Below are positions 1-64,000 of a DNA stretch of 64,000 nucleotides, one piece after another. The position numbers were made by a program, and so were the translations under genes. The stretch is taken from the NCBI GenBank assembly GCA_041661305.1, contig JBAZUR010000002.1:10621-74620 (forward strand). The letters are read 5' to 3'. The stretch comes from Minisyncoccota bacterium (GTDB taxonomy: Bacteria > Patescibacteriota > Minisyncoccia > Phycocordibacterales > VMEP01). The notes below the pieces were generated by a model. It was not told the origin of the DNA and searched no databases. It saw only the letters and a program-made list of their open reading frames with translations. Within the stretch, counting starts at the first letter, position 1, and the number at the start of each line of letters is the position of its first letter.

Positions 1-474
1 AATGTTAATCCATTTTCCAGCTGTTTGATTGCGATTATTCAGGTTTTTATAGCAATCGGACTTTATAATGTTTTGGCGACAGGAATAGTCTTAGATGAAG
101 ACTCCCTTTATTCATTCGTTGTTTTTCCTCAGATAGTTAATTCTTTGTTTTTGGGAATAATTGATACACATACACCAAGCTACCTTTTAGCCTTTCTTGC
201 AGCAGTCTCACAATATTTTCTAGCCGCACTTTTACCAGCCCCACATAAAAAGGAAGGAAAAGAAGCCCCCACTTTTCAGGAGGATTTGGCTAGAAATATG
301 CATATGCAAATGAAATACGTTTTACCAGTTGTTATTCTTGTTATCGCAACAAGATTTCCAGCAGCAGTTGCTCTTTATTGGGTTGTAAGCAACCTCTTTT
401 CTATTGGACAAGAAATTGTTATAAGAAAAGGAATGGAAAAGTACGATGTGAAAAATCCACAAATTTCAGCATAA
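1..474 (+). CDS. yidC: Membrane protein insertase YidC, C-terminal part. The 5' end lies outside the window.
   Basis: The ORF runs to the window edge. The multi-TM C-terminus ends with the characteristic ...ALYWVVSNLFSIGQ motif, and the gene is followed by jag as in the usual yidC-jag pair. Confidence 0.7.
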   Translation, partial: NVNPFSSCLIAIIQVFIAIGLYNVLATGIVLDEDSLYSFVVFPQIVNSLFLGIIDTHTPSYLLAFLAAVSQYFLAALLPAPHKKEGKEAPTFQEDLARNMHMQMKYVLPVVILVIATRFPAAVALYWVVSNLFSIGQEIVIRKGMEKYDVKNPQISA

Positions 475-475
475 A

Positions 476-964
476 ATGAATACAGAAGAAATAAAAAAAA
501 TAATAGAGGAAACCCTTAAAAAACTCACGACTACTTTTGAGGAAGTTGAAATAAAAAAGGAAGATGATGGTTCTTATATTTTTTCAATTAAAACAAATGA
601 TGTTGATTTTCTTGTTGGTAAAGATGGTACTTCCCTCCTCTCTTTAAATCACCTCATCAAAAGAATGGTTGACCAAAGTTTAAGTAAGACAAAATCAGAC
701 GAACAACTCTCTTTTATTGTTGATGTAAACGGATACCAACAAAGAAAAATTGATGATTTAAAAAATAAAGCAAAAATGATGGTGGAAAGAGCGCGCTTTT
801 TTAAATCAAGTGTTGAGCTTGAGCCAATGTCGTCTTATGAACGAATGGTTGTTCATACCTTTCTAAAAACGTTACCAGATATCAAAACAGAATCTATTGG
901 TGTTGGTAGTGAACGAAGAGTTGTTGTTAAATACACAGAACCATCCAGTCTCGCCTCTCTTTAA
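476..964 (+). CDS. jag: Jag/KhpB-like RNA-binding protein with KH and R3H domains
   Basis: 162 aa, starting immediately after yidC. The C-terminal region carries an R3H-like motif (ERMVVHTFLK...GSERRVVV). Confidence 0.65.
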   Translation: MNTEEIKKIIEETLKKLTTTFEEVEIKKEDDGSYIFSIKTNDVDFLVGKDGTSLLSLNHLIKRMVDQSLSKTKSDEQLSFIVDVNGYQQRKIDDLKNKAKMMVERARFFKSSVELEPMSSYERMVVHTFLKTLPDIKTESIGVGSERRVVVKYTEPSSLASL

Positions 965-970
965 TAAATA

Positions 971-2218
971 CTAGAGAGACAAAAGCCAAAGAGAGTTATC
1001 TGTTTTGTTTATAAAAACAAATTTATCCCCATTTTGATTTATTTGTGGTGAGGTAACATCTATTTGTTCTCTTGAAATTTCTCGCAGGTTTGCTAGTTGG
1101 TCTGTTGCACCAGACTCAGTATCAATTTTCCAAACGGTATCAGAAAAACTGATCAATCCTTGGTACCACGAATCAGGGTAGCCACCAGGTACTCTTGGTG
1201 TAGTTTCTGGAACAGCACAATAAGTGCTTATGTTATTTGAAGACCAAACACATTTTTCAGAGAGGGTTGCTAAGCCAAGAGAATAGGTAGTTTTTGTTTT
1301 TTTGTTAAAAACAGATAAAGATAACCCACCTTCGTTATTTTCTGAAAAAACAGCACGATTTCCATCCGGGGAAAGTAAGGTGGTGAGCCCGTATTTTTTA
1401 CCAATAACTTTTATTAAAGCAGGGTTTTTTACTGTAATAGAGTAATTGAAACCAAAGACAGAAGAAGAAGGTTTTGTGTTAAGGAAAATAACATCACCTT
1501 CTACCCATTGAGGAAGCCACTCTGTGAAAGTAGACTGAAAGATTTGTGACTTTTTTGACCCATCAAAGAAAGAGATGCTTCCAACAGAAGAGTTACCATA
1601 ATTGATTAATGTAAATATTTTTAATTTATCTGGAGAAACAGCTATTTGGTTTATGTTTTCATCGATAAAAGAGCCAACAAGAATACCCTCATCAGAAGTT
1701 GTTGCGCTTGTTTGTATTTTTGCTGAATATGTTTGAATAATATTATCTTCTTCTTTTAGATAGCGGAGTAAAACACTTTCTCCTTTGTCGGAAAAAATAG
1801 CCTCGTGTATTTTTGGAATAGTTGTATTGGTTAAACGCTTACTTTCGAGGGAGGAAGTGTTTATTTCTTGAACGTGACCGTTCTCTTTTTCTACATAACG
1901 GACAATTGTTGAACTTGCTCTCTCAAAGACAATAAAACCAGCAGTCGGACGAGGCGATAATTTTAAAAGTTTCTGTTTTTTTAATTGATTAGTATTTGCC
2001 TCTCCTGTTTGTGTCCCCTCTCCATTGTTTGATACACCATCATTTGTACCACTACCTTTTTCTCTATTATCAAAAATACCAAACGGAGAAAAACTAGAAC
2101 CATTATCGCTTGTACCCAAAATGTTTGAACCACTTCTATTCAAGAAGAACCAACCTGTGCCAGCAAAGGCAACTAAAACAAGAGAAAGGATGATTGCTAG
2201 TGTGGTTTTTGTGGACAT
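971..2218 (-). CDS. Membrane-anchored secreted protein with PD40/TolB-like beta-propeller repeats
   Basis: N-terminal TM helix and a Gly/Ser/Asn-rich linker. The motif SPDG..vF recurs (SPDGNRAVF, SPDKLKIF, NGDKFVF). It is the last gene of the minus-strand cluster. Confidence 0.4.
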   Translation of the reverse strand: MSTKTTLAIILSLVLVAFAGTGWFFLNRSGSNILGTSDNGSSFSPFGIFDNREKGSGTNDGVSNNGEGTQTGEANTNQLKKQKLLKLSPRPTAGFIVFERASSTIVRYVEKENGHVQEINTSSLESKRLTNTTIPKIHEAIFSDKGESVLLRYLKEEDNIIQTYSAKIQTSATTSDEGILVGSFIDENINQIAVSPDKLKIFTLINYGNSSVGSISFFDGSKKSQIFQSTFTEWLPQWVEGDVIFLNTKPSSSVFGFNYSITVKNPALIKVIGKKYGLTTLLSPDGNRAVFSENNEGGLSLSVFNKKTKTTYSLGLATLSEKCVWSSNNISTYCAVPETTPRVPGGYPDSWYQGLISFSDTVWKIDTESGATDQLANLREISREQIDVTSPQINQNGDKFVFINKTDNSLWLLSL

Positions 2219-2226
2219 GTGTTTAT

Positions 2227-3141
2227 TTATGGTGTTGTTACGTGCCAGTGCTCAGAGTTTTCGTTGTAAAAACGAGCACCACCAAAAATACAGGTTTGAC
2301 CAATTGACGAACAATTATTTGGGTTTGTTCTTGTTCCGCTCGCTAGGCCAGTTTTAATTATATACTCAGTTATTTTCGGACCAGAGCTATTTTTACCAAT
2401 ATCGACTATCGGGCGGTTTTCCGCGTGTGTTGCATGTCTCCAAAACTCTGTTCCACCACTTACAACAACAACACAATCAGAACCACAAGCTTTTTTAAGT
2501 GTTCCTAAAAAAGCAATTGTGGAATCAGGGAGCAGTCCGACATTTGTACAGCTTTTTTGGCCATAAACAGTACAAGGGCTCGCATTTATTCCAACGTTAA
2601 GAGTTTTTAATCTATCTCTAACTCTTTGTTCGTCTTTTAGGATTGCGGCGATTCTATCTTTGATTGCTTGTGTAACTGTTGGGTCGCCTCCTATGACACC
2701 GGTAGTACTACGAGTGCCAGCACCAGAAGATACGCTAGGAGTAGTGCCAGTCATTGACGGCGCTGTTTTGGCGATATTTAGATTAAGGCTTACTAAATCA
2801 GGATTTATTGTATATAGGAAAATATAGATACCGAGAGCAAGGATAAGCCCCAAGATTGCTCCCTCAATTTTAGATTTGGCGTCCCCTATTTTAAAAGGAG
2901 ATTCGCTTGCCATATATTGAATTCCTCCGATAACTATTTGGATTACAGCAAGGCCAGCTGCAATACCAATGCCAATTTTAAAAATAAGATTAAGGTAATC
3001 AGAAAAGGATGTTTCGCTATTAATTACAGCAAATTGGTCATTATAAACTCCCGGTTCGAGTAATGTGTATTCTTGCGCGGAAGCAACCCCACAAAAAATA
3101 AAAAACGGAAGGATAGAGAGAAGTAAAAAGAATTTTTTCAT
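2227..3141 (-). CDS. T4SS-associated protein with a VirB2/TrbC-like two-TM hairpin and a C-terminal zinc-peptidase-like domain (VanY/M15 type, putative cell-wall hydrolase)
   Basis: Signal peptide, then two hydrophobic segments split by a short charged loop, which is the pilin-like topology. A Ser/Thr linker follows. The C-terminal domain has an H-x7-D spacing (HATHAENRPIVD) and a terminal SEHWH (ExxH-like) motif, plus 6 Cys. Confidence 0.4.
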   Translation of the reverse strand: MKKFFLLLSILPFFIFCGVASAQEYTLLEPGVYNDQFAVINSETSFSDYLNLIFKIGIGIAAGLAVIQIVIGGIQYMASESPFKIGDAKSKIEGAILGLILALGIYIFLYTINPDLVSLNLNIAKTAPSMTGTTPSVSSGAGTRSTTGVIGGDPTVTQAIKDRIAAILKDEQRVRDRLKTLNVGINASPCTVYGQKSCTNVGLLPDSTIAFLGTLKKACGSDCVVVVSGGTEFWRHATHAENRPIVDIGKNSSGPKITEYIIKTGLASGTRTNPNNCSSIGQTCIFGGARFYNENSEHWHVTTP

Positions 3142-3142
3142 A

Positions 3143-4138
3143 CTAACGTCCTTTAAAGTTTAACATAATATTGCCGACCGCCGAGAGCATTATTTTAGAA
3201 GGATTTGTTACTAGAAGAGAGATGTCTGCAGACCCACTTGTGCCAGATTGCTGTCTTACAATAAGAACCCCGGGATTTAAGTTCTCTGCTTTTACTGGAT
3301 TACCGTTAAGTGACCAGCTGTATTTTATTTTACTACTTGTTTTGTTGTTTGGAGAGAAAAAATATGGCTCAGCTGCTATGGAAAGTTCTTCGTTTGAGAG
3401 AGGAAGTGAACCTGAAAGTGCTTTTCCATATAAAATACCTAAAATAGGATTCTTTTCATAAAATAAAATTTTAGGCTCTACTATTTGAATTACAACTTCT
3501 TCTCTCCCAACTTTAAAATCGGAAGTATTTCTTGCCTCGACTCCTATTTGCTCGCTTTTTTTAAGGTAATCATTTTTTAAAAAAAGCGTGGAAACACCCC
3601 TGCCGGAAAGTGAACCTAAAACTTCAGAATCACGGCGCCATTTGTAAGAAAGCTCACTTGTTTTATATGTACCACCATTACTTTTCCAAATATTAGGAAT
3701 AGCTGTTATTTTTATTGATGATTCCGATGTTGGGAGAGCTTTCCCTTTGTAAAAAGGTGGAGTGTAAACATCCGTTGCCTGCCAAAGTAGGTTGATTTCT
3801 GATGGGTTTACTACCAAAGTTCCTTGTGCGGAGGTATTTCCTAACGTAGCACTAGCTTTTATTGATATTGGTTCACCAACTTCCCCGACCTTAAAAGAAA
3901 CAGATTTTTGACCAACATTTGAAGAAATTTTTTTACCGCCTAAAGACCAGGTTATGTTTGCGAGGTCTAGATTAAAGGAAGAGCTTGAAACTGAGGCTGT
4001 TACCACGTCTTGTGGCTCTGGGATCTCTGGTGAGATTTGAATCAAAAGAGAGGAGGACTGGCTAAACGTTACTAAAGGAAATATTAAAAAACTTAACAAA
4101 AGTAAATTCTTAAAAATAATTTTTTTGTTAAATAACAT
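3143..4138 (-). CDS. Secreted beta-rich hypothetical protein
   Basis: Signal peptide (LLLLSFLIFPLVTFSQS). No recognisable motif. It overlaps its neighbour in the minus-strand operon. Confidence 0.3.
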   Translation of the reverse strand: MLFNKKIIFKNLLLLSFLIFPLVTFSQSSSLLIQISPEIPEPQDVVTASVSSSSFNLDLANITWSLGGKKISSNVGQKSVSFKVGEVGEPISIKASATLGNTSAQGTLVVNPSEINLLWQATDVYTPPFYKGKALPTSESSIKITAIPNIWKSNGGTYKTSELSYKWRRDSEVLGSLSGRGVSTLFLKNDYLKKSEQIGVEARNTSDFKVGREEVVIQIVEPKILFYEKNPILGILYGKALSGSLPLSNEELSIAAEPYFFSPNNKTSSKIKYSWSLNGNPVKAENLNPGVLIVRQQSGTSGSADISLLVTNPSKIMLSAVGNIMLNFKGR

Positions 4139-4547
4139 TTAATTCTTCTACTTTCGTAACTATTTTTTTCAAAAAGATGTGGTTTTCTATGGTGCGCAAA
4201 ACAACAAGACTTAAAGCTGTTGCCGGAATAATATTAACGAAAGGGATTACCTCTATTATAAACTGTCCTGCGAGAACAGCCAACTTCCTTCCAGCATATC
4301 TACCAGTAAAACTAATGCCGTTCATAAATAAATAAAAAAAGAGTGTTATGTTAAAAAAAAATGTAAAGAAAACAGACATAGCCGAGAGAATCATGGTGAG
4401 ATTAAGTAAATCTAAAAGATCTTTGATTAAAGCAAAACCAAGCATAAGCATAAAACCAAAGCCAGTTAACTTTCTACTTTTTGTTAAGCTCCCCTCTCTC
4501 AATAGCTCAACGTTTTGTTTATTTTCTAGTTTTTTTTCTTTATTCAC
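4128..4547 (-). CDS. Small polytopic membrane protein of the T4SS-like cluster
   Basis: 139 aa with 2-3 hydrophobic helices. It lies directly downstream of the VirB4 ATPase ORF. Confidence 0.3.
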   Translation of the reverse strand: MNKEKKLENKQNVELLREGSLTKSRKLTGFGFMLMLGFALIKDLLDLLNLTMILSAMSVFFTFFFNITLFFYLFMNGISFTGRYAGRKLAVLAGQFIIEVIPFVNIIPATALSLVVLRTIENHIFLKKIVTKVEELNVI

Positions 4548-4568
4548 CTGTTTGTATAAATTGGCTTA

Positions 4569-6389
4569 TTACTCAGATTCGGCTGTAGCTAAGTCATTTT
4601 TGGCTTTTTTGATTGCTAGAACTTGCGATGGGTCCGAAGTTATTATCTGGTCTTCGGTGTACGAAGCAACAATTTTTAAAGCCACGTGCTTAAGGCCGGC
4701 AAAGAAGATTCCCTCTCCAACTCCCGATTCAAGAAGAAGATATTTTTCCTCGTCTGTTAAGTTGAAAGTTTTTTGAACCATATCAATAGAAGAAGGAGAC
4801 TGTTTTAAAAGAATTTGTATTGACGAGTTTGTAATAATAGGAAGGCCATATGGAGAATTAAGAAAGTCGCCGACATCTTGAGTAATTGTTGCAAGTCCCA
4901 AGTAATATTTACGGCCACGCTTAGCGATACTGAAAAGAAAAGAAGCTGTATCTTCTGATTTCATCATCCACCAAGCTTCGTCAACTACAAGGAGGCGTTT
5001 TTTAAGATTTTTACGAACAGCATTCCAGATATAGTGAGTAACAATGTACATTGCAACAGGTTTCAACTCATCCTCCATGTCACGCACAGAAAAAACAACG
5101 AATTTTTTGTTGATATCAACATTGGTTGGTTTGTTTATGAAACCAGACCAAGTTCCTTTTGTGTATTTAGATAACTTTTGAAGAAGATCTGCGCTACCGT
5201 CCATTCCAGAAAGGACCATTTCGAAGTCTGAAAGTAGTGGTGGTTCGATCGCAGAAAAGTCTGAATCAGCGGTAATGTCTTTGAGGTTATAAGTTTCCGT
5301 AATTGCGCGGTCGATAAGGGAATCTTCTCCCGGAGAAAGACCTCCGAGCATAATACGAAACAATCCGACGAGATTTACGATATTTGAACGCAAAACATCA
5401 GCAGCTGACTCATCTTCGCGAGGAACTGGAAGATCAAACGGGTTTATGTGGTGGTCTGAAGTAAGAGAAATATTAAAATAACGTCCACCTGTCGCTTCAG
5501 CCAAATATTCATATTCACGCTCTGGGTCGATAACGATAACCTCCGTATCAAACATAAGCGTGCGGATTATTTCAAGCTTGGTAGTGTAAGATTTTCCAGA
5601 ACCAGCCTTAGCAAAAATAATTGAGTTGTAGTTTTCAAGTGAATAACGATCAAAAAGAACAAGACTTGAATTGTGTCTATTTATTCCATATAAAATTCCG
5701 CGATCAGAAGTGAGGTCAAAAGAAACAAATGGGAAAAGAGAAGATAGTGGAGAAGAGTTTAATTTAGAATGGACACCTAGCTCATCTGACGCTATTGGAA
5801 TAACACTTTTAAATCCTTGTTCTTGTTGGAAAAGAGCTGGTTTAACATAAACCATCTTAGATTCAAGGATTGATTTTATTTCGGACTCTATTTTATCAAG
5901 TTCTGCCTCGGTTGTTCCGTATATCGTTAGATATAGACCGACATCAAATATTTTTTCTTGGGCTTGCTGAAGAGAGTCGCGAAGAGATTCTAGGTCTTGG
6001 TATGCAGTATCAAGCATAGGGTCGCGAACCATACCTTTCTCTTCGCGCATATGTATTTGGCTTTGAACCTCAGCAACTTTTTTCTGGAAAGTATGAAGAA
6101 TCTTGGCTGTTTCTATTGGGTGTATAAAAATTGAAACATCAAAAACCTTATCTAGGTTTATGATTGGAGAAAACCAGTTGTCAGCTAAAACTCTCGGATA
6201 AGAAATAACAAAAAAAGTACGCGCTATTTTGTCGCCGAGGTTTAGAGCCCTAGGCTCAATTTTTAAAGCCGAAGGGGCGATAATATCACGAAGCTCAAGT
6301 GTTGCTGCTTGATAGATTTCTTGTGGAAGAATCGGGGTAATTTCCTCCTCTTTTTTTTCATTTCCTGTTATGAAATCAAATATTCCCAT
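4569..6389 (-). CDS. virB4: VirB4/TrbE/CagE-family T4SS ATPase, ATPase portion (C-terminal two-thirds of VirB4)
   Basis: Walker A motif AKAGSGKSYTTK and Walker B motif LLVVDEAWWM. The region GLATITQDVGDF is also VirB4-like. Confidence 0.85.
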   Translation of the reverse strand: MGIFDFITGNEKKEEEITPILPQEIYQAATLELRDIIAPSALKIEPRALNLGDKIARTFFVISYPRVLADNWFSPIINLDKVFDVSIFIHPIETAKILHTFQKKVAEVQSQIHMREEKGMVRDPMLDTAYQDLESLRDSLQQAQEKIFDVGLYLTIYGTTEAELDKIESEIKSILESKMVYVKPALFQQEQGFKSVIPIASDELGVHSKLNSSPLSSLFPFVSFDLTSDRGILYGINRHNSSLVLFDRYSLENYNSIIFAKAGSGKSYTTKLEIIRTLMFDTEVIVIDPEREYEYLAEATGGRYFNISLTSDHHINPFDLPVPREDESAADVLRSNIVNLVGLFRIMLGGLSPGEDSLIDRAITETYNLKDITADSDFSAIEPPLLSDFEMVLSGMDGSADLLQKLSKYTKGTWSGFINKPTNVDINKKFVVFSVRDMEDELKPVAMYIVTHYIWNAVRKNLKKRLLVVDEAWWMMKSEDTASFLFSIAKRGRKYYLGLATITQDVGDFLNSPYGLPIITNSSIQILLKQSPSSIDMVQKTFNLTDEEKYLLLESGVGEGIFFAGLKHVALKIVASYTEDQIITSDPSQVLAIKKAKNDLATAESE

Positions 6390-6394
6390 GGTAT

Positions 6395-7057
6395 TTATTG
6401 ATTGAGCTTGATAGCTTTTTCTGTCTCTCCTGGATTAAAAATTTTATAAAAAACCTCGATAACCTCTTCGGTTCCAAGCTGGACAGCTCTAACTCCAAAA
6501 CGAGATAGCCCCTGAGCAACCACTGAGACACGCTGGTCAAGCTGTGAACGACTTTCTTCAAAAAGTTCTGTTTCAGCGATACGGGACTCCGCGGTTGGTT
6601 CTTTATTTCCCGTCATTCCTGGAATCGGAGGAAGTGAAAAACCACTACTACCCTTCCCTCCAATAGATGGGGCGCTATAAGGAACCACTATAAAAAAGTT
6701 TTTAGTCATAATGTTTCTTGTTTCAGCAAGGTTTTTTATAAAATCAATATATTCTCGAGTCTGTATTTTAAGAAGATCTTCTAATTGTTCTTTCATTCTG
6801 TCTTCAAGCATTGTTATGTATGGCTTTATGTCTAGCTTGCGAGATTGAATGAATATTTGAATTGAGAAATCCAATGAGTTTAAAAAACCTTGGAATTGTA
6901 AAATAGTAGCAGTCTGCTCGTCTTCTGATTTTAAAGCGAGATTTAAAGAAGAAGTCATGATTAGCGCCCTCAAAGAGCCGTCTTTTAAAACAACAACGCC
7001 ATCGCGTACTTCTTTAATAGGAACAAAATCTTGAGCTGCTTTAGATTGAATAGCCAT
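6395..7057 (-). CDS. virB4: VirB4 N-terminal domain encoded as a separate ORF (split VirB4)
   Basis: The stretch DFVPIKEVRDGVVVLKDGSLRALIM...EDEQTATILQFQGFLNSL matches the conserved VirB4/TraC N-terminus. It stops 5 nt before the ATPase ORF starts, and the two ORFs are in different frames. Confidence 0.55.
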   Translation of the reverse strand: MAIQSKAAQDFVPIKEVRDGVVVLKDGSLRALIMTSSLNLALKSEDEQTATILQFQGFLNSLDFSIQIFIQSRKLDIKPYITMLEDRMKEQLEDLLKIQTREYIDFIKNLAETRNIMTKNFFIVVPYSAPSIGGKGSSGFSLPPIPGMTGNKEPTAESRIAETELFEESRSQLDQRVSVVAQGLSRFGVRAVQLGTEEVIEVFYKIFNPGETEKAIKLNQ

Positions 7058-7155
7058 TGGTTATTTGTGGTTAGTATAGCAAATAGACACTAAAATGTAT
7101 GTTCACAAGGCTCTTTACTTCTTTTTTTCACGAGAAAAAACTCCTTTTTGTGAAA

Positions 7156-7578
7156 TCATTCTTCTTTGCTCGTGGTTAAAACATCAAGACCCCAAGAGAG
7201 ATCTTTTAGTTTACTATCAGAGAGGCGCGGAACCAAAGAATTGTCAGTGTCACCCTTCTTTGCTTTTTTTGTTATCTCCATTGGCCGATTTTCTTTTTTC
7301 CAAATATATAGTTTTTCTCCGAGGTAGTAGCGAAAAGCTGCCTCAACGCTGTAAATGAACGGTTTGTCATTTATTTTATAAAATGCAAAAGCAACTGCGA
7401 GGGCTACTATAGGAATCACAAAAAATAGAGTAATTACTAAAGGAAGAAAGCTGTCTAGTATTTTATACACAACAAAAGCCATTCCCGCTCCACCAGCTAG
7501 GTAAATAAATTGTTTAAAAGTAAATGGACCAAAAATCTTATCCTCTACTTCAATAAATTGCGGAACATGAAACTGCAT
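7156..7578 (-). CDS. VirB3-like / PrgI-family small T4SS membrane protein
   Basis: 140 aa. The N-terminus ...EDKIFGPFTFKQFIYLAGGAGMAF is followed by two TM helices, which is the PrgI/TcpE-like pattern. It sits immediately upstream of virB4. Confidence 0.5.
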   Translation of the reverse strand: MQFHVPQFIEVEDKIFGPFTFKQFIYLAGGAGMAFVVYKILDSFLPLVITLFFVIPIVALAVAFAFYKINDKPFIYSVEAAFRYYLGEKLYIWKKENRPMEITKKAKKGDTDNSLVPRLSDSKLKDLSWGLDVLTTSKEE

Positions 7579-7626
7579 TTAATTAGTATAGCGTACTATT
7601 AGATGTTTTAAAGTTGTTTAGGTTTT

Positions 7627-7718
7627 TATTTTTCTCTTTAAAAACACGTATAAAAATCTGCTGATTTTTTACTATACTCACGCCGTCGCGTTGCGTAATG
7701 TTTTTAAGGAGAAAAACT
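7627..7718 (-). promoter_or_regulatory. Copy A of a conserved ~90-nt element (IR-bracketed, promoter-like or structured 5' leader), upstream of the VirB3-like gene
   Basis: Shares CATTACG-17nt-GAGTATAGTAAA...TCAGCAGA...TTATACG with copies B and C. The flanking 18-20 bp inverted repeat and two internal hairpins co-vary between copies. Confidence 0.5.
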
Positions 7719-7791
7719 AGAGCTGAAGAAAAAGAAAGCAATACGAAGCCAAACTTCATAACAACGATTATCAGAATCATTGTTTCTGGAA

Positions 7792-8526
7792 TTAGATTTG
7801 TTCTCGATATGGATCCAGTTGGTACTTTGTCTCTTTTTTAGGAAGAGCGAAAGAGTCTGTTAGTTTTTGTTCAACTATATCAATTGGCGTAGAAGCACTT
7901 TCCTTTGCAGTAGAATTTTTTTCCTCGAGAACAGGTAGAACTTTTTGTGAAGAAATTTGGGGAATAGTTTTACCTGAAGAAAGTTCTCTTTCCGGTGTGA
8001 TTAATGGATTTTCAACGTCATTTAGTACATTTTCTCTTATAAGACTTTCGTTTTCTTCGGTTTCCATGTGCTTGTCTTCACTTACAATTTCAACACCACT
8101 TTCTTTAAATATGGTTTTATCAACAGGGTTTAGTGCGGTTTGCTCAAGTACATTATTTTGTGGAACATCTTCTCTGTATGCATCATGTTTTACTTCAACT
8201 AGCTCGGTTTCGCCATGTACCTTTTTTAACGATTCACGAATTGAACCAAAAATTTGCTCATTTATATCGTGGACAATTAAGCCGGCGATATCGTGAGTCA
8301 CACCAAGCTTTGACTCCACTACCCCCAAAAAATCTTTTGGGTTTGTTATGCCAAACATAACCAAGTTTGTTTCATCAACCAAGATTGTTAACTTATCAAT
8401 ATGGAGAGAGTATTTTGATCCAATTTCTCTAATTTTTTTACCAGTATCAAAACCAAAAAGAACATCTTTCACATCGTCTGGGAGATGCTCGAGCATTTGT
8501 TCAAGTTGTTGGTTTGTGTAGTTCAT
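7792..8526 (-). CDS. Acidic soluble hypothetical protein of the T4SS-like cluster
   Basis: 244 aa ORF with no TM segment and no recognisable motif. Confidence 0.3.
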   Translation of the reverse strand: MNYTNQQLEQMLEHLPDDVKDVLFGFDTGKKIREIGSKYSLHIDKLTILVDETNLVMFGITNPKDFLGVVESKLGVTHDIAGLIVHDINEQIFGSIRESLKKVHGETELVEVKHDAYREDVPQNNVLEQTALNPVDKTIFKESGVEIVSEDKHMETEENESLIRENVLNDVENPLITPERELSSGKTIPQISSQKVLPVLEEKNSTAKESASTPIDIVEQKLTDSFALPKKETKYQLDPYREQI

Positions 8527-8541
8527 CTTAAAAGTAATTTT

Positions 8542-10962
8542 TTACTTACCCTCTGTTTTTTTATTATCTTCTCTTGCTTTCATCCTTTCAAGACTTTCTA
8601 CAAATCTTTGGAGATTTCTTGCGTTATTTTTTGCTGTTTCTCTTTCAAATAGTAGTTTTGCGCGATCATTCTTATCTCCACGGTCGCCGAGTTCGTCGAG
8701 TTTCATTTGTATATTTATTGACTCTTTTGTAAATGAATCAATGGCTTCTTTCACAGATTGGTTGCTCCCCATCAAACTTTTTATCGTTCCTTCAAGTTTA
8801 GATATTTCTTGGTCAGATTTATATTTTGAGCCGATTTCTTTCTCTGCTTTTTTGGTTGCCCCGGCATTACCAAATTTTATTGCCTGTGGAATAATCTCCC
8901 CACCTTCAATATAGTTTTTATTTTTTAGTTGTTCAAAATATGATTTTTGGCGTTCTTGTGTTACCACCCTATTCTTTGCCTCTTCCGACGATTTAATTTC
9001 ACCCTCAATAATTGAAGACTTGTCGGTTTGCTTAAATTTCTCCAGCCTTAGAGCAAGTTGCTCCTTATCGTTTTTGCCGGCTTTTTCTGCGTCAGTTAAT
9101 TTAACATTATCGAGAATCTTTTTATCTGCAGCTTTTTTAGCCACCGCCTTTTCTTCCTCAGTTAACTTAACTGTTTTGGCTTCTAGTAGCTTTGCGATAT
9201 CAGCACGTTCTTTACCGCGTTCTTTTTCGGCACGGTCAAGGTCTCCGCGGAAACCATCCGTAAGATCTTTTGGTTTTTGTCCTAGGTCAACCTTGGCGCC
9301 AGTTGCCCCAGCAAGTTTAGAACCCAATCCTCCAATAAGTGGTGTTTCACCGGCGGCGCGAACATCAAAACTAGACTTAGCTACTCCTACGGTACTTTGT
9401 AGAGCTAGGCGAGCAAATCTATTATTTGAAGCCGCAGACTTAGCCCATTCTTGGTTGGCGACCCAAGAGGCCCCTGCTCCAACTGTTCGCCTAGCTATCA
9501 AACCGCCAGCTCCGCCAGCAAGTGCTCCTGCCCCGACAGACAGCATCCCAGAAATTTTTGATCCCGCTGATCCGCTTAGCTCTCGTGTGGTTTTAACTGC
9601 TGCGAGCAAAAGTCCTATCGCAATCAAAAAACTAAAGATTACACCAACGGTATTTACGTCTGGGGAAGTAAGCGCACTCGCCATGTTTGAACCAGATACA
9701 TTTTCTGTATATGTCGTAACAGTAGAACTTACACCTCCGCTTGCGGTTAACGCAGCGGCTAGATTTGTATTTTCTGTGTAGGTTGCAACGGTAGATTTCA
9801 TGCTTCCCGTGGTAGCTACAGAGGAAGCGCTATTTAATCCGTTATTTCCACCACCAAGAATTATTAGAATCATCCACATAAACATAAGGAAAACTGGAGC
9901 CACAAGAACTTGCTCCCAGAGTTGATCCCACCACATCTTGGAGTACTTGGCTGTTTTTGGGATAAGACCAGCTACGTAGGCAAATGGTGAAAGAGGAAGA
10001 AGAAGGATGAGGATTATTGCGCGCGACAAAAAGATAAACGCAACTGAAAGAAAAGAAAAAGCAGTAATAAGAATAAAAATCACACCCATTAACGAGATAG
10101 TTAATATTTGGAAAAAATCAACAGAGTTGGAGGCAAAAACCGATTGTATTTTTGTTAGTTGGAAAAACTTATCAGATATTCCCCCAGCGGAAAAGTTTCC
10201 AGTTTGAGAGGGGTCTATAATTCCTGAATAAAATTGAAAAGCTACAATGTTTGAGGTATCAATAATGACTTTAGTAAAAAAGAGGCTGAAGTTTATTAAA
10301 AGAGCGGCGATTATAATGCTTGGAATTAATTTTTTACCATCACCTATTTGAAGAATGTTTTGTATTGAAATCCAAAGGAGAGCAAAAATAAAAATAATAT
10401 TCGACATATCGCGAATAGTTCCCCAAGCAAGATTAATCCCAGGAGTTTTCTGTATAAATTCAGCCATGTTTAGGTTGAATTTAATTGATTGATTAAGTAA
10501 TACGCTGGCAAGGTCAAGAAACCAACTACTGAGCCATAGGGCGCTGTTTCCAAACCATACAGTTGTACATCTCATAGCGTTCCCTGTAGCTAAAGCGCTC
10601 CAAGTACCACAATCAAGTTTTACGTTTTCATTAGCAGTTCCGTCAAAAGCCGAGGCGGGTAAAGCTTTTGAAGTTTCTACTTGAATACAATTTAAGTATG
10701 CACCTGAATTCCCGTCTTTAAGATAAGCACAAGCTTGTTCTGGGTTTGCCGAAGAGCTTAGTGCGTCTGTTTGATTATCTCTGTTTTGAATATCTTCCTG
10801 GAGAATACAAGGTCCCCCATTTGGGTCTTCTACATAAGGAGCTTCACAGCTTTGCGCTTCCGCAACATTATTTCCAAGCAATGGTGGTAAAACAAAAAAC
10901 AAAAAAGCAAAAAATAATATTGCTGAGGAGTAGAATATTTTTTTTGAAAAAAAAGATTTCAT
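8542..10962 (-). CDS. VirB6/TrbL-like polytopic membrane protein with a long charged C-terminal tail (TcpH-like architecture)
   Basis: Signal peptide and a Cys-containing exo-domain, then at least 6 TM helices and a Gly-rich region. The C-terminal tail of ~300 aa is Lys/Glu-rich and coiled-coil. At 806 aa it matches the size of Gram-positive VirB6 analogues. Confidence 0.45.
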   Translation of the reverse strand: MKSFFSKKIFYSSAILFFAFLFFVLPPLLGNNVAEAQSCEAPYVEDPNGGPCILQEDIQNRDNQTDALSSSANPEQACAYLKDGNSGAYLNCIQVETSKALPASAFDGTANENVKLDCGTWSALATGNAMRCTTVWFGNSALWLSSWFLDLASVLLNQSIKFNLNMAEFIQKTPGINLAWGTIRDMSNIIFIFALLWISIQNILQIGDGKKLIPSIIIAALLINFSLFFTKVIIDTSNIVAFQFYSGIIDPSQTGNFSAGGISDKFFQLTKIQSVFASNSVDFFQILTISLMGVIFILITAFSFLSVAFIFLSRAIILILLLPLSPFAYVAGLIPKTAKYSKMWWDQLWEQVLVAPVFLMFMWMILIILGGGNNGLNSASSVATTGSMKSTVATYTENTNLAAALTASGGVSSTVTTYTENVSGSNMASALTSPDVNTVGVIFSFLIAIGLLLAAVKTTRELSGSAGSKISGMLSVGAGALAGGAGGLIARRTVGAGASWVANQEWAKSAASNNRFARLALQSTVGVAKSSFDVRAAGETPLIGGLGSKLAGATGAKVDLGQKPKDLTDGFRGDLDRAEKERGKERADIAKLLEAKTVKLTEEEKAVAKKAADKKILDNVKLTDAEKAGKNDKEQLALRLEKFKQTDKSSIIEGEIKSSEEAKNRVVTQERQKSYFEQLKNKNYIEGGEIIPQAIKFGNAGATKKAEKEIGSKYKSDQEISKLEGTIKSLMGSNQSVKEAIDSFTKESINIQMKLDELGDRGDKNDRAKLLFERETAKNNARNLQRFVESLERMKAREDNKKTEGK

Positions 10963-10965
10963 TTT

Positions 10966-13206
10966 TTAATAGTATGTGTTTTGGTTTCTTCCTTCTCTCT
11001 CTAATCTTTCTTTTTCTAAAATTGCCTGGTGCTCTGTCTGACAATTACTAAAAGCACTCGAGGCGGTATCTCTAATTGCTCTTATTTCAGAAAACTGCGA
11101 TGCCGCGGTTTCGGCCATATCAGGAGTTGGAACTCCATCTGAGCCGGAAATTGCCACGAGTGAATATGAAGCTGTCTGGAAATCAGTTCTTCCAGAAGTG
11201 ATAGCTTCCTTTAGTGCTGCGAAAGGAATTATTTTTAAAGAGATGGCACCAATCTCTCTTTCTAGTTTGCTTATTAAATCATTGTAGTATGTTTGTTGAG
11301 CAAAAAGTGAAGGTGAACTCAATTGACTATCCAAAGTGCTTGGGCAATAAGTTGCTGGGCTAAAGGATATTAAGGCGCTAGTAGTTGAAGCAGCTTCATG
11401 CACAACATTTAGTGTTTCATTACGTATACCAAGGTATCCCGCAAAAGCATTAGTTGTGTTATCTATACTAGCGACAATGTCGTTGATTGAATTAATTTCT
11501 TGGGTTCGACTCGCTTGGTTATTGGCAAGATTATCGTCAGTGTAGGAAAAGAAAGAACTTTCGGCTAAAGACTGTGCTAACGCGCGGTCTTGTGGAGAAA
11601 CATCTTCGTTTGAGTTTGCGTCTATGTTTGAAACGTTTCTCGATGGAGCGGTTGCTGCGGCGCGAAGCCTCTCCTCTATTGTTGAGGCTGGTGTTGTTAT
11701 TTTGGTCTTACGACAAGCACCAGGGACGACATCAGCACCTGTATCCAAACACTCCTTTATTGGGGGGACTCCGTCTTTTGCCTCTATCTTTGCGGCTTCC
11801 TCGGCTTCTGAGAGAGAAGAACCCAAATCTTCGCTTACTCGTAGGTAGTTTGCTGCAACGTTATTTTGAGAAGCCAAAACAAAACATTTAATAGAAGAAC
11901 AAACCGAGGTGTCACCATTTCGGTATCTTGTGGCATTTGTTGCGCCAATAGCTTTTGCCAGCGGATCTTCGTATTTCGCTATTCTGCCTGCAGCTGTTTC
12001 TGATTGTTGTGAAGCGATAACTGCTTTTATGTTTTCTTCTCTATAAGGAGAATTAGTTTTAGATAAATCAGAGACAAAAATCCTTGTTTGGTTTTGTGCT
12101 TGTTTTGCAAGGTAGTCATTAAAGTTTGTTAGATACAAAGGGTTGCCATTATTCCCAGTGTTTAACCACTTCATTTCATTTTCTTGCATTTTGGCGATCG
12201 TAATACGTGAGCTTGTGTAAGCTATTCTGTCTAAACAAGTCTGTTTTGTTTTAAGAGTAGATGTATCTTGTTGCAAAGTGTTTATTTGTTTAACGATTGT
12301 TTGTGGGTCTGTTGGCACTGTTCCACCCCCGCCGAGCAAAGAAAGAACACTCCCTACTCCAGGAAGAGCAGACCCAGCTCCACCGAACACGCTCCCCAGC
12401 TCTCCCGCAGTGTATCCTGCAGACATTCCACCCAAAGTATTTCCAAGGCTAACAAGAGAGCCAGAGCCAATTTCTGCTCCAAGATTAACAAGCATGCTTC
12501 CAGTATTATTTACTACCCCAGATAGTAGGTCGCTAGATAAAACACTAGTTACTATTTTGTCAGCACCACCGACAACATTTTGAATTGCTCCGTTAATACC
12601 ACTATTAACACCTCCAATTTGACCGTTTATATTATTCAGTGCTTCGTTAATAACACCGTTTGCTTTATTTTCTAGTGCGGTACCAACTTGGCCAGCTATT
12701 TTTCCTGCCGTGTTTCCAATGACACCACCGCCCAAAGCTTCATTAACAGACCCAGAAGCTTTTGCTCCAAGGCCGTTTATCCCTGCACTACTTAAAAGTT
12801 GCTGTCCAAGAGAGGAAAGAGTACTACTTACAGCTCCTCCGACAGCGCTACACCCTGAATCGGCAAGGTTTTTGGCAAGAGCTTCATTTGCTGTGTTTAA
12901 GGAAGCCGTTTTTATTCCCGTGGATAGCGTAACGCAACTGTTTGATTCATCGTAAATACCAGATGGACACGATTGAGCCGAAGAGGCCTCTGTTGAAGGG
13001 ACATAAGCTCCGGTTGCAGGGTTGTAGTATGAATCTGTGTAATCCGAAGTTCGAACATTTTCGCCTGTTGCTGGATTATAATATTCGTTTGTTTGCGCTC
13101 TAGTTATGTTTGTAGTTGAAAAGAAAGAAGAAACAACAAACAAATAAATAAGAAATATTGAAATTGTTTTTTTAACCATATTCCTTTTAGCAGAAAATAG
13201 AACCAT
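10966..13206 (-). CDS. Large secreted/surface protein with YYNPATG repeats and a long Gly/Ser/Ala/Asn-rich low-complexity region
   Basis: N-terminal TM/signal segment. The motif Y(Y)NPATG(E/A)(N/Y)V occurs three times. About 250 aa are of GxxG/SxxG type. The C-terminal domain is globular. Confidence 0.35.
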   Translation of the reverse strand: MVLFSAKRNMVKKTISIFLIYLFVVSSFFSTTNITRAQTNEYYNPATGENVRTSDYTDSYYNPATGAYVPSTEASSAQSCPSGIYDESNSCVTLSTGIKTASLNTANEALAKNLADSGCSAVGGAVSSTLSSLGQQLLSSAGINGLGAKASGSVNEALGGGVIGNTAGKIAGQVGTALENKANGVINEALNNINGQIGGVNSGINGAIQNVVGGADKIVTSVLSSDLLSGVVNNTGSMLVNLGAEIGSGSLVSLGNTLGGMSAGYTAGELGSVFGGAGSALPGVGSVLSLLGGGGTVPTDPQTIVKQINTLQQDTSTLKTKQTCLDRIAYTSSRITIAKMQENEMKWLNTGNNGNPLYLTNFNDYLAKQAQNQTRIFVSDLSKTNSPYREENIKAVIASQQSETAAGRIAKYEDPLAKAIGATNATRYRNGDTSVCSSIKCFVLASQNNVAANYLRVSEDLGSSLSEAEEAAKIEAKDGVPPIKECLDTGADVVPGACRKTKITTPASTIEERLRAAATAPSRNVSNIDANSNEDVSPQDRALAQSLAESSFFSYTDDNLANNQASRTQEINSINDIVASIDNTTNAFAGYLGIRNETLNVVHEAASTTSALISFSPATYCPSTLDSQLSSPSLFAQQTYYNDLISKLEREIGAISLKIIPFAALKEAITSGRTDFQTASYSLVAISGSDGVPTPDMAETAASQFSEIRAIRDTASSAFSNCQTEHQAILEKERLEREGRNQNTYY

Positions 13207-13211
13207 AGTTT

Positions 13212-14156
13212 TTACGGCTGTGTATTATTAAGTATAACACCACTTTTAAAATATATCTCTAGTGTTTTAGCGGTTTCTACCAATTTATTGCTATAGGAAA
13301 GATATTGATTAAGACCGTTCATCGAAAGAAGAGGGTCGGAAAAAATTTGCCCGACAATTTTCAGAGAATCAGCCGTTCCTCGGTAGTTATTTATCAGATC
13401 AAGGTGAAGCTCTGCTATTTTTTCTGGAACCGCGATTTCCACGGTGTCCTTGGCTATGTTTGTGTAGGCGTTTATGTAAGGAACTAGTTTTGTTTGCAAT
13501 GTTTGGTCGCTAGTTTCAAGAGAGGTAGAGATTACTGTGATTTCTTGTCCTAGGTTATATTTCGAATATTTTTGGATTACCGTTCCAAGATTTTTGCTGT
13601 AAGCTAAAATTTCTGCATCACTGGCGTTTTTTATAACAGTGAGGTCGTTTATTGTGTATAGGGGGCGTATCTCCTCTTGTTTTATGTTGGAATATATAAT
13701 TTTTGCGGTTTCTCGTACTGTTTCTGGGTCAAATTTTCCAGCGTTTTTAAGAGCTGAAGCTGCCACAAAAAACTGCTGACCGAACTGATCTGTCGCAGAG
13801 GTTGTAATCTCTCCACTCGTGGTATTTTTAGCCACATTTTGTTTATGAACTTCAGTTCCGTCTAATATTCCGTTGTTATTTGAGTCTTTATTGTTCGGAT
13901 CTGTACCATAAAGTGCTTCCTCCCAGTCTTTTAGTCCATCCTTATCACTGTCTTTGTTTATTAAATCTGCGACGGAGTCGTTTACCCCACCATTAATAAC
14001 CAAAACACCTTGTTCTTCTTGTTTTGTTTCTGTAATTAGTGGATTAGAAACTCCTTTGTTGGAAAAAACAGATAAACTTATAATTGTTAACCCTAAAATA
14101 GATGCGGCAACTAATTTTTTGTTCTTAAGAAAGTTTCGCACGGATTGAGAATTCAT
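13212..14156 (-). CDS. Secreted protein with thrombospondin type-3-like Ca-binding repeats; first gene of the minus-strand cluster
   Basis: Signal/TM segment. DSDKDGLKDWEEALYGTDPNNKDSNNNGILDGTE fits the D-x-D-x-D-G-x-x-D pattern. Confidence 0.4.
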   Translation of the reverse strand: MNSQSVRNFLKNKKLVAASILGLTIISLSVFSNKGVSNPLITETKQEEQGVLVINGGVNDSVADLINKDSDKDGLKDWEEALYGTDPNNKDSNNNGILDGTEVHKQNVAKNTTSGEITTSATDQFGQQFFVAASALKNAGKFDPETVRETAKIIYSNIKQEEIRPLYTINDLTVIKNASDAEILAYSKNLGTVIQKYSKYNLGQEITVISTSLETSDQTLQTKLVPYINAYTNIAKDTVEIAVPEKIAELHLDLINNYRGTADSLKIVGQIFSDPLLSMNGLNQYLSYSNKLVETAKTLEIYFKSGVILNNTQP

Positions 14157-14230
14157 AGATTGTTTAAGTATAGCAAGGAAATCGTTGTTTTTCTGTGGAT
14201 TCTTTGGTTTGTGTGGATATTCTTTTTTAA

Positions 14231-14316
14231 AATACTTTTGAAAAACACGTATAATTTTTTGCTAAAAATTTACTATGCTCGGCTCGTCAGCCTGCGCAAT
14301 GTTTTTCGAAAGTATT
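14231..14316 (-). promoter_or_regulatory. Copy B of the conserved ~90-nt IR-bracketed element, upstream of the gene at 13212-14156
   Basis: Core is CATTGCG-17nt-GAGCATAGTAAATTTTTAGCAAAAAATTATACGTG. It is flanked by AATACTTTTGAAAAACAC and GTTTTTCGAAAGTATT, a 16/17 inverted repeat. Confidence 0.5.
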
Positions 14317-14344
14317 TTGTTTTACTTTGTTATATAATAGTTGT

Positions 14345-14683
14345 ATGAGAAAAATGTTTCTTTTTCTGTTTCTAGGACTAATGTCGTTTTTGATTGCCTC
14401 ACCTTTATCTGTTAACGCCGCCTCAGTCTTTGGTGGAAGAATAATGAGTGTGATTCCTTGCACCTGCTCTCCTGGAATGGCAGTAATAGTCGGTCCTCCA
14501 CGCCCAGCAATCCTTCTTTATATTCCGGGAGCTTCTCGTTTATTTAGGTACGGAAGAATAATGCCCGGAGTGTGGTCATTAGGAGATTATTCTTCTGGCG
14601 GTACTTGTATGCAGATTGCTGGAAAAACTTGCGCCCCATACCCTCCAATACAAGGAACAATACTCAAAATAGGAACGTCATAA
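14345..14683 (+). CDS. Small secreted Cys-containing hypothetical protein
   Basis: An ATG lies inside the listed 14327 ORF and starts MRKMFLFLFLGLMSFLIASPLSVNAAS, a signal peptide. A TTGTTATATAAT -10-like box lies just upstream. Confidence 0.35.
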   Translation: MRKMFLFLFLGLMSFLIASPLSVNAASVFGGRIMSVIPCTCSPGMAVIVGPPRPAILLYIPGASRLFRYGRIMPGVWSLGDYSSGGTCMQIAGKTCAPYPPIQGTILKIGTS

Positions 14684-14692
14684 TCATAAGGA

Positions 14693-15475
14693 TTACAAAT
14701 GTTTTGTGATTTCTAGGAATTTTTTTGCGGAAACATCTTCTGCTCGCGTGTTTTCATTTAAGCCAAGCTCTGCGAAAGTTTTTAAGACAGCATCCTTTTT
14801 TGCAACCAAAGAGAGGTTGCTTGAAAGCTTTTTTCGTTTACTGCTAAATCCTGCTTTTAGTAATTCAAAAAATCTTTTCTCGTCAATTTTATTTTTAAAA
14901 GGTGATTTTATATTTTCAACAGTAAGGACAGCCGAATCAACATTTGGTTTTGGAAAAAAACTTCCAGCAGAAACACGACGCGTTATTTTTGGAATACCGT
15001 ACACTTTTACCGAAATAGACAAAACACTTTCTTTTTCGTCGCGAGCAATCACTCTTTCCGCAACTTCTTTCTGTACCATAAAAACCATTGTTTTTGGACG
15101 AGGGCCGGTTTCTAGAAAAAGACGAAAAAGTAAACCGGTTACGTTGTAAGGAATATTTGCTATCAATTTATAAGACTCTTCTTTTATTTTGTAATCATTA
15201 AAATCAAAATCAAGAATATCTCCTTGAACTAAGATTAATTTCTTATTAGAAATTTCCTTCGCGAATTTTTCCGTAAGAAAAGAAAATAGTTCACGGTCTT
15301 TTTCCACGGCGATTACTTGTTTTGAATATTTAAGTAAAAACTCTGTTAATATCCCCTTTCCTGGACCAACCTCAAGCACAATATCTTTTTTTGAAATATT
15401 TCCAGCTAAGGCAATATCCTCAGCAATCTTTTTGTTGGTTAGAAAATTTTGCCCTAGTGATTTTTTTGGTTTCAT
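14693..15475 (-). CDS. rsmA: 16S rRNA (adenine1518/1519-N6)-dimethyltransferase
   Basis: The N-terminus KSLGQNFL and the SAM-binding motif VLEVGPGKGILT identify the KsgA/RsmA family. Confidence 0.9.
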   Translation of the reverse strand: MKPKKSLGQNFLTNKKIAEDIALAGNISKKDIVLEVGPGKGILTEFLLKYSKQVIAVEKDRELFSFLTEKFAKEISNKKLILVQGDILDFDFNDYKIKEESYKLIANIPYNVTGLLFRLFLETGPRPKTMVFMVQKEVAERVIARDEKESVLSISVKVYGIPKITRRVSAGSFFPKPNVDSAVLTVENIKSPFKNKIDEKRFFELLKAGFSSKRKKLSSNLSLVAKKDAVLKTFAELGLNENTRAEDVSAKKFLEITKHL

Positions 15476-15476
15476 T

Positions 15477-17420
15477 TTAGTCTAGATATATTACCTTACC
15501 CAAAGATTCACTTCTCTCTGTCTGCTCAAGAAGCATTGGGTCAATGTCGTAAATAAATTCTGAAGGAGTCTCAACTTGGCGCGAGCCAAATATTGTTCGC
15601 ACCGTAGCAAAAGTTAAGAATACTTTTTTTCGAGCACGAGTAAGGGCAACGTAAAACAAACGACGTTCTTCCTCGGAGTCTTCTTCTGTGGTTGTTGGAA
15701 GATTAACCCTTGCGTGAGGAAAAAGATCTTGTTCAAGCCCAACAATAAAAACATAATCAAACTCAAGTCCTTTTGAAGCATGGGCAGTCATTAGACGAAC
15801 TCCATCTTTATTCTTCTTTTGGTCCATGGAATCTTGGTCGCTTGCAAGCGCTGCGTCAGAAAGTAATTTTTCAACTCCTTCGTCCGCTTCGAAAATATCA
15901 TATTTTGTTGCGAGTGATGCGAGTTCCATCATGTTCTCTAGTCGCTCTAAATCATCTTCCCCACCCTCTTTAAAAAATTTTTCCAACCCCGTTTCTTTTA
16001 TTACAAAACGAACAAGGTCCGAAGTCTTCATTGTTTCCGATGAATTTTTTATTTTTTCAAGAAGAGCCCAAAAAATTGAAATTCGTTCTTTCATTTTCGG
16101 AGGAAGAGAACCTTCTTTACCAGAAAAAATTTTAGCGATAGTTGCGTCCCCAACTCCTCTTGGTGGAACGTTAATAACTCTTTTTATATCTGAGAGTCCA
16201 GATGGGTTTCTTGCTGCGCGAATATAGGCTAAGACATCCTTAACCTCTTTTCGTTCAAAGAACTTCACTCCAAGCACACGGTGTGGAACATTAAGAGAAA
16301 GAAAACCTTCTTCAAGTGCGCGCGACTGATAGTTTGCGCGATATAAAACAGCAATTTCGTTTGAAGGAACCCCCTCCGCAATTAGTTCTAAAGATTTTTG
16401 AGCGATGAAGCGTGCTTCATCTGCCTCGTCATAAGCTTCAAAAACTGCAATTTTTTCACCCTCAACGTTTTTTGTAAAAAGATTTTTTTCTTTGCGAATT
16501 TTATTTTTTTTAATAATATCGTTTGCTGCTTGGAGGATGTTTTGAGTTGAGCGATAGTTCTCCTCAAGAAGAACAACCATTGCTCCTGGGTAGTCTTGTT
16601 CAAAATTTAAAATATTTCGTAGATTTGCTCCACGCCAACCATAAATATTTTGATCACTGTCACCAACAACGCAAATATTTTTTTCTTTCTTGGCTAGAAG
16701 ACGTGATAATTCGTATTGCGCAGTGTTTGTATCTTGATACTCATCGATGTGAATATATTTCCAAGTATTATGATATTTTTTCAAAACCTCTTCGTTGTCG
16801 CGTAAAAGAACAGCTGTGCGAGTAACGAGATCGTCAAAGTCAAAAGCATTTTCTTCTTTCAATAAGGTTTCGTATTTTTTCCAAACAGAAGAAAGTACTT
16901 TTGGAAAATAACCCTCAGCTGTTTCTGAATATTCTTCGGAAGAAATAACATTTCCTTTGTGGCGGGATATTGCCCAGCGTAGTCGTGCAGGGTCAAATTG
17001 CTTTGGATCTAAGTCTAGACTTTTAATTGCATTTTTAACTAACGAGACGGTTTCCTGTTCGTCCAAGATTGAAAAGCGGGCAGTTCTTTCTACGAGTGTA
17101 GCGTTTTCTCTTAAAATTTTTACCCCTAAAGAATGGAAGGTTGAGACAAGGGGGCCGTCTTTTAATCCAAAATCGGCAACCGAACGGCGTGTTTGGAGTA
17201 GCACAGAAACACGGTGCCCCATTTCCGCCGCGGCCTTATTTGTAAAAGTAATGGCTAAAATAGAGCTGGGAGTAACCCCTTTTTCTACTAAGTGAAGTAT
17301 TCTATGGGTTATGGTTTTTGTTTTTCCTGCTCCGGCACCGGCAATAATCAAAAGAGGGCCCTCCGTTTGAACAACAGCCTCTTGTTGTTGTTGGTTTAGC
17401 TCGTTTTTTAAGTCAGACAT
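15477..17420 (-). CDS. pcrA: UvrD/PcrA-family ATP-dependent DNA helicase
   Basis: N-terminal LNQQQQEAV...GPLLIIAGAGAGKTKTITHRI (Walker A) and UvrD-type helicase motifs along its 647 aa. Confidence 0.9.
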   Translation of the reverse strand: MSDLKNELNQQQQEAVVQTEGPLLIIAGAGAGKTKTITHRILHLVEKGVTPSSILAITFTNKAAAEMGHRVSVLLQTRRSVADFGLKDGPLVSTFHSLGVKILRENATLVERTARFSILDEQETVSLVKNAIKSLDLDPKQFDPARLRWAISRHKGNVISSEEYSETAEGYFPKVLSSVWKKYETLLKEENAFDFDDLVTRTAVLLRDNEEVLKKYHNTWKYIHIDEYQDTNTAQYELSRLLAKKEKNICVVGDSDQNIYGWRGANLRNILNFEQDYPGAMVVLLEENYRSTQNILQAANDIIKKNKIRKEKNLFTKNVEGEKIAVFEAYDEADEARFIAQKSLELIAEGVPSNEIAVLYRANYQSRALEEGFLSLNVPHRVLGVKFFERKEVKDVLAYIRAARNPSGLSDIKRVINVPPRGVGDATIAKIFSGKEGSLPPKMKERISIFWALLEKIKNSSETMKTSDLVRFVIKETGLEKFFKEGGEDDLERLENMMELASLATKYDIFEADEGVEKLLSDAALASDQDSMDQKKNKDGVRLMTAHASKGLEFDYVFIVGLEQDLFPHARVNLPTTTEEDSEEERRLFYVALTRARKKVFLTFATVRTIFGSRQVETPSEFIYDIDPMLLEQTERSESLGKVIYLD

Positions 17421-17569
17421 TGATGGAACTATAACACTTCAATCCTTATTACAGAAAAATAGAGAACTTTTTGTTTTTAAATAAAAAATATTACCAAGGT
17501 CATTCATTTTTTGATTACCCCCGAGCTATCCCCAGGTCGATTGACTTCCATCCACTATAGGGATACCAT

Positions 17570-17792
17570 TTTAGATGAGGACGGGAATACCTCGTCTAAA
17601 ACAGAAAAATGGCTCTGCTAGGCCATTTTTAGCCCTTTTAGGGCTTTAAGATAGCAAAATTGCTTGTTTTTCAACGGTTTTTGCCCACACGGGTCATACA
17701 TGAAACAAGTAGTTTTTAAAATAGGCTTATTAAACATCTAGAAAAAGACCTTGGTTGTGCTAACCAAGCGAAAAAACCCTTATTTTTAGGGC
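17570..17792 (+). ncRNA. Candidate structured RNA or leader in the divergent pcrA / LysM-peptidase intergenic region; strand undetermined
   Basis: A 390-nt non-coding gap holds several stable hairpins: an 11-bp stem at 17570-17600, a 9-bp stem at 17605-17630, 17631-17645 and 17750-17769. No gene ends here, so these are not ordinary terminators. Confidence 0.25.
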
Positions 17793-17812
17793 TTCTGTCA
17801 AAGAGGCTTCTG

Positions 17813-18832
17813 TTGTTGTTTATTGGTGTTTTATTGGTTATCTCCTCTCCTTCCACAGCTTCTGCGGGAGTCTTTTCTAAAATAAACGACCTTTTTTCTA
17901 AAAATGATTCTGAGCAGAGCAAAATAAGTAATTCTCAAAACATGGATATCTTAGAGGCTGTGACCGGTCCTGTTGGTCAAAGTTTACCAAGTGGTGGTGG
18001 CGATATTACTATTGTTGGAGGGATGGCTCTTCTTCCAGACGCTGGTCCTTCCGGAACACAGGTTGAGGTAAACGAAAAACCAACCCCTGCTTTTGGGCAG
18101 GTCAGTACATATACGGTTCGCGCGGGAGATACCCTCTCAAGTATTGCTAAAATGTTTGATGTTAGTGTTGGGACAGTTTTAAGCGCAAACGATTTAAAAA
18201 GAGGTGATGCTTTAGTTGTCGGACAGAAACTTATAATTTTGCCTGTATCGGGTGTTCAGTACACGATTAGTAAAGGAGATACGATCTCTTCTATTTCAAA
18301 GAAATATAAAGTAGATGTTGGTGAAATTATCGGGTTCAATGGTTTTTCTTCGGAGAGTGACGTCCTTCCTATTGGGGAATCAATAATCATTCCTTTCGCC
18401 GAAACAGAACAAAAGAGTACAACCATTGTTCCATCCAAGAAAATTGTTAACAAAGCACACGGCACTGGTGGGCCTGATTACACTGGGTACTTCATACGCC
18501 CAGTCTTAGAAGAGCTTGGTAGAAAGTCCCAGGGCTTACATGGATACAACGGTGTTGATATCGCAGCCAAAAAAGGAACTCCAATAATCGCCGCAGCCGC
18601 AGGTGAAGTTATTGTTGCAAGAAGTGGTGGGTGGAATGGTGGCTATGGATCGTATGTTGTTATTGCACACGGTAACGGAACACAAACTCTTTATGGCCAC
18701 ATGAGTTCAGTTGCTGTGGAGGAAGGATGGCATGTAAGCAAGGGTCAAACTATTGGGCAAGTTGGTTCAACCGGGCGCTCGACAGGATCACATCTTCATT
18801 TTGAGATTCGTGGTGCGAAGAACCCATTTTAA
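17813..18832 (+). CDS. Secreted LysM-domain peptidoglycan endopeptidase (peptidase M23)
   Basis: Signal peptide, two LysM repeats (YTVRAGDTLSSIAKMF..., YTISKGDTISSISKKY...) and a C-terminal M23 core (YGHMSS...GSTGRSTGSHLHFEIR). The ribosome-binding site AAGAGG precedes a TTG start. Confidence 0.85.
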   Translation: MLFIGVLLVISSPSTASAGVFSKINDLFSKNDSEQSKISNSQNMDILEAVTGPVGQSLPSGGGDITIVGGMALLPDAGPSGTQVEVNEKPTPAFGQVSTYTVRAGDTLSSIAKMFDVSVGTVLSANDLKRGDALVVGQKLIILPVSGVQYTISKGDTISSISKKYKVDVGEIIGFNGFSSESDVLPIGESIIIPFAETEQKSTTIVPSKKIVNKAHGTGGPDYTGYFIRPVLEELGRKSQGLHGYNGVDIAAKKGTPIIAAAAGEVIVARSGGWNGGYGSYVVIAHGNGTQTLYGHMSSVAVEEGWHVSKGQTIGQVGSTGRSTGSHLHFEIRGAKNPF

Positions 18833-18895
18833 AGAAAGAACGACGGGTAAGGATGAACGCCCAAAATTTCATTTGCGATCTAGATAATCGACCAA

Positions 18896-18928
18896 AACAA
18901 AAAAACTCCCCAGATGGGGAGTTTTTTG
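18896..18928. terminator. Bidirectional rho-independent terminator between the LysM-M23 gene and comM
   Basis: AAAAACTCCCCAGATGGGGAGTTTTTTG. The 7-bp GC stem is flanked by an A-run and a T-run. Confidence 0.7.
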
Positions 18929-18930
18929 TT

Positions 18931-20493
18931 TTAAGAGCGCGACAAGAAAGATTCTCTTGGTCGATAGCGGATAGCTTCTAGGATATGCTCGTCTAGAATT
19001 TCATCACTTTCTGCTAAATCGGCGATGGTGCGAGCGAGTTTAATTGCTTTATGATAGGCACGTGCAGAAAAGTTAAATTTTTCTGCACTTTGACGCAAAA
19101 GTTTTTCGGCGTTTTCTGTGATTCTCGACATTTCAATAATATCTTTTGCTTTCATTTCGCTGTTTAGGCGGCCACTTTTTTTAAAAGAAGCAAAGCGTTC
19201 TTTTTGGCGAGAACGAGCTTTCATTACTCGATTACGTATTGTCTCGCTTTTTTCACCGTCGCTTTCACCCGATAGTTTTTGATAGTCTATTGTGCCAACT
19301 TCAATCCACATATCAACTCGGTCTATAATTGGACCTGACAATTTTCTTTCATAGCGAGCAATTGCAGAAGCAGTGCAGGTGCACTGCTGTTTTTTATTAC
19401 CTCTATTTCCACAAGGGCAAGGGTTTAGTGCTGCGACTAAAATAAATGATGCCGGAAAAAGTGCGAATCCACGGGAGCGAGAAATGTTAACCACCCTGTC
19501 CTCGAGCGGTTGGCGTAGTGATTCTAGAACTCTGGTTTCAAACTCTGGAAATTCGTCTAAAAACAAAACCCCACGATGAGCGAGAGTGGCCTCTCCTGGT
19601 TTGGGAATTGCGCCTCCGCCGATAACCGAAACATAAGAAGCAGTGTGGTGAGGGGAACGAAACGGCGGAGTTGTGATGATTGTCTCTCTTAGTGTTCCAG
19701 CTGCTGAATGAATACCAGTCACCTCAAGCATCTCATCTTCGTTTAGATTTGGAAGTAATCCGCGAAACCCTTTGGCAAGCATCGTTTTTCCTGTTCCTGG
19801 TGGGCCATAAAGAGCGATATTGTGTCCGCCAGACGCGGCAATTTCCAAACCACGCTTCCCTGTTTCCTGTCCGCGAATTTCTGAAAGATCCAAATCAATT
19901 TCTGAAAATGTTGGAATAATTTCTGTTGGCTCTCTGTGGTCTATCGTTTCATTTTTTACCTGGGCACTTTTCTCTTTATTTTTTGAGAGATGGTTTAGTA
20001 ATTGTTGTAAGGTTTTAATTGGAAAAATTTTTATTCCACGAATAAGAGCTGCCTCTATTGCGTTTTCTTCTGGGACGTATAGTTCTTCAAACCCTCTTTT
20101 CTTTGCTTCTTCGGCAATAAGAAGAGTTCCTCGAACAGGCATAACTTTTCCATCGAGTGATAGTTCTCCAACAAATAATTTTTTTGCCGGGTCAAAAGAA
20201 ATATCTCCTGAAGCAATAGCGTAAGCAAGAGCAATCGGAACATCAAAAACAGGACCTTCTTTTTTCATATCAGCCGGAGCGAGAGAAATCACAACTTTTT
20301 CGTTTTTACTCTTTGGTGGTTTTAGTCCAGAATTTTTAATAGCAGCACTAACTCTATCCCGCGACTCCTCAACAGCCTTATCAGGAAGACCAACGATTGA
20401 AAATGAAAAAAGGCCGCGAGAAATATCGGCCTCAACATTCACCACGTGTGCTTTCAGGAATTGTATTTGGGCTCCGTGAACACGCGCGAAATT
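18931..20493 (-). CDS. comM: YifB/ComM-family Mg-chelatase-like AAA+ ATPase
   Basis: Walker A motif YGPPGTGKTMLAKG plus ChlI/MCM-like motifs. The likely true start is MNFARVHGAQ at 20493; the listed ORF extends upstream to 20550. Confidence 0.85.
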   Translation of the reverse strand, partial: NFARVHGAQIQFLKAHVVNVEADISRGLFSFSIVGLPDKAVEESRDRVSAAIKNSGLKPPKSKNEKVVISLAPADMKKEGPVFDVPIALAYAIASGDISFDPAKKLFVGELSLDGKVMPVRGTLLIAEEAKKRGFEELYVPEENAIEAALIRGIKIFPIKTLQQLLNHLSKNKEKSAQVKNETIDHREPTEIIPTFSEIDLDLSEIRGQETGKRGLEIAASGGHNIALYGPPGTGKTMLAKGFRGLLPNLNEDEMLEVTGIHSAAGTLRETIITTPPFRSPHHTASYVSVIGGGAIPKPGEATLAHRGVLFLDEFPEFETRVLESLRQPLEDRVVNISRSRGFALFPASFILVAALNPCPCGNRGNKKQQCTCTASAIARYERKLSGPIIDRVDMWIEVGTIDYQKLSGESDGEKSETIRNRVMKARSRQKERFASFKKSGRLNSEMKAKDIIEMSRITENAEKLLRQSAEKFNFSARAYHKAIKLARTIADLAESDEILDEHILEAIRYRPRESFLSRS

Positions 20494-20506
20494 CATAAAA
20501 ATAATT

Positions 20507-20863
20507 CTACAAGTGTGCCATGCAGGTCGTTGCTGCTGGGTTGGCCTCAAGTCTTTTTTCTTCTATTTCTTTTTCACAAACAGAGCAGATTCCGTATCCC
20601 CCATTTTTTATTCGGAGAAGGGCAGAATCAACCTCGTTTAGTCTTTTTTCTAGCTCTAATTGAGTGGAACTGACTTCTTCAAAATCTTCCATCAAATCAG
20701 CAACTTCATTTTTGTCGGAAAGACTTGCGTCCATAACAGAAGGAACTGGTTCCCAATCTTTTGGATTACCTGGAGTTCTTCTTCCAAGTACTTGCATCTC
20801 TTCTTCTAGAAGCTTCTTTTCCTCGGATAATTTTTGTTCGTACTTTTCGTAATTTTTTTCCAT
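20507..20863 (-). CDS. dksA: DksA/TraR-family C4 zinc-finger protein
   Basis: Coiled-coil N-terminus and a C-terminal GICSVCEKEI...ATTCMAHL four-Cys finger typical of DksA/TraR. Confidence 0.6.
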   Translation of the reverse strand: MEKNYEKYEQKLSEEKKLLEEEMQVLGRRTPGNPKDWEPVPSVMDASLSDKNEVADLMEDFEEVSSTQLELEKRLNEVDSALLRIKNGGYGICSVCEKEIEEKRLEANPAATTCMAHL

Positions 20864-20910
20864 GTTTTTATTTTATCACAATTTTTATTTTTTCAATTTA
20901 GTGTGCGGAA

Positions 20911-21891
20911 CTATCTAACCGGTGATTTGGCGGTTGAAAGGCGCGTGATTATCTCACTTAAAGTGGCTTCGTTTGTTGTGATAATTATAGTTTTCTTGTC
21001 TTTAAAGTAATAAATTAGTAGAGGTTGGCCGGTATCATCTCGTAATACTCTGACGTCTTTGTTTTTAATAACAGAATCAACAAACGCCCTTCTGTAAATA
21101 TCAGAACTATTTTGGGGGGCAATCCCGAACAAAGGAAGAATCTCCCCAGCCATATCGTTTTCCCAAGAATACATTCCAGCGGCTGCGTTTTCATAGAAGT
21201 TTGTTTTTAGCACAAGAAATGGCTGATTGCCATTAAACGAATGTATTCCAAACAAAAAACTATTATCAAGTGAGCGAAGAAGAGCCGGTGGTATTCGCGA
21301 TTCGATCATTGAAAAAAACTTTTCAGTATTTATAAGTGCAGGTTGTGACATATAGTCTTTCGTTTCCGTGAAATATATATTAACGAGCGAGTCTAGTCGT
21401 GGGGTGAGTTCTTTCACAGAAGCAGTCGCTTTTTTCCAAATTGTCTCTCTGTTGTTTCCGGTTATATCAACTCCAAAATCTTGTTCGGTTAAAAACAAGG
21501 CAGGGATACGTGTTGGACCAGTTTCAGTTCCGGCCCCGGGGGTAATTGTCTTTACAAAAAAGTAAGTAACCAAAAGAACTCCAGTGATTAGGAGAATAAC
21601 GCTTAAAGATATTAAGACGATGTTTTTTGAAGAACGAGGAGAAAGTTCTGCTGATATTTTGTCTTTACGCCCCTGCTCTGCAATGACCATCCTTGTAAGA
21701 GAAGTTTGGTTCTCCTTAACAGACCTGGCTGCATCGCTTTGATATGTTCTAATTGGAGAAATTTTAGGAGTAGTAGGTTCCTTCACAGTTTCTGGTGTGA
21801 CTGATTGATTTAAGTGAAAAGATCCAGGAGCTCCTACTTCTTTGTTCAGGGTTGGTTCTGAAATGTTATTTTGATCAGGAATCGTGTCCAT
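20911..21891 (-). CDS. Single-pass membrane hypothetical protein
   Basis: 326 aa. One TM helix (IVLISLSVILLITGVLLVTYFFV) follows a ~90-aa N-terminal region. No recognisable motif. Confidence 0.3.
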   Translation of the reverse strand: MDTIPDQNNISEPTLNKEVGAPGSFHLNQSVTPETVKEPTTPKISPIRTYQSDAARSVKENQTSLTRMVIAEQGRKDKISAELSPRSSKNIVLISLSVILLITGVLLVTYFFVKTITPGAGTETGPTRIPALFLTEQDFGVDITGNNRETIWKKATASVKELTPRLDSLVNIYFTETKDYMSQPALINTEKFFSMIESRIPPALLRSLDNSFLFGIHSFNGNQPFLVLKTNFYENAAAGMYSWENDMAGEILPLFGIAPQNSSDIYRRAFVDSVIKNKDVRVLRDDTGQPLLIYYFKDKKTIIITTNEATLSEIITRLSTAKSPVR

Positions 21892-21976
21892 GAGTATTAT
21901 TATACACGCACAGTCGTTTCGCGTTATAGCCTTTTAGGTAAACTAATTTATTTAATTAACTTTTAAAAATAATTAA

Positions 21977-24127
21977 CTAGGCGCCCGCTTGTGGAGTAGG
22001 AGGAGTATCTGGTTTCAGTCCCTTACGTGTCGCGAAATCAGGGTCAACATCTTTAATAGAAAGATTGATACGGTGCTTTTCATCAATTTCTTTAATGATT
22101 ACTTCTACTTTTTCCCCAATAGATAGGACATCGGTTATTCGGTTGATATGGAACGGCGCTATCTGTGAAACGTGAACCAAACCATCAGTGCGCGGTCCGA
22201 TTTCAACAAACGCCCCAAAGTCCATGATACGAGCAACAGTCCCCGTAAATCTTTCACCAACCTTATATTCCTTGGTGAGCTCTTTTATTTTTAGAAGTGC
22301 GGCTTCCGCGCTCCCGTTTTTACCAACAATTAAAACACCACCAGTTTCGTCGATGTCTATTTGTTCTGCTCCAGTTATAGACTTAATTCCGTTTATCATT
22401 TTTCCACCAGGCCCGATGATTAAACCAATTTGATCTTCCTTTACTTTGTGACGCAAAACTTTTGGCGCCGAAGCAGAGAGCATTGGTCTTGGTGTTGGAA
22501 TCGCCTCTTTTATTTTTGTGATGATTTGTAGCCGAGCATCTCGTGCATCAACAAGGGCTTCTTTTAAAACAGACAATGGAATGCCGCCAATTTTAATATC
22601 CATTTGTACGGCAGTGATACCAACTTCTGTTCCAGCAACCTTAAAATCCATGTCACCGTAGTGATCCTCTGGCCCTTGAATGTCGGTCAAAATTTTATAA
22701 TTTTCTTCACCTTCCATCATTACCCCCATAGCAATTCCAGCAACTGGTCTTTTTATTGGAACACCACCATCCATCAAGGCGAGGGTTGAACCACAAACCG
22801 AAGCCATTGAAGTTGAGCCGTTCGAAGCCATTGATTCAGAAACAATGCGAATAGTATATGGAAACTCTTCCTGGCTTGGAAGAACCGCAAGTAGTGCTTT
22901 TTCTGCCAAAGCTCCGTGTCCGATTTCTCGGCGATTTATATTTCCAACTTTTTTAATTTCCCCAGATGAGAATGGAGGAAAATTGTAATGATGCATATAA
23001 CGTTTCTCCGTCTTTATCTCAATACCATCAATTGTTTGCGATTCTCCTGGACCAGCGAGAGTTAAAGCAGAAAGAACGTGTGTGCCTCCGCGATAAAAAA
23101 TACCAGTACCATGAAGAACAGGAGAAATACCACCAGCTTGGGCAAATATTTTACGGACTTCTTTAAAACCTCTTCCGTCTGGACGCCTATCGTTTTTAAC
23201 CGCTTCGTTGTGAATAAAGTCATCTACTGATTTTTCAAAATACGAAAGCGCTAAAGATGTTTTTTCTTCTTTAAATTGCTCGGTAAAAATTTCCATCCAG
23301 TAGTCAAGAATTTCCCCGATAATTTTTCCGCCTGCTCCACCGCTTAATATTTCTTCAAAGCGAGGAGAAACTTTTTCAGTAAAAAAGCTTTTAGCTTCGC
23401 TCGATATTTCTTCTCGTGGAATTGTAATTTTTTTCTTGCCGATTTCGCGTACGATGCTTTCTTGGAAGTCTTGCAGTTTTTTTAGTTCTGGAAGTGCTTG
23501 TTCTAAGGCACTGGAGATAATTTCTTCCGGCATTTCTTTACCAGAGGCTTCAATCATATTTATTTTTCCATCACGACCACAAATAACAAGCTCGAGCTCT
23601 GCGTCATCGTGGCGTCGAAAATCATAATCCGGATTTATTTCCGGCGCATCAGTTCTGGAGTGTTTTGTTAAACGAATTGCTGCGACCGGTCCGTTCCATG
23701 GAATGTCCGATGTTGCGAGAGCAAGGGACGCTGCGTTGATTGCCAAAATATCTGGATCGTCTTTGTCGATAGCAAGAACAGTTATGATAACTTGTATTTC
23801 ATTTCTTATATGATCATCAAAAAGTGGGCGGATAGTTCTATCAATGATACGACCAGAAAGAATTGCTTCGTCTGACGGTTTTCCTTCTCGTCTAACAAAA
23901 CGACTTCCTAGAATTTGCCCAGCAGCATAAAATCTTTCTTCGTAATCAACAGTGAGTGGAAAAAAATCTATATTGTCTCGTTTCTCTTTTGAAATAACAG
24001 CCGTTGCGAGAACAATAGTTTTTCCATAAGACACAATAACTGAACCATTTGCTTGCTCGGTTAAATCAGAGAAAGTTGCGGTTAAAGTTTTTCCACCAAT
24101 TTCACACGAGAAGTTTTTCTTTTGCAT
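21977..24127 (-). CDS. pnp: Polyribonucleotide nucleotidyltransferase (PNPase)
   Basis: 716 aa with two RNase PH domains, KH and S1 domains, and a typical PNPase N-terminus. Confidence 0.95.
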   Translation of the reverse strand: MQKKNFSCEIGGKTLTATFSDLTEQANGSVIVSYGKTIVLATAVISKEKRDNIDFFPLTVDYEERFYAAGQILGSRFVRREGKPSDEAILSGRIIDRTIRPLFDDHIRNEIQVIITVLAIDKDDPDILAINAASLALATSDIPWNGPVAAIRLTKHSRTDAPEINPDYDFRRHDDAELELVICGRDGKINMIEASGKEMPEEIISSALEQALPELKKLQDFQESIVREIGKKKITIPREEISSEAKSFFTEKVSPRFEEILSGGAGGKIIGEILDYWMEIFTEQFKEEKTSLALSYFEKSVDDFIHNEAVKNDRRPDGRGFKEVRKIFAQAGGISPVLHGTGIFYRGGTHVLSALTLAGPGESQTIDGIEIKTEKRYMHHYNFPPFSSGEIKKVGNINRREIGHGALAEKALLAVLPSQEEFPYTIRIVSESMASNGSTSMASVCGSTLALMDGGVPIKRPVAGIAMGVMMEGEENYKILTDIQGPEDHYGDMDFKVAGTEVGITAVQMDIKIGGIPLSVLKEALVDARDARLQIITKIKEAIPTPRPMLSASAPKVLRHKVKEDQIGLIIGPGGKMINGIKSITGAEQIDIDETGGVLIVGKNGSAEAALLKIKELTKEYKVGERFTGTVARIMDFGAFVEIGPRTDGLVHVSQIAPFHINRITDVLSIGEKVEVIIKEIDEKHRINLSIKDVDPDFATRKGLKPDTPPTPQAGA

Positions 24128-24258
24128 CTTATTTTAAACCCACCGAATTTTAGGAGTAAAAATTTTTTAATATTTAAACCCTGTATTATTCTCCTGGCTT
24201 TTATTAATGGTAAGTTCCACTAAGTTTCGCACGGAAAGGATGGCTTTTCAACATAAAC

Positions 24259-24291
24259 AAAAAAAGAGACCATTTCTGGTCTCTTTTTTTT
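24259..24291. terminator. Rho-independent terminator downstream of the NYN-domain gene and before pnp
   Basis: AAAAAAGAGACCATTTCTGGTCTCTTTTTTTT, with a perfect 8-bp stem. Confidence 0.7.
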
Positions 24292-24297
24292 GAAAAT

Positions 24298-24840
24298 TTA
24301 ATTATTTGTAGCCTCCCCTTTTTTACTTCGCCTTGGCATTATTAAAAATTTCTTAGGGTCATCAGAAAGGTCAATGAAGTCGTCAGCAACAGCACGGAGG
24401 TTGCTTGAAGCTGATTTACCAAAAGCGATAACTTCAACCTGTACCCCAACGTTTAGCTTTAAATATTCAACTAGTGGGCAAAAATCCCCATCTCCCGAAA
24501 CAATAACAACAGCATCAAGCTTTGGTGCTAAGCGCATTGCATCGACAGCAAGCCCAACATCCCAATCTGCTTTTTTGGCTCCACCCCAGAAAATCTGAAG
24601 ATCCTTAACTTTTGTTTCTATTCCAACCTTCCCCAAAGCTTCAAAAAAGCTTTTTTCATCCTCACCTTCTGTTTTGATGACATAAGCAATAGCGCGAACA
24701 AGTTGGCGTACACCAACAGCTTCTTTCATTATGGCTCCAAAATTTACTTTTGCGTGATAAAGGTTGCGGGCACTGTGATAAAGATTTTGTGTATCTATAA
24801 AAACACCAACTCTTTGGTCTTTGTGTTTAATAACTGACAT
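24298..24840 (-). CDS. NYN/LabA-like (PIN-like) domain protein
   Basis: RVGVFIDTQNLYHSARN at the N-terminus and ...VIVSGDGDF later, which are typical NYN-domain acidic motifs. It sits between rpsO and pnp. Confidence 0.65.
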   Translation of the reverse strand: MSVIKHKDQRVGVFIDTQNLYHSARNLYHAKVNFGAIMKEAVGVRQLVRAIAYVIKTEGEDEKSFFEALGKVGIETKVKDLQIFWGGAKKADWDVGLAVDAMRLAPKLDAVVIVSGDGDFCPLVEYLKLNVGVQVEVIAFGKSASSNLRAVADDFIDLSDDPKKFLIMPRRSKKGEATNN

Positions 24841-24946
24841 ATATAAAAATTATTTACTTAAACGAACTATATTATTAAAAATTTAATTCTTCTATCGGTA
24901 ATGATAGAAGCTTGCAGACGGCCTGTCGGTAAAGACGGGCTATTTC

Positions 24947-25210
24947 TTACTTCAAGGCTAGCTTCTTAACGATAGAATCGTATCGTTTCTTGCTTTTCTT
25001 CTCCAAATACTTCAAATGTGTTCTGCGGTCAGCAACAATTTGAATAAGCCCACGACGAGAATGGTTGTCCTTTTGGTTTTTCTTTAAATGGGTAGCTAAA
25101 TCGGTGATTCTCTTGGTCAAAATGGCGATTTGGACCTCGGCAGAGCCTGTATCCTTGTCGTGAATCTGCGTTTTTGACATGATTTCAGCCTTTTTCTTCT
25201 TCGTTATCAT
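24947..25210 (-). CDS. rpsO: 30S ribosomal protein S15
   Basis: 87 aa; DTGSAEVQIAILTKRITDLATHLKKNQKDNHSRRGL is S15-like. It occupies the classic position upstream of pnp. Confidence 0.9.
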   Translation of the reverse strand: MITKKKKAEIMSKTQIHDKDTGSAEVQIAILTKRITDLATHLKKNQKDNHSRRGLIQIVADRRTHLKYLEKKSKKRYDSIVKKLALK

Positions 25211-25586
25211 GGGCCAAACTATAGCAAAAAAGCCTTATTTTTGCAAGGGCTCTCGGTAAAAACCTACTTCTTCAAGGGTTTTTAGTGGAGTTGGTTGAAC
25301 TTCGGGTCGTTTCGCAGATTTTTTAGCGCCTCACTGAGTTCTGCCTCTTGTTTGGCTGTTAATTCCTGTGTTTCAGGGTATTGTTCCTCCTTTTTTTCAA
25401 AAAGATCTTCGCGGCCTAAAAGAGAAGCATCTCCATGTGCCTCATTGTCGTCTGTCGGTAGTGATTCTAGTCTCATATTTATGTAATTTATATAACTATA
25501 TCATAAAAAAATAAAGGTATCAGATTTTTTCAAATTTATAGATACCATGCTTACCTTATTGTCGTGGTAAAATATTTTACGACATT

Positions 25587-26513
25587 ATGACTCAAGATTT
25601 AAAGAGCTTAAAACAACAATTTCTCGAATATATAGAAATAGAACGCGGGAGAAGCTTGAAAACAGTACGTAATTACGATGCATATTTAGAGCGTTTTCTT
25701 GTTCAAACAAACGCAAAACACCCCAAAGATATAACCGACGACTCTGTTCGTGAATTTCGTCTATGGCTTAATAGACAAGAAGGTCGGCGCGAGCGCGGAA
25801 TGAGTGCTGGAACTTTAAAAAAGAAGACACAGAACTATTATTTGATTGCGTTACGAATTTTTCTTAAGTATTTAATGAAAAGAGGAATCGAGGCGATGCC
25901 ACCAGACCGTATTGAATTGGCAAAGGTATCAGAACGCTCGCTTGACCTTATTTCTCTTGATGAATTAGAGAGATTACTTAAAGCCCCTAATGGCGATGAT
26001 TTAAAAAGTTTGCGTGATAAAGCAATTTTAGAACTACTTTTTTCTACAGGACTTCGTGTTTCTGAGCTTTGCTCTCTTCCCCGTGATATTGATTTACGTA
26101 AAGATGAATTTTCTGTTAGGGGGAAAGGTGAAAAAGTCCGCGTTGTTTTTCTTTCGGATTCGGCAAAGGAGGCGATTAAAAAATACTTAGCTAAGCGTCC
26201 GGATATGGAAGACGTCCTTTTTGTTGGCACTGGAAGTATTGGCAAGAAAAAAGGAGAAATAACACATCTCACAACTCGTTCCGTGGAAAGAATTGTCGCG
26301 CAATATGCAATTAAGGCGGGTATCTCAAAAAAAGTAACCCCTCACGTTATTCGCCACTCATTCGCTACAGATTTACTGGGTAACGGGGCAGATATTCGCT
26401 CTGTTCAAATGATGCTCGGCCATGCGAGTATTTCCACTACTCAAATCTATACCCACGTGACAGATAAAGCTCTTAGGGAGATACATAAAAAATTCCACAG
26501 CGGTGGAAAGTAA
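25587..26513 (+). CDS. xerC: Tyrosine recombinase of the XerC/XerD family
   Basis: 308 aa with a core-binding domain and a C-terminal catalytic region (RHSFATDLLGNGADIRSVQMMLGHASISTTQIYTHV) that carries the R..H..Y residues. Confidence 0.85.
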   Translation: MTQDLKSLKQQFLEYIEIERGRSLKTVRNYDAYLERFLVQTNAKHPKDITDDSVREFRLWLNRQEGRRERGMSAGTLKKKTQNYYLIALRIFLKYLMKRGIEAMPPDRIELAKVSERSLDLISLDELERLLKAPNGDDLKSLRDKAILELLFSTGLRVSELCSLPRDIDLRKDEFSVRGKGEKVRVVFLSDSAKEAIKKYLAKRPDMEDVLFVGTGSIGKKKGEITHLTTRSVERIVAQYAIKAGISKKVTPHVIRHSFATDLLGNGADIRSVQMMLGHASISTTQIYTHVTDKALREIHKKFHSGGK

Positions 26514-26540
26514 AAAGACGCCATACAATTTGGACGTCTT

Positions 26541-26828
26541 TTAGTTCGCGGAGGTGGAAGTGCTTACGTGCCACTCGACTAAACCAGGATCTCTCAGTCT
26601 GATGGTTACGAACATTTCTTCCGTTCCGTATTCTGGAAAGTTTTTTACGGCATGGTCGACGATGTCGAGAAGAGGGACACATAGAAATATCTTCTTGCAA
26701 GATCTTCCAAGATAAAGCCCTTCCCCGTTTGTACAAATTCCCCAGTTTCCATAATCGGAGACCTCCCCACTTTCCATCATTTGCCTAATCAAATATCTGA
26801 CACTACAAACACTATTTTTGGGTGCCAT
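26541..26828 (-). CDS. Small hypothetical protein
   Basis: 95 aa. A good Shine-Dalgarno sequence (AAGGAG) lies 8 nt upstream of the ATG. No recognisable motif. Confidence 0.35.
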   Translation of the reverse strand: MAPKNSVCSVRYLIRQMMESGEVSDYGNWGICTNGEGLYLGRSCKKIFLCVPLLDIVDHAVKNFPEYGTEEMFVTIRLRDPGLVEWHVSTSTSAN

Positions 26829-26885
26829 AGAACTTGCTCCTTTTTATGTAATTTCTAATACATATCATATGCTAAAATAATAAAA

Positions 26886-27659
26886 ATGAAAATCATCTCC
26901 TGGAATGTAAATGGGCTCCGTGCGGTACACAGAAAAGGGCTGTTTCTTTCGTTTATTAAAAAAGAGAAACCGGATATCCTGTGCTTACAGGAAACTAAAG
27001 CTGAAGAAGTTCAGTTACCAGAAGAAATCAGAAATATTCCTGGATATTTTTGTTACTTCTCACATTCAAAAGGACGTAAGGGATATAGTGGTGTTGGTAT
27101 TTATACAAAAATTGCGCCAGAAAAAATTGAAGAAGGAATGGGAATTAAAAAATTTGATGACGAGGGGCGATTGTTAGTTTTACATTTTAAAAAATTTATT
27201 CTTCTTAATGTCTATTTTCCAAATGGAGGTGGAGCCCCAGAGAGACTTAAATACAAGTTAGATTTTTACGAAGAATTTTTAAAACACATTGAAAAATTAA
27301 AAAAGGGAGACAAAGAAATTATTTTTTGCGGAGATGTTAACGTGGCTCATGAGCCAATAGACATTGCTAGGCCTAAAGAAAACGAGGGACAAATTGGTTT
27401 TTTACCAGAAGAACGAGCTTGGATTGATGAATATATCGCACATGGTTATCTAGATGTTTTTCGACACTTCAATCCTGAGAAACAAAATGCTTATACTTGG
27501 TGGGATATGAAAACCCGCGCACGAGATAGAAATGTTGGATGGAGAATAGATTATTTTTTTGCATCACGCGGTTTGATAAAAAAAATAACAGCAATTAAAA
27601 TACTCTCAAACGTTTTCGGCTCGGACCATTGTCCGATAGCACTAGAATTAAAAGATTAG
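26886..27659 (+). CDS. xth: Exodeoxyribonuclease III
   Basis: MKIISWNVNGLRA at the N-terminus and a C-terminal SDHCP motif identify the ExoIII/APE1 EEP fold. Confidence 0.9.
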   Translation: MKIISWNVNGLRAVHRKGLFLSFIKKEKPDILCLQETKAEEVQLPEEIRNIPGYFCYFSHSKGRKGYSGVGIYTKIAPEKIEEGMGIKKFDDEGRLLVLHFKKFILLNVYFPNGGGAPERLKYKLDFYEEFLKHIEKLKKGDKEIIFCGDVNVAHEPIDIARPKENEGQIGFLPEERAWIDEYIAHGYLDVFRHFNPEKQNAYTWWDMKTRARDRNVGWRIDYFFASRGLIKKITAIKILSNVFGSDHCPIALELKD

Positions 27660-27680
27660 AAACTCCTAAAGGACATTTCA

Positions 27681-29150
27681 CTATTTTACCCAGTGTTTTT
27701 TTCTTATCTCAGATACTTCTTTTGATTCCTCCTCCTCTTTTTTAGCCTTCCCCTCCTCGCCAAGTTTTTTTAGCTCGTCGATAGATAGTTTTATTAATAC
27801 AAGTGAACGTTTTTCTAGATACTCAGTGGTATTTCTGTCTGGCTCATCAAGTACTTCCTCAAGAAGTGCGTGTAAAACATAGCCAATCTTTGGTCCAGGA
27901 GTTTCATGTGTAACTTCCATAATACGTTTTCCGTCAATCTTTAGCATCGCTACCGATATCGGTGCACGCATCGCTTCTTCAATCATAGACTCATATTTTC
28001 TAAGCCGATACGGGGTCTCTTTTGGTCTGCCCATGCCGATACGGTCGCATGCTCTAACTTTCATTAAATCCCAAACATTTTCTGGTCCAACATTTTTTAC
28101 AATCCTTCTTACAGCGGAAAGGGTTATTTTTTCTACATCTGAGAAAAATAAATGATATCTCACTAGTTTAGAAACAACCTCTACTATATCTTTTGGAAAA
28201 CGCATCCTCTCCAGTATTTTTTTTGTTACACGTGAACCAACAACATCGTGCCCATAGAATGTATAATCTTTCTTTTCATCTGACCAACGCCTAGTTTCGG
28301 GCTTAGAAACATCATGAAATAAGGCTGCAAGTCTCACGTGTAACGGCCAATCTCTATCTGCCGAGTGCTGTAAAGCTCTTAGGTTGTGCTCCCAAACATC
28401 GTAAATATGGTCGCCATTCTGTTTAACCTTAATGCCAGCTTCTGTTTCAGGTGAAACATATTTGAGCACGCCAAGACGATTTGCTAAGACGATTCCTATC
28501 ATTGGGTTCGGTGACATTACTAGTTTTATAAATTCATCACGAATCCTTTCCAGCGCTATGTTTTTTAGGTTATTCACATTGTTTTCCAACGCTTTTTCTG
28601 TCTCGCTGTTAATCATGAAACCTAATTCTGCGGCCAAACGAACTGCTCTCATTACACGAAGTGCATCTTCGGCAAATCTTTCTTCTGGATTGCCAACTGC
28701 TCGGATAATCTTGTCCTTTATATCCTTTTGTCCGTTATACGGATCAACAATTTGTCCTTTAGTAATATCATACGCAATCGCGTTGATTGTGAAGTCACGC
28801 CTCCTTAGGTCGTCTTCTAGATTTTTACTAAAAACAACAGAGTCTGGTCTGCGGTAATCACTATACTTCCCCTCTATTCTGTAGGGAGTTATTTCTACAA
28901 TTTTTAACGTCTCGTCTGTTTCACTTTCATCTACAACACCAACTGTTCCGTACTCATTTTCGTAAAATGTTTTTGGAAAAATTTTTATAATATCCTCCGG
29001 TCTTGCATTTGTCGTGAAGTCCCAATCTTTTGGTTTTTTACCCGCTAAAACATCTCGAACACACCCCCCAACTAAATATGCTTCAAAACCGGCTTTTTCT
29101 AGAGATTCGCTTATGGCGCTTATGTTTTTGGGGATATTTTCAGGCTTCAT
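27681..29150 (-). CDS. cca: CCA-adding tRNA nucleotidyltransferase with HD domain
   Basis: GGCVRDVLAG and DWDFTT identify the polymerase-beta head. An HD domain follows. Total length 489 aa. Confidence 0.9.
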   Translation of the reverse strand: MKPENIPKNISAISESLEKAGFEAYLVGGCVRDVLAGKKPKDWDFTTNARPEDIIKIFPKTFYENEYGTVGVVDESETDETLKIVEITPYRIEGKYSDYRRPDSVVFSKNLEDDLRRRDFTINAIAYDITKGQIVDPYNGQKDIKDKIIRAVGNPEERFAEDALRVMRAVRLAAELGFMINSETEKALENNVNNLKNIALERIRDEFIKLVMSPNPMIGIVLANRLGVLKYVSPETEAGIKVKQNGDHIYDVWEHNLRALQHSADRDWPLHVRLAALFHDVSKPETRRWSDEKKDYTFYGHDVVGSRVTKKILERMRFPKDIVEVVSKLVRYHLFFSDVEKITLSAVRRIVKNVGPENVWDLMKVRACDRIGMGRPKETPYRLRKYESMIEEAMRAPISVAMLKIDGKRIMEVTHETPGPKIGYVLHALLEEVLDEPDRNTTEYLEKRSLVLIKLSIDELKKLGEEGKAKKEEEESKEVSEIRKKHWVK

Positions 29151-29223
29151 TATCTAAAAATATTACTCCAGGTTTTGATATTTTCCTAATTTTCCTTATG
29201 ATGTAAGGGTTCTCACAGTTTTA

Positions 29224-29295
29224 GCCCCCGTAGTGAAATGGATATCACGACAGTCTTCGAAACTGTTATTCCAGGTTCGAATCCTGGCGAGGGCA
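29224..29295 (+). tRNA. tRNA-Arg (anticodon TCG)
   Basis: Cloverleaf: acceptor GCCCCCG/CGAGGGC with one C-A mismatch at 5-68, D arm GTGA..TCAC, anticodon arm ACAGT-CTTCGAA-ACTGT, T arm CCAGG-TTCGAAT-CCTGG. No CCA is encoded. A promoter-like TTGATA-16-TATGAT lies at 29174-29201. Confidence 0.6.
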
Positions 29296-29482
29296 CACGA
29301 AGTGTGCCTGAAGCAGTGAGACGCCTGCGCGTCTCACGTCAGGATTCGAAAGCCGGAATATGTTTTTGTAATCAAAAACATTGAGGCGGGGTTGCAGGTT
29401 CTTAGTACGTGAAGAATGTACACATTTGAACGTGCTTAGAAACCTGTGACCGAATCCCAGTAGAAAAATATCCGTGACCTAA
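29296..29482 (+). repeat. tRNA-trailer module, copy 1 (after tRNA-Arg)
   Basis: Two hairpins, then CAGGATTCGAA (antisense of the tRNA-Arg T-loop/stem), then AAGCCGGA...GAGGCGGGGT, a variable hairpin, ...TGTGACCGAATCC and ATATCCGTGACC. It shares its core with copies 2 and 3. Confidence 0.45.
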
Positions 29483-29551
29483 TCTTTTATTGACGTAACC
29501 TCTATATTATTTGAACTTATTTAAAACTCTGTTAAAATACACCGATAAATT

Positions 29552-29622
29552 GCGGGTATGGTTTAGTGGTAGAACACGTCCTTGCCAAGGATGAGACGGG
29601 GTTTCGATTACCCCTACCCGCA
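29552..29622 (+). tRNA. tRNA-Gly (anticodon GCC)
   Basis: Acceptor GCGGGTA/TACCCGC, anticodon loop TTGCCAA, T arm GGGGT-TTCGATT-ACCCC. No CCA is encoded. A promoter-like TTGAAC-16-TAAAAT lies at 29508-29535. Confidence 0.85.
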
Positions 29623-29672
29623 CAAAGCGTTAAGAAAACATGCTAGGAATAGCATGTTTTCTTAACGCTTTG
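29623..29672. repeat. Perfect 23-bp inverted repeat (hairpin) immediately 3' of tRNA-Gly(GCC)
   Basis: CAAAGCGTTAAGAAAACATGCTA-GGAA-TAGCATGTTTTCTTAACGCTTTG. No T-run follows. Confidence 0.7.
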
Positions 29673-29989
29673 TGGGTCGGAGTATTATTGTTTACCAATA
29701 CAATAACTGTAATAATTTTTCTGTATTAACGGCTTACGGACAGTTTTTTGCAAGAAAGATAGAGACTTGTAAACAGTGCTACTTTAAAAAATAAGGCTAA
29801 AATAGGTCAAATCTGGGGATAAGTCAGTGGACAATGTTAATAAGAGACATAAAAACTGTCCAAGAAAATGGCCTTTATTTGTCTAAAAATGGCTTTAAAT
29901 AAGGATAATTTGTCTTTATTGGGACTTTCCTTTCTAAAAGTTTCACGTGAAACAAACATATCCAAAGTTGTGGTGTATAATTATTTTTT

Positions 29990-30400
29990 ATGAGCTCAAG
30001 TGTTGAGAGAAATCAAGCGAAACAGATGGTTGGAAGGGTCGGTGAAGATTTGGCTTGTAGATTTCTGGAAAAGAAAGGTTTTAGTATTGTAGATAGAAAT
30101 TACCGAAAGTTTACTGGGGAAATAGATATAATTGCGAAAAAGGACAAAACTTTGTACTTTATTGAAGTTAAGACTGTTTCCCGTGAAAACTTTGGCTTGG
30201 AAGACGTGTGGATTGGGCACCGCGCGGAGGACAATCTCCACCCTCAAAAATTAAAACGTCTTAGTAGAGCCATTAACTCATATCTTCAAGAGAAGAGGGT
30301 AGACGTAGATTGTAATTGGCAGTGCGACGCCGTTATTGTCAATTTGTTTACAAAGGAGAAAAAAGCAAAAATTAAGTATTTAGAAAATATTTTTGCGTAA
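29990..30400 (+). CDS. yraN: YraN/UPF0102-family endonuclease
   Basis: 136 aa; GEDLACRFLEKKGFSIVDRNYR...GEIDIIAKKD...YFIEVKT matches the family. An extended -10 box (TGGTGTATAAT) ends ~8 nt before the ATG. Confidence 0.7.
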   Translation: MSSSVERNQAKQMVGRVGEDLACRFLEKKGFSIVDRNYRKFTGEIDIIAKKDKTLYFIEVKTVSRENFGLEDVWIGHRAEDNLHPQKLKRLSRAINSYLQEKRVDVDCNWQCDAVIVNLFTKEKKAKIKYLENIFA

Positions 30401-30504
30401 TTTTTTAATTTTTATGATAGGATTGGTGGGTTGTCGTGTTTTATAAGCGTTTGTTTTAATGGCAGGTGGAAGGGAATACGTCTGCGTGGGGTCAAAAAAT
30501 GTTT

Positions 30505-30541
30505 CGGGGTGTAGTATAGAGGTAGTACGTCTGCTTTGGGG
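30505..30541 (+). repeat. Orphan duplicate of the 5' half of tRNA-Pro
   Basis: A 37-nt copy of the first ~36 nt of tRNA-Pro (30579-30614), differing only at the last base. A more decayed copy lies at ~30462-30490, where ...GAATACGTCTGCGTGGGG is recognisable. Confidence 0.6.
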
Positions 30542-30578
30542 TTGTGAAGATTTTCCGTTTGGTTTTTGGTTATATCGC

Positions 30579-30649
30579 CGGGGTGTAGTATAGAGGTAGT
30601 ACGTCTGCTTTGGGAGCAGATAGCCCGAGTTCGATTCTCGGCACCCCGA
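30579..30649 (+). tRNA. tRNA-Pro (anticodon TGG)
   Basis: Acceptor CGGGGTG/CACCCCG, anticodon arm TCTGC-TTTGGGA-GCAGA, T arm CCGAG-TTCGATT-CTCGG, discriminator A. It is flanked by a 16/17 inverted repeat (GGTTGTGAAGATTTTCC at 30537-30553 and TTGAAAAATCTTCACAACC at 30673-30691). Confidence 0.85.
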
Positions 30650-30930
30650 CGATGTAACTAAACGGTTTGTGTTGAAAAATCTTCACAACCAGAAGTCTGG
30701 GAGACTTCTGTGGAAATTTCCATAAGAAATTTAGATAGCCCGAGTTCGATTCTCCCATCCCGCACAGATTTTAGCGAAGCGAAAAGCTGGGCGGGATGAG
30801 CAAGCAAACTGCTTTGCTTGCGTGGAGAATCGAAAGCCGGAGCATGTCGCCCTGCGACGGCGAGGCGGGGTCGAGAGTACTTATGAGCGAAGCGAATTAG
30901 TAACTCGTGACCGATTCTCGGCACCCCGAC
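30650..30930 (+). repeat. tRNA-trailer module, copy 2 (after tRNA-Pro), including a chimeric tRNA 3' fragment
   Basis: At 30734-30766 the T arm is Pro-like (GATAGCCCGAGTTCGATT) and the acceptor 3' strand is Gly(TCC)-like (CTCCCATCCCGCA). Then GCGGGATG (antisense), a hairpin, GGAGAATCGAAAGCCGGAGC...GAGGCGGGGT, a hairpin, CGTGACCGATTCTCGGCACCCCGAC. The last 19 nt repeat the tRNA-Pro 3' end. Confidence 0.45.
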
Positions 30931-30949
30931 AATGTAGCTAAGTGGGTTT

Positions 30950-32101
30950 TTATCCCTCGATTTCTTTTGTTAATAAATCTATAAGCGGTTTAGATAGGAC
31001 TTCTTTGAAGTTTTTTTGAGCGATATCTAAATCTTGAGAGATAAATTCATTTAATGTTTGTCCGGTTTCAGTTTTTATTTCTCGGTCAATATGTCCAGGT
31101 GTTATCGCGAAAAGAACCCGTTCTCCAGTTGAGGTGTTATTTGTGCTTGTAGTTATTATTCCCTCAAGCTTGCCGGTTGATTGGTTGATAACAGCTCCAC
31201 CCGAAGATCCTCTCTGCGAAAGAATATTCCCTTCAACGGAAATAACATCTAGAAGGGCTTTATCATAGAAATTATAAAGCTCCTTAATAACTCCTGTGCT
31301 TGAGGTTAAGGAAAGGCTTGTTTGTATTGTGGCGCCACCCAAGAAACCAGCTGGATAGGCGATAATAAGCATTGGAAGAGAGCGAAGAACCAGTTCTGGA
31401 TTAATATTAGCTTCAATATAAGGGAACGATTGAGGTAATGGTTGTCCGTCTGGTTTACCAACCGCTCGTAGTAAGGCAAAATCGTTTTCACCGGTGCCTG
31501 TTGGATCTTCTTGTTTGATTGTTTGTTTATTTTCTTCTATCCATTTTTTTGAAATATAAAGTGGTTCAATTAAAAAAGTAGGGGAAGCGGGGGAGCCTTG
31601 TCTGGCAACACATGTTATGTAGTTTTTTACACCATAGTCTCGAAGGAGGAAATATTGTCCAATATGAGCATTTGTGAGGATAACCCCCTTGTTGTTTATA
31701 AAGACACCACTTCCAGAAAGAGGCTTGAAATCACCGCCATTTTGAGTGGTACAGAGTATGTTTACAATCGCCGGGCGAGCTTTTTCGTTAAGCTGTTCAA
31801 GCGGGAGGAGTTGTATGGTGATAGTTTTTGGCGTTGTTGAGGCTGGGATATTTGTTTGGACGAGCTTTTGTTTAGTTGTTGTTGATGTTTTTTGAGTGAC
31901 TAAGTTTTTAGATAATAGTTCTGAGGTGGTAGTTCCAGTCTTGGTTACTGGGGTTGTTGAAGATATTACGCTTTCAGTTTTTAGAACGTTAATCGGTTCT
32001 GTTTCTGTGGGTGTGGATGTTTTAGCAGGGAGTATAAAAAGAAGAGCAATAGTTGCGCCCAAAAGAATCTTTTTTATAGAAATTCCAAAAATTTTAAACA
32101 T
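30950..32101 (-). CDS. Secreted trypsin-like serine protease (S1/HtrA-like, no obvious PDZ domain)
   Basis: N-terminal TM helix and a Thr-rich linker. Catalytic motifs TNAHI, D and GSSGGAV are present. Confidence 0.7.
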   Translation of the reverse strand: MFKIFGISIKKILLGATIALLFILPAKTSTPTETEPINVLKTESVISSTTPVTKTGTTTSELLSKNLVTQKTSTTTKQKLVQTNIPASTTPKTITIQLLPLEQLNEKARPAIVNILCTTQNGGDFKPLSGSGVFINNKGVILTNAHIGQYFLLRDYGVKNYITCVARQGSPASPTFLIEPLYISKKWIEENKQTIKQEDPTGTGENDFALLRAVGKPDGQPLPQSFPYIEANINPELVLRSLPMLIIAYPAGFLGGATIQTSLSLTSSTGVIKELYNFYDKALLDVISVEGNILSQRGSSGGAVINQSTGKLEGIITTSTNNTSTGERVLFAITPGHIDREIKTETGQTLNEFISQDLDIAQKNFKEVLSKPLIDLLTKEIEG

Positions 32102-32169
32102 GAGGACTATTATATCTGGAAAGTTTACTTCACAGTACTTTATCTGATAATATGGCGAATACAGTATTT

Positions 32170-32240
32170 GCGGGATTAGTTAAATGGTATAACTCCAGTT
32201 TTCCAAACTGGTGTCGGGAGTTCGATTCTCCCATCCCGCA
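32170..32240 (+). tRNA. tRNA-Gly (anticodon TCC)
   Basis: Acceptor GCGGGAT/ATCCCGC, D arm GTTA..TAAC, anticodon arm CCAGT-TTTCCAA-ACTGG, T arm GGGAG-TTCGATT-CTCCC, discriminator A. Confidence 0.85.
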
Positions 32241-32385
32241 CTGAATTTTAACAAAACTAGCTAAGGCTAGTTTTGTTGCGGGATGGGAGAATCGAAAGCC
32301 GGAGCGCGACGGCGTGAGGCGGGGTAGCGGAATTTTCCAGCAGGAAAATATCCGTGACCGATTCCCATCCCGCACCAGATATACA
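32241..32385 (+). repeat. tRNA-trailer module, copy 3 (after tRNA-Gly(TCC))
   Basis: A 12-bp hairpin (AACAAAACTAGC-TAAG-GCTAGTTTTGTT), then GCGGGATGGGAGAATCGAA (exact antisense of the tRNA 3' end), AGCCGGAGC...GAGGCGGGGT, a hairpin, CCGTGACC and GATTCCCATCCCGCACCA (sense 3' end plus CCA). A terminator lies at 32390-32422. Confidence 0.5.
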
Positions 32386-32389
32386 AAAT

Positions 32390-32422
32390 AAAAAACCGCA
32401 TTTATGCGGCTTTTTATTTTTT
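32390..32422. terminator. Bidirectional terminator after the tRNA-Gly(TCC) module, also serving hup
   Basis: AAAAAACCGCATTTATGCGGCTTTTTATTTTTT. Confidence 0.6.
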
Positions 32423-32435
32423 AGAGAGTAGTGAA

Positions 32436-32708
32436 TTACTTCACTGCGTCTTTCAAACCCTTGCCTGCGCGAAACTTAGGAACGTTCATTGCTGGGACGT
32501 TAACTGGTTCGCCTGTGCGAGGATTGCGGGCGGTTCTTGCTGCGCGTTTCTTTACAACGAATGTTCCAAAACCTGCAACAGAGACCTCATCACCTTTCTT
32601 TAGTGATTTTACGATCGAGTCGAACACTGTTTCAACTGCTTGTTCTGCGGATACTTTTGTTCCGCCTAACACTGCATGTACTGAGTCGACAATTCCTGCT
32701 TTATTCAT
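32436..32708 (-). CDS. hup: DNA-binding protein HU
   Basis: 90 aa; MNKAGIVDSV...GFGTFVVKKRAARTARNPRTGEPVNVPA is the HU/IHF fold signature. Confidence 0.9.
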   Translation of the reverse strand: MNKAGIVDSVHAVLGGTKVSAEQAVETVFDSIVKSLKKGDEVSVAGFGTFVVKKRAARTARNPRTGEPVNVPAMNVPKFRAGKGLKDAVK

Positions 32709-32973
32709 TTTTTTAAGTAGCTACTTAAACGATTAATAATGCTCGACCGAGTTTTATTATGGTCATACACGCGTATGAACCGCCTTAAGACCACGCAAAC
32801 ATTATATATCAGGCCATTTTTTAGGCAATAAGGGGAAAATAAGACCAGTGAATATTCGGGTAGAAAGGTTTGTATTTATAGATAAAATTTATTTGTATAA
32901 AGAAAATCAAAACAACAAAAAATCAAGGGGTTTCCTTGATTTTTTGTTGAAAAATATGGCTTTTTTAGGTTTA

Positions 32974-34503
32974 TTATCTGGCGTACTCGATAACCCTTGA
33001 TTCACGGATAACGTTTATCTTTATTTCTCCAGGATACTTAAGCTCTTTCTCCACACGGAGCGCTATTTCTTGTGCCATCTTTTTTGCTTCTAGGTCGCTA
33101 ACTTTTTCTGGGTAAACAAAAACTCGCACTTCTCTTCCTGCTTGAAGGGCGTAAGTTTTTTCAACACCAGTAAATGAATTAGCGATAGCTTCTAGATCAC
33201 CCAATCTTTTTAGGTAATTTTCTGCAGTGTCGCGACGAGCCCCAGGACGACCACCAGAAATTGCGTCGGCTGTCTGAACAATTATTGATTCAATTGTTTC
33301 GTAAGGGTATTCATCGTGGTGTGATTGCATTGCTTGAATGATTCGAACATCAGCGCCATATTTTTGGAGGATACGACGGCCAATATCGACGTGAGTTCCT
33401 TGAACTTCATGGTCAACAGCCTTACCAATATCGTGGAGAAGGGCTCCTGCCTTTGCAATTGTGACATCACCACCAAGTTCTTCGGCAAGCATTCCTGAAA
33501 TGTGTGCCATTTCAAGTGAATGCTGAAGAACATTTTGTCCATAGCTTGTGCGGAAGTATAGTCGGCCCAAGATTGCAATTATACGAGGATCAACATTAAA
33601 GAGACCACATTCATAAACAGCTTGTTCTCCCTTTTCTTTGATTATTTTATGAATTTCATTTTTTGCTTTTTCAACCATTTCTTCAATTTTTACAGGCTGA
33701 ATGCGCCCATCAAGAATTAAATTTTCAAGTGCGACGCGAGCAATCTGCCTACGAACAGGATCAAAAGAAGAAATGATTATGTATCCAGGGGTGTCATCAA
33801 CAATAAGTTCAACTCCCGCGGCGCGTTCAAAAGCGCGAATGTTCCTACCTTCTTTTCCAATAATTTTACCCTTCACCTCGTCGGAAGGAATAGTGACGTT
33901 TGTTGTCATTATTTCGGCGGCTGTTGAAGCTGCGAGGCGCTGGATTGAGGTTGCTAGAATGTCTTTAGCTTTACGGTCAAGACGTTCAGCATTGGCTGTT
34001 TCTAGTTTTTGCATGCGAACAAGCATGTCCTCCTCGTACCTTTTTTCTAAGGTACTAAATAGTTCTGCCTTCGCTTCTTCTTCTGTTAATTTAGTGACGC
34101 GCTCAAGTTCGCGCTGGTGTCTTAAGAGAGTAGCTTCTGCTTCTTCCTTTAATTTTTTTACCTCTTCTCCTTTGTTTTTTAAACTATCAACCTCCTTGTC
34201 GATATCAATTTGACGCTGATCAAGAAGACCTTCTTTTTTTATTAAACGCTCTTCTGTTTTTTTAAACTCTGCCTCGTGCTTTTTTTCTTCTTCGCGAAGC
34301 TCTTCTGTCCTTGCCTCTGCCTTTTTTGTTGCCTCAGTGACTATCTTGCTGGCCTCTTCTTTGGCTTGAAGAGTCATGTGCTTGATTTGAAGCTCCATTG
34401 ACCCTTTTTTCCCCAAAAGAACGAGCCAGCGCAAAATATAGCCAATTGCGATACCAAGAATACCGGCTATGGCGATTAGCGCCAAAACTATTTTAAGACT
34501 CAT
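32974..34503 (-). CDS. rny: Ribonuclease Y
   Basis: N-terminal TM helix, coiled coil, KH domain (GKIIGKEGRNIRAFE) and HD domain (HSLEMAHISG...LLHDIGK). Confidence 0.9.
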   Translation of the reverse strand: MSLKIVLALIAIAGILGIAIGYILRWLVLLGKKGSMELQIKHMTLQAKEEASKIVTEATKKAEARTEELREEEKKHEAEFKKTEERLIKKEGLLDQRQIDIDKEVDSLKNKGEEVKKLKEEAEATLLRHQRELERVTKLTEEEAKAELFSTLEKRYEEDMLVRMQKLETANAERLDRKAKDILATSIQRLAASTAAEIMTTNVTIPSDEVKGKIIGKEGRNIRAFERAAGVELIVDDTPGYIIISSFDPVRRQIARVALENLILDGRIQPVKIEEMVEKAKNEIHKIIKEKGEQAVYECGLFNVDPRIIAILGRLYFRTSYGQNVLQHSLEMAHISGMLAEELGGDVTIAKAGALLHDIGKAVDHEVQGTHVDIGRRILQKYGADVRIIQAMQSHHDEYPYETIESIIVQTADAISGGRPGARRDTAENYLKRLGDLEAIANSFTGVEKTYALQAGREVRVFVYPEKVSDLEAKKMAQEIALRVEKELKYPGEIKINVIRESRVIEYAR

Positions 34504-34705
34504 AAGCGATCAGGAATCGCTCGCAAAAACGTTGCAATTATTAGGTTTTTTGACTATTACCCATCAAGTTTTCCGGATTGTAATTCATTCTGATTCTAAA
34601 AACGAACGTTTGTTTCAAGTGATTCATTTATTTATTAAGGGAACAATTTCATTCTACACCGTAAATATTAAAAGTAAAAACAACGTAAAGGCTCGAAGCA
34701 TATAG

Positions 34706-34733
34706 TAAAAAACGGCCATTTGGCCGTTTTTTA
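34706..34733. terminator. Rho-independent terminator downstream of clpP
   Basis: AAAAAACGGCCATTTGGCCGTTTTTT. Confidence 0.7.
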
Positions 34734-34739
34734 TTTTGG

Positions 34740-35333
34740 TTACTTTCCGTTACTGACTCTGGTTTTTATAATGTCATCAATGAGTCCGTACTTTTTTGCT
34801 TCCTCAGCTGACATGTAGTAGTCGCGATCAACGTCTTTTTCGATTTGCGAAAGAGGTTGCCCTGTGTTTTTAGCTAATATCTTATTTATAGAGTCTTTTG
34901 TTTTTAGAATATGCTTTGCTGAGATTGCAATATCAGAAGCTTGTCCTTCCGTTCCTCCCATTGGCTGGTGAATCATCACTTCAGCGTTTGGAAGCGCAAA
35001 ACGTTTTCCTTTAGCACCAGCGGAGAGTAATATTGCCCCCATTGAGGCTGAAATGCCGACACAAATTGTAGAGACGTCTGGCTTGATAAAATTCATTGTG
35101 TCTAAAATAGCGAGACCGGCAGTAACGTGCCCACCTGGCGAGTTTATATATAATGAGATATCTTTTTTAGGGTCTTCATTTTCAAGAAAAATTAGTTGAG
35201 CGATTATGATATTTGCAGTGTGGTCGTCAATTGGTCCACCTAAGAAAATAATGCGGTCACGCAAAAGACGCGAATAGATATCGTATGCGCGTTCTCCAAA
35301 CTGTGATTTTTCTATGACTGTTGGTATTAACAT
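34740..35333 (-). CDS. clpP: ATP-dependent Clp protease proteolytic subunit
   Basis: Ser-His-Asp context: [22 protein letters not shown] and [13 protein letters not shown]. Confidence 0.95.
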
Positions 35334-35478
35334 ATTTGTAGGCCTTAGCTTTTAGTACACACAAAATACAAATGGAGTATAGCAAAAAGCATATTTTTGG
35401 GGAAGTTGTATTTTTTACACGTTTTGTATTTACGAATTTTTCCTATAAGCTAAAACCTAACAACTAAAAGCTATTATC

Positions 35479-36174
35479 GTGAAATTACACAGATTTTTTA
35501 TCGAGGAGGAAATAGGGAATAGAAAAGAACTTGAAATTAAAACCGAGCATCTTCTTCATCAGTGGAGAAACGTTTTGCGTTTTGCTGTGGGAGACAAAGT
35601 TATTTTATTCGACGGAAAGGGAAGTGACTTTTTGTGTGAAATTAGTGCACTTACAAAAAACATATCCAATTTAGATGTTTTAGAAGAAACAAAAGGAATT
35701 ATTCCAAGTAAAAAAATTACACTGTTTATTTCTTTGATTAAAAGAGAAAACTTTGAATTGGTTCTCGAAAAAGCAACCGAGCTTGGTGTTTCTCGTATCG
35801 TTCCCGTTATTGCGGACAGAAGCGAAAAGAAATCTCTTAATTACGAAAGAGCCTTGAAGATTGTTGTTGAGGCAAGTGAACAGTCTGGAAGAACCAACAT
35901 ACCTGTTCTTGGCGAAACGATGACAACAGAAGAGGCGGTAGATAGATATAAAAAAGAATTATCTTTTTTCGCATTTGATCCGACGGGTTCTTTTGACTAT
36001 AAGCTAACAACTAAAAGCTACAACCTTGGGTTACTTATTGGGCCAGAGGGCGGTTTCACTCCTGCAGAACTTGAATTTTTTACAGAAAAAGAAGTACCGA
36101 TAATTAAACTAGGTGAGCAAATTCTTCGAGCAGAAACAGCAAACATTGTCGCTCTTTCTTGTGTAATGTTTTAA
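35479..36174 (+). CDS. rsmE: 16S rRNA (uracil1498-N3)-methyltransferase
   Basis: MKLHRFFIEEE at the N-terminus and C-terminal LLIGPEGGFTPAELEF...IKLGEQILRAETA identify the RsmE family. Confidence 0.85.
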   Translation: MKLHRFFIEEEIGNRKELEIKTEHLLHQWRNVLRFAVGDKVILFDGKGSDFLCEISALTKNISNLDVLEETKGIIPSKKITLFISLIKRENFELVLEKATELGVSRIVPVIADRSEKKSLNYERALKIVVEASEQSGRTNIPVLGETMTTEEAVDRYKKELSFFAFDPTGSFDYKLTTKSYNLGLLIGPEGGFTPAELEFFTEKEVPIIKLGEQILRAETANIVALSCVMF

Positions 36175-36180
36175 CCCTCT

Positions 36181-37215
36181 CTACTTCTGTTTTTCCAAAA
36201 ACTCAATTACTTTTTGGTTGGACATAATACCCTCAAGGTATGTTTCTGCGCGTTCACGGTCGGCACCAATGTTGTGTTCAAGAAGGTGTTCTAATTCTTT
36301 TGATAACTCTTCTTTTGGAACTTCGATTTTTTCTGCCTTAGCAATTTCTGAGAGGACAAGTTCTAGTCTTACTCTTTTTTCCGCATCTTTTACCCACTCT
36401 TTCTTGATTTCATCTTCTGTTTTTTTGACGTTTTTCAAATACTCATCAAATTTTAAGCCAAATTTTTCAATATCGTATTGTAGACGGGCAAACATTTTTC
36501 TCTGTTCCTCTTCGATAAGTATTTCTGGTACTTCAACTTCAGTTTTTTCGGCAATAGAATCAAGCATTGCAACACGAAGCTTTTCCTTTTGCATCTGCTC
36601 CTTTTCTAGTTTGATATTTTCTTTTAGTTTTTCACGAAAATCGGCAACATTTTCAAATTTGCCTAAAGTTTTTACAAAATCATCTGTTATTTCTGGAAGT
36701 ACCGGTTCTACCTCGGCGTCTCCTTCGTTAACCTCAATTTTTGGCGTACGCGATTTTTGTATTTCTTTTATAGTGTTTTCAACTTCTTCCTCGGTTACGG
36801 AAATAAGTTCATCCTTAGCTAATTCTTTTTTGGCGATTGATTTATAGTCAGGAAGCTTAACTTCTGGGAAAACGGCCGTTTTTAACTTAAAGGAAAGGGG
36901 ATTACCTTTGGCGATTTTGGTAATGGAAACCTCTGGTCGGCCAATTGGATCAATTTTATGTTCAGTTATGATTTTTGGATAAGCATCTTTTATTGCAAAT
37001 TCAGCCATTTCCTCAAGAACACTCATTTCGCCCATTTTTTGAATAATGTTTGTTTCTCCTGCTTTACCTTTTCGAAAGCCTGGAATGTCTACTTGGTCTG
37101 CTAAGGATTGAACCGCCTTCTTTCTAAAAGACTCGAAAACATCGGAAGGTATTTCGACCTCGATTTCAATTTCTGATTTTTTTAGTTTATTTATTGTTGA
37201 TTTCATAGCGAGCAT
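36181..37215 (-). CDS. tig: Trigger factor (short form)
   Basis: The ribosome-binding N-terminal domain carries GFRKGKAG, followed by a PPIase-like middle region and a C-terminal chaperone arm. The likely start is MKSTINK at 37206. Confidence 0.8.
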   Translation of the reverse strand: MLAMKSTINKLKKSEIEIEVEIPSDVFESFRKKAVQSLADQVDIPGFRKGKAGETNIIQKMGEMSVLEEMAEFAIKDAYPKIITEHKIDPIGRPEVSITKIAKGNPLSFKLKTAVFPEVKLPDYKSIAKKELAKDELISVTEEEVENTIKEIQKSRTPKIEVNEGDAEVEPVLPEITDDFVKTLGKFENVADFREKLKENIKLEKEQMQKEKLRVAMLDSIAEKTEVEVPEILIEEEQRKMFARLQYDIEKFGLKFDEYLKNVKKTEDEIKKEWVKDAEKRVRLELVLSEIAKAEKIEVPKEELSKELEHLLEHNIGADRERAETYLEGIMSNQKVIEFLEKQK

Positions 37216-37244
37216 CCTACCCGAAAATGGTACCTAAAGTCAAA

Positions 37245-37279
37245 ACAAAAATCCGACGATAGTATCGTCGGATTTTTTA
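37245..37279. terminator. Rho-independent terminator between the 37301-37612 gene and tig
   Basis: AAAATCCGACGATAGTATCGTCGGATTTTTT, with a 10-bp stem. Confidence 0.7.
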
Positions 37280-37300
37280 AAACAACTTGTAAAAATATTA

Positions 37301-37612
37301 TTATTGTAGCAACTCAGCTTCTATCCCTTTAACCTCAGCGCTTGTACTAGCGAGAGAATCAAGAGACTGCAAATCTGCTTCAGCTTGAGTAACATCTTCT
37401 GTCGGAAGCGTGGCAGTATTTTCTGTTGGTATAGAAGGAGTAGGTGTAATACCACTAGATTGCCAAACATAATATCCTCCAACGGCGAGAACTAATACGA
37501 TAATGATAATTGCGATTATTCCGCCAACTCCAGCCTTCTCTTCTGGAGCTGGAGTGATTGGGGCTGGATTCATTTCTTGGCTAATCTGGTTTATTTCATT
37601 TACTGGGTCCAT
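37301..37612 (-). CDS. Small single-pass membrane protein
   Basis: 103 aa with one TM helix (GGIIAIIIIVLVLAVGGYYVW) and a Thr/Pro-rich extracellular tail. Confidence 0.3.
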   Translation of the reverse strand: MDPVNEINQISQEMNPAPITPAPEEKAGVGGIIAIIIIVLVLAVGGYYVWQSSGITPTPSIPTENTATLPTEDVTQAEADLQSLDSLASTSAEVKGIEAELLQ

Positions 37613-37648
37613 GTTTTTGTTTTTTTATTAATAAAGGCTACTTAAGTT

Positions 37649-38632
37649 TTATTGTGTTTGGGTTGTTGTTGCGGTTGCAGAGGTTGTTGTCGCGACTGGC
37701 GCACTCTGTTTTTGAGGAGATAGTTTTCTAACTGCTGGTATTACGTTGATACTTAAGTCTTTTCTGGTCTCCTCAATTGCGTTACCTGCTTCATCAGCAG
37801 ATTTCTTCAATTGTTCTGTAGCGGACTTGATACTTTCCTTTGTCACTGTTCCAGAAAGTGAAGAAGCCAACGTTTTTGTTGATGTTACTTTTTGAGTAGC
37901 AATATCGATTTTACTTTGGGCGACAGAGAAGAGTGCTCTTGCGTCTGTTGTGTTTATTCCGTTCTTTTCAAAATTAACCAAGACGCGTTCGAGAGTACTC
38001 TCAGCTCTTGTGATAGCTTCGATTCGAGCGTTTAGGCTATTTATTCTTGTTTCAAAATAACCACGACTAAGCTCAACTCTTTTCTCGGCCAAATTATTGT
38101 TAGCTTCTTTTCTTGCAACAGTTGATGTGGCTTTTTTAAGACCCTCTCTAATGTTTTTTATTCCATCATGGACGCCTTTGGCTTGTTCCCGTGCTTTTTC
38201 AAAGGCTTCTTTTGCATTTTCATACGCATCTTTTTTTGCTTCACGTGCATTTTCATACGCATCTTTTCTTGCCTCTCTAATTCTCTCCAGCTCTTCTTTT
38301 GTGGCTTGAGATGGACTTGAGGTTCCTAAAATTGTGCGAATATTTTGACGAGAATCTTTGGCCTGTTCGCGTGCATTTTCTTGCGCATCCTTAAATGTTT
38401 CTCGTGCATTTTCCTGCTGTTTTTTTAATGCCTCACGTTTTGCTTCTTGTGCTCTTTTTAATTCTTCAAAAGCGGCCTGCTTAGCTTTAATTGAGTCTGG
38501 CGTTTCAGATGGTTGTGTCGTTGAAACAGCTGAAACAGATGTGACTGCTGGTACAGCAGTTGTTTCCTCAGCAAAAGCTACTGAAACAAAAACTAAACTG
38601 AACGCTAATACGGAAATAATTTTTTTATTCAT
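37649..38632 (-). CDS. Secreted coiled-coil protein with tandem KDAYENAREAKK-type repeats
   Basis: Signal peptide, then repeated AKKDAYENA(R/K)EA units, with a matching tandem DNA repeat near 38170-38290. The C-terminus is Thr-rich. Confidence 0.35.
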   Translation of the reverse strand: MNKKIISVLAFSLVFVSVAFAEETTAVPAVTSVSAVSTTQPSETPDSIKAKQAAFEELKRAQEAKREALKKQQENARETFKDAQENAREQAKDSRQNIRTILGTSSPSQATKEELERIREARKDAYENAREAKKDAYENAKEAFEKAREQAKGVHDGIKNIREGLKKATSTVARKEANNNLAEKRVELSRGYFETRINSLNARIEAITRAESTLERVLVNFEKNGINTTDARALFSVAQSKIDIATQKVTSTKTLASSLSGTVTKESIKSATEQLKKSADEAGNAIEETRKDLSINVIPAVRKLSPQKQSAPVATTTSATATTTQTQ

Positions 38633-38686
38633 AAAATGTAAATATTATTAATAATTAACAATGAAATCGATTGTCGTTAAGTATAG

Positions 38687-38721
38687 CAAAAAAGAGCTAT
38701 CTTAGTGATAGCTCTTTTTTG
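38687..38721. terminator. Bidirectional rho-independent terminator between ppa and the coiled-coil gene
   Basis: AAAAAAGAGCTATCTTAGTGATAGCTCTTTTTTG. Confidence 0.7.
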
Positions 38722-38744
38722 TGGAAAAGTATTAATCTCTAGAA

Positions 38745-39275
38745 TTACTCTATTTTGCCGTATTTTTCTTGATACAATTCAACCGAACGATCAAAAGCTT
38801 CCATTGCTTTGTTTTTGTCTTGCCAGTCACCAACAGTTACTTTTTTATTCTGCAATTCTTTATAAACAGTAAAAAAGTGTTTTATTTCTTCGAGTAGGTG
38901 CGGTTCGATGCTGTCGATATTGAGTGTATTTGCAAATCTTGGGTCATCTGCTGGAACAGCGAGTATTTTTGCGTCATCATCACCACCGTCGTTCATAGGC
39001 AAAACGCCTAACGGGCGAGCCTTTACAAGACACCCTGGAATAAAAGCTTCATGAGCGATAACCAAAACGTCGAGTGGGTCTCCATCATCCCAAAGAGTAT
39101 TTGGAACAAATCCATAATTTGCCGGATAGTGCATTGGGGAATACAGAACGCGATCAAATTTAATCAGTCCTGTTTCTTTGTCGAGCTCATATTTAACGCG
39201 AGAAAGTTTTGGGATTTCAACAACCACGTTCATATGTTCTTTTGTCCCAGGTTTTACGTCATGCCAAATGTTCAT
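38745..39275 (-). CDS. ppa: Inorganic pyrophosphatase
   Basis: VVVEIPKLSRVKYE..., ...YPANYGFVPNT and ...DGDPLDVLV match family I PPase. Confidence 0.9.
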   Translation of the reverse strand: MNIWHDVKPGTKEHMNVVVEIPKLSRVKYELDKETGLIKFDRVLYSPMHYPANYGFVPNTLWDDGDPLDVLVIAHEAFIPGCLVKARPLGVLPMNDGGDDDAKILAVPADDPRFANTLNIDSIEPHLLEEIKHFFTVYKELQNKKVTVGDWQDKNKAMEAFDRSVELYQEKYGKIE

Positions 39276-39323
39276 GTTTTTAAAGGTTATTTTTAAGGTT
39301 TTATTTTGTTGAGCGAGAATCCT

Positions 39324-40556
39324 TTATTCTAACACCTCTTTTAGTGGTTCTTCTTCTCCTGGAATGTTTTCTGGTGCGCCAAATTCAGCTTTTGCATCGT
39401 CGGACATTTCGATAACATCACCGTCTGTTTTTAAGATTTCTTCTCCCTTAGTACTAACAATATCTATTCTCCAGCCGGTTAGTTTGTTTGCGAGGCGGAC
39501 ATTTTGACCACCCTTACCGATAGCAAGCGACAATTGATCCTCCGAAACTTCAACGCGTGCTTGGCGCTCTGTTTCGTCGATTAGAACACTAGTAACTCGT
39601 GCTGGGGACAAAGCATCAGCAACAAAGCGCTTTGGGTCTTCTGACCATTCAATAATGTCTATTTTTTCTCCAGAAAGTTCTTGAATAACAGTTGATACAC
39701 GAACTCCACGTTGTCCAACACAGGCTCCAATAGGATCTACGTGCTGGTCTGTCGAAGAAACTGCAATTTTTGAGCGTGAGCCAGCTTCGCGAGCAACAGC
39801 TTTGATCAAAACAACGTCGTTGGCAATTTCTGGAGACTCTAATTTAAAGAGTTCTTCAATAAAACGAGGGTGGGTACGTGATAGTTTTATGTTAATTCCA
39901 CGAGGTGTTTCCTCAACTGCATATAAGTAAGCTCGAATACGTTCGCCACGGCGATAAAATTCACCAGGGATTTGTTCTTCCATTGGTAAAATAGCCGTTG
40001 TTCTTCCGAGGTCTAAGAAAGCGTTTCCGCGCTCTATTCTCTGAACGATTCCAGAGATAATTGTTCCTTGCTTGTCTGAGTACTCCTCCAAAACAGAGAA
40101 TTTTTCAGCTTCTCTAATGCGCTGAATGATAACTTGCTTGGCGCTTTGTGCGGCGATTCGGCCGTAATCATCTTTTGTTTCAAGAGGAAACACTATCTCT
40201 TCGCCCAAAACAGCATCCTTTTTTATTTTCTTAGCATCTTCAAGGAAAATATGGTGCTCAGGATTATAGCGCTCGCGGATGTCTTCAGAATCCTTTATTT
40301 TCTCTTCCTCTGAAGCATCTTCTGGAATAGGGTCTTTAACAGTTGTTTCGTCGGCAATTATTTTTACCTGGAGAAAATCTGTTGAACCAGTGTCCAAGTC
40401 AAAATGAGCCCGAACAATCTGGCCTTTTTTCCCGTAATCACGACGATAAGCCGCAGCAAGGGCTTGTTCAATAGCGTCTATTATTTTCTCTCTTGGAATT
40501 TTACGCTCTTCCTCAAGTTGCTCGAGAGCTGATTTTAAAACCTTTAAATCCATCAT
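39324..40556 (-). CDS. nusA: Transcription termination/antitermination factor NusA
   Basis: N-terminal domain, S1 domain and two KH domains in 410 aa. Confidence 0.9.
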   Translation of the reverse strand: MMDLKVLKSALEQLEEERKIPREKIIDAIEQALAAAYRRDYGKKGQIVRAHFDLDTGSTDFLQVKIIADETTVKDPIPEDASEEEKIKDSEDIRERYNPEHHIFLEDAKKIKKDAVLGEEIVFPLETKDDYGRIAAQSAKQVIIQRIREAEKFSVLEEYSDKQGTIISGIVQRIERGNAFLDLGRTTAILPMEEQIPGEFYRRGERIRAYLYAVEETPRGINIKLSRTHPRFIEELFKLESPEIANDVVLIKAVAREAGSRSKIAVSSTDQHVDPIGACVGQRGVRVSTVIQELSGEKIDIIEWSEDPKRFVADALSPARVTSVLIDETERQARVEVSEDQLSLAIGKGGQNVRLANKLTGWRIDIVSTKGEEILKTDGDVIEMSDDAKAEFGAPENIPGEEEPLKEVLE

Positions 40557-40699
40557 ATAGTAGATAATTCTTTAAATTTTTTGATAAAAAAATGCCCGTT
40601 TTTGACGGACTTGTTACTTGTTGAATGATACCAGTTTTTCCAAAAAAAGCAAATTTGGTGTATCTTATGCTCTGGTGATTCAAGCCCCTCTACAAAGGA

Positions 40700-41062
40700 G
40701 TGATATTGATGATTAAGTTCTTTGTTTCTGTCGTTATGATGGTGGTCGGAGTTTCTGCGTTTGCATTACCACCTTGGACCGGCGTTGAGGGTCCCGATGG
40801 AATTGTTGGCAAAATTCCTTTTACTGTTAAGTCAAACACGTTGCTAATTTCTTTCGACGCTTGGAGTTGCGTGATTAAGAAAACTGAAGAGGGAAGAATA
40901 GCAATGCGTTGCGTACATCCAATAGAAGGAGTTCAGGATTTTTCTGGAAGGGAGTATTTAATAAAGCGGTGTCCAGATAGTCCAGCTTACGTAAAATGGA
41001 AAAGCGGTAATAGTATCGACCCAGAATACTTCCTTCATTTATATAAAGAAGGATGTGGTTAG
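40700..41062 (+). CDS. Small secreted Cys-containing hypothetical protein
   Basis: Signal peptide and four Cys. It lies upstream of pilB, and a terminator-like hairpin follows it at 41064-41119. Confidence 0.3.
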   Translation: MILMIKFFVSVVMMVVGVSAFALPPWTGVEGPDGIVGKIPFTVKSNTLLISFDAWSCVIKKTEEGRIAMRCVHPIEGVQDFSGREYLIKRCPDSPAYVKWKSGNSIDPEYFLHLYKEGCG

Positions 41063-41191
41063 AATACCCCAGAAGTTAGTGGTTCTTTTTTGAATCAACA
41101 CTGAGGGGTATTTTTTTTGTATAAATTTTTCAAAGAGGAAATGCACACACGTTTTCGTTAAATCTTGCTATAATTTAAAGAACATTCTTCA

Positions 41192-42943
41192 ATGAACCTT
41201 GACGAAGCACAATTAAAAAAATTTATTCTTGATTCTGGTCTTGTTTCGCGTGCGGACATGGAGGCCATTGAGAAAAAATTTAAGAAAAAAGGACAGTCAC
41301 TTAGTGACGCACTTCTTTCTGAGGGAAAAATATCAGAAAATGATTTAAAAAGAACAGAAGCATACATCCTCGGAATACCATATATAAGTTTGAAGGGAGA
41401 AAAAATAGAGTTCTCAGTTCTTTCTTTAATCCCTGAACCAGTAGCAAGGCATCATAATATTGTTTCTTATAAAAAAACTGCGACAGAACTCGAGGTCGCT
41501 ATGCTTGATGCTGATGACCTTGAGGCAATAGAGTTTATTAAAAAGAAAACAGGATTAAAAATTTTGCCACGCCTAACAGATACAGAGTCTATTAAAGGAG
41601 TACTTCTTCAGTATCAAAAAAGTCTTAAGGCGGAGTTTGATGACATTATTCAAAAAGAGGCGAGTACTCTAAAGCTTATTGCAGAGGATGGTGGTGAAGA
41701 TATTTCGGAAAAAGAATTAAAAAAGCTTGCTGAAGATTTGCCTGTTGTGCGTATTGTCGACACGCTTTTAAATCACGCCATTATTCAAGATGCTTCCGAT
41801 ATCCATATCGAGCCTCAAGATGGTCAGCTTTTGGTGCGTTATCGTGTGGACGGAATTTTACGCGACGCAATGGTTTTACCAAAAACAGCAGGACCTGGAA
41901 TTGTTGCGCGTATAAAAGTTCTTTCAAATCTAAAGCTGGACGAAAAACGTCTTCCCCAAGACGGACGATTTAAAATAAATTTAAGCGACCAGAATGTTTC
42001 TTTTCGTGTTTCAACACTGCCAACTTATTTTGGTGAAAAGACAGTCATGCGCCTTTTGAAAGAGTCTGTTTCCGGTTTTACACTTGAAGGACTTGGTTTT
42101 CATGGCGACGGACTTGAGCAGATTCATTCTGCTACACGACAAACAGTTGGAATGATTTTGGCGACAGGACCTACTGGTTCTGGAAAAACAACAACTCTGT
42201 ATACAATTTTGGATATTGTTAATACCCCAGATGTAAATATCTCAACAGTCGAAGATCCAATTGAATATCAAATGAAGCGTATTAATCAGACGCAAGTTAA
42301 GCCAGAAATTGGTCTCACTTTTGCAAATGGTTTACGTTCCCTCGTTCGACAAGACCCAGACATCATTATGGTGGGGGAAATTCGAGACAACGAAACAGCC
42401 TCACTCGCCATTAATGCAGCTTTAACCGGACACCTTGTCCTCTCGACACTCCACACCAACTCCGCAGCTGGAGCCATGCCACGTTTACTTGAGATGGGAG
42501 TAGAGCCGTTTCTTCTGACATCGACCCTCGATGTTGTTTTAGCTCAGCGATTGGTCCGCAGACTTTGTTCCCAAAAAGAAAAATACAATCTTTCTGATTT
42601 GGAGTTACGTAATTTAGGGAAGTTGGTTGACCTTGAGCGAATGCTTAAGTTTTTACGTGAGGAAAAAATTATTGGACCGAAAGATGGTTGGGATAAGGTA
42701 TCTTTTTATAAACCAATGAAGTCGGCAGAATGTGAAGAAGGGTACAAGGGGCGAATCGGAATACACGAAGTGCTTAAGGTGACCCCGACGATTAAAGAAC
42801 TTATCTTAAAAGGCGCGACTTCGGACGAAATTGAATCGCAGGCAAAAAAGGAGGGAATGATGACAATGCTTGAGGACGGAATATTTTTTGCGGCACAGGG
42901 TGTTACAACGATTGAAGAGGTTTTGCGTGTCGTCTCGGAATAA
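41192..42943 (+). CDS. pilB: Type IV pilus assembly ATPase PilB / GspE family
   Basis: N-terminal GSPII_E_N-like region. Walker A motif GPTGSGKTTT, plus Asp and His boxes and a tetracysteine-like C-terminal region. Confidence 0.9.
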   Translation: MNLDEAQLKKFILDSGLVSRADMEAIEKKFKKKGQSLSDALLSEGKISENDLKRTEAYILGIPYISLKGEKIEFSVLSLIPEPVARHHNIVSYKKTATELEVAMLDADDLEAIEFIKKKTGLKILPRLTDTESIKGVLLQYQKSLKAEFDDIIQKEASTLKLIAEDGGEDISEKELKKLAEDLPVVRIVDTLLNHAIIQDASDIHIEPQDGQLLVRYRVDGILRDAMVLPKTAGPGIVARIKVLSNLKLDEKRLPQDGRFKINLSDQNVSFRVSTLPTYFGEKTVMRLLKESVSGFTLEGLGFHGDGLEQIHSATRQTVGMILATGPTGSGKTTTLYTILDIVNTPDVNISTVEDPIEYQMKRINQTQVKPEIGLTFANGLRSLVRQDPDIIMVGEIRDNETASLAINAALTGHLVLSTLHTNSAAGAMPRLLEMGVEPFLLTSTLDVVLAQRLVRRLCSQKEKYNLSDLELRNLGKLVDLERMLKFLREEKIIGPKDGWDKVSFYKPMKSAECEEGYKGRIGIHEVLKVTPTIKELILKGATSDEIESQAKKEGMMTMLEDGIFFAAQGVTTIEEVLRVVSE

Positions 42944-42951
42944 TTTAAATA

Positions 42952-44166
42952 ATGAGATTTTTTTATAAAGCAAAAACTGAGAAAGGCGTAATTGAAAACG
43001 GCTATTTAGAAGCTCCTGATCAGATTTCATTGGAGGGTATTTTACGCGAACGGAAACAAACTTTGGTTTTTGTTAGGGAAGAAAAAAAGTTGGCGTTTTT
43101 TGATATTACGACCCTTAATAACATGTTTGTTTTTGTGAAGCTTCATGACAAGATTATTTTTACAAGAAATCTTTCCGTGATGCTTTCGGCTGGGCTACCA
43201 CTCGCAAGATCACTGAGTATTTTGGGGAAGCAAACAAAAAATTATAAGTTTAAGATTGCCTTAGATAGCTTACTTGAGGATATTAATTCTGGAATGGGAT
43301 TGAGTGATGGAATGAAAAAGTTCCCAGCAATTTTCTCTAACCTTTTTGTATCTATGGTTAAAGCAGGAGAAGAGTCTGGTAGTTTGCCACAAGCTTTGCG
43401 TTCTGTTGGTGAGCAGTTGGATCGAACTTATACAATAAATAGAAAAGTAAGAGGAGCTCTTACTTATCCAGCGATAATCCTAATTGCGATTTTTGGAATT
43501 GCTATCTTGATGCTTATCTATGTTGTTCCTACTATTACGAAAACATTTGCCGATTTACATGTCGAGCTTCCTGGAAGCACTCAGTTTATAATTAATATTA
43601 GTTCTTTTCTGGTTAATCACACTACTACGTTTATTCTAGGGTTAGCTGGTTTCATTATGGCAGCTTACTTTGCGATAAAATCACGACGTGGAGGAATAGT
43701 TGTGAGTTTTATCGCGATGAAATTTCCTGTTATTGGAACAATTGTTCAAGAATTTAATTCGGCCAGAGCAGCGAGAACACTATCGTCACTCTTTTCTTCC
43801 GGGGTCCCTGTTCAACAAGCAATTTCAATTGCTGCAGATGTTATGCAAAATGTTTACTTTAAGGCGGTGCTTGTTGAAGCCGGGGAAAAAGTAGAAAAAG
43901 GAGCAACTCTATCCTCTGTTTTTAAAAGTCACTCCAATCTTTATCCAGTTATTGTGGGAGAAATGATTGAGGTTGGAGAGGAGACAGGAAAGCTTGCGGA
44001 GATGCTTATGAACGTAGCTGTTTTTTATGAAGAAGAGGTTGAGGCTGCTACAAAAGATTTGTCTACAATAATAGAGCCACTTCTAATGATTGTGATTGGA
44101 GCAGCTGTTGGTTTCTTTGCAGTTTCTATGATTACACCGATGTATTCCGTTATGTCAGGAATTTAA
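42952..44166 (+). CDS. pilC: Type IV pilus inner-membrane platform protein PilC / GspF family
   Basis: 404 aa with two GspF repeats and three TM segments, immediately after pilB. Confidence 0.9.
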   Translation: MRFFYKAKTEKGVIENGYLEAPDQISLEGILRERKQTLVFVREEKKLAFFDITTLNNMFVFVKLHDKIIFTRNLSVMLSAGLPLARSLSILGKQTKNYKFKIALDSLLEDINSGMGLSDGMKKFPAIFSNLFVSMVKAGEESGSLPQALRSVGEQLDRTYTINRKVRGALTYPAIILIAIFGIAILMLIYVVPTITKTFADLHVELPGSTQFIINISSFLVNHTTTFILGLAGFIMAAYFAIKSRRGGIVVSFIAMKFPVIGTIVQEFNSARAARTLSSLFSSGVPVQQAISIAADVMQNVYFKAVLVEAGEKVEKGATLSSVFKSHSNLYPVIVGEMIEVGEETGKLAEMLMNVAVFYEEEVEAATKDLSTIIEPLLMIVIGAAVGFFAVSMITPMYSVMSGI

Positions 44167-44200
44167 GGGGAAGATTAAGACGTGGTTTCGAGTTTAAATT

Positions 44201-44692
44201 TTGTTAATGAAAATATTCACACAACAATTAAAGAAGAACAAAAAAGGATTTACCTTAACAGAACTCCTTGTCGTAATCGCTGTTATGGCACTTATCGGGA
44301 GTATTGTTTGGGGAGGATTGTCTAACTACAGAGATGTTCAAGCTCTTCAAAGCACTACTGACGTAATTGTTGCAACATTAGGCGAGGCTCGTTCACGGGC
44401 TATTTCTTCTGTGGAGGCAATACAGTACGGAGTGCACTTTGAAGAAAAAAGTATTGTTATGTTTGAGGGGAGTCAGTACTCAGCTTCTAGCGCAAGCAAC
44501 ACAACGACTGTTTTGAGTAACGCAATTTCCGTCTCCTCAAGTGGACTAACCTCATCATCAACCGAAATTGTTTTTGAAAAAATTACAGGAAAAGGAAGCG
44601 CTTCAGGACAGATAACAGTGTCTTTGTCGGCAAATGAAGATAAAAACTTTGTGATTATTGTTGAACCAATCGGGATTGCGTATCGAAAATAA
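44201..44692 (+). CDS. Type IV prepilin (major pilin candidate)
   Basis: Class III signal KKG|FTLTELLVVIAVMALIG, with Glu at +5. Confidence 0.75.
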   Translation: MLMKIFTQQLKKNKKGFTLTELLVVIAVMALIGSIVWGGLSNYRDVQALQSTTDVIVATLGEARSRAISSVEAIQYGVHFEEKSIVMFEGSQYSASSASNTTTVLSNAISVSSSGLTSSSTEIVFEKITGKGSASGQITVSLSANEDKNFVIIVEPIGIAYRK

Positions 44693-44695
44693 AAA

Positions 44696-45178
44696 ATGAC
44701 AAGAAATTTTAAAAAAATGAATGGCTTTGGTTTGATTGAGGTTGTTATTGGAATAGCAATAATTTCTACTTCTCTATTTGCGATTATGTCAGCGGCAAGA
44801 GGAGCTCTTGATTTAAATCGCCGAACGATCGCAGATATTAAAAGTAAGTTTGTTTTAGACGAGGGGAGTGAGGTGTTACGCTTTATGCGAGATAACGCGT
44901 GGAATAATATTGGCGGACTTTCCACTTCAACTGTTTATTACTTAGCAACAACGACAACCGGTTGGATAGCAACAACATCTCCTCAAATGATTGACGGAAC
45001 TTTTTTGAGAATTTTTAAGATTGAAGATGTTTCCCGTGGGCCCGACGGTAAAATTTCTGAAAATGGAAGCTATGATAGTGGTACAAAAAAAATTACAGTT
45101 TCAGTTTCGTTCAAAGATCGTTTTAGTACAACAACAAAACAAACCATATTTTACTTAACTGATATTTTTAGCGATTGA
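44696..45178 (+). CDS. Type IV prepilin-like protein (minor pilin or pseudopilin)
   Basis: MNG|FGLIEVVIGIAII, with Glu at +5. Confidence 0.7.
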   Translation: MTRNFKKMNGFGLIEVVIGIAIISTSLFAIMSAARGALDLNRRTIADIKSKFVLDEGSEVLRFMRDNAWNNIGGLSTSTVYYLATTTTGWIATTSPQMIDGTFLRIFKIEDVSRGPDGKISENGSYDSGTKKITVSVSFKDRFSTTTKQTIFYLTDIFSD

Positions 45179-45179
45179 T

Positions 45180-45695
45180 ATGAAAATAGGGAAAAAAAAT
45201 AATTCTGGAGGATATACTTTGGCGGAAATGCTGGGGTATCTTTTTGCTCTCAGTATTATTTCTGTTTTAGTCATCAATTCTCTTTTGTTGTTGGCAAAAG
45301 CTTTTGTTTCTATGAAAACATCGCGAGCGATTGGAACAAGCGCGGTTGTTTCCATTGACCAGATAACAAAAGAAATAAGAAGTGCGGAAAGTGTTTCTCC
45401 TTTGAGTGTTTTAAAAACAAGTCCTGGTAAATTAGTTTTGATTATGCCAGAAGGGTCGCCAACAACTACTGTTGAATTTTCTTTAGGGAATTCAAACGCG
45501 CTTCACAAATTTGAAAATGGTATTGACCAAGGTGTTTTAATCGCAACAGGTACCGATATTTCCAATTTAGTTTTTAACGTAGCAACAACAACTAAGAGTA
45601 CTGCCGTATCTGTTGAAATGACAATCCGTGACAGCACAGAAAAAACCAAAATAATCGAAAGGTTTTATGGAACTGCGACAGTTAGAACTTATTAA
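45180..45695 (+). CDS. Type IV prepilin-like protein (minor pilin)
   Basis: SGG|YTLAEMLGYLFAL, with Glu at +5. Confidence 0.65.
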   Translation: MKIGKKNNSGGYTLAEMLGYLFALSIISVLVINSLLLLAKAFVSMKTSRAIGTSAVVSIDQITKEIRSAESVSPLSVLKTSPGKLVLIMPEGSPTTTVEFSLGNSNALHKFENGIDQGVLIATGTDISNLVFNVATTTKSTAVSVEMTIRDSTEKTKIIERFYGTATVRTY

Positions 45696-45838
45696 TATAA
45701 ATAGGACATACACAAATGGCGCATTTCTTTGTCATTCTGCGGAAAATGTCGTTCAGTGTATACTTAATACACATCAATCCATTCTCCTTGAACTCCTCGA
45801 ACTGCATCCATTTGAGTAAGTCCTAATAAAATATAAAA

Positions 45839-47140
45839 ATGGAAAAAAGAATTAATTTTAAAGATCAAAGAGGGCAGGCGGTACTTACTGTAGTGGTTTT
45901 CCTCCTTTCCATTGGAATGTCGATTATTTACGGAGTAGTTTCTCCAACACTAAAACAATCAGCTGTTGCTGAAAATTTCATACAGTCAGGACAAAGTTAT
46001 GCTACGTCTGAGTCAGGTATTGAGGACGTTATTTATCGTTTGAAAAAAGGAATGCAAGTTGGGGCGACAGAAACTTTGGTTGTTGCAAGTTCTACGGCTA
46101 CAACGATAATTACTCCAATTGGTAGTAGTGAAAAATCTCTTTTTTCGTCGGGAGATAGTTTTAGAAGGATTCGTAACATAAGCGCTGGTTTGATTGTTTC
46201 AAATGGAATTTCTTTTAATTACGGATTGCAGGTTGGAAATGGTGGCTTTGAACTTGAAAATAGTTCAAAAATAATTGGCAATGTTTATTCTGGTGGAAAA
46301 ATTGAAGGGGAGAACAGTAACTTAATTGAAGGGGATGTTATTTCTTCTGGGGCAACCGGCCGTATTATTGGCGTAAACGCAACAGGAAATGTTTACGCAC
46401 ACTCAATTAGTGATTCTCTTGTTGGAAAAAACGCTTATTATCAAAATATTACGAACACGACAGTTACCGGAACAAAATACCCAGGAAGTCCTGATCAAGC
46501 CGATGTTCCTATGCCAATTCCTGATACAGTTGTTGAGTCTTGGGAGCAGGAAGCGGTGGCAGGTGGCATGATTAGTTCTCCATGTCCGTACAAAATCACC
46601 AGTAATAAAACGCTAGGCCCCGTAAAAATTACTTGTGATGTAGAAATTTCTGGTAGTCCAGTTATAACGCTTAATGGACCTGTTTGGGTTACTGGGAATA
46701 TATCTTTTACTAATAGTGCAATTATTAAGGTGGCTTCAGCTCTTGGGGCTAAAAGTGTGGTGGTGATAGCAGATAATCCGAGCAACAGAATAACCTCTAG
46801 TCAAATAGATATTGCCAACTCAAATACGTTTCAGGGTTCAGGGCAGAGTGGCTCGTACGTACTTTTGCTATCTCAAAATAATGCAGCTGAGTTGGGTGCG
46901 CCAAAAGGGGAAAATGTGGCAATTAATATACAAAATACCGCCGGCGGAGCACTTTTAGTTTATGCTGGGCACGGAGAGATACAACTTAATAACAGTGCAA
47001 GTTTGAAAGAGGTTACTGCCTTTAGGGTTCACGCAAAAAATACAGCGTCTGTAACTTACGAAACAGGACTTGCTTCACTTCTTTTTTCAAGCGGACCATC
47101 TGGTTCGTGGACAATTAAGGGTTGGAAAGAAGCTCAATAA
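45839..47140 (+). CDS. Pilus-associated large protein with an N-terminal pilin-like TM helix (PilX-like N-terminus; possible tip or beta-helical adhesin)
   Basis: RGQAVLTVVVFLLSIG at the N-terminus. The body has Gly/Asn-rich repeats (GNVYSGGKIEGENSNLIEGDVISSGATGRIIGVNATGNVY). Confidence 0.4.
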   Translation: MEKRINFKDQRGQAVLTVVVFLLSIGMSIIYGVVSPTLKQSAVAENFIQSGQSYATSESGIEDVIYRLKKGMQVGATETLVVASSTATTIITPIGSSEKSLFSSGDSFRRIRNISAGLIVSNGISFNYGLQVGNGGFELENSSKIIGNVYSGGKIEGENSNLIEGDVISSGATGRIIGVNATGNVYAHSISDSLVGKNAYYQNITNTTVTGTKYPGSPDQADVPMPIPDTVVESWEQEAVAGGMISSPCPYKITSNKTLGPVKITCDVEISGSPVITLNGPVWVTGNISFTNSAIIKVASALGAKSVVVIADNPSNRITSSQIDIANSNTFQGSGQSGSYVLLLSQNNAAELGAPKGENVAINIQNTAGGALLVYAGHGEIQLNNSASLKEVTAFRVHAKNTASVTYETGLASLLFSSGPSGSWTIKGWKEAQ

Positions 47141-47183
47141 AAATATTTTTAGCGGACAACAACCGTGTGCTACAATTAGGTGA

Positions 47184-47957
47184 ATGAAAAAACTAATTGT
47201 TGGTAATTGGAAGATGAATCCCGAAACAGCAGAAGAAGCTAAGCGGATTGCTAGTGGGATTGTTAAGTTTTCTAAAAATATTAAAAAAACAGAAGTTGTT
47301 GTTTGTCCACCAATACTTTTTATTTCCGCTGTAGCTGAGGCTTCAAAGAAAACCAAGGTTTCTATTGGGGCACAAGATGCTTTTTATGAACCAAAAGGGG
47401 CTTATACAGGTTCAATTTCCGTGGATATGTTGAAAAGGATTGGGGTTAAGTATGTAATTCTTGGTCATTCTGAAAGGCGGGAGCTTGGCGAGACAGATGA
47501 ACTAGTAAATAAAAAAATAAAAGTTTGTTTGAAAAATAACGTGACTCCAATTGTTTGCGTTGGGGAAAAAACACGCGATGCTCACGGGTATTACTTAGCT
47601 TTTATGAAAAAAGAAATCGAGCATTCTTTAGCTGGAATTAAAAGGAAAGATTTAAAAGATATTGTCATTGCTTATGAGCCTGTTTGGGCAGTAGGTAACA
47701 AGGCCCTTAAGGCAATTAGCGCAGAAGATCTTTCCGAAATGGTTATATATATAAAAAGAACACTTGCTGATTTGTTTGGACAAACAGCGGCCTTGTCTGT
47801 ACGAATTTTATATGGGGGTTCGGTAAACAAAGAAAATGCAGGAGAGTTTTTTTACGGTGGTGGTTTGAGTGGTCTACTTGTAGGAAGAGATAGTTTAGAT
47901 ATTAAAAAATTTGCGGATATAATCACTCTTACCGAAGAAGCAGCTTCAATGAAATAG
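47184..47957 (+). CDS. tpiA: Triosephosphate isomerase
   Basis: VGNWKMN, GHSERR and ...YEPVWAVG are the TIM motifs. Confidence 0.9.
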   Translation: MKKLIVGNWKMNPETAEEAKRIASGIVKFSKNIKKTEVVVCPPILFISAVAEASKKTKVSIGAQDAFYEPKGAYTGSISVDMLKRIGVKYVILGHSERRELGETDELVNKKIKVCLKNNVTPIVCVGEKTRDAHGYYLAFMKKEIEHSLAGIKRKDLKDIVIAYEPVWAVGNKALKAISAEDLSEMVIYIKRTLADLFGQTAALSVRILYGGSVNKENAGEFFYGGGLSGLLVGRDSLDIKKFADIITLTEEAASMK

Positions 47958-47960
47958 AAT

Positions 47961-49073
47961 ATGCGTTTATCAACACTACCTAAAAATTTAAAGTTAAAAG
48001 GAAAGCGTGTTTTAATACGCCTTGATTTAAATGAGCCAATAGAAAAAGGGATGGTGGTTAATGATTTTCGAATACGGAGAGCACTTCCAACTTTGCAATT
48101 TTTAGTGAAAAACGGAGCACGAGTTGTTGTACTTAGCCACCGAGAGAAACCCGAAGATACAATTAAAGTTGCGGTTTTGCATTTAAATAAATTTATTAAA
48201 GCGGGGTTTGTCCCTGATGTTTGTGGAAGCGTTGCCGAGGAATCAATCAAAAGAATGGCAGACGGGAGTATTCTTGTTTTAGAGAACTTGAGACGCGAGA
48301 AAGGGGAAGAAAAAAACGAACTATCTTTCGCAAAGAAGCTTGCGAGATTTGGAGATATTTATATAAACGAAGCGTTTTCAGTCTCTCATAGAAAGCATGC
48401 GTCAATTGTTTCAGTACCAAAACTCTTACCTTCTTTTGCGGGTTTTCTTTTTGCTGAAGAAGTTTCTAATCTTTCTCGTGCTATTAAACCAAAACAGCCA
48501 CTTCTTATGGTTGTTAGTGGCGCCAAATCAGAAACCAAACTTCCACTCATAAAAAAATATTTGCCGAAAGCTTCAAATATTTTTGTTGGAGGCGCACTAG
48601 CCAATAGTTTTTTTAAGGAAGAAGGTTACGAAATAGGGAAATCTCTTGCCGATAAAAACACAAAAGCACTAAGCCCACTTTTAAAAAATAAAAAAGTATT
48701 TTTACCGGTTGATGTTGTTGTGAGAAGTGGGGAAGTTAAGTGGGCGGATGAGGTTTTAAAGAATGAATACATCGTTGATAATGGCCCAGAATCACTTTTT
48801 ATTCTTGAAAACATGATTGATAAATCAAAAACCGTTATTGTGAATGGACCACTTGGTGTTTATCAAGATGGATTTGGTGCTGGGACAGAAAAGCTTTTAA
48901 AAATTCTCGCAAAAGCAAAATGCGAAACTATTATTGGCGGAGGTGATACTTCGGCTCTTGTTTCTAAATTAAAACTTGAGAAAAAATTCTCATTTGTTTC
49001 GACTGGTGGCGGGGCGATGCTCGATTTTTTGATTAACGAAACTCTGCCTGGGATAAAAGCCCTAACTCGCTAA
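47961..49073 (+). CDS. pgk: Phosphoglycerate kinase
   Basis: RVDLNEPI and GGGDTS/GGGAM at the C-terminus, in 370 aa. Confidence 0.9.
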   Translation: MRLSTLPKNLKLKGKRVLIRLDLNEPIEKGMVVNDFRIRRALPTLQFLVKNGARVVVLSHREKPEDTIKVAVLHLNKFIKAGFVPDVCGSVAEESIKRMADGSILVLENLRREKGEEKNELSFAKKLARFGDIYINEAFSVSHRKHASIVSVPKLLPSFAGFLFAEEVSNLSRAIKPKQPLLMVVSGAKSETKLPLIKKYLPKASNIFVGGALANSFFKEEGYEIGKSLADKNTKALSPLLKNKKVFLPVDVVVRSGEVKWADEVLKNEYIVDNGPESLFILENMIDKSKTVIVNGPLGVYQDGFGAGTEKLLKILAKAKCETIIGGGDTSALVSKLKLEKKFSFVSTGGGAMLDFLINETLPGIKALTR

Positions 49074-49510
49074 TTATCTAAAATAATCTTTTTGATTTTT
49101 TCTGCAGTCGCAGACATTTCTCCCTCGTTATAATTTTTGCCATGCCAATGAGTGAAACCATCTCCAGTAAATCGGGGAACTAAATGAAGGTGTAGGTGGT
49201 AGACAAGTTGACCTGCTGGTCCGCCATTATTGTTTATGATATTTAGGCCGTCAGCGTTAACTCCATTTTTAACAGCACTAGAGACTATTTTTAGTGCCGA
49301 CACTATATTTTGAAGAGTTTCACTTGGTGTATCAAAAATATTTTGAGTATGTTTTTTCGGTATTAAAAGTGTGTGCCCGATGTTTATTGGATTAATATCT
49401 AAAAATGCCAAAGAGTGTTCATCCTCGTAGACTTTTTCGGCTGGAATTTCTCCAGCAATTATTTTACAAAAAAGACAATTTTTTTCTTCGATGGATGTTT
49501 CGTTGTTCAT
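49070..49510 (-). CDS. HIT-family (histidine triad) hydrolase
   Basis: CLFCKII near the N-terminus and the HLHLHLVPR histidine triad. Confidence 0.85.
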   Translation of the reverse strand: MNNETSIEEKNCLFCKIIAGEIPAEKVYEDEHSLAFLDINPINIGHTLLIPKKHTQNIFDTPSETLQNIVSALKIVSSAVKNGVNADGLNIINNNGGPAGQLVYHLHLHLVPRFTGDGFTHWHGKNYNEGEMSATAEKIKKIILDN

Positions 49511-49586
49511 GAATTGATTGTATGTAATTTAAGCTAATTTTCAAAGTAGAGGCTTAAAATTGTGTGTGGTAAAATGAGGGACCTTA

Positions 49587-51311
49587 ATGAAAGAAACCTA
49601 TAAAATAAAAAGCGAAATACCAGATGGTGCTCGAGAAAAGCTTGCCCAATATGGAGAATTTTTGGCAAAACTTTTATATCATCGTGGAATAAAAGAAGCA
49701 GATGAAGCTGAGAGGTTTTTAAATCCGGATTACGAGCGCGACACCAATGACCCTTTTCTAATTTTAAACATGGAACGTGGAGTGGAGCGTATTATGAGAG
49801 CTATCGAAGAAGAGGAAAGAATAGTTGTTTATGGAGATTATGATTGTGATGGAATTCCCGGCTCGGTTATTCTTCATGATTTTTTTAAAAAGATTGGCTA
49901 TAAAAATTTTTTAAATTATATCCCACATCGAAATATTGAAGGTTATGGATTAAATCGTGGAGCGATAGAGCAATTTGCCAAAGATGGCACAGCACTCGTT
50001 GTTACCGTCGATTGTGGAATAACTGATGTTCAAGAAGTTGCTTTGGCGAATGAACTTGGTATTGATGTAATTATTACCGACCATCATTTGCCACAAGCGA
50101 TACTTCCAAATGCTTATGCAATTATTAATTCAAAACAAGAAGGTGATACCTATCCCGACAACATGCTCTGTGGTGCGGGGGTTGCATTCAAATTAGTTCA
50201 AGCTCTTTTGTCTTTAGGGCGCGAAAAATGGGGGGTACCAACTGGATGGGAAAAATGGTTGCTTGATATGGCGGGTCTTTCAACCATTGCCGACATGGTC
50301 CCACTTCAAAAAGAAAATCGAGCTTTGGCTCATTTTGGAATTTCTGTTTTGAGAAAATCACGTCGACCAGGATTCCAAAAACTTTTACGAAAAATGTTTA
50401 TGGATCAACGACACATTACCGAAGACGACATTGCTTTTATGATTGCTCCGAGAATAAACGCCGCTTCACGGCTTGATGTTCCGTTTGAAGCATTTCGTCT
50501 TCTTTCTACAAATGATGAAACAACTGCTGATGAACTCTCTAGTCATTTGCAGAACATAAACGAAGGAAGAAAGGGGATGGTTCTTTCGATTATGAAGGAG
50601 GTTAAACAAACGATGGAGAAAAGAGAGCTGAGGGAAATTATTGTAATCGGAAGTCCTTCTTGGAAACCTGGGGTTGCGGGTCTTGTGGCAACGCGATTGG
50701 TTGAAGAATACGACAGACCTGTTTTTGTTTGGGGGTCTGATGAAAATAACACCCACCTTAAGGGTTCGTGTCGATCTGACGGCACGATTAATTTAGTTGA
50801 ACTTATGGTTAATGTTCCAGATGGAACATTTTTAGACGTTGGAGGTCACGAGTTTTCGGGTGGGTTTTCGGTTTCACACGAGGCGATTCATTTTTTAGAA
50901 GATGCACTTGTTAAGGCGTACCTTAACTTACCTAAAAAAGAAAAAGATACGGGGGCGATAGAAGTTGACGCGGAGCTAACACTTAATCAAGTTACCCGCG
51001 AAAATTATAAACATATTGAAAAGTTGGCACCTTTTGGTGTTGGCAACCATAAACCAACCTTTATTTTTCGTGGAGTTGTTCCAGAAGAAGTGAAAGCTTT
51101 TGGAAAAGGACGTAACCACTTGGAAATTATTTTCAAAACAGAAAAAGGAGATTTGGTTTCAGCGATAGGTTTTTTTAAAACGGCAAAAGATTTTGGCACT
51201 TTAGTTGAGGCGGGGACTCCGGTTGACATGGTGGCAACATTTGAAAAATCGATGTATCGAGGTGTCGATAAATTACGTTTGCGGATTGTTGATGTTGTGG
51301 CAAAAAGTTAG
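49587..51311 (+). CDS. recJ: Single-stranded-DNA-specific exonuclease RecJ
   Basis: DHH motifs (VYGDYDCDGI, ...ITDHH) and a DHHA1 domain in 574 aa. Confidence 0.9.
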   Translation: MKETYKIKSEIPDGAREKLAQYGEFLAKLLYHRGIKEADEAERFLNPDYERDTNDPFLILNMERGVERIMRAIEEEERIVVYGDYDCDGIPGSVILHDFFKKIGYKNFLNYIPHRNIEGYGLNRGAIEQFAKDGTALVVTVDCGITDVQEVALANELGIDVIITDHHLPQAILPNAYAIINSKQEGDTYPDNMLCGAGVAFKLVQALLSLGREKWGVPTGWEKWLLDMAGLSTIADMVPLQKENRALAHFGISVLRKSRRPGFQKLLRKMFMDQRHITEDDIAFMIAPRINAASRLDVPFEAFRLLSTNDETTADELSSHLQNINEGRKGMVLSIMKEVKQTMEKRELREIIVIGSPSWKPGVAGLVATRLVEEYDRPVFVWGSDENNTHLKGSCRSDGTINLVELMVNVPDGTFLDVGGHEFSGGFSVSHEAIHFLEDALVKAYLNLPKKEKDTGAIEVDAELTLNQVTRENYKHIEKLAPFGVGNHKPTFIFRGVVPEEVKAFGKGRNHLEIIFKTEKGDLVSAIGFFKTAKDFGTLVEAGTPVDMVATFEKSMYRGVDKLRLRIVDVVAKS

Positions 51312-51320
51312 AATAGCTGT

Positions 51321-52064
51321 ATGAAAAATAATCTTATTATCTTTGCTGACGGAAGCTCTCTTGGAAATCCCGGCCCAGGTGGTTGGGGTGCTGTTGTTGT
51401 GTACGAAAATAGTTCAAAAGTAGTTGAACTCGGTGGTGGAGATAAACATACAACCAACAATAGAATGGAGTTAACCGGTGCGATCGAAGCGTTAAATTTT
51501 TCTAACACAATAAAGGACGATGATCAGAAGTTGATTCTCCATACAGATTCAAGTTATGTAATAAATGGAATCACTAAATGGATTCATAATTGGGAAAAGA
51601 AAAATTGGATAGGTACTAATAAAAAAGAAATTTTGAACAAAGATTTGTGGGTGAAACTTTCAAAAATAGTCAAAGGTAAAAAAATTGAGTGGAAGCACGT
51701 GAAGGGCCATGTTGGAATTGCTGGTAACGAGCGAGCTGATTTTTTGGCCACGATGTGCGCAAAAGAACAAAGCTGGAAAAAAGAAAAATTTTTTACAGGT
51801 CCAATTTCAAAATACCCATATGATATTTTGAATACGAAAGTTAGTGTGACAAAGTCTGTGTCACGGGAAAAAACAAAATCAAAAAAGAAAAGTTCTAGTG
51901 CAAAGGCATACTCATATTTATCGTTAGTGAATGGCAAGCTCATGCGCCACGCAACTTGGGCAGAGTGCGAGAAGAGGGTGAAGGGTGTTCCAAAAACAAA
52001 ATTTAAAAAAGCATTTTCTAAAGAGGATGAAATCTCTATTGCGAAAGAGTGGGGAGTGAAGTAA
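51321..52064 (+). CDS. rnhA: Ribonuclease HI with a ~90-aa basic C-terminal extension
   Basis: IFADGSSLGNPGPGGWGAVV and ...HVKGHVGIAGNERADFLA. The Lys-rich tail is unusual. Confidence 0.85.
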   Translation: MKNNLIIFADGSSLGNPGPGGWGAVVVYENSSKVVELGGGDKHTTNNRMELTGAIEALNFSNTIKDDDQKLILHTDSSYVINGITKWIHNWEKKNWIGTNKKEILNKDLWVKLSKIVKGKKIEWKHVKGHVGIAGNERADFLATMCAKEQSWKKEKFFTGPISKYPYDILNTKVSVTKSVSREKTKSKKKSSSAKAYSYLSLVNGKLMRHATWAECEKRVKGVPKTKFKKAFSKEDEISIAKEWGVK

Positions 52065-52100
52065 AAAAATAAACGACTTGCGATGAGCGCAAGTCGTTTT
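52065..52100. terminator. Bidirectional rho-independent terminator after rnhA
   Basis: AAACGACTTGCGATGAGCGCAAGTCGTTTT, with a 10-bp stem. Confidence 0.7.
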
Positions 52101-52684
52101 CATTTCCTCCTCTCTTTTCCCGTCCTTATCAAAGGAATCCTTCTTCCGTTACCGATCTTTGTTTGAGGGAACCAAGATTTAATTTCAATTACTATCTTTG
52201 GGTCAAGCATCGGCATTTTCAGAACTGAACATCTGATTGCGTGACGATATAAATTCTCGTCTTGGTAGAAAGTTCCAGGCACTAAAAAGGTGTCTTTGTG
52301 CCAGGAAGTTTTGATGTCGCAATATGCAAGTATTTCGCAAAGATTCGCATATCGATAATCAAATTTATCCACCTCAATTTTTCCGCGAAGCTCTTTCTCA
52401 AACTGCTCAATCGAAACATTGCCTTCTGTGATTGCGAAGACGACGTCGACTAAGTATGGAGAATCCGGAAAAACAGAATAACGTGTTCCCGGTACACGAG
52501 AGACCCCGCGAGCGCTTAACTGTAATTCTAGTACGGCACTCTCATTGTCGTTTTTTTCAGACATCGCTGGGTGAAAAAATTTTGCGTAATGCTCGTATTT
52601 GGTCCTATTGACCAAGACCTTTCCACCAATTTCAATTTTCACAAAAGTTCCTTCCAAAAGAATTATCTGTTGATATTCTTTCAC
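52100..52684 (-). CDS. Hypothetical protein
   Basis: 194-aa ORF with no recognisable motif. It lies between rnhA and comEC on the opposite strand. Confidence 0.3.
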   Translation of the reverse strand: MKEYQQIILLEGTFVKIEIGGKVLVNRTKYEHYAKFFHPAMSEKNDNESAVLELQLSARGVSRVPGTRYSVFPDSPYLVDVVFAITEGNVSIEQFEKELRGKIEVDKFDYRYANLCEILAYCDIKTSWHKDTFLVPGTFYQDENLYRHAIRCSVLKMPMLDPKIVIEIKSWFPQTKIGNGRRIPLIRTGKERRK

Positions 52685-52702
52685 AAGCTTTTGTTTTTGT
52701 AT

Positions 52703-54226
52703 ATGTCTCTACTGTATTATGAAAAGGTGAGAAATATTCTATTTTTTGCGATATTTTTTGGTTTAATTGTCGGTATTGTTACTGAATCATATTTACGATT
52801 CGGTGGTTCTTTTATATTTTTGTTCTTGATTTTATCAATCGCATTTTCAATAACGAGATATTTTTTTGAAAGGAAACTCCTTTTTCATTCTTTGGCAATA
52901 TTTTTTCTTTGCGTTTCCTTCGGCGCAATACGCGCCGATTACTCAGAGTACAAATATAATTCAATTAAAAATGAACTCTCGACACTTGTTGGTACCCCGC
53001 ACGAGTTTAGTGGCATGGTTGTTGGAGGTGTTTCACACGGAGAACAAACAACAAAATTTTTTGTTTCATTAAGCGGGGTGAAAAGTAATGAAGGGAGTAA
53101 GAATATTGAAGGAATTATTTCTGTGGTAGCTTCTCGAGAGACTACAGTTTTCTATGGCGATGAAATAAGAATTTCCGGAACGATTACTGAACCAAAAAGT
53201 TTTGTTACAGAACGAGGGGATGTTTTTGATTACAGTGCATATCTCGCCACACGCGGAGCGCATTACGTGATGCTTTATCCAAAGATAAGTGTGTTAGGGG
53301 GAAATAAAAGCACGGGGATTATCGGTAAACTTGTTTCCTTAAAAACAGCTTTTGAGGAAAAAACAAAAGCAATTTTCGGTGAGCCAGAAGCTAGTCTTCT
53401 AAATGGAATTTTATTTGGAGCAAATGATTCACTTGGAGAGCCGTTAACGACAAATCTTAAAAACACATCAACAATTCATATTGCTGTGTTGTCTGGTTAT
53501 AATATCGCGCTTGTTGTCATTGCACTCTTGTTTATGACTTCGTTTTTACCAAAACTAATTAGTATCCTTTTTTCAATTATTGGAATTGTTTTATTTGTCG
53601 CAATGGTTGGAGTAGAGCCACCGGCCGTTCGCTCTGCAATCATGGCTATCGTCGCACTTTCAGGACTAATTTTAGGAAGACCGTATGATGCCGGAAGAGC
53701 ACTTTTTGTAGCGATAGCGCTCATGCTTTTTCAGAACCCAGAAATTTATGGAAATCCTTCGTTTATACTTTCGTGCCTCGCGACGTTTGGAATAATTTTT
53801 CTAACACCAATTTTTTCTTTATTGTTTTCGTCTATAACGAATCGTTACAATTTTCGCGAATTATTAGCAACAACTATTTCAGCCCAACTTTCAGTAACAC
53901 CTTATTTGGTTTATTTGGTCGGCGTTTTTTCGGTCGTGGCCCTGCCGGCAAATATTCTTGTTCTTCCTGTGATTCCACTTATTATGATTTTTGGGTTTAT
54001 CTCAGTTCTCGCTAGTTTTGTCGTTGGGGTAATTGCGCTTCCTCTTTTTGCTATTACGCACGTCCTGCTTTCGTATTTAATTAGCGTAGTTTCTTTTTTT
54101 GGAGGGCTATCGTTTGCTACGATTTCACTTGGAATAATTTCTGGAATTTATACCTTATTGTTTTATGTCATTATGGTTATAGTTTTTTTGTTTATACACA
54201 GAAAGGTAAGAGGAAATGAAAAATAA
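52703..54226 (+). CDS. comEC: ComEC/Rec2 DNA-uptake channel, membrane (DUF4131 plus competence) part
   Basis: Many TM helices and the motif HIAVLSGYNIALVV. The start was chosen at MSLLYYEK inside the listed 52571 ORF. The stop overlaps the next ORF at an A5 tract. Confidence 0.75.
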   Translation: MSLLYYEKVRNILFFAIFFGLIVGIVTESYLRFGGSFIFLFLILSIAFSITRYFFERKLLFHSLAIFFLCVSFGAIRADYSEYKYNSIKNELSTLVGTPHEFSGMVVGGVSHGEQTTKFFVSLSGVKSNEGSKNIEGIISVVASRETTVFYGDEIRISGTITEPKSFVTERGDVFDYSAYLATRGAHYVMLYPKISVLGGNKSTGIIGKLVSLKTAFEEKTKAIFGEPEASLLNGILFGANDSLGEPLTTNLKNTSTIHIAVLSGYNIALVVIALLFMTSFLPKLISILFSIIGIVLFVAMVGVEPPAVRSAIMAIVALSGLILGRPYDAGRALFVAIALMLFQNPEIYGNPSFILSCLATFGIIFLTPIFSLLFSSITNRYNFRELLATTISAQLSVTPYLVYLVGVFSVVALPANILVLPVIPLIMIFGFISVLASFVVGVIALPLFAITHVLLSYLISVVSFFGGLSFATISLGIISGIYTLLFYVIMVIVFLFIHRKVRGNEK

Positions 54227-55085
54227 TTTTAAGCAGTATTACGCATTTTTATTTATTTTAGTAATTCTCGTTATTAATGTTTTTGTTTGGTCGGCTGTTG
54301 TAAAGGAAGGGCGCGCAAAAGTTCTTACCGTTGCCTTTCTTGATGTTGGTGTTGGAGATGCAATTTATATAGAAGCGCCAAACGGGAACAGAATGCTTGT
54401 TGATGGTGGGCCCGACAGAAGCGTTGTTAGAGAGCTTTCAAAGTTGATGCCGTTTTACGAAAGATCAATTGATGTTGTTCTAGCAACTCATCCAGATAAA
54501 GATCATATCGGTGGTCTAATAGATGTTTTAAGAAACTACGATGTAAAAAATATTGTGACAACCGGCGCAACATCAACAACAGATACGGACGAGGTATTTA
54601 AAAAAGCGATTAAGGATGAAGAAAAAAGCGGGGCGGAAAATGTTGTTGCAAGAAGAGGGACAACAATAGAACTTTCACCAGAAGTTTTTTTCAGTATTCT
54701 TTATCCAATTTCTATTCATGCAAAAGACCAAACCAACGATACTTCTGTCGTTGGTATCCTTTATTATGGTAACGAATCGTTTATGTTGACTGGCGATGCT
54801 CCACAAAAAGTAGAGAAGTATCTTGTCGCGACGGATGGTAAAAATTTAAAAGCGACAGTTTTAAAACTCGGACACCATGGGTCAAAAACGTCTTCCAGCG
54901 AATCTTTCATTGGGAATGTTTCTCCAGATTACGCGATTATCTCCACTGCAAAGAAAAATAGATACGGACATCCACATAAAGAAGTAATTGATTTGTTGAA
55001 AAAATATAATATTCCGACGATTGCTACTTACGATTCAGGGACAGTAATCTTTAAAACAAACGGCGAAACTCTTACTCATAATTAA
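54216..55085 (+). CDS. comEC: ComEC C-terminal metallo-beta-lactamase-fold domain encoded as a separate ORF (split ComEC)
   Basis: VGVGDAIYIE...VDGGPD, HPDKDHIGG and ...LKLGHHGSKTS are MBL motifs. It overlaps the upstream ORF at ATGAAAAATAA. Confidence 0.75.
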   Translation: MKNNFKQYYAFLFILVILVINVFVWSAVVKEGRAKVLTVAFLDVGVGDAIYIEAPNGNRMLVDGGPDRSVVRELSKLMPFYERSIDVVLATHPDKDHIGGLIDVLRNYDVKNIVTTGATSTTDTDEVFKKAIKDEEKSGAENVVARRGTTIELSPEVFFSILYPISIHAKDQTNDTSVVGILYYGNESFMLTGDAPQKVEKYLVATDGKNLKATVLKLGHHGSKTSSSESFIGNVSPDYAIISTAKKNRYGHPHKEVIDLLKKYNIPTIATYDSGTVIFKTNGETLTHN

Positions 55086-55139
55086 ATTAAAAAACCCTTT
55101 GATGTTATCTTGGGGTTTTTTTGTGCTGTGAGCACAGAG

Positions 55140-55694
55140 CTATTTGACACAAGCTTTTGTGATTGCCGCCGAGGCAAGTTCCCGCATATTTCCGTAGATT
55201 GGGAAGTCGGGGTGTATTGCGGATTTGAAGTTGCGCACGACTCCATCAAGCCCCGGAAAATTCTTTTCTCCGCCAATCACGATTCGCAGGAAATGGTTGT
55301 ACATAAGTTGCCCGCGCCACTCTCCGAGCTCTCCACGAGTGTCCATTGCATATGGCAGGCCGTCGTTGCGAGGATGTTCCACGCTTTCTTCGGGTAGCCA
55401 AAAAATGATGCACCCGTGCGTTCCCGCGAGGTGAAGATAGTGGCGCTCCCAGTCGAGTTGGCGTTCGTAAACACCAGTTTTCCCGGATACCCTGAAGTTT
55501 CGCAGGAAATGATTTTGCCCGTAGCGCTGAGGAATAGCGACAAGGAAATCGCGATCGCCAATCTGACTCCTGATTTCACCACACATCGCGTATTGCCAGT
55601 CGCCACCACCTAAGACGGGTCCGGCAAGGAAGAATATGGGAAGATCTCCATATTCAGAAAGACCAACATGGTCTTTAGGAAGAACAATTTTCAT
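55140..55694 (-). CDS. Nucleoside 2-deoxyribosyltransferase / DNPH1-like superfamily protein (putative)
   Basis: IFFLAGPVLGGGDWQ resembles the (I/V)YxAGP..GG motif of the family, and LPEESVEH could hold the catalytic Glu. GC content is clearly higher than the surrounding DNA. Confidence 0.35.
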   Translation of the reverse strand: MKIVLPKDHVGLSEYGDLPIFFLAGPVLGGGDWQYAMCGEIRSQIGDRDFLVAIPQRYGQNHFLRNFRVSGKTGVYERQLDWERHYLHLAGTHGCIIFWLPEESVEHPRNDGLPYAMDTRGELGEWRGQLMYNHFLRIVIGGEKNFPGLDGVVRNFKSAIHPDFPIYGNMRELASAAITKACVK

Positions 55695-55755
55695 TGGAAG
55701 TACTCCTTTTGAGGTTGTCTATTTTCAAACTACATCAAACCAGTTTGTTTCGCAA

Positions 55756-55784
55756 GAAAAAATCCGCCACTTCGGCGGATTTTG
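55756..55784. terminator. Rho-independent terminator downstream of rpmB
   Basis: AAAAAATCCGCCACTTCGGCGGATTTTG. Confidence 0.7.
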
Positions 55785-55785
55785 A

Positions 55786-55995
55786 TTATTTAGTAGATGG
55801 GTGAAGGAGATGTTTACCTGCTTTCATACAGCGGGTACATATTTTTTGGCGCTTCCCGTCAGTCATTTTTGCCCATTGCAAATTAACCTGGGCTCGTACT
55901 TTCCCGGTTGGGTTGAATTTTGTCGCGCGAATTCGGTTTGAATATCCGCCTACGACCAAACTTCCTCGCTCACAAATTGGACAAATTTTTGCCAT
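55786..55995 (-). CDS. rpmB: 50S ribosomal protein L28 (zinc-ribbon variant)
   Basis: 69 aa, MAKICPICERGS...SNRIRATKF...CTRCMKAGK. It has the L28-like layout with a CxxC...CxxC zinc ribbon. Confidence 0.55.
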   Translation of the reverse strand: MAKICPICERGSLVVGGYSNRIRATKFNPTGKVRAQVNLQWAKMTDGKRQKICTRCMKAGKHLLHPSTK

Positions 55996-56018
55996 AGATT
56001 TAGTCGCCGTATGCTATC

Positions 56019-56654
56019 ATGTGCTTCATATATATGCAAGAAATTGACTTCATTTTCACAATCGCGGCCTTAATTATGTCGGTCGTTGTTCACGAAGTTT
56101 CTCATGGGTATGTGGCAGACATTTTAGGTGATGGAACCGCTCGTTTTTCAGGCAGGTTAACTCTTAACCCCTTAAAACACCTTGACCCGATAGGCTCTTT
56201 TTTAATTCCAGTCCTTTCTTATTTTTCGGCTGGTTTTCTTTTTGGTTGGGCAAAACCAGTGCCATATAATCCATATAATTTAAAAAATCAAAGATGGGGT
56301 GAGTTGATGGTTGCGGGAGCTGGTCCACTTTCTAACTTTTTAATCGCAATTGTTTTCGGTTTGATTATTCGCTTTTCTTCAGAGCTCGGGATAAATAGTG
56401 TCGCTTTTCTTTCCCTCTCTGCTTCGATTGTCTTTCTTAATATAATTTTAGGAGTTTTCAATCTGGTTCCGATTCCACCACTTGATGGTTCAAAGGTTCT
56501 TTTCTCAATTTTGCCCGTGAAACTTGGATATATTCAAGAGAATCTAGAGCGTTATTGGCCAATTGCTCTTGTTGTTTTTGTTCTTTTCCTTTGGCAGTTT
56601 ATTGCCCCAGTAGCTCGTTTTTTGTTCAGTTTTATAGTCGGAGTCCCGTTTTAG
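56019..56654 (+). CDS. Site-2-protease-type metallopeptidase (peptidase M50)
   Basis: HEVSHGYVA, an HExxH motif inside a TM helix, plus several further TM helices. The probable start is MQEID at 56034. Confidence 0.7.
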   Translation: MCFIYMQEIDFIFTIAALIMSVVVHEVSHGYVADILGDGTARFSGRLTLNPLKHLDPIGSFLIPVLSYFSAGFLFGWAKPVPYNPYNLKNQRWGELMVAGAGPLSNFLIAIVFGLIIRFSSELGINSVAFLSLSASIVFLNIILGVFNLVPIPPLDGSKVLFSILPVKLGYIQENLERYWPIALVVFVLFLWQFIAPVARFLFSFIVGVPF

Positions 56655-56738
56655 TTAGTTTTTACTAACACAAGTTTGTTTTCGTTTGATAACTATTATA
56701 TAAAGAATATAGTTTTGAACTTCAAATAAATAAAGGAG

Positions 56739-57218
56739 GTGCTTATGAACCCCGTTGAGATTCCTCAACCAAGAACCGTTTTGTCGGTTGAGGAATTTTT
56801 AGCCTCTCTCGACAAGACAAATCCTACGTTTCAAATGGTAGAAAGGGCGCTGACATTTCCCAATAACAAAACAAGGTGTATTTACAAAAAAGACTCGCAG
56901 TTATGCGAGATGGTTATGGGAAGAAAGAGTGTTTCTCGCTTACCAATTGTAGACAAGCCACTGCAGGTTGTAATTGAGGCCGGCGATTTCCACGAAGTAA
57001 TAACCGGAGCTCTGTATTCATATCACTTCGTCTTGAATGGTGGAGACCCGAACGAGCGCAATAGTTTGATTTGGGGAGAACTTTATTGTCGCGCGGGGTA
57101 CGGATACTACTTCACAGGAGCATATGGTAATGATCACTCAGTAATCATCTCTGAGCATCACTATAAGCCGGATAGCTTCGACAAAGACTTGCTGATAAGG
57201 CTTGGCTTTGATTTTTAA
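56739..57218 (+). CDS. Hypothetical protein
   Basis: Strong ribosome-binding site AAAGGAGGTG. A clean terminator follows at 57217-57250. GC content is above that of neighbouring DNA. No recognisable motif. Confidence 0.4.
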   Translation: MLMNPVEIPQPRTVLSVEEFLASLDKTNPTFQMVERALTFPNNKTRCIYKKDSQLCEMVMGRKSVSRLPIVDKPLQVVIEAGDFHEVITGALYSYHFVLNGGDPNERNSLIWGELYCRAGYGYYFTGAYGNDHSVIISEHHYKPDSFDKDLLIRLGFDF

Positions 57219-57250
57219 ACCCCACCGCCGCAAGGTTCGGTGGGGTTTTT
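57217..57250 (+). terminator. Rho-independent terminator
   Basis: AAACCCCACCGCCGCAAGGTTCGGTGGGGTTTTT. Confidence 0.75.
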
Positions 57251-57318
57251 AGCTTTTTCTTGTATAAATAAACGATTTTACCCTTAAAAACACTGGTTTT
57301 TCTTTCAAATAAACCCCA

Positions 57319-57410
57319 ATATTCCCCTTTGAAATGCATTACGGAGCGTGGCGACGCGAGTATAGTAAATTTTCAGCAGAAAATTATACGCGCATTTCAA
57401 AGGGGAATAT
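57319..57410 (+). promoter_or_regulatory. Copy C of the conserved ~90-nt IR-bracketed element, upstream of rpsL
   Basis: A perfect 19-bp inverted repeat (ATATTCCCCTTTGAAATGC ... GCATTTCAAAGGGGAATAT) brackets CATTACG-17nt-GAGTATAGTAAATTTTCAGCAGAAAATTATACGCG. A possible upstream promoter TGTATAAAT lies near 57268. Confidence 0.5.
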
Positions 57411-57484
57411 AAAAAGACTTGCATTAAAACCCGTTGAATAGTAGTATTTCCCCACAAGCCTCATTGAGGCAGTTTAATTTTTTC

Positions 57485-57910
57485 ATGCCAACAATCAATC
57501 AGCTCGCAAAACGAGGACGAAAGAAAATCATCCGCAAACCAAAAGCGGTGGCTTTGCTCAAGGGTTTTAATGCTATTCAGAATCGTCCAATTTATTACAA
57601 CTCTCCATTTAAGAGAGGTGTTTGTACAAAAGTTACAACAACGACACCAAAGAAACCTAACTCCGCTCTCCGTAAAATCGCCCGTGTTCGTCTTACAAAT
57701 GGAATGGAAGTGACTGCATATATTCCTGGAATCAAACACAATCTTCAGGAACACGCCGTTGTTGTCCTTCGTGGTGGTCGTGTTAAGGACCTAACTGGAG
57801 TTCGATACCACATTGTTCGTGGTGTACTCGATACGACAGGTGTTGAAAACCGCAAGCAGAGTCGTAGTCTTTATGGAGCTAAAAAAGCTAAGGCTGGTGC
57901 AAAAAAATAA
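57485..57910 (+). CDS. rpsL: 30S ribosomal protein S12
   Basis: [14 protein letters not shown]...PNSALRK...VRGG is the S12 signature. It has a short Lys/Ala C-terminal tail. Confidence 0.95.
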
Positions 57911-57913
57911 AAA

Positions 57914-58384
57914 ATGAGAAAAAAAGTTAAAAATCGAAATATCCCTGGACCAGACCTCCAATACAACTCTCCAAAAGTAGAGAAGTTTATAAACTATGTT
58001 ATGGGAAGCGGAAAGAAAAACACTGCTCGTAAGATTGTTTACGGAGCTTTTGATATTATTAAGGAAAAGACAAAGAACCCTAATCCGCTTGAGATTTTTG
58101 ATCTAGCTCTCAAGAACGCGAGCCCAGTGATGGAAGTTCGTTCGCGCCGAATCGGTGGGGCAAATTATCAGGTTCCTCGCGAAGTTAGACCAGAAAGACG
58201 CATGATGCTCGCATATCGATGGATGATTGATGCGGCGAAGTCAGGAAAAGGACGACCAATGCACGAAAAACTAGCCGACGAATTAATCGGAGCAAGTAAA
58301 AATGAAGGTGTCGCTATTAAGAAAAGAGACGATACCCACAAAATGGCGGAAGCAAACAAGGCATTTGCCCATTTTACCTGGTAA
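57914..58384 (+). CDS. rpsG: 30S ribosomal protein S7
   Basis: 156 aa; [35 protein letters not shown] matches S7. Confidence 0.95.
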
Positions 58385-58418
58385 TTTTAAAGCCCACGAA
58401 AGTGGGTTTTAAAATTAC
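58383..58418 (+). terminator. Rho-independent terminator at the rpsG stop
   Basis: TAATTTTAAAGCCCAC-GAAA-GTGGGTTTTAAAATTA, a perfect 16-bp stem. Confidence 0.7.
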
Positions 58419-58642
58419 AGTTGTAAAATGGAGCATCCAGCTCCAATTTTGCCAGTATATTTTTGTAACATATTAAATAAACAATAAAACATAACTGACA
58501 TTTTGCGAGGTGCGCGCGAATAGCGCTTACTTTTTTTGGCGAAGCGCCTCGCCAGCAATTCATTTTGCAAAATTGGGGCTGTGGCGCTCACTTCACTTGG
58601 TAGAAAAAGAAAACAAAAGACTCGCGAAAGCGAGTCTTTTGT

Positions 58643-58671
58643 TTGACATATTTCCTTAATTAATGTATTAT
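58643..58671 (+). promoter_or_regulatory. Consensus sigma70-type promoter for the small gene at 58716
   Basis: TTGACA-17 nt-TATTAT. It is preceded by hairpin 58615-58640 (AAAAGACTCGC-GAAA-GCGAGTCTTTT). Confidence 0.6.
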
Positions 58672-58715
58672 GCAAAAAGTTATTGTAGTCTAACCAAACA
58701 AACTGGAGACATACC

Positions 58716-58910
58716 ATGGGAAACAGAGCTTTGCTGAGGAATATTCCTCAAGAAATTCAAAAGCGTTACAACATCGGTCCGGAGGTTGAGGTGGTCGTGA
58801 GTGGTGAAAGCATGGGAGGTAATTTTTCATTTCAAAACCTCAGCGGTCAGCATGTTGGTATTGACGCTGTGGAGTTGTGTGGCACGGAAATCACGATTCA
58901 GTTCTTGTAG
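58716..58910 (+). CDS. Small hypothetical protein (64 aa) inserted between rpsG and fusA
   Basis: Own promoter, ribosome-binding site GGAGA, and own terminator (58937-58957, CACCCCGCA-AAT-TGCGGGGTG). Confidence 0.4.
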   Translation: MGNRALLRNIPQEIQKRYNIGPEVEVVVSGESMGGNFSFQNLSGQHVGIDAVELCGTEITIQFL

Positions 58911-59041
58911 TTCACGTGCCAAGACACACACTTAAACACCCCGCAAATTGCGGGGTGAGTTGTTTTGTTTGACATTAAATCCTAATTATGAAAGTTTAAG
59001 TGATAGTTGTTAGCTAACTCATTAACAGAAAAGGGGGTAGC

Positions 59042-59461
59042 ATGTTTTATTTTTTGCGTTCTTTGTGGCGGTCGTTTAAGTTTGGACACCTGATTCCTTT
59101 GTGGAACTCATTTCGCGTGCTTACTTCCAATGACCCCTGGGCTGGAAGTTGTGGTTACCGCGAAGCCAATCTTCGGTGGTACCTCGACATCATCGCGAGG
59201 GGTATGTCTGAGCGAGGGGCCATTGTGAAAACACGTTTCAATCCCGAGAAAAAAGTTGCAGAATTTTTCCTCGTCTCTACGGGGGAAGTAATTGCTCGAG
59301 TTCTTCTGCGAAACGACTACAGGGGCTTTGAATATCTTTTTCTTTATGTCGACCTTTCGGAAAAGCCCATTTTTTTAGCTAAACAAGAAAGGCCTGAAAT
59401 ACTGATTAAGCGAGGTTTGCCAACGTTCAGGATTAACCTCATGGATCTTAAATATTTCTAG
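59042..59461 (+). CDS. Hypothetical protein (139 aa) inserted between rpsG and fusA
   Basis: Strong ribosome-binding site AAAGGGGGT. A terminator follows at 59495-59526 (CAAGCACGC-TTCG-GCGTGCTTG plus a T-run). Confidence 0.45.
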   Translation: MFYFLRSLWRSFKFGHLIPLWNSFRVLTSNDPWAGSCGYREANLRWYLDIIARGMSERGAIVKTRFNPEKKVAEFFLVSTGEVIARVLLRNDYRGFEYLFLYVDLSEKPIFLAKQERPEILIKRGLPTFRINLMDLKYF

Positions 59462-59621
59462 CCTGCCTTGGCGACTAGAAATGAATAAAAACTACAAGCA
59501 CGCTTCGGCGTGCTTGCTTTGTTTTTGGGTTGTTAATTTAATCAAAATATGTAAATATGGCGGTTAATGCCGTCAAGGCCTTTTATTTTTTGTGCTTAAT
59601 TTAATCATTTAATTAATTTTT

Positions 59622-61781
59622 ATGAATCGCGACTACCCATTAGAAAAAACAAGAAACTTCGGAATTATTGCTCACATTGATGCTGGTAAAACAACCACGA
59701 CTGAACGCGTGCTTTACTACACTGGAAAATCACACAAGATTGGTGAAGTTCACGAAGGGGATACCGTTATGGATTGGATGGAACAGGAGCGTGAGCGCGG
59801 TATCACAATCACTTCTGCTGCCACAACTTGTTTTTGGGTTCCTACCTACGAAGGTGGAGATAAAGCGAAAGGATTCCGTTTTAATATTATTGATACCCCA
59901 GGACACATCGACTTCACTGTTGAGGTGAAGCGTAGTTTGCGTGTTCTTGACGGTGCTGTTGTTGTTTTTGACGGTGTTGCTGGGGTTGAGCCACAATCAG
60001 AAACAAACTGGCGCTATGCCGACGAAGGACGTGTGCCACGTGTTTGTTTTATCAACAAACTAGACCGTACCGGTGCATCTTTTGAAAAATCGTACCAGTC
60101 AATTTTGGACAGACTAAGCAAGAATGCAGTTCGCGTTCAGATTCCTATTGGTGAAGAAGATAAACACGAAGGCGTTGTTGATTTGCTTAAGATGAAGGCT
60201 TATCACTTTGAGGGGAATATGGGAGATGATGTTATTGAGAGTGAAATTCCAGAAAACCTTAAGGCTGATGCTGCAAAATACCGAAATGAACTCGTTGAAA
60301 AAATTGTTGAGAATGATGAAAAATTCTTAAGTGAATATCTCGAAGGAAAAGAAATCTCCATTGAGGATTTAAAAAAGATAATGCGTAAGGCTGTTATCGA
60401 AAACAAGATTTTCCCTGTTTATTGTGGTTCTGCTTTGAAAAACAAAGGAGTTCAGCTTGTGTTGGACGGTGTTGTTGAATACTTACCAGCTCCAACAGAT
60501 ATTCTTCCAGCAAAAGGTACTGACCCAAGAACAGGAGCAGAGATTACACGCCCCGCTTCAGACGAAGAGCCATTTTCAGCTCTTGCTTTCAAGCTTCAGA
60601 CTGACCCATTCGTTGGTCAGCTTACTTTCTTCCGTGTTTACTCTGGAACAGTTGAGGCTGGTTCATATTTGTATAACTCAACGACAGGCGAAAAAGAGCG
60701 TCTCGGCCGAATTCTTAGAATGCACGCCAATCAACGCGAAGAAGTGAAAAAAGTTTTTGCTGGAGAAATTGCGGCAGCCGTTGGTCTGAAAACAACAAGA
60801 ACATCAGACACTCTTTGTGATGAAGCGAACCCTATTCTTTTGGAGCGTATTGTTTTTGCTGAACCAGTTATTTCTCTTCGCATCGAGCCAAAAACAAAAG
60901 CAGACCAAGAAAAAATGGGTATGGCTTTGCGCAAACTCGCTGATGAGGACCCAACCTTCAAAGTTTCATCTGATACAGAAACAGGAGAGACAATCATTTC
61001 TGGTATGGGTGAATTACACCTTGAAATTATTGTTGATCGTATGAAGCGTGAGTTTTCTGTTGAGGCAAATGTTGGTAAACCACAAGTTGCTTACAAAGAA
61101 ACAATCACCAAAGAAGCAGAAGTTGATAATAAATACATTCGTCAGACTGGTGGTCGTGGACAGTACGGTCATGTGAAAATTAAAATCAAACCTCTTTCAA
61201 AAGAAATTCCTGAAAACATACCAAGAAACACAAAGCGTGAAAAAGGATTTGAATTTATCAACAATATCAAGGGAGGTGTTATTCCGCTTGAATATATTCC
61301 AGCCGTTGAAAAAGGTTTGCGTGAAGGTATGGATAGAGGAGTACTCGCAGGTTTCAAATTAGTGGATATTTCTGTCGATCTTTATGACGGTTCGTTCCAC
61401 GAAGTGGACTCGTCTGAAATTGCTTTCAAGATTGCAGCCTCACAGGCCTTACAGGAAGCAGCACGTAGAGCAGGCGCAGTTATTCTCGAGCCAATTATGA
61501 AGGTTGAAGTTGTTACTCCTGAAAAATTCATGGGTGATATAACTGGAAATCTTTCTTCAAAGCGTGCACAGATTGAAGGTATGTCAGACCGTGGAATGCT
61601 TAAGGTTGTTTCAGCAAAAGTTCCACTATCTGAAATGTTCGGCTACATGACGTCACTTCGCTCTCTTACCGAAGGACGTGCAGGGTTTACAATGGAATTC
61701 GATCATTACGACATTGTTCCTGCAAACATTGCAAAAACTATTATCGAAAGTAGAACTACCGGCTCTACAGAAGCCAAGTAA
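59622..61781 (+). CDS. fusA: Elongation factor G
   Basis: [21 protein letters not shown] and the full five-domain length of 719 aa. Confidence 0.95.
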
Positions 61782-61808
61782 TTAAAAGGTTTAATTTGGT
61801 AAAAATAT

Positions 61809-61838
61809 AAAAAGCGGACCACAAGGGTCCGTTTTTTG
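61809..61838. terminator. Bidirectional terminator after fusA and the convergent 92-aa gene
   Basis: AAAAAGCGGACCACAAGGGTCCGTTTTTTG. Confidence 0.65.
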
Positions 61839-61876
61839 TTTTGGTTTCTCGGAGAGAGATGTGCTTGCTGATGCAA

Positions 61877-62155
61877 TCAGCTTTCCTTTGCTACTTCGTG
61901 GCCGTAGACCTTTCCCATGAAAATGTAGTCACAACCATCAGCAATCAGCGCGTTCTCGAAGATGCTTGTGGGCTTGTCTGCACAAAGTTTGTTCACTAGG
62001 CCCCATACTTCCTGCGACACCTCAGAGGTGTCTTTGTTTTTCGGGAAGCGTAGCTTTATTTCTCCGGCAAATGCCAGTGAGGGGTCAGCCTCTGGTGCTG
62101 GGCAAGTGAAGCTGGGGATTACCTCCCCTGTGTCTGCGTTGAAGATTACAATCAT
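61877..62155 (-). CDS. Hypothetical 92-aa protein, GC-rich, antisense insert between fusA and tuf
   Basis: Ribosome-binding site AAGGAGAG 7 nt upstream. Visibly higher GC than its surroundings. No recognisable motif. Confidence 0.4.
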   Translation of the reverse strand: MIVIFNADTGEVIPSFTCPAPEADPSLAFAGEIKLRFPKNKDTSEVSQEVWGLVNKLCADKPTSIFENALIADGCDYIFMGKVYGHEVAKES

Positions 62156-62277
62156 CGCTTAACTCTCCTTAGCTTAGTTTAACGGTACTCTGCTCTGGAT
62201 TATTCATATTTCGTAGCTACTTGTCAAATTTTTCTATATTTTTGTTTAAAATTAAGCCCCATTCGTTTTGTTTTAAT

Positions 62278-62305
62278 TTGACACACCTTCTTAATTTGTT
62301 ATTAT
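62278..62305 (+). promoter_or_regulatory. Consensus sigma70-type promoter for tuf, followed by a leader hairpin-plus-T-run (62314-62335)
   Basis: TTGACA-16 nt-TATTAT, then ACGCA-AATG-TGCGT followed by TGTTTTTC, ~100 nt before the tuf ATG. Confidence 0.55.
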
Positions 62306-62433
62306 TGCCCCATACGCAAATGTGCGTTGTTTTTCTTTGCTTCCAAAAGGAGATTATTAAATAATTTGCTGGGAACAAGTATTTGGCAAAGCTCTCGCGC
62401 GTCGAATTTTTGTTCTCACATAATAAATAACGT

Positions 62434-63624
62434 ATGGCAGAAGAATTTAAGCGTGATAAGCCTCACGTAAATGTTGGTACCATTGGTCACGTTGATCACG
62501 GCAAAACAACTCTTACAGCGGCTATCCTACACGTCCTCAACCTTGCCGGTAAAAAGGTTAAAATGAAGTCGGTCGACCAAATTGACTCGGCGCCTGAAGA
62601 AAAGGCCCGTGGTATTACTATTGCCCTTTCGCACAACGAGTATGAGTCTGACACACGTCACTATGCTCACATTGATGCTCCAGGACACGCTGACTACATC
62701 AAGAACATGATTACTGGTGCTGCTCAGATGGACGGTGCAATCCTCGTGGTTGCAGCGACAGACGGTGCAATGCCACAAACTCGTGAACACGTTCTCTTGG
62801 CTCACCAGGTTGGTGTTCCTAAGATGGTTGTTTTCCTTAACAAGTGCGATATGGTTGAAGACAAAGACCTTATCGACCTAGTTGAAGAAGAACTTCGTGA
62901 ATTACTTGAGAAGAACGGATACGACAAAAATGCTCCAATCATCCGTGGTTCAGGCCTTAAGGGTCTTGAAGCTACATCAGCTGATGATGAATGGGCAAAG
63001 AAGATTCTTGAGCTTATTACAGCTCTTGATGAATACGTTCCAGTTCCAGAGCGTGATGTTACAAAACCTTTCCTTATGCCAGTTGAAGACATTTTCTCAA
63101 TCGAAGGACGCGGTACTGTTGTTACAGGCCGTATCGAAAGAGGTGTTGTTAAGGTTGGTGAGGAAATCGAAATTGTTGGATTGAAAGATACAGTGAAGAC
63201 AACAGTTACTGGAATTGAAATGTTCAACAAGACATTGAATGAAGGTATGGCTGGAGACAACGCTGGAATCCTTGTTCGTGGAATCAAGAAGGAAGACATT
63301 ACTCGTGGTCAGGTTTTGGCCAAGACCGGTTCTGTTACTCCACACACTGACTTTGAAGCAGAAGTTTACATTTTGAAGAAGGAAGAAGGAGGTCGTCACA
63401 CACCATTCTTCTCAGGTTACAAGCCTCAGTTTTACATCCGTACAACGGACGTGACTGGAGACGTGACTCTTCCAGAAGGTGTTGAAATGGTTATGCCTGG
63501 AGACACAATGAAGTTCAAAGTGAAGCTCGTTGCTCCAGTTGCCCTTGAAGAAAAACAGCGTTTTGCTATCCGTGAAGGAGGTAAGACAGTTGGTGCAGGC
63601 GCCGTAACAAAGATTACCGCATAA
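62434..63624 (+). CDS. tuf: Elongation factor Tu
   Basis: [21 protein letters not shown] and NKCD motifs in 396 aa. Confidence 0.97.
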
Positions 63625-63720
63625 ACTAGCTATTAGCTTCTAGCTTCTAGCTTTTAGGAAAAAAGAAAAATTCTAAATTACTAATGAAGCTAACAAGCTG
63701 AAAACTAAAAAGCTAAAAAC

Positions 63721-64000
63721 AATGGCTCAAACAGAAGAAAAAATTAAAGTAAAAAAGGTTGCATCAAAGGCTGCTCCAAAAGCACCTCGTGCTTCTAAAG
63801 CTTCGGCTAAGGAAGATGTTGTCGCCAAACTCCGCATAAGAGTGCGAGCGTATGAGAGCAAGATTCTCGACGCTTCGGTAAAACAAATTATCGATACAGC
63901 ACTCCGTTATGATGCGAAGCTCGTTGGACCAATTCCACTTCCTACCGAAATAAAGAAGTACACAGTCAATCGTTCATCATTCGTCTACAAAAATGCGCGA
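63721..64000 (+). CDS. rpsJ: 30S ribosomal protein S10, 3' end outside the window, with a ~35-aa Lys/Ala-rich N-terminal extension
   Basis: KLRIRVRAYESKILDASVKQIIDTALRYDAKLVGPIPLPT matches the S10 core. The ORF is truncated by the window end. Confidence 0.85.

Follow-up and report, generated by a model that had tools for sequence, protein, structure and literature searches.

The chromosomal T4SSs of the Patescibacteria (CPR) have been surveyed by Quinonero-Coronel et al. (2025, Microbial Genomics; PMC12102498), who report the component set discussed here near dnaA, rnpA, rpmH, and ksgA, with relaxases absent, and distant VirD4 homologues in many Patescibacteria. [quoted passage not shown] In a cultivated relative, tubular structures reach toward the host (bioRxiv 10.64898/2026.06.21.733656).

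We analyzed a cluster of genes at positions 971-14156 (minus strand) of a stretch of 64,000 nucleotides, hereafter the window, and find it to be a typical copy of the system published in 2023-2025; the machine is already known and is not new. With a probability of about 90%, the cluster represents the chromosomal Patescibacteria T4SS in its Paceibacteria form, derived from the MPF-FATA conjugation machinery of monoderm bacteria and repurposed for host-dependent life. The initial annotation had read these genes as a minimal Gram-positive-type T4SS, lacking relaxase and coupling protein and set in the chromosome among housekeeping genes, that would probably serve host interaction in a reduced-genome episymbiont, in agreement with the published work (PMC12102498, PMC10633639, PMC12857230). 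Common to the window cluster and the published system are VirB4 with a separate TrsD, PrgI/VirB3, VirB6, and a PF18895 VirB2-like pilin, a chromosomal location, and no relaxase nearby, and the Paceibacteria systems have the same neighbors as the window cluster (dnaA, rnpA, rpmH, and ksgA, which is rsmA). The Saccharimonadia T4SSs, in contrast, carry arrays of 2-11 bare pilin genes, with separate peptidase or lysozyme genes downstream of virB4, whereas the window locus and most of its Paceibacteria relatives have one pilin gene each, usually with a C-terminal extension. The conserved accessory genes, for the TSP3, 746-aa, acidic, Ig-repeat, and TolB-like proteins, are unnamed in the text of PMC12102498 and in the supplements consulted, and neither swappable pilin enzyme domains nor the C-terminal domain family described below were found in PMC10633639 or PMC12102498.

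The cluster consists of 11 tightly packed genes and one doubtful ORF, and the intergenic gaps of -11 to 98 nt fit a single operon. All of the ORFs originally listed are present at their reported positions on the minus strand, and the housekeeping flanks were likewise recovered, with yidC/jag on one side and rsmA, together with pcrA, on the other. The dnaA gene lies to the left, ~3 kb from the start of the window, and yidD, rnpA, and rpmH are also found just beyond that start. The closest VirB4 relatives all come from Paceibacteria/Parcubacteria MAGs. By TM scan, 10 ORFs out of 12 have signal or TM segments, or 9 if only the 11 credible genes are counted. The doubtful ORF (7583..7780, minus strand; 65 aa), absent from the earlier list, has a hydrophobic N-terminus, no tblastn match in 80 related loci, and no Pfam match; in other loci no comparable small ORF separates the acidic-protein gene from prgI, and the two genes lie <140 nt apart in most. 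This ORF may be spurious. VirB4, the PrgI/VirB3-like protein, and the VirB6/TrbL-like protein are cytoplasmic-membrane translocon parts, and beside them stand one VirB2-like pilin and six more predicted envelope proteins.

Profile searches confirm VirB4 and the PrgI/VirB3-like protein. The PrgI/VirB3-like protein (7156..7578, minus strand; 140 aa), a two-helix membrane hairpin with two TM-like segments in the TM scan, matches PF12666 with an E value of 1.5e-11 and 45.1 bits, against a gathering cut-off of 27, and has an orthologue in 77 of the 80 loci at a median identity of 51%. The TrsD-like protein (6395..7057, minus strand; 220 aa) represents the VirB4 N-terminal domain, which here has a gene of its own: its NCBIfam matches are to TrsD/TraD (7e-9), to positions 102-233 of the Mbov_0397 VirB4, and to positions 2-119 of the CD1110 VirB4. 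Because this ORF is separate in 78 of the 80 loci (209-223 aa, with three outliers of up to 272 aa), the split of VirB4 is not a frameshift. The VirB4 ATPase itself (4569..6389, minus strand; 606 aa) corresponds to the C-terminal two-thirds of a canonical VirB4, matching positions 183-732 of the 752 in the NCBIfam CD1110 family (3e-112; 376 bits, cut-off 325) as well as Pfam P-loop_TraG (3e-26). The translation shows both Walker motifs, A (AGSGKS) and B (LLVVDE), to be intact, and identity across the 80 Paceibacteria loci is 78-85%. The proposals of a VirB4 with N-terminal domain plus ATPase and of a PrgI/VirB3-like partner thus both hold, and HMM searches uphold the VirB3-like call directly and the VirB6-like call through homologues, so that VirB4 is not an isolated ATPase.

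The 806-aa polytopic membrane protein at 8542..10962 (minus strand) had been called VirB6-like, a call now supported indirectly, through its homologues and its predicted fold. Its features are a signal sequence, an extracellular N-terminal region that contains Cys, at least five TM helices (TM scan), and the long, charged C-terminal tail of an "extended VirB6." The protein itself has no Pfam match; PF04610 (TrbL) is matched by 7 of its 51 syntenic orthologues, and the homologues P0080 (36.5 bits) and P0009 (26.3 bits) exceed the TrbL/VirB6 gathering score of 25.9. In the AF2 model, residues 115-370 form a core with pLDDT >90, for which the top five Foldseek matches in the PDB are all TrwI/VirB6 chains of the R388 T4SS. 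The best of these, 8rt9_F, has a weak E value of 1.2e-2, with prob 1.00 and TMt 0.44. Sequence and model together support a VirB6/TrbL-like assignment.

The single pilin gene (2227..3141, minus strand; 304 aa) encodes a VirB2-like pilin joined to a C-terminal enzyme-like domain; the pilin assignment comes from orthologues and the AF2 hairpin. After a Sec signal (cleavage ASA|QE) come a pilin helical hairpin at 46-112, which the AF2 model shows, a disordered Thr/Ser/Gly linker at 124-152, and an alpha/beta C-terminal domain of 150 aa. The pilin domain scores 24.2 bits against PF18895, under the cut-off of 26.6, and the protein matches the Mbov_0395 pilin-like NCBIfam family at 1e-3. Among 58 syntenic orthologues, PF18895 is matched by 45 and TrbC/VirB2 by 3, and NCBI labels a protein identical to this product "pilin." Of the pilin-like/peptidase fusion proposed in the initial annotation, the pilin part is supported indirectly, and the peptidase part is better described as a candidate.

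That candidate rests on a pattern of conserved residues. Invariant in the C-terminal domain are E232, H239, D247, H298, and H300 (H-x7-D...H-x-H), accompanied by four conserved cysteines (C190, C198, C219, and C223) and a GGTE motif. The zinc site of M15 enzymes is H-x(6)-D...H-x-H, and H239-x7-D247 with H298-x-H300 resembles the site of the LAS-type zinc peptidases (M15/VanY/D-Ala-D-Ala carboxypeptidase, with the Sonic hedgehog N-domain fold). Real VanY or Peptidase_M15_4 domains occupy the equivalent position in related loci, and Sonic hedgehog itself is a weak Foldseek match of the C-terminal domain (rank 21, E 0.79). The four cysteines and the GGTE motif are not known to be associated with M15, and neither fold (Foldseek) nor profile (HMM, hhalign) comparisons returned a significant enzyme match. 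Membership in the LAS-type peptidases is thus not established. The domain family counts 1,899 representatives and has no Pfam model; among 114 members scanned, 70 are fused to PF18895, and 5 of the members also carry an SLT domain. Homologues of the pilin module are fused to VanY, Peptidase_M15_4, SLT, YkuD, NlpC/P60, and 3D domains, so cell-wall-enzyme domains are evidently swappable on this module in related genomes. We infer a peptidase or muralytic activity for the C-terminal domain, a candidate zinc peptidase whose target would be the cell wall.

The first gene of the cluster (13212..14156, minus strand) encodes a 314-aa protein with an N-terminal anchor or signal (TM-like segment 15-33), two TSP3-type calcium-binding repeats (DSDKDGLKDWEEALYGTDPNNKDSNNNGILDG), and, after the repeats, a conserved C-terminal domain of ~200 aa. 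Its own TSP3_bac score of 23.8 bits falls slightly below the cut-off of 25; a profile of 34 syntenic orthologues matches Bap (E 9e-7), lanmodulin, and calmodulin in their calcium-binding regions, indirect support for the TSP3 repeats of the initial annotation. An orthologue is present in 36 of the 80 related loci. The 746-aa secreted surface protein that follows (10966..13206, minus strand) combines a signal sequence with two YYNPATG repeats, a stretch rich in Gly (21% between residues 100 and 300), and a core, at ~300-510, that is conserved. A word-index search recovered only 9 homologues; jackhmmer joins 32 of the 37 ORFs that related loci have in the same place, flanked by the TSP3 and VirB6 genes, and the protein is, judging from sequence, fast-evolving. 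Its orthologues carry F5/8 type C (6), Ig-like (2), and DUF4141 (2; best E 1.3e-5) domains, and DUF4141 genes adjoin traJ/traG in Bacteroides conjugative transposons (PMC10434189). The 746-aa protein is a candidate adhesin; that it is a VirB5/TraI-like partner of VirB6 is a weak lead, and profile searches of the PDB gave no match.

Among the remaining accessory proteins, the acidic cytoplasmic protein (7792..8526, minus strand; 244 aa, pI 4.8) has no TM segments and may function as an adaptor or in assembly. Its N-terminal domain (~120 aa) is conserved, and so, almost without exception, is a C-terminal DPYRE motif, with D238 invariant and P239, Y240, and E242 nearly so; an orthologue occurs in 43 of the 80 loci, no Pfam or NCBIfam match is convincing (HopW1-1 is sub-threshold, E 0.084), and no PDB relative was found. 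The small polytopic membrane protein (4128..4547, minus strand; 139 aa, with 3-4 TM helices by TM scan) has no family match in Pfam or NCBIfam; a poorly conserved protein with 2-5 TM segments lies between virB4 and the gene for the 331-aa protein in ~35 of 68 loci, and the 139-aa protein is a variable accessory component. The secreted or anchored 331-aa protein (3143..4138, minus strand; signal or anchor 7-25) has an orthologue in 76 of the 80 loci and consists of three repeats of ~105 aa with invariant W64, W167, and W275. Its profile has weak matches to Ig-like capsid decoration proteins (Hoc, 9e-4), and Pfam gives sub-threshold PKD matches; the repeats are thus weakly Ig-like or PKD-like. 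The last gene (971..2218, minus strand) specifies an anchored or secreted 415-aa protein with a TM-like segment at 7-25 and an invariant cysteine pair (C323 and C334); an orthologue is present in 64 of the 80 loci. When a profile built from 56 orthologues is compared with the PDB, each of the 12 best matches is a TolB propeller (E 2e-3 to 6e-2), and one family member matches PD40 and one DPPIV_N; weak as the TolB matches are, they lend indirect support to the PD40 propeller proposed earlier, and the protein is probably a TolB/PD40-like beta-propeller.

Set against the MPF-FATA T4SSs (pGO1 Trs, pCF10 Prg, pIP501 Tra, CTn2/CD1110, and the Mycoplasma ICE Mbov_0395-0397), the cluster has a VirB4 that fits the CD1110 family, a separate TrsD as in pGO1, PrgI, a VirB6-like protein with a long C-terminal tail, and a pilin-like protein resembling Mbov_0395 of the Mycoplasma ICE. 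It differs in having a VirB2-like pilin, which is normally missing from Gram-positive systems, and in having no relaxase, T4CP, PrgB-type adhesin, mobile-element borders, or recognizable VirB8-like component (PrgL/TraM) in the cluster. As in the MPF-FATA systems, a cell-wall hydrolase, here a candidate one, accompanies the cluster. The PrgK, TraG, and CwlT hydrolases have a simple TM anchor; here the hydrolase-like domain is instead joined to a pilin module. With the VirB/Trw (MPF-T) systems of R388 and Agrobacterium, the cluster shares a VirB6-like core that superposes best on TrwI/VirB6, a VirB2-type helical-hairpin pilin, and a large secreted-protein gene directly upstream of virB6, which parallels the virB5-virB6 order, but it has no VirB7/9/10 outer-membrane core, VirB11, or VirD4.

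We propose that VirB4, docked on VirB3 and VirB6, would drive extraction and polymerization of the pilin, passage of macromolecules through a VirB6 channel, or both. Given the topology of the pilin, the enzyme-like C-terminal domain would lie outside the cell, tethered by a flexible linker, where it could cut peptidoglycan, either of the cell's own wall for passage of the machine (the role of VirB1) or of the host's. Spanning of the wall and adhesion would fall to the TSP3 and Ig-repeat proteins, the propeller, and the variable 746-aa protein. A Pfam scan of the large ORFs of the window (outside the cluster, those of at least ~230 aa) turned up no relaxase or T4CP, in keeping with the initial annotation; either could be encoded elsewhere in the genome. 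Because no relaxase or coupling protein lies nearby, the substrate should not be conjugative DNA, and the most likely role would be that of a contact-dependent conduit or pilus for exchange of macromolecules with a host cell, by which nucleic acids or nutrients might be imported or effectors exported.

A dedicated DNA or nucleic-acid uptake machine, like the Helicobacter pylori ComB T4SS or archaeal Ced, feeding a cell unable to make nucleotides, is possible if rather unlikely. As in ComB, relaxase and T4CP are missing, and the ATPase weakly matches the NCBIfam models of the CedB and CedD DNA-import ATPases (1.9e-9 and 3.4e-4, far under their cut-offs). Import of DNA or other macromolecules has been proposed (PMC12102498; PMC11665869), and a cultivated relative reportedly feeds on the RNA of its host, with VirB4 suggested to belong to the macromolecule-transfer machinery (bioRxiv 10.64898/2026.06.21.733656). 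Uptake, however, is a sub-hypothesis of the main explanation and not a different architecture, neither the substrate nor the direction of transport is readable from sequence, and the window already encodes the classical uptake route, with PilB/PilC of a type IV pilus at 41-44 kb and ComEC at 52.6 kb. Southlakia can dispense with comEC but needs its T4SS (PMC12857230), an observation that is no proof for or against import by way of the T4SS.

Equally tentative is a protein-effector translocator or adhesion pilus that exports enzymes or toxins, the pilin-borne hydrolase domain included, to open the host envelope. The diversity of cell-wall-active domains fused to the pilin module in relatives fits such a role, as do the carbohydrate-binding F5/8 type C and Ig-like domains, adhesin-like, of the 746-aa orthologues, and effector delivery has been a matter of speculation (PMC11665869; PMC10633639). 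We found no recognizable effector genes or secretion signals, however, and no coupling protein for substrate recruitment; hydrolase domains adjacent to T4SSs are usually explained as VirB1-like, opening the cell's own wall, and the C-terminal domain is a putative enzyme.

An integrative conjugative element or its remnant, moving DNA between cells with relaxase, coupling protein, and oriT beyond the window, is highly improbable. In its favor, ICEs of Firmicutes and Mollicutes have conjugation proteins homologous to VirB4, TrsD, PrgI, and VirB6, the window has a tyrosine recombinase gene at 25587-26513, and relaxases occur in ~100 Patescibacteria genomes, but the recombinase is XerC/D-like and sits 11 kb off amid housekeeping genes, the GC content of the cluster matches that of its flanks, the left side runs on into yidD-rnpA-rpmH-dnaA and the right into rsmA-pcrA, no integrase, repeats, or tRNA were found at the borders, and a relaxase was near only 15 of 2,474 virB4 genes in the published survey (PMC12102498).

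Gene order in related genomes argues for the repurposed chromosomal T4SS. The order rsmA-TSP3-(746)-VirB6-acidic-PrgI-TrsD-VirB4-331-pilin-propeller-(jag)-yidC, with the same housekeeping flanks, is shared by ~40 full-length loci from different Paceibacteria MAGs, each of another GTDB species; jag was detected next to yidC in ~18 of them. This recurrence, with dnaA ~3 kb away, identifies a vertically inherited chromosomal machine and not a mobile element, and the chromosomal, non-conjugative reading of the initial annotation is sustained. In the same genome pairs, identity is 80% for VirB4, 54% for PcrA, 48% for RsmA, and 40% for YidC, a comparison of sequences that points to strong constraint on VirB4.

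The initial annotation had described a 13-kb minus-strand cluster of T4SS-like genes (971-14156) and read it as a chromosomal, relaxase-less system, and the positions, tight packing and flanks of its open reading frames (ORFs) bear that description out. The window, with a GC content of ~38%, is densely filled by housekeeping genes, and no shift in composition was seen between the cluster and its flanks. Twelve co-oriented ORFs, spaced by -11 to 98 nt, occupy the minus strand between jag (476-964, plus strand) and rsmA (14693-15475, minus strand). The sole ORF that we added to the original list, of 65 aa at 7583-7780, was dropped as a cluster component: related loci have nothing equivalent, and it is unlikely to be a gene. 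A promoter and terminator scan proved uninformative, since promoter-like sites were fewer in the cluster (25) than in shuffled sequence (32.8).

VirB4 is encoded by two genes, whose products match separate parts of the CD1110 model, an NCBIfam family of VirB4-like conjugal ATPases. The ATPase (4569-6389, minus strand) reaches 376 bits, above the cut-off of 325, over model positions 183 to 732, and its Walker A (AGSGKS) and Walker B (LLVVDE) motifs, read from the translation, are intact. The TrsD-like VirB4 N-terminal domain (6395-7057, minus strand; TrsD/TraD, 7e-9) also matches VirB4 models N-terminally, at positions 2 to 119 of CD1110 and 102 to 233 of Mbov_0397. Because the same separate ORF, nearly always of 209 to 223 aa, is present in 78 of 80 related loci picked by VirB4 similarity, the split is no sequencing artefact. 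The PrgI/VirB3 protein (7156-7578, minus strand), a two-helix hairpin in a transmembrane scan, reaches 45.1 bits with PF12666, whose gathering cut-off is 27.

More than 588 relatives of VirB4 occur among species-representative genomes, the best 80 of these being 78 to 85% identical; the lineage-named records among those 80 are mostly Paceibacteria/Parcubacteria, with Nomura-, Taylor-, Kaiser-, Campbell- and Zambryskiibacteria represented. By sequence, VirB4 appears to be MPF-FATA-related and of the Patescibacteria clade. Within the same genome pairs, its identity of 80%, a figure somewhat inflated by the choice of loci on VirB4 similarity, is far above that of the housekeeping neighbours PcrA (54%), RsmA (48%) and YidC (40%); TrsD stands at 60% and PrgI at 51%.

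The identity of the 806-aa VirB6-like protein was reached solely through its homologues and its fold. The protein itself has no Pfam or NCBIfam match, its profile returned only coiled-coil noise from the charged tail when searched against PDB sequences, and direct family assignment was abandoned. Seven of 51 syntenic orthologues match TrbL/VirB6, and two database homologues, P0080 and P0009, score 36.5 and 26.3 bits against a TrbL gathering score of 25.9. In the AlphaFold2 model, residues 115-370 form a helical core of high confidence (pLDDT >90); its best five PDB matches are all chains of TrwI/VirB6 from the R388 machine (E 1.2e-2, probability 1.00, TM 0.44 on the target). With at least five predicted transmembrane helices and a long charged tail, the protein is an "extended VirB6", a VirB6/TrbL homologue encoded near virB4. 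The initial annotation had made its interpretation depend on the VirB3-like and VirB6-like calls, and the interpretation survives, given a PrgI score above cut-off and the evidence of TrbL orthologues and fold.

Pfam searches of the 12 cluster ORFs and of 27 other window ORFs of at least 149 aa found neither a relaxase nor a coupling protein (T4CP), as had been claimed for the window. Comparison with related genomes revealed the same gene order and flanks in ~40 loci with full flanks: rsmA-TSP3-(746)-VirB6-acidic-PrgI-TrsD-VirB4-331-pilin-propeller-(jag)-yidC. A contig carrying an identical propeller gene runs on into yidD, rnpA, rpmH and dnaA. The cluster occupies a chromosomal site without an adjacent relaxase, near dnaA, rnpA, rpmH and ksgA as in Paceibacteria, and the 11-gene module keeps its order beside the dnaA-rpmH region in many species. 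No tRNA gene lies within 15 kb of the cluster, and a tyrosine recombinase (25587-26513) is surrounded by housekeeping genes. We reject a mobile element on the synteny across ~40 genomes, the shared flanks and the unshifted composition; an ordinary ICE is ruled out within the reach of the window by the lack of relaxase and T4CP among the ORFs scanned and by the housekeeping surroundings of the recombinase.

The cluster is an already described Patescibacteria T4SS and not a new kind of system. Wang et al. (2023) found that Southlakia epibionticum cannot grow epibiotically without an unusual T4SS, which resembles Gram-positive conjugative systems and has pilins but no recognisable relaxase or coupling protein (PMC10633639). 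That requirement is known for that organism only (PMC10633639). Patescibacteria are very abundant and for the most part uncultured, and few machines besides this T4SS have been shown to be indispensable to their epibiotic life. A survey of 2,474 Patescibacteria virB4 genes (Quinonero-Coronel et al. 2025) lists VirB4, TrsD, PrgI/VirB3, VirB6 and PF18895 pilins as components, with relaxases almost absent, places the Paceibacteria systems near dnaA, rnpA, rpmH and ksgA, and proposes import of DNA or other macromolecules (PMC12102498). A 2025 review counts the Patescibacteria systems as a new superfamily branch (PMC12857230). Since all three publications describe the same system, the interpretation of the cluster as a chromosomal, relaxase-less T4SS is supported and the finding is known; the locus is a clean, complete Paceibacteria example. 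In those texts and the available supplements we found no mention of the conserved accessory gene set, of modular pilin-enzyme fusions, or of the unmodelled domain family that ends the pilin fusion.

The 304-aa pilin fusion (2227-3141) scores 24.2 bits against PF18895 (T4SS_pilin), just under the cut-off of 26.6. At the same position, PF18895 is matched by 45 of 58 orthologues and TrbC/VirB2 by 3 of 58, and NCBI names an identical protein "pilin". In the AlphaFold2 model, a signal helix is followed by a two-helix hairpin of high confidence (residues 46-112), a linker predicted to be disordered (124-152) and an alpha/beta domain, again confident (158-304). Together with the orthologue matches, this identifies a VirB2-like pilin (PF18895/PF04956) near virB4. 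Histidine-kinase look-alikes, which dominated when Foldseek compared the whole model with the PDB, are seen as artefacts of the arrangement of hairpin and alpha/beta domain, and a BFVD search with the model returned nothing.

The alpha/beta C-terminal domain (C-domain) belongs to a family of 1,899 cluster representatives at E ≤ 1e-3 and usually sits at the C-terminal end of proteins of ~300 aa. A scan of 114 members detected a PF18895 module in 70 and, in addition, an SLT transglycosylase domain in 5; no Pfam model covers the C-domain itself. Residues T199, C219, E232, H239, D247, H298 and H300 are invariant over the 114 members, and the metal-type residues combine an H-x7-D spacing (H239, D247) with H298-x-H300. 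The zinc site of peptidase M15 has H-x6-D spacing. An assignment to LAS or peptidase M15 found no significant profile or fold match, and hhalign against VanY domains and two PDB profile searches were likewise non-significant. In other genomes the same pilin module carries VanY, Peptidase_M15_4, SLT, YkuD, NlpC/P60 or 3D, and these fusions to cell-wall-enzyme domains strengthen the suggestion that the C-domain may be an enzyme.

A single pilin-like gene is present in 58 of 64 Paceibacteria loci. Some extension is carried by 63 of 70 pilin ORFs, judging from a length of at least 200 aa (median 351), and a C-domain of the type in the window is found in only 8. In VirB2 topology, a C-terminal extension falls outside the membrane. 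The pilin module nearly always bears a variable extracellular extension, often a recognisable cell-wall enzyme.

Among the accessory proteins, that of 314 aa has two TSP3-type calcium-binding repeats. For the 746-aa protein (10966-13206), word-index search found just 9 homologues; an iterative profile search unites 32 of the 37 ORFs that other loci have between their TSP3 and VirB6 genes, which makes it a component that is conserved although it evolves fast, its core spanning about residues 300-510. Its orthologues bear F5/8 type C and Ig-like modules, and 2 of 37 match DUF4141 (best E 1.3e-5), genes for which adjoin traJ and traG in Bacteroides conjugative transposons (PMC10434189). A VirB5/TraI-like identity is a weak lead; profile searches of the family against the PDB returned no VirB5-type match and only coiled-coil-type noise. 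The same noise alone came from the 244-aa acidic protein, which has a conserved N-terminal domain and a nearly invariant DPYRE at its C-terminus. The 331-aa protein consists of three weakly Ig-like repeats with one invariant Trp in each. For the 415-aa protein (971-2218), the 12 top PDB profile matches are all TolB propellers, weak at E 2e-3 to 6e-2, and PD40 is matched by 1 of 56 family members. About half of the loci encode a positional analogue of the 139-aa membrane protein.

From the observed parts list, predicted locations and conservation we infer the steps of a mechanism. VirB4/TrsD, seated on PrgI and VirB6, would energise pilin extraction, substrate passage or both, and the pilin-borne domain and secreted partners would handle the cell wall and adhesion. 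Because neither relaxase nor T4CP was found among the window ORFs scanned, the substrate would not be conjugative DNA; we give import and export roughly equal weight. We further put at roughly one in five the chance that the pilin is a modular carrier, that the T4SS builds an enzyme-studded filament or patch, and that the 746-aa protein is its tip adhesin. The single VirB2-like pilin of Paceibacteria would then be no plain fibre subunit: its hairpin module would present, on a flexible linker, swappable extracellular domains (VanY/M15, SLT, YkuD, NlpC/P60, 3D, Ig-like), among them the previously unmodelled H-x7-D...H-x-H family of ~1,900 cluster representatives. A filament or membrane patch so armed with cell-wall enzymes would cut the host envelope, and the fast-evolving 746-aa protein, as a VirB5/TraI-like tip adhesin, would fix host specificity. 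The synteny, the VirB4 conservation and the pilin extensions offer starting points for asking how the machine crosses or attacks cell walls.

Between the cluster and rsmA lies a divergent gene (14345-14683, plus strand) for a secreted, Cys-containing 112-aa protein starting MRKMFLFLFLGLMSFLIASPLSVNA; in 9 related loci a homologue is encoded upstream of the cluster, adjoining rsmA where rsmA was mapped. A secreted protein with two LysM domains and Peptidase_M23 (17813-18832, plus strand) is encoded 3.6 kb from the cluster, and in 5 related loci the gene has the same relative place, beyond pcrA. M23/LysM proteins have been noted in the literature as VirB1-like candidates of Patescibacteria. A few related loci have a small gene inserted between the acidic gene and prgI (L001:8512-8930, L010:7809-8249, L052:8480-8891 and L033:8435-8798). 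Three of these carry an ORF of 120 to 125 aa starting MEKINSYKDLIVWQKS, which we take to resemble the four-helix-bundle "23S rRNA-intervening-sequence" proteins, and one carries a GIY-YIG-like ORF (MFYYTYILKSKKDGKLYTGSTNDL); they look like small selfish insertions within the operon.

Elsewhere in the window, type IV pilus/competence genes (41192-47140, plus strand) include a PilB-like T2SSE ATPase (41192), a PilC-like T2SSF protein (42952) and several small ORFs that are possible pilins. With ComEC (52571-54226, plus strand) and RecJ (49587-51311, plus strand) also encoded, a classical DNA-uptake route exists beside the T4SS. The 433-aa ORF that ends the pilus block (45839-47140, plus strand) and a 327-aa ORF (37649-38632, minus strand) have no Pfam match. 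Gene strand flips at ~40600, from nearly all minus over 1-40.5 kb (bar jag and yidC) to nearly all plus from 40.7 kb, and cumulative GC skew is flat to ~30 kb and rises after it; a replication origin near 30-41 kb, and not at dnaA ~3 kb left of the window, would fit. DnaA-box matches (21 vs 15.8 expected) are neither enriched nor clustered, and give no grounds for placing an origin within the window. Four tRNA genes (Arg-TCG, Gly-GCC, Pro-TGG and Gly-TCC) are spread across 3 kb at 29224-32241, interspersed with short ORFs and a gene for a trypsin-like protease, and GC skew in the window peaks in the bin at 30-32 kb (0.24).

Follow-up and report, generated by a model that had tools for sequence, protein, structure and literature searches.

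The window analyzed in this study (the whole 64-kb stretch of DNA) contains a chromosomal, oriC-adjacent type IV secretion (T4SS) cluster of a Paceibacteria (CPR) bacterium, in which a single gene encodes a pilin-like membrane hairpin fused to a conserved C-terminal domain (Table 1). This fusion is not rare but is the rule in this Paceibacteria lineage, and we give about an even chance to the reading in which the protein is a pilin-anchored, very divergent LAS-like wall hydrolase doing the job of VirB1 for a VirB4/PrgI/VirB6-like machine. The reading draws on the observed architecture, conservation and synteny of the fusion, on a motif correspondence with LAS proteins and on orthologs that additionally bear an SLT domain.

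Table 1. Positions of the fused pilin gene, its protein features and the neighboring cluster genes in the window.
Feature	Coordinates	Strand	Basis or remarks
Pilin + C-terminal domain gene, 304 aa	2227..3141	-	ORF list; ATG start; stop codon 2227-2229
Signal peptide, residues 1-22, MKKFFLLLSILPFFIFCGVASA	3076..3141	-	Hydropathy and AXA-type end; cleavage site predicted
PF18895 T4SS_pilin match, residues 45-107	2821..3009	-	E 3.6e-5, 24.2 bits
Transmembrane helix 1, residues 49-78	2908..2997	-	Hydropathy; AF2 helix 46-78, pLDDT >90
Lys-containing loop SESPFKIGDAKSKIEG, residues 79-94	2860..2907	-	Sequence; putatively cytoplasmic
Transmembrane helix 2, residues 95-113, ends in TINP	2803..2859	-	Hydropathy; AF2 helix 82-112
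Flexible linker, residues 114-150	2692..2802	-	54% S/T/G/P; AF2 pLDDT <50 for 129-147
C-terminal domain, 154 aa, residues 151-304, putatively extracytoplasmic, LAS/hedgehog-like	2230..2691	-	Homologs; AF2
Cys cluster C190...C198...C219...C223	2473..2574	-	C190, C198, C219 invariant; C223 nearly so
Motif 1 GGTEFWRHATHAENRPIVD: E232, H236, H239, D247	2401..2457	-	Invariant in 148-150/150
Motif 2 ENSEHWH: E294, H298, H300	2242..2262	-	Invariant in 147-148/150
415-aa secreted protein, downstream operon gene	971..2218	-	ORF; no Pfam match
331-aa secreted protein, upstream gene	3143..4138	-	Weak PKD-like matches only; conserved position
139-aa membrane protein, no known family	4128..4547	-	129-187-aa counterparts in related clusters
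VirB4-type ATPase (P-loop part)	4569..6389	-	PF19044 TraG P-loop, E 3e-26
TrsD/TraC-like protein	6395..7057	-	NCBIfam TrsD 7e-9, VirB4_plasma 1.6e-11
PrgI (VirB3-like)	7156..7578	-	PF12666, E 1.5e-11
806-aa polytopic membrane protein	8542..10962	-	ORF; expected VirB6-like position

The conserved gene order around the fusion runs from PrgI through a TraC-like gene, VirB4 and one or two small genes to the fused pilin and usually a gene of ~400 aa, and it continues with yidC-rnpA-(rpmH) and then dnaA-dnaN. This order recurs in five other lineages, and C-domain identity to the query is 30-39% for the three of these lineages in which it was measured. The TrsD/TraC-like protein is the counterpart of the N-terminal part of VirB4, here encoded by a separate ORF, and PF26593 (TraC-like) was found for its counterpart on identical contigs. 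The 806-aa polytopic protein, for which neither Pfam nor NCBIfam yielded a match, has counterparts of 703-802 aa in related clusters, while the 415-aa secreted protein has counterparts of 402-415 aa at the equivalent position in all of the five other lineages examined except L200, which lacks this slot. The stop codon of the upstream gene ends 1 nt ahead of the ATG of the fused pilin gene, and 8 nt separate its own stop from the start of the downstream gene; these short gaps therefore indicate an operon arrangement. The sequence AAAGGA lies ~8-13 nt 5' of the ATG. An identical protein at NCBI (P0171) is named 'MAG: pilin [Candidatus Paceibacterota bacterium]'. Elsewhere in the window, at 17813-18832, an M23+LysM hydrolase is encoded that could do the wall cutting instead.

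The original prediction assigned the N-terminal part the topology of a pilin precursor, and this assignment was upheld: hydropathy places a leader peptide, two hydrophobic helices and a short basic loop, AF2 models the hairpin at pLDDT >90, and PF18895 matches across it. The signal peptide is predicted to end after GVASA and before QE, and the loop SESPFKIGDAKSKIEG, already quoted in the original prediction and carrying three Lys, would face the cytoplasm, as expected for two helices that follow a signal peptide. The TINP at the end of helix 2 is conserved (family consensus ..ILxTINPxL). The PF18895 match covers profile positions 4-66 of 71 at a score 2.4 bits under the 26.6-bit cut-off; 95 of 150 relatives match the same model (best E 6.8e-11), 12 of 150 match PF04956 (TrbC/VirB2), and PF18895 is precomputed for many database matches. 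In addition, the NCBIfam model Mbov_0395 pilin-like matches the 304-aa protein (E 1e-3), and Foldseek returned the Pyrobaculum conjugative pilin 8dft_A (E 2.3, TMt 0.40), a match to be read in light of the resemblance of helical hairpins to many unrelated proteins. Together with the VirB4, PrgI and TrsD-like neighbors in the same minus-strand operon, the PF18895 matches in the query and its relatives argue for the conjugative-pilin identity originally proposed for this part. No second pilin-like ORF was found in the 64-kb window or in four related 20-kb loci; the fused protein appears to be the single VirB2-type pilin homolog of the cluster, and its polymerization into a pilus is a possibility.

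The Ser/Thr-rich linker and the six Cys of the C-domain (positions 190, 198, 219, 223, 277 and 284) were also found as predicted, in a domain of 154 aa compared to the ~170 aa first estimated. AF2 pLDDT is mostly >90 across the domain; a single-sequence AF2 run of the whole protein gave a pLDDT of 44.7 and that model was discarded. An exhaustive profile search for C-domain homologs matched 809 cluster representatives (clusters at 50% identity) at E<=1e-3; tightening the threshold to E<=1e-10 left 214. When the fusion was surveyed in relatives, a pilin hairpin was found upstream of the C-domain in 194 of 202 sampled family proteins; the other eight are truncated fragments of 140-206 aa, and all complete proteins in the sample thus carry the hairpin. 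The protein ends within 15 aa of the C-domain in 197 of the 202, and the gap between pilin and domain, filled by a low-complexity linker of variable length, is 5-34 aa. No stand-alone copy of the C-domain was found in the window or related loci. The original description of the fusion as not a standard architecture holds for Pfam and the literature searched, but not for the lineage, where it is the norm, and the NCBI name is simply 'pilin'.

Conservation of the C-domain was scored over 150 homologs with 22-65% identity. Full or near-full invariance was seen for E232, H236, H239, D247, E294, H298, H300, C190, C198 and C219 and for the GGT in GGTE. The H298-W-H300 motif is part of the final predicted strand and is retained by 148 of the 150 sequences; only four residues separate it from the C-terminus. 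Both the H-x7-D spacing and the terminal E-H-W-H of the original prediction are present (H239/D247 and E297-H300); however, E297 varies across homologs, and the conserved Glu is E294. The four clustered Cys (C190, C198, C219 and C223) probably pair as disulfides or coordinate a structural metal. With the C-domain as query, sequence and profile searches of Pfam, NCBIfam, PHROG and PDB gave no match, and a word-index homology search for bridging families at E<=10 retrieved only the same 73 family members. Several families were considered by eye and rejected: CHAP or NlpC/P60, suggested by 'GQxxCT', because in the model this Cys does not start a helix and the invariant residues are His, Asp and Glu; and NodB deacetylase, metallophosphatase (GHxH), cupin and HNH nuclease, on grounds of wrong size or motif order.

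In order, the seven invariant polar residues E232, H236, H239, D247, E294, H298 and H300 spell EHHDEHH, the zinc-peptidase heptad of ShhN (E127, H135, H141, D148, E177, H181 and H183; PMC4102407). In hhalign alignments, six of the seven fall on ShhN E127, H141, D148, E177, H181 and H183, and five of the seven on H110, H113, D120, H209 and H211 of MepA (E. coli); these registers were equalled by 1 of 250 and 1 of 200 shuffles, respectively, in tests devised after the alignment had been seen. The raw ShhN alignment score was reached by 11 of 200 shuffles, and hhalign probabilities against LAS proteins were 0.4-1.8%, with P values of 0.03-0.17 that are not significant (MepA P 0.17). By calibration, the small reference profiles barely detect true LAS pairs (MepK versus ShhN, probability 0.2%); for the MepK profile, the genome scan gave relatives of 87-100% identity only. 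Alignments against DdpX (VanX-type), MepK, the ST79 endolysin and a 111-sequence phage Peptidase_M15_3 alignment were not in register. The AF2 model has the order helix, strand, His loop, strand with Asp, helix, strand, strand and strand with HxH, which we take to be the order of the LAS core, and hhalign pairs the elements with those of ShhN from the helix preceding motif 1 through the HxH strand. When the fold was checked with Foldseek, the sole PDB match over the C-domain was Sonic hedgehog (7rhq_C, 113 columns), a weak match (E 0.5, TM 0.30, rmsd 5.5 A). No M15 peptidase structure was among the 50 PDB matches listed, and the viral Foldseek library gave no match for the C-domain. Histidine kinases and small terminases, which ranked highest for the full-length model, matched through the hairpin at rmsd >20 A and were dismissed as spurious. 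The peptidase activity of hedgehog, prototype of the heptad, is still debated. Across the family the His-Asp spacer is seven residues (H239...D247; consensus HGPGxxxVD), compared to the H-X6-D zinc-ligand motif of Hh/DD-peptidases (PMC6027127), and the C-domain family falls outside the H-x(3-6)-D definition of the LAS motif by one residue.

The LAS/VanY-type (M15) likeness first proposed for the C-domain therefore survives in part. The heptad and its register on ShhN and MepA speak for it; the M15, VanY and HH_signal Pfam models, however, had no match in 63 members even at E<=10 (ShhN itself matches Peptidase_M15_3 at 7e-5), and the nearest resemblance appears to be to hedgehog/M15A and MepA (M74), not to VanY. 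At the motif level, kinship with zinc peptidases is supported, which stops short of demonstrated family membership. Given alignment scores short of significance and seven rather than six residues between His and Asp, the fold and activity proposed for the C-domain are predictions.

In four orthologs (P0054, P0062, P0083 and P0102), an SLT domain follows the C-domain, and P0102, from the same cluster slot, combines the pilin, the C-domain and an SLT lytic transglycosylase. Pfam found neither an SLT nor a CHAP domain in the 304-aa protein of the window. Gram-positive VirB1 analogs are known to combine an SLT domain with a peptidase (PMC12102498), and the C-domain gene is located inside a T4SS cluster, its product with a predicted outward topology and a putative hydrolase activity. 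The original suggestion that peptidoglycan remodeling is coupled to the T4SS gains from the SLT-bearing orthologs, while the activity itself is predicted. Under our preferred reading, Sec export and removal of the signal peptide would leave the two-helix hairpin spanning the membrane, its loop on the cytoplasmic side, and the flexible linker of ~35 residues would keep the C-domain outside the membrane. As a LAS-type zinc hydrolase of the hedgehog, D,D-peptidase or MepA kind, the domain would bind zinc through the putative ligands H239, D247 and H300 and activate a water molecule with E294, the putative general base, in a site shaped by E232, H236 and H298; the domain as a whole would be stiffened by disulfides or a Cys4 site. 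Anchored at the VirB4/PrgI/VirB6-like machine through its pilin module, the hydrolase would locally cut peptide stems or cross-links of the peptidoglycan, letting the channel or pilus cross the producer's own wall, a job that elsewhere belongs to VirB1/TraG/PrgK.

There are several potential alternatives to this wall-hydrolase reading. It is possible, though unlikely, that the protein is a polymerizing VirB2-type pilin of a modular, enzyme-decorated pilus, with the C-domain along or at the tip of the filament and acting by wall digestion or adhesion on the surface of a partner or host, not on the producer's own wall. In the structures of F- and T-pili the C-terminus of the pilin points outward, and a linker-borne domain on a pilus is therefore topologically possible; in addition, the fused protein is the only pilin homolog in the cluster. 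Patescibacteria T4SS are thought to be capable of pili, with pilins essential in S. epibionticum (PMC10633639; PMC12857230), and type IV pili offer an established precedent for modular pilins (PMC8179133). However, polymerization is not known for any VirB2-type pilin that bears a large C-terminal module, a 17-kDa domain on each subunit would probably crowd the filament surface, and the 800-aa SLT-bearing orthologs resemble anchored hydrolases more than filament subunits. A 'catalytic pilus', in which every subunit or a tip subset bears an active hedgehog-like zinc peptidase and breaks down the partner's wall or surface layer where the two cells touch, is rather unlikely; if true, conjugative-type pilins would gain their first enzyme-bearing member, and the hedgehog EHHDEHH center would have a clear enzymatic job in a bacterial setting.

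The resemblance to LAS proteins may also be coincidental, the C-domain having a new fold or belonging to another enzyme class (e.g., a nuclease or other metallohydrolase) with a similar order of His, Asp and Glu. The x7 spacer, profile and fold statistics that are all below significance, and the out-of-register alignments of DdpX, MepK and phage M15_3 fit this explanation, which we nevertheless consider improbable: two unrelated LAS proteins (ShhN and MepA) are in register on known ligands, with <=0.5% of shuffles equal or better, the order of secondary structure agrees with LAS, the sole fold match of the C-domain is hedgehog, and the C-domain partners with SLT. Distinctly improbable, in our judgment, is a non-catalytic domain whose His, Asp and Glu bind metal for structure or partner recognition, making the protein an adhesin or sensor on the T4SS. 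The same heptad does occur in ShhN, a protein used mainly as a ligand (PMC6027127; PMC4102407), a metal role has likewise been argued for hedgehog signaling, and profiles detect no enzymatic family; yet an invariant general-base-like E294 and second-shell His over 150 sequences (~30% identity) are typical of active enzymes, the SLT fusion in orthologs points to wall chemistry, and such centers, ShhN apart, belong to enzymes (PMC4102407). By analogy with the C-terminal trimming of TrbC, the C-domain might be a cis-acting maturation peptidase or a removable pro-domain, cut in the linker so that a short mature pilin is released. This self-processing is the least probable of the explanations weighed here, even though the C-domain is never without the pilin among complete proteins of the 202-protein sample, a disordered linker follows the conserved TINP and ShhN has a self-degrading ('cannibalistic') peptidase activity (PMC4102407), given that it is an analogy only, the linker has no conserved cleavage motif, its sequence being of low complexity and its gap varying, and the extra SLT domain of the orthologs is left unexplained.

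No T4SS other than that of Patescibacteria is known to be essential to the organism that carries it, and the Patescibacteria system combines a Gram-positive-type machine with VirB2-like pilins in an unusual mix (PMC12102498, PMC12857230, PMC10633639). Most Patescibacteria T4SS loci lack VirB1 (PMC12102498, PMC12857230, PMC10633639), and how the wall is crossed is therefore an open question. An enzyme-like domain obligately fused to the sole pilin of the cluster is a testable candidate for the missing VirB1 function, and the fusion raises the question of whether Patescibacteria 'pilins' are filament subunits or anchors for surface enzymes. In addition, a sizeable domain family (the 809 clusters above) is covered by no database model, and the hedgehog/LAS active-site signature would be extended to a new, very divergent bacterial lineage.

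Compared to VirB2/TrbC pilins (PF18895), the fused pilin shares the signal peptide, two hydrophobic helices, short basic loop and profile match, as well as a location beside VirB4, PrgI and TrsD. At about 70-130 aa, those pilins are small proteins with little sequence beyond helix 2, whereas in the fused pilin helix 2 is followed by a linker and then by the conserved domain of 154 aa. TraG (pIP501) and PrgK (pCF10), the latter carrying a LAS-class LytM domain, are likewise membrane-anchored, extracytoplasmic and encoded in a T4SS cluster; their anchor, however, is a single transmembrane helix rather than a pilin hairpin. The general architecture of such VirB1 analogs is a peptidase module with or without SLT (PMC12102498). 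Their SLT is shared with orthologs of the fused pilin but missing from the protein of the window, whose peptidase-like module is neither CHAP nor M23 and lies outside assigned families.

The hedgehog N-terminal domain and bacterial Hh/DD-peptidases (MEROPS M15A; PF01085, PF08291) have the same EHHDEHH order, 6/7 aligned, with HxH on the last strand and TE-x-W ahead of the His loop, both also found in the C-domain. They differ in an H-to-D spacer of six rather than seven, at profile and fold scores that are not significant, and lack the four (nearly) invariant Cys and the extra long N-terminal helix (158-180) of the C-domain; of the hedgehog calcium-site residues considered (E90/E91/D96/E127/D130/D132), only the equivalent of E127 (E232) is conserved in the C-domain. 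In E. coli MepA (MEROPS M74), a LAS peptidoglycan endopeptidase, H110-A-S-H113-x6-D120 corresponds to H236-A-T-H239-x7-D247 and H209-M-H211 to H298-W-H300; MepA and, by prediction, the C-domain are extracytoplasmic, but MepA, at 274 aa, is soluble in the periplasm and has other surroundings, and the spacing is off by one residue. The modular type IV pilins, such as S. sanguinis PilB, follow the same concept of a pilin module joined to a functional C-terminal module (PMC8179133), although they represent an unrelated pilin class serving another machine, and their known modules are adhesive rather than enzyme-like.

The pilin-like gene is the last but one in a minus-strand operon and is translationally coupled with both neighbors: the stop codon of the upstream gene ends 1 nt ahead of its ATG, which has an AAAGGA upstream, and the downstream gene begins 8 nt past its stop codon. 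The original prediction described the protein accurately, from the order of its segments to the H-x7-D spacing (H239 to D247) and the terminal EHWH. The identical NCBI entry is named "MAG: pilin [Candidatus Paceibacterota bacterium]", its relatives are labeled Parcubacteria, Pacebacteria, Patescibacteria or Minisyncoccota, and databases name the protein "pilin" or "hypothetical". The window has a GC content of approximately 38% and carries housekeeping genes (YidC, Jag, KsgA, UvrD-type helicase, PNPase, NusA, trigger factor).

Features of the window (nucleotides) and of the pilin-C-domain protein (residues; segment boundaries set by hydropathy and composition, secondary structure from AF2)
Feature	Position	Strand	Size or remark
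yidC + jag	1-964	+	end of T4SS cluster
Second secreted protein at operon head	13212-14156	-	314 aa
Operon gene 1, secreted protein	10966-13206	-	746 aa
Operon gene 2, polytopic membrane protein	8542-10962	-	806 aa
Antisense ORF within gene 2	9020-9781	+	253 aa
Operon gene 3		-	244 aa
Operon gene 4, PrgI (VirB3-like)		-	
Operon gene 5, TrsD/TraC-like	6395-7057	-	220 aa
Operon gene 6, VirB4 ATPase (P-loop)	4569-6389	-	606 aa
Operon gene 7, membrane protein		-	139 aa
Operon gene 8, secreted protein	3143-4138	-	331 aa
Operon gene 9, pilin-C-domain protein	2227-3141	-	304 aa
Operon gene 10, secreted protein	971-2218	-	415 aa
M23 peptidase, two LysM domains	17813-18832	+	~4 kb past cluster
Tyrosine recombinase	25587-26513	+	XerC/D-like or integrase
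tRNA genes (Arg, Gly, Pro, Gly)	29224-32241		scattered
Type IV pilus or T2SS-type cluster	41192-45695	+	
Signal peptide	1-22		
Acidic segment	23-48		
Helix 1	49-78		
Loop	79-94		SESPFKIGDAKSKIEG
Helix 2	95-113		TINP at its end
Linker	114-150		S/T/G/P = 54%
C-terminal domain	151-304		six Cys
C-domain helices	158-180, 206-219, 255-264		
C-domain strands	183-185, 225-229, 245-249, 283-286, 289-292, 298-302		

The cluster is the T4SS that Quinonero-Coronel et al. 2025 (PMC12102498) described for Patescibacteria. On longer contigs with the identical gene, yidC-yidD-rnpA-rpmH and then dnaA-dnaN adjoin it (12213-17038 of one such contig, L119); it therefore lies beside the replication origin, in agreement with the published observation for Patescibacteria. 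Its gene order is repeated in five other lineages, except that one locus (L200) lacks the final gene of ~400 aa, and in the three lineages with a measured value the C-domains are 30-39% identical to that of the query. VirB4 is split over two ORFs (4569-7057) here and in all related loci, the TrsD/TraC-like ORF matching the N-terminal part of VirB4 models. The 806-aa protein, whose N-terminal part contains Cys and whose long C-terminal tail is rich in Lys and Glu, has no Pfam or NCBIfam match and holds the slot expected for a VirB6-like protein (703-802 aa in related clusters); the ORF antisense to it, rich in Ser/Ala/Pro/Arg, is almost certainly no gene but a shadow ORF. Of the two secreted proteins heading the operon, the larger matches no family and contains long stretches rich in Gly, Ser and Asn, and the smaller weakly matches the bacterial TSP3 repeat. 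The secreted proteins flanking the pilin gave only weak PKD-like family matches; because their genes mostly hold position in relatives (~30% identity, with one of the two slots absent in each of L200 and a second locus, L199), they probably serve the same machine as extracellular components.

Elsewhere in the window, genes for an ATPase resembling PilB (T2SSE, E 3e-127) and for a platform protein resembling PilC (T2SSF) precede three ORFs (160-171 aa) for candidate type IV pilins, which indicates that the genome holds both filament systems. The recombinase lies a few kb from the tRNA genes, and GC skew spikes to 0.238 at 30-32 kb; this region could be an integration hotspot, or the spike could simply stem from the genes for the tRNAs and trypsin-like protease.

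The hairpin had been predicted to be pilin-like, with a generic membrane anchor as the competing possibility, and the pilin identification is upheld. Pfam T4SS_pilin (PF18895) matches residues 45-107 with an E-value of 3.6e-5, falling 2.4 bits short of the curated cut-off, and the NCBIfam Mbov_0395 pilin-like model matches at 1e-3. The VirB2-type assignment is solid at the family level, with PF18895 matched by 95 of 150 relatives (best E 6.8e-11) and TrbC/VirB2 by 12. In addition, AF2 predicts a two-helix hairpin from the 150-sequence alignment (pLDDT >90), and, across the 64-kb window and four related 20-kb loci, an HMM derived from the family's pilin module found no second pilin-like ORF. 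Taken together, these results make the protein the sole pilin homologue of the cluster and no generic anchor.

Fusion of this pilin to the C-domain is the rule in the family. An exhaustive C-domain profile search, with matches counted as representatives of 50%-identity clusters, recovered 809 at E<=1e-3, of which 214 reached E<=1e-10; most of the recovered proteins are 265-310 aa long and have the domain at the C-terminus. The hairpin precedes the domain in 194 of 202 sampled proteins, the other eight being N-terminally truncated fragments (140-206 aa); the protein ends within 15 aa of the domain in 197, and no stand-alone C-domain was seen in this sample. Four long relatives combine an N-terminal extension, T4SS_pilin, the C-domain and an SLT lytic transglycosylase (SLT E 1e-7 to 1e-12). 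One of these, P0102, occupies exactly the query's slot in the same cluster (PrgI, TraC-like, VirB4, 317-aa gene, P0102, 407-aa gene, yidC-rnpA, dnaA), and is therefore an orthologue to which a canonical VirB1-type domain has been added. Some members carry 170 to 530 aa before the hairpin (P0006, 677 aa, whose extension resembles repeated Ig-like modules; P0092 and P0145, 791 aa; P0096 and P0053, within 530-590 aa), while P0041, also within 530-590 aa, has its extra length between hairpin and C-domain; pilin modules can thus sit inside far bigger surface proteins.

The C-domain matched no LAS-type (lysostaphin/D-Ala-D-Ala peptidase/hedgehog) family when 63 members were searched against Pfam at E<=10, and nothing in Pfam recurred in two or more members. 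NCBIfam, PHROGs and PDB sequences (phmmer and profile) gave no match, and among 5.8 billion proteins the profile matches up to E=10 all belonged to the family itself. AF2 models the domain with confidence (pLDDT mostly >90). Across ~150 sequences of 22-65% identity, R175, C190, C198, C219, C223 and the GGT of GGTE are invariant, as are seven polar residues, E232, H236, H239, D247, E294, H298 and H300, which read EHHDEHH in sequence order. The Sonic hedgehog N-domain (ShhN) likewise has EHHDEHH as its putative catalytic motif (E127, H135, H141, D148, E177, H181, H183), with zinc bound by H141, D148 and H183 and E177 as general base (PMC4102407; PMC6027127).

Aligned by hhalign with ShhN (sequence in agreement with PDB 6e1h), the family places the helix ahead of the motif in register, TE-x-W onto TEGW, H239 onto H141 and D247 onto D148 and, at a permissive alignment threshold, E294 onto E177, H298 onto H181 and H300 onto H183. 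In a test devised post hoc, with the alignment already known, six of the seven invariant residues fell on identical ShhN residues, exactly the catalytic ones (equalled by 1 of 250 composition-preserving shuffles), and five of seven aligned with MepA of E. coli, which is a LAS peptidase but belongs to the separate family M74 (H110, H113, D120, H209, H211; 1 of 200 shuffles). The predicted order of elements (helix, strand, His loop, Asp strand, helix, strand, strand, HxH strand) equals the ShhN order implied by the alignment, and, of the 50 PDB structures that Foldseek listed, the only one over the domain was Sonic hedgehog 7rhq_C, a weak match (113 columns, E 0.5, TM 0.30, rmsd 5.5 A). However, hhalign scores were below significance (P 0.03-0.17, probability 0.4-1.8%), and 11 of 200 shuffles attained the score against ShhN; His and Asp are separated by 7 residues instead of the canonical 3-6; and no member matches any M15 model, whereas ShhN matches Peptidase_M15_3 at 7e-5. 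DdpX (VanX-type), MepK and phage M15_3 gave no in-register alignment. The small reference profiles used for hhalign are of low power, barely detecting true LAS pairs. The domain is therefore described only as LAS-like (hedgehog/MepA-like): the predicted zinc-peptidase likeness is supported by the motif, and the domain is not assigned to M15.

We propose that the protein would be exported by Sec, leaving the hairpin in the membrane with its loop on the inner side of the cell and the linker and C-domain outside, where a putative zinc center (H239, D247, H300) and putative base (E294) would cleave peptides of the peptidoglycan in the immediate surroundings of the T4SS. Hydrolases of Gram-positive T4SSs are typically SLT plus peptidase, and VirB1 is absent from most Patescibacteria having VirB2 homologues (PMC12102498). 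The M23 peptidase, also LAS-class, is a further candidate wall hydrolase for the T4SS.

Other explanations can be considered. By analogy with modular type IV pilins (PMC8179133), the protein might polymerize and show its enzyme on a filament, which is unlikely but the strongest of these alternatives. The non-significant scores leave a slim chance that the motif is a coincidence on an unrelated fold, against which stands its register with both ShhN and MepA; a domain that binds metal or ligand without catalysis is slightly less probable again, and a self-processing pro-pilin the least probable. Neither the Patescibacteria T4SS papers nor searches of literature text gave any account of a VirB2-type pilin that carries an enzyme-like domain. 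Pilins, wall hydrolases of T4SSs and LAS-type centers are each of known kinds; what is new is the obligate fusion and the unassigned C-domain family.

Follow-up and report, generated by a model that had tools for sequence, protein, structure and literature searches.

A previously uncatalogued family of palindromic repeats in Parcubacteria genomes folds on one strand into a Y-shaped three-way junction

REP, BIME and REPIN sequences are abundant extragenic palindromes that are mobilised by RAYT transposases. They probably move in a folded single-stranded form and probably persist by inheritance over long periods, and they are found in clusters and in both orientations. Genomic islands integrate at tRNA and tmRNA genes, their att repeats being the tRNA 3′ end, and the RtT repeats of the E. 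coli tyrT operon (Rfam RF00391) are units located 3′ of the tRNA, each with its last ~19 nt. The genomes of parvoviruses and AAV end in T- or Y-shaped hairpins, single-strand three-way junctions that are read by a site-specific protein. Correia (CREE) and ERIC elements are bacterial MITEs, intergenic inverted repeats of ~100 to 200 bp that are present in many copies (PMC10969869). Rickettsia palindromic elements (RPEs), repeats of ~100 to 150 bp, are dispersed through a reduced genome and can be in frame in conserved genes (PMC10969869).

The window analyzed here is a stretch of 64,000 nucleotides from a Minisyncoccota bacterium. Three copies of a ~90-nt element that a first-pass annotation had located in it were found in place, and a model of the element built here (R1), which was used to place and score copies, recovered all of them: copy A at 7623..7721 on the minus strand (99.9 bits), copy B at 14224..14322 on the minus strand (105.5 bits), and copy C at 57316..57414 on the plus strand (109.8 bits). 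All three belong to class 1 of the family described below. The core common to the copies is CATT[A/G]CG, 14 nt, GAG[T/C]ATAGTAAA, 14 nt, and TTATACG[C/T]G, with no difference in spacing among the copies. As had also been claimed, each copy is upstream of and co-oriented with a gene. Copy A is located 48 nt from the start codon of a PrgI/VirB3-like gene (7156-7578, minus strand), copy B 74 nt from that of a gene that matches the TSP3 repeat weakly (13212-14156, minus strand), and copy C 74 nt from that of rpsL.

Each of the three copies folds as a three-way junction composed of a ~19-bp outer stem (P1) and two hairpins (P2 and P3). The three stems proposed earlier, an outer inverted repeat, a 4-bp GC hairpin, and a 7-bp A/T hairpin, were all correct. 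In copy C the outer repeat pairs perfectly over 19 bp (arms ATATTCCCCTTTGAAATGC/GCATTTCAAAGGGGAATAT); it comprises 17 to 20 bp with one C·A mismatch in copy A (arms TTTTTCTCCTTAAAAACA/TGTTTTTAAAGAGAAAAA) and in copy B, whose P1 subfamily, AAAATAC...GTATTTT, is also carried by relatives. The GC hairpin, P2, pairs ACGC with GCGT in A, GGCT with AGCC in B, and GCGT with ACGC in C, and the A/T hairpin, P3, has the loop AGCA. Two helices were absent from the annotation: P3 extends by three further pairs (GUA/UAC) beyond a bulged A, and the “−35-like” box (UAC/UGC) pairs with the “−10-like” box (GUA/GCA) in a 3-bp helix, P2a. In copy A, P2a is UAC/GUA, P2b is ACGC-GACG-GCGU, and P3 is GUAAAAAAUC-AGCA-GAUUUUU-A-UAC.

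Compared to shuffled sequences, the three copies folded with z scores of −5.8, −5.2, and −8.0, and none of 200 shuffles was as good. The fold and covariation statistics were drawn on 27 to 50 copies from related genomes. Among 27 such copies, 98.0% of the cells of predicted pairs were paired, versus 37 to 58% with slid partners; both sides had changed in 26 of 35 pairs, and the observed values were reached by none of 500 shuffles. The pairing of the two boxes co-varies (A-U in 8 copies, G-C in 19) with no exceptions, and 40 of 61 pairs are compensated in class 2, a larger form in which 57 to 145 nt separate the boxes. This covariation upheld the view that a conserved core with compensatory changes in its stems reflects a single-strand structure and not a plain promoter. 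The Y-shaped junction forms on one strand only. The sense strand has 36 G·U versus 10 A·C, and it was the more stable strand in 46 of 50 class 1, 20 of 21 class 2, and all 97 class 3 copies.

Across the family, P1 is a ~19-bp stem with a sequence particular to the copy or subfamily, and its length stays within 17 to 21 bp, a uniformity that suggests a partner that measures. P2 varies in size between a 4-bp hairpin closed by a GRCG loop and a rod of ~100 nt, and P3 is a hairpin carrying the bulged A and in most cases the AGCA loop. At the junction, the bases G-N-A-G, (C)GAG, NAG, and (C)GUG are kept. In some variants the “−10” is replaced by CAGAGC or GGGAGC.

The search for more copies, which the first-pass annotation had called for, succeeded massively. 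An exact-pattern scan returned ~60 true copies, every one in Patescibacteria metagenome-assembled genomes, and a search of 427 kb with R1 gave 76 matches, the orientation of which followed no replichore pattern. Copies reach a density of 3 per 8 kb, with at least 14 in contig VMEP01000001.1 of one relative. Class 1 copies were found in tandem-sense (9), tandem-antisense (6), divergent (10), and convergent (4) gene contexts. Identical P1 stems recur at several loci within one genome; tandem, nested, truncated, and chimeric copies and one solo arm were seen, and assembly breaks occur at the element. No Rfam family matched the element, and it had no match in phage and plasmid collections. A target-site duplication, a conserved terminal repeat, and a partner transposase were looked for, and none was found. 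We conclude that this is a previously uncatalogued family scattered through Parcubacteria genomes. Its core is maintained in lineages that differ at the order level (Zambryskii-, Kaiser-, and Nomurabacteria). It has U·G pairs that do not vary, loops that are conserved, and a P2 domain that can expand, which together look more like a functional RNA than like decaying selfish DNA.

A GC-rich sister class, class 3, is located 3′ of tRNA and tmRNA genes, and three of its members are in the window. Its terminus is an exact copy of the 3′ end of the preceding tRNA, from C56 on; in 87 of 120 cases it was found 27 to 90 nt downstream of a tRNA or tmRNA gene with which it shares the strand. The tRNAs involved are of at least 15 types. 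The first member, D1 (29340..29460, plus strand), follows tRNA-Arg; its P1, CAGGATTCG/CGAATCC(CAG), is derived from the T-arm of this tRNA, and its P2 and P3 are enlarged. In D2 (30824..30930, plus strand; the same locus was recovered as L145), the core reads GAAAGCCGGAG..GAGGCGGGGTCG..GTGAC, while the 3′ arm consists of the 3′ end of tRNA-Pro, CGATTCTCGGCACCCCGAC. The diverged, GC-rich D3 (32271..32381, plus strand; R1 score 38 bits, E value 1.6e-7) begins 30 nt after tRNA-Gly(TCC). Its 5′ arm, TGCGGGATGGGAGAATCG, complements the 3′ end of this tRNA exactly, its 3′ arm repeats that end and adds CCA, and a canonical terminator comes next, as it does after another class 3 copy, L101. In addition, the window contains an intact tRNA-Pro bracketed by a 16-bp inverted repeat and a Pro/Gly chimeric T-arm with an attL-like look. 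The tRNA cluster is adjoined by genes for RNase Y, a CCA-adding enzyme, and a NYN nuclease.

Like islands at tRNA sites, class 3 follows tRNA or tmRNA genes and carries a direct repeat of the tRNA 3′ end, T-loop to terminus; since this repeat begins at C56, the whole T-loop is not included, unlike in islands. Furthermore, the class 3 “island” is only 150 to 250 bp long and has no integrase, many tRNA types serve, and the other P1 arm is made of the same tRNA end in inverted orientation. With RtT, class 3 shares repeat units downstream of a tRNA gene, each including the last ~19 nt of that tRNA and arranged in tandem at locus L098, but its fold differs, its range is phylogenetically wide, and it involves many tRNA types; it matched neither RtT nor any other family in Rfam.

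Our preferred reading, to which we attach an even probability, is that the copies are non-coding, probably mobile, dispersed palindromic repeats of Parcubacteria/Paceibacteria that fold on one strand. The family would multiply as selfish DNA via a folded single-strand intermediate or transcript, with the conserved junction and loops read by a putative trans-acting enzyme. P1 pairing would be kept because propagation needs the fold, and the arms may also be repaired by template switching at quasi-palindromes. An inserted copy would be mostly a bystander to neighbour genes; copy C, for instance, is flanked by the terminator of the upstream gene and the real rpsL promoter. A copy may incidentally provide its neighbours with a −10-like box or with a stem of a size suited to RNase III, comparable to Correia and ERIC.

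As a probable mobile repeat, the element shares with REPINs abundance, extragenic palindromes in both orientations, clustering, a putative movement as a folded single strand, and probable long-term inheritance. However, REPIN arms are conserved and the loop is variable, which is the reverse of the element, and no RAYT-like gene was seen in a non-exhaustive look at the sequence examined. The likeness to parvovirus and AAV ends, in which two short hairpins likewise cap an extended outer stem, is a structural analogy only; those are viral DNA termini, whereas the element gives no hint of a linear replicon or a Rep protein. Like Correia and ERIC, it can sit just upstream of genes, has sigma70-like boxes and RNase III-sized stems, and can be a substrate for recombination or inversion (PMC10969869; for the element, the chimera L086). 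In contrast to their conserved terminal inverted repeats and target-site duplications, the element has a variable terminal stem, a conserved centre, and a strand-asymmetric fold, and no target-site duplication was found at its copies. The RPEs resemble it in size, palindromic nature, reduced genome, dispersal, and in-frame copies, a likeness drawn from their description. Two copies of the element are in frame within protein genes, recG and rsmE, the former as an insert of 38 aa that, by comparison with PDB 1GM5, falls between motifs II and III, and such residence in conserved genes is a hallmark of RPEs (PMC10969869). RPEs differ in that they belong to another host lineage, whereas the element is mostly intergenic, combines a conserved three-way junction centre with a copy-variable outer stem, and has a sister class tied to tRNA 3′ ends.

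Counting against the repeat reading are the failure to find a target-site duplication, a conserved terminal repeat, a partner transposase, or a clean pair of filled and empty sites, the RNA-like conservation of the core across lineages, and the narrow range of P1 lengths. The position of class 3 on the tRNA strand, in some cases with a canonical terminator (D3 and L101), also counts against it and suits expressed RNA genes. An unlikely alternative is a multicopy family of stable structured small RNAs acting in trans as an RNP, a ribozyme, or a tRNA-end mimic. Cleavage at the ~19-bp P1, of the kind that RNase III performs on rRNA, would release them from longer transcripts, and tRNA-processing enzymes would mature the tRNA-linked class. 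This is consistent with the strand-specific fold, the uniform P1, the invariant U·G pairs and conserved loops of class 2, a junction kept while P2 grows from 4 bp to ~100 nt, the same-strand placement of class 3, the similarly bracketed tRNA-Pro, and the nuclease and CCA-adding enzyme genes beside the tRNA cluster. Against it are the in-frame copies, the tolerance of half and chimeric copies, and a close relative without the element. Moreover, some copies run antisense to the gene on either side and lack a recognisable promoter, many have canonical terminators directly upstream, and the tens of paralogues differ in their stems only.

It is quite improbable that the element is a domesticated cis-acting module at the boundary between transcription units, i.e., an insulator, an RNase III processing site, an mRNA 3′-end stabiliser, or an unconventional bidirectional terminator. 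Nearly every copy is intergenic, many lie between a terminator and a promoter, the stop codon of the other-strand gene abuts the P1 3′ end in 12 of 23 class 2 and ~10 of 30 class 1 copies, and Correia inverted repeats are documented RNase III cleavage sites (PMC10969869). Copy C lies between terminator and promoter, since a terminator-like hairpin of the upstream gene (57225..57243, plus strand; terminator scan) is located 5′ of it, outside the element. However, the scan found no terminator-like stem with a T-run at the three window copies, many copies have T-runs 5′ and A-runs 3′ of P1, which is the reverse of a terminator, 10 class 1 copies are in divergent regions with no gene end near, and a simple stem function needs no conserved junction or loops.

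The likely rpsL promoter, TTGCAT-17-TAGTAT (57419..57447, plus strand), is outside copy C. It was recognized by alignment of relatives, in all of which, the element-less one included, it is invariant, and it was too weak to register in a strict promoter consensus scan. At the orthologous site, relatives with identical S12 protein and identical DNA from −35 to ATG carry a chimeric element (L086), a half copy (L087), or none (L089). In L089 the region upstream of rpsL is rearranged rather than precisely empty, and no clean pair of filled and empty sites was obtained.

The earlier interpretation held for the single-strand structure and the further copies, but not for the functional coupling of the T4SS-like genes to the str operon. 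That a promoter-operator or structured leader puts these genes under common control is highly improbable, because the copies are ordinary members of a family that has tens of copies per genome, beside unrelated genes in mixed orientations, convergent contexts included, the two boxes co-vary as paired bases, are far apart in class 2 and altered or lost in variants, the element is broken or missing before an otherwise identical rpsL promoter and leader, and two copies lie within reading frames. In its favour, all three window copies point at the next gene, 48 to 74 nt off, in 20 of 30 class 1 copies the gene downstream has the same orientation, adjacent pairs of opposite orientation are head-to-head in 5 of 5 cases, the sense strand reads TTRCGN-16-YATAGT, and MITE-borne promoters are already known (PMC10969869).

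Individual copies may have incidental promoter activity, as is known for individual Correia elements (PMC10969869). The antisense strand of copy B, which also fits a promoter, contains TTAAAA-17-TATAAT (14226..14255, plus strand; 10/12), a consensus match only, the −10 of which is the complement of the conserved UUAUAC. A further promoter-like site, TTTAAA-16-TATACT (7585..7612, minus strand), likewise a consensus match only, is located between copy A and the PrgI-like gene, outside the element.

The first-pass annotation had described three copies of a structured element, and all three are present in the window with a core that aligns without gaps: copy A at 7623-7721 (minus strand), copy B at 14224-14322 (minus) and copy C at 57316-57414 (plus). 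The common core reads CATT[A/G]CG-N14-GAG[T/C]ATAGTAAA-N14-TTATACG[C/T]G. Each copy lies upstream of a gene and is co-oriented with it, at a distance of 48 nt (A), 74 nt (B) and 74 nt (C) from the start codon; downstream lie a PrgI/VirB3-like gene (A), a gene that weakly matches the TSP3 repeat (B) and rpsL (C). For each copy, the same three-way junction was predicted. The outer stem P1 spans 17 to 20 bp in the three copies and is 19 bp and perfect in copy C. The second arm consists of a 3-bp helix (P2a), in which UAC or UGC of a "-35-like" box pairs with GUA or GCA of a "-10-like" box, and of a 4-bp GC hairpin with a GRCG loop (P2b). In the third arm (P3), a 7-bp A/T stem capped by an AGCA loop is joined to GUA/UAC across a bulged A. 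Compared to dinucleotide shuffles, the folding z-scores were -5.8, -5.2 and -8.0 for A, B and C.

The fold was strongly supported by covariation. In 27 copies with a short P2 (class 1, to which A, B and C belong), 98.0% of the cells were paired, as opposed to 37 to 58% with slid partners, and changes on both sides were found in 26 of the 35 pairs; none of 500 shuffles reached the observed values. Furthermore, a model-based alignment of 50 copies showed 36 G.U pairs versus 10 A.C mismatches on the sense strand, and this strand was thermodynamically favored in 46 of the 50 copies of class 1 (mean difference, 4.4 kcal/mol), in 20 of 21 copies with a long P2 (class 2; 9.5 kcal/mol) and in all 97 copies of a GC-rich, tRNA-linked class 3 (9.9 kcal/mol). 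Since one strand is favored throughout, the structure matters in the single-stranded sense strand, either as RNA or as single-stranded DNA. The first-pass annotation had proposed a conserved single-strand or cruciform structure. It was right about the single strand, on evidence now stronger than three copies could offer, while the sense-strand bias in folding rules out a symmetric cruciform.

The search for copies beyond these three, by pattern scan and then with a covariance model of class 1 (R1), revealed a large family. When one genome per species was scanned for the exact pattern, 72 loci matched, of which approximately 60, those with the 14-nt gap, were true copies. These were confined to assemblies of Parcubacteria, Paceibacterota, Zambryskii-, Kaiser- or Nomurabacteria; matches in other phyla were ascribed to chance because they had other gap lengths and no fold. 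Several assemblies carrying true copies were mislabelled "Saccharibacteria". R1 matched 76 times in 427 kb of fetched loci, with a density of up to three copies per 8 kb, and also found a fourth, GC-rich copy in the window at 32271-32381. In a relative, the 680-kb contig VMEP01000001.1, which shares 89% identity with the window at a single locus, harbors at least 14 copies. The 28 class 2 copies have the same P1, P2a, P3 and junction bases as class 1, and their P2 is a rod of 45 nt or about 100 nt; RNAalifold on 21 of them gave 61 pairs, with compensatory changes in 40 and two invariant U.G pairs. Short-armed class 3 copies are scored by R1 at 28 to 48 bits and intermediate forms exist, indicating that class 3 is related to the other two.

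Rfam 15, applied to the window and 35 loci at gathering and permissive thresholds, returned only tRNAs, tmRNA, rRNA and one SAM riboswitch, and its best matches on the element itself were miRNA-like chance hits (E values of 0.5 to 5). Searches by taxon, keyword and literal sequence retrieved no published description of the element. Its anatomy, a variable outer stem of about 19 bp around a conserved Y-shaped center, is distinctive. The reading we favor, with roughly even chances of being correct, is that of a dispersed, non-coding palindromic repeat family that is probably mobile and akin to the RPE, Correia and REPIN elements. From the patterns described below, we infer mobility, a single-strand intermediate and a partner enzyme.

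Long ORFs read through two copies in sense orientation, one in recG (locus L131, 1838-1936) and one in rsmE (locus L026, 625-723). At the position of the element, the L131 RecG protein has 43 residues where Thermotoga RecG (PDB 1GM5) has 5, corresponding to an insert of 38 amino acids that lies exactly over the element, between helicase motifs II (DEQH) and III (MTATPIPR). The rsmE frame is open throughout the element, and both proteins retain their Pfam domains. A palindromic repeat residing in frame within housekeeping genes is the signature of Rickettsia palindromic elements (PMC10969869), and it fits poorly with a dedicated promoter, a leader or a free-standing RNA gene. It thus weighs on the main rival explanation, a stable RNA encoded in multiple copies, which we consider unlikely overall even though the deeply conserved junction, the expandable P2 and the existence of a tRNA-linked class would all suit such an RNA.

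The family also behaves like a repeat. According to simple ORF calls, which are reliable at 35 to 40% G+C, 9 class 1 copies are tandem-sense, 6 tandem-antisense, 10 divergent and 4 convergent with respect to the neighboring genes. The 3' end of P1 directly adjoins the stop codon of a gene encoded on the opposite strand in half of the copies of class 2, and canonical terminators are often located 15 to 40 nt upstream on the sense side. Orientation does not follow replication direction, as the strands of the copies alternate along the 680-kb contig, whereas the window itself has an uninformative GC skew; adjacent pairs in opposite orientation were head-to-head in five of five cases. The length of P1 varies narrowly, from 17 to 21 bp in class 1, and identical P1 stems were found at several loci of one genome. 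Among the fetched copies were tandem triplets, a solo 3' arm and GC-rich palindromes nested in P2, and contigs terminate at the element. In strain comparisons, copies A and B were represented by the same allele or by contigs ending at the element. In two genomes, a GC-rich palindrome (CTGCCCGCGTGTAC...GCGCAGGCGGGC) follows CATTRC at the same position of P2 (L011, 7397-7489; L028, 7217-7365); this may be one small palindromic element sitting inside another. At locus L090 (1299-1496, corresponding to window region 7583-7780), a 65-aa "ORF" annotated across copy A in public gene calls is almost certainly spurious and due to the repeat.

The site upstream of rpsL was compared in six contigs that encode an S12 protein identical to that of the window. 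The stretch between ACTTGCAT (-35) and the ATG, which includes TAGTAT (-10) as well as the leader hairpin, is essentially invariant, and the DNA further upstream differs. Copy C is present in L084 and L085, in the former with a T-to-C change in P2a that is not compensated. In L086, the element is a chimera: its arms are mismatched, and its 5' arm and P2 derive from another copy (located at 279 kb in the VMEP contig). In L087, just the 3' half is left, broken off in the P3 loop, and in L089 the element is absent altogether. A variable element upstream of an unchanged promoter and leader must be dispensable for both. Judged from these alleles, the element at this site acts as a recombination substrate. 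The hairpin in the rpsL 5' leader (57458-57480; GCCTCATTGAGGC followed by a T-rich run) is unchanged in all six relatives and may be an S12 or str-operon leader or attenuator.

The mixed contexts, the unrelated neighboring genes and the absence of the element at the rpsL leader of L089 are not what a cis-regulatory leader or riboswitch would show, namely constant orientation and position upstream of related genes. A sigma70 promoter, whose hexamers would be kept 16 to 18 bp apart throughout the family, fares no better. The spacing of the "-35" and "-10" boxes is 16 nt in class 1 and 57 to 145 nt in class 2, and in variants YATAGT is replaced by CAGAGC, GGGAGC or CACGAG with the fold kept. Moreover, the A/G of CATT[A/G]CG and the T/C of GAG[T/C]ATAG covary without exception (A-U in 8 copies, G-C in 19): position 2 of the "-35" box and position 1 of the "-10" box form a base pair and are not independent protein-contact sites. 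A strict sigma70 scan detected no sense-strand site in copies A, B or C; it detected TTAAAA-17-TATAAT on the antisense strand of copy B and one promoter-like site between copy A and its gene. As for intrinsic terminators (GC-rich stem plus T-run), none coincides with copies A, B or C, and canonical terminators sit apart from the copies, upstream. For the original proposal of a shared promoter-operator or leader that ties the T4SS-like genes to the str operon, this result is sobering, since we obtained no evidence for a common regulator. The T4SS-like cluster itself was confirmed at 4569-7578, with a VirB4/TraG-like ATPase (4569-6389) and a PrgI family protein (7156-7578); the large neighboring ORFs at 8542-13206 had no Pfam match.

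Class 3 connects the family to tRNA genes. In the window, the plus-strand copy at 32271-32381 starts 30 nt past tRNA-Gly(TCC). The 5' arm of this copy complements the last 18 nt of the tRNA exactly, and its 3' arm reproduces these nucleotides plus CCA, which is missing from the gene; a canonical terminator is next. Two further GC-rich cores (GAAAGCCGGAG..GAGGCGGGGTNG..GTGAC) follow tRNA-Arg (29340-29460) and tRNA-Pro (30824-30930), both on the plus strand. A metagenome scan for the GC-rich core gave at least 120 matches. Of the 120 matches listed, 87 have a same-strand tRNA of one of at least 15 amino-acid types 27 to 90 nt upstream, and one match follows a tmRNA. An exact recurrence of at least 14 nt of the tRNA end directly after GTGAC was found in at least 41 cases; among the matches listed, the repeat runs from C56 of the T-loop to the tRNA end in all 41, with a length of 19 nt in 22 and 21 nt in 10 of them. 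Many repeats among the matches listed also contain 2 to 4 nt of the gene's own 3' flank, indicating that copying took place at the DNA level. We therefore rejected a retro-copy origin; among the matches listed, CCA was found in 7 of 39 repeats whose tRNA gene is without CCA. The 5' arm of class 3 complements the copy and not the real 5' strand of the tRNA: in L101, it has an A at the position of the G in the G3.U70 pair of tRNA-Ala.

A possible reading, to which we give well under an even chance, is that the family represents a novel type of element, or a novel class of RNA, in CPR bacteria, with a biology linked to the 3' ends of tRNAs. It is based on the GC-rich sister class after tRNA or tmRNA genes of at least 15 types, on an outer stem made of an exact copy of the last 19 to 22 nt of the tRNA from C56 plus its perfect complement, and on the CCA sometimes carried where the gene has none. 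Such a family could work in one of three ways: as a mini-element lacking an integrase that inserts at T-loops via a folded single strand; as a stable Y-shaped RNA that is matured by the tRNA-processing machinery and serves as a tRNA-end mimic or antisense; or as a small ribozyme. If this reading holds, the AT-rich copies A, B and C would be its "free" derivatives.

Among known element types, the mobile-repeat reading finds several partial parallels. In-frame residence inside conserved protein genes (recG, rsmE) is shared with RPE-like selfish DNA. P1, present in every copy as an inverted repeat of 17 to 25 bp at the ends, may correspond to the terminal inverted repeats of a MITE; its sequence is copy-specific and common only within subfamilies. 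The copy number, the variable rpsL site and the in-gene insertions correspond to the multi-copy, dispersed and polymorphic nature of MITEs. No consistent direct repeat that could be a target-site duplication flanks class 1 or class 2 copies; in class 3, the 19- to 22-nt tRNA-end repeat is present, but one copy of it belongs to P1. Class 3 resembles tRNA-targeting integrative elements in that the tRNA 3' end is directly repeated at its distal boundary. Such elements are expected to have a tyrosine or serine integrase, and the class 3 unit measures at most 250 bp, with none encoded or adjacent in the window. In about 1.6 Mb of fetched sequence, no recurrent partner gene emerged when 793 flanking ORFs were clustered; the only groups were pilins and syntenic housekeeping genes.

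P1 arms do not look like guides or target copies, since the arm sequence of A, B or C does not occur a third time in the window and, across loci, arms match only orthologous or same-subfamily elements. Integron attC sites, with RYYYAAC...GTTRRRY boxes at the stem base, extrahelical bases and arrays beside intI, differ from the element, in which AAC/GTT occurs only atop P1 in some copies, stems are mostly perfect and copies are scattered. TIGR-Tas stem-loop arrays, which have box C/D motifs, single-stranded dual spacers and a tandem arrangement beside a Tas gene, were rejected, as was a viral origin: the core pattern and one P1 arm gave only chance matches in viral contigs, and BLAST against phage and plasmid collections gave no match.

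Tens of copies are tolerated in CPR/Patescibacteria genomes of about 0.7 Mb and hence make up a sizeable, so far unannotated share of their intergenic DNA. The element is a cause of assembly breaks and rearrangements in these genomes, and a covariance model of the family would improve annotation, prevent false gene calls and flag recombination hotspots. The conserved junction implies a partner protein or activity in organisms with little-known RNA biology. Through its tRNA-linked class, the family could bring to light either a novel mode of tRNA gene targeting that works with no encoded integrase or a novel RNA related to tRNAs.

The tRNA cluster of the window (29224-32425) comprises Arg(TCG), Gly(GCC), Pro(TGG) and Gly(TCC) genes, three of which are followed by a GC-rich Y-shaped element with an outer stem derived from the 3' end of the respective tRNA. 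Around tRNA-Pro, we observed a duplicate of its 5' half up to the anticodon loop (30505-30541), a 16-bp inverted repeat enclosing the intact gene (30540-30555/30674-30690) and a chimeric T-arm composed of the tRNA-Pro 5' side and the tRNA-Gly 3' end (30733-30764). Taken together, these three features resemble scars left by successive rounds of recombination at tRNA genes. Just 5 nt separate tRNA-Pro from tRNA-Gly in the relative L042, indicating that approximately 1.5 kb accreted in the window. The genes around the cluster (24298-34503) encode an NYN nuclease, a XerC/D-like recombinase, exonuclease III, the CCA-adding enzyme, a YraN/UPF0102 protein, a trypsin-like protease and RNase Y. The ORF at 30950-32101, considered as a candidate integrase, encodes the protease; no integrase was found near the cluster, and the sole recombinase is the XerC/D-like gene 3 kb away. 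At other loci, class 2 copies neighbor the 5' end of a tmRNA gene, oppositely oriented in two genomes, and a class 3 copy lies 67 nt past a tmRNA 3' end (L007, 3680-4248; L064, about 100-514; L115, 3400-3886). Finally, a perfect 20-bp hairpin with a 13-nt loop (29617-29677) begins inside the 3' end of tRNA-Gly(GCC); R1 aligns this hairpin as a P1 stem with the core missing (25 bits), so that it may represent an "empty" stem or an element whose core was deleted.
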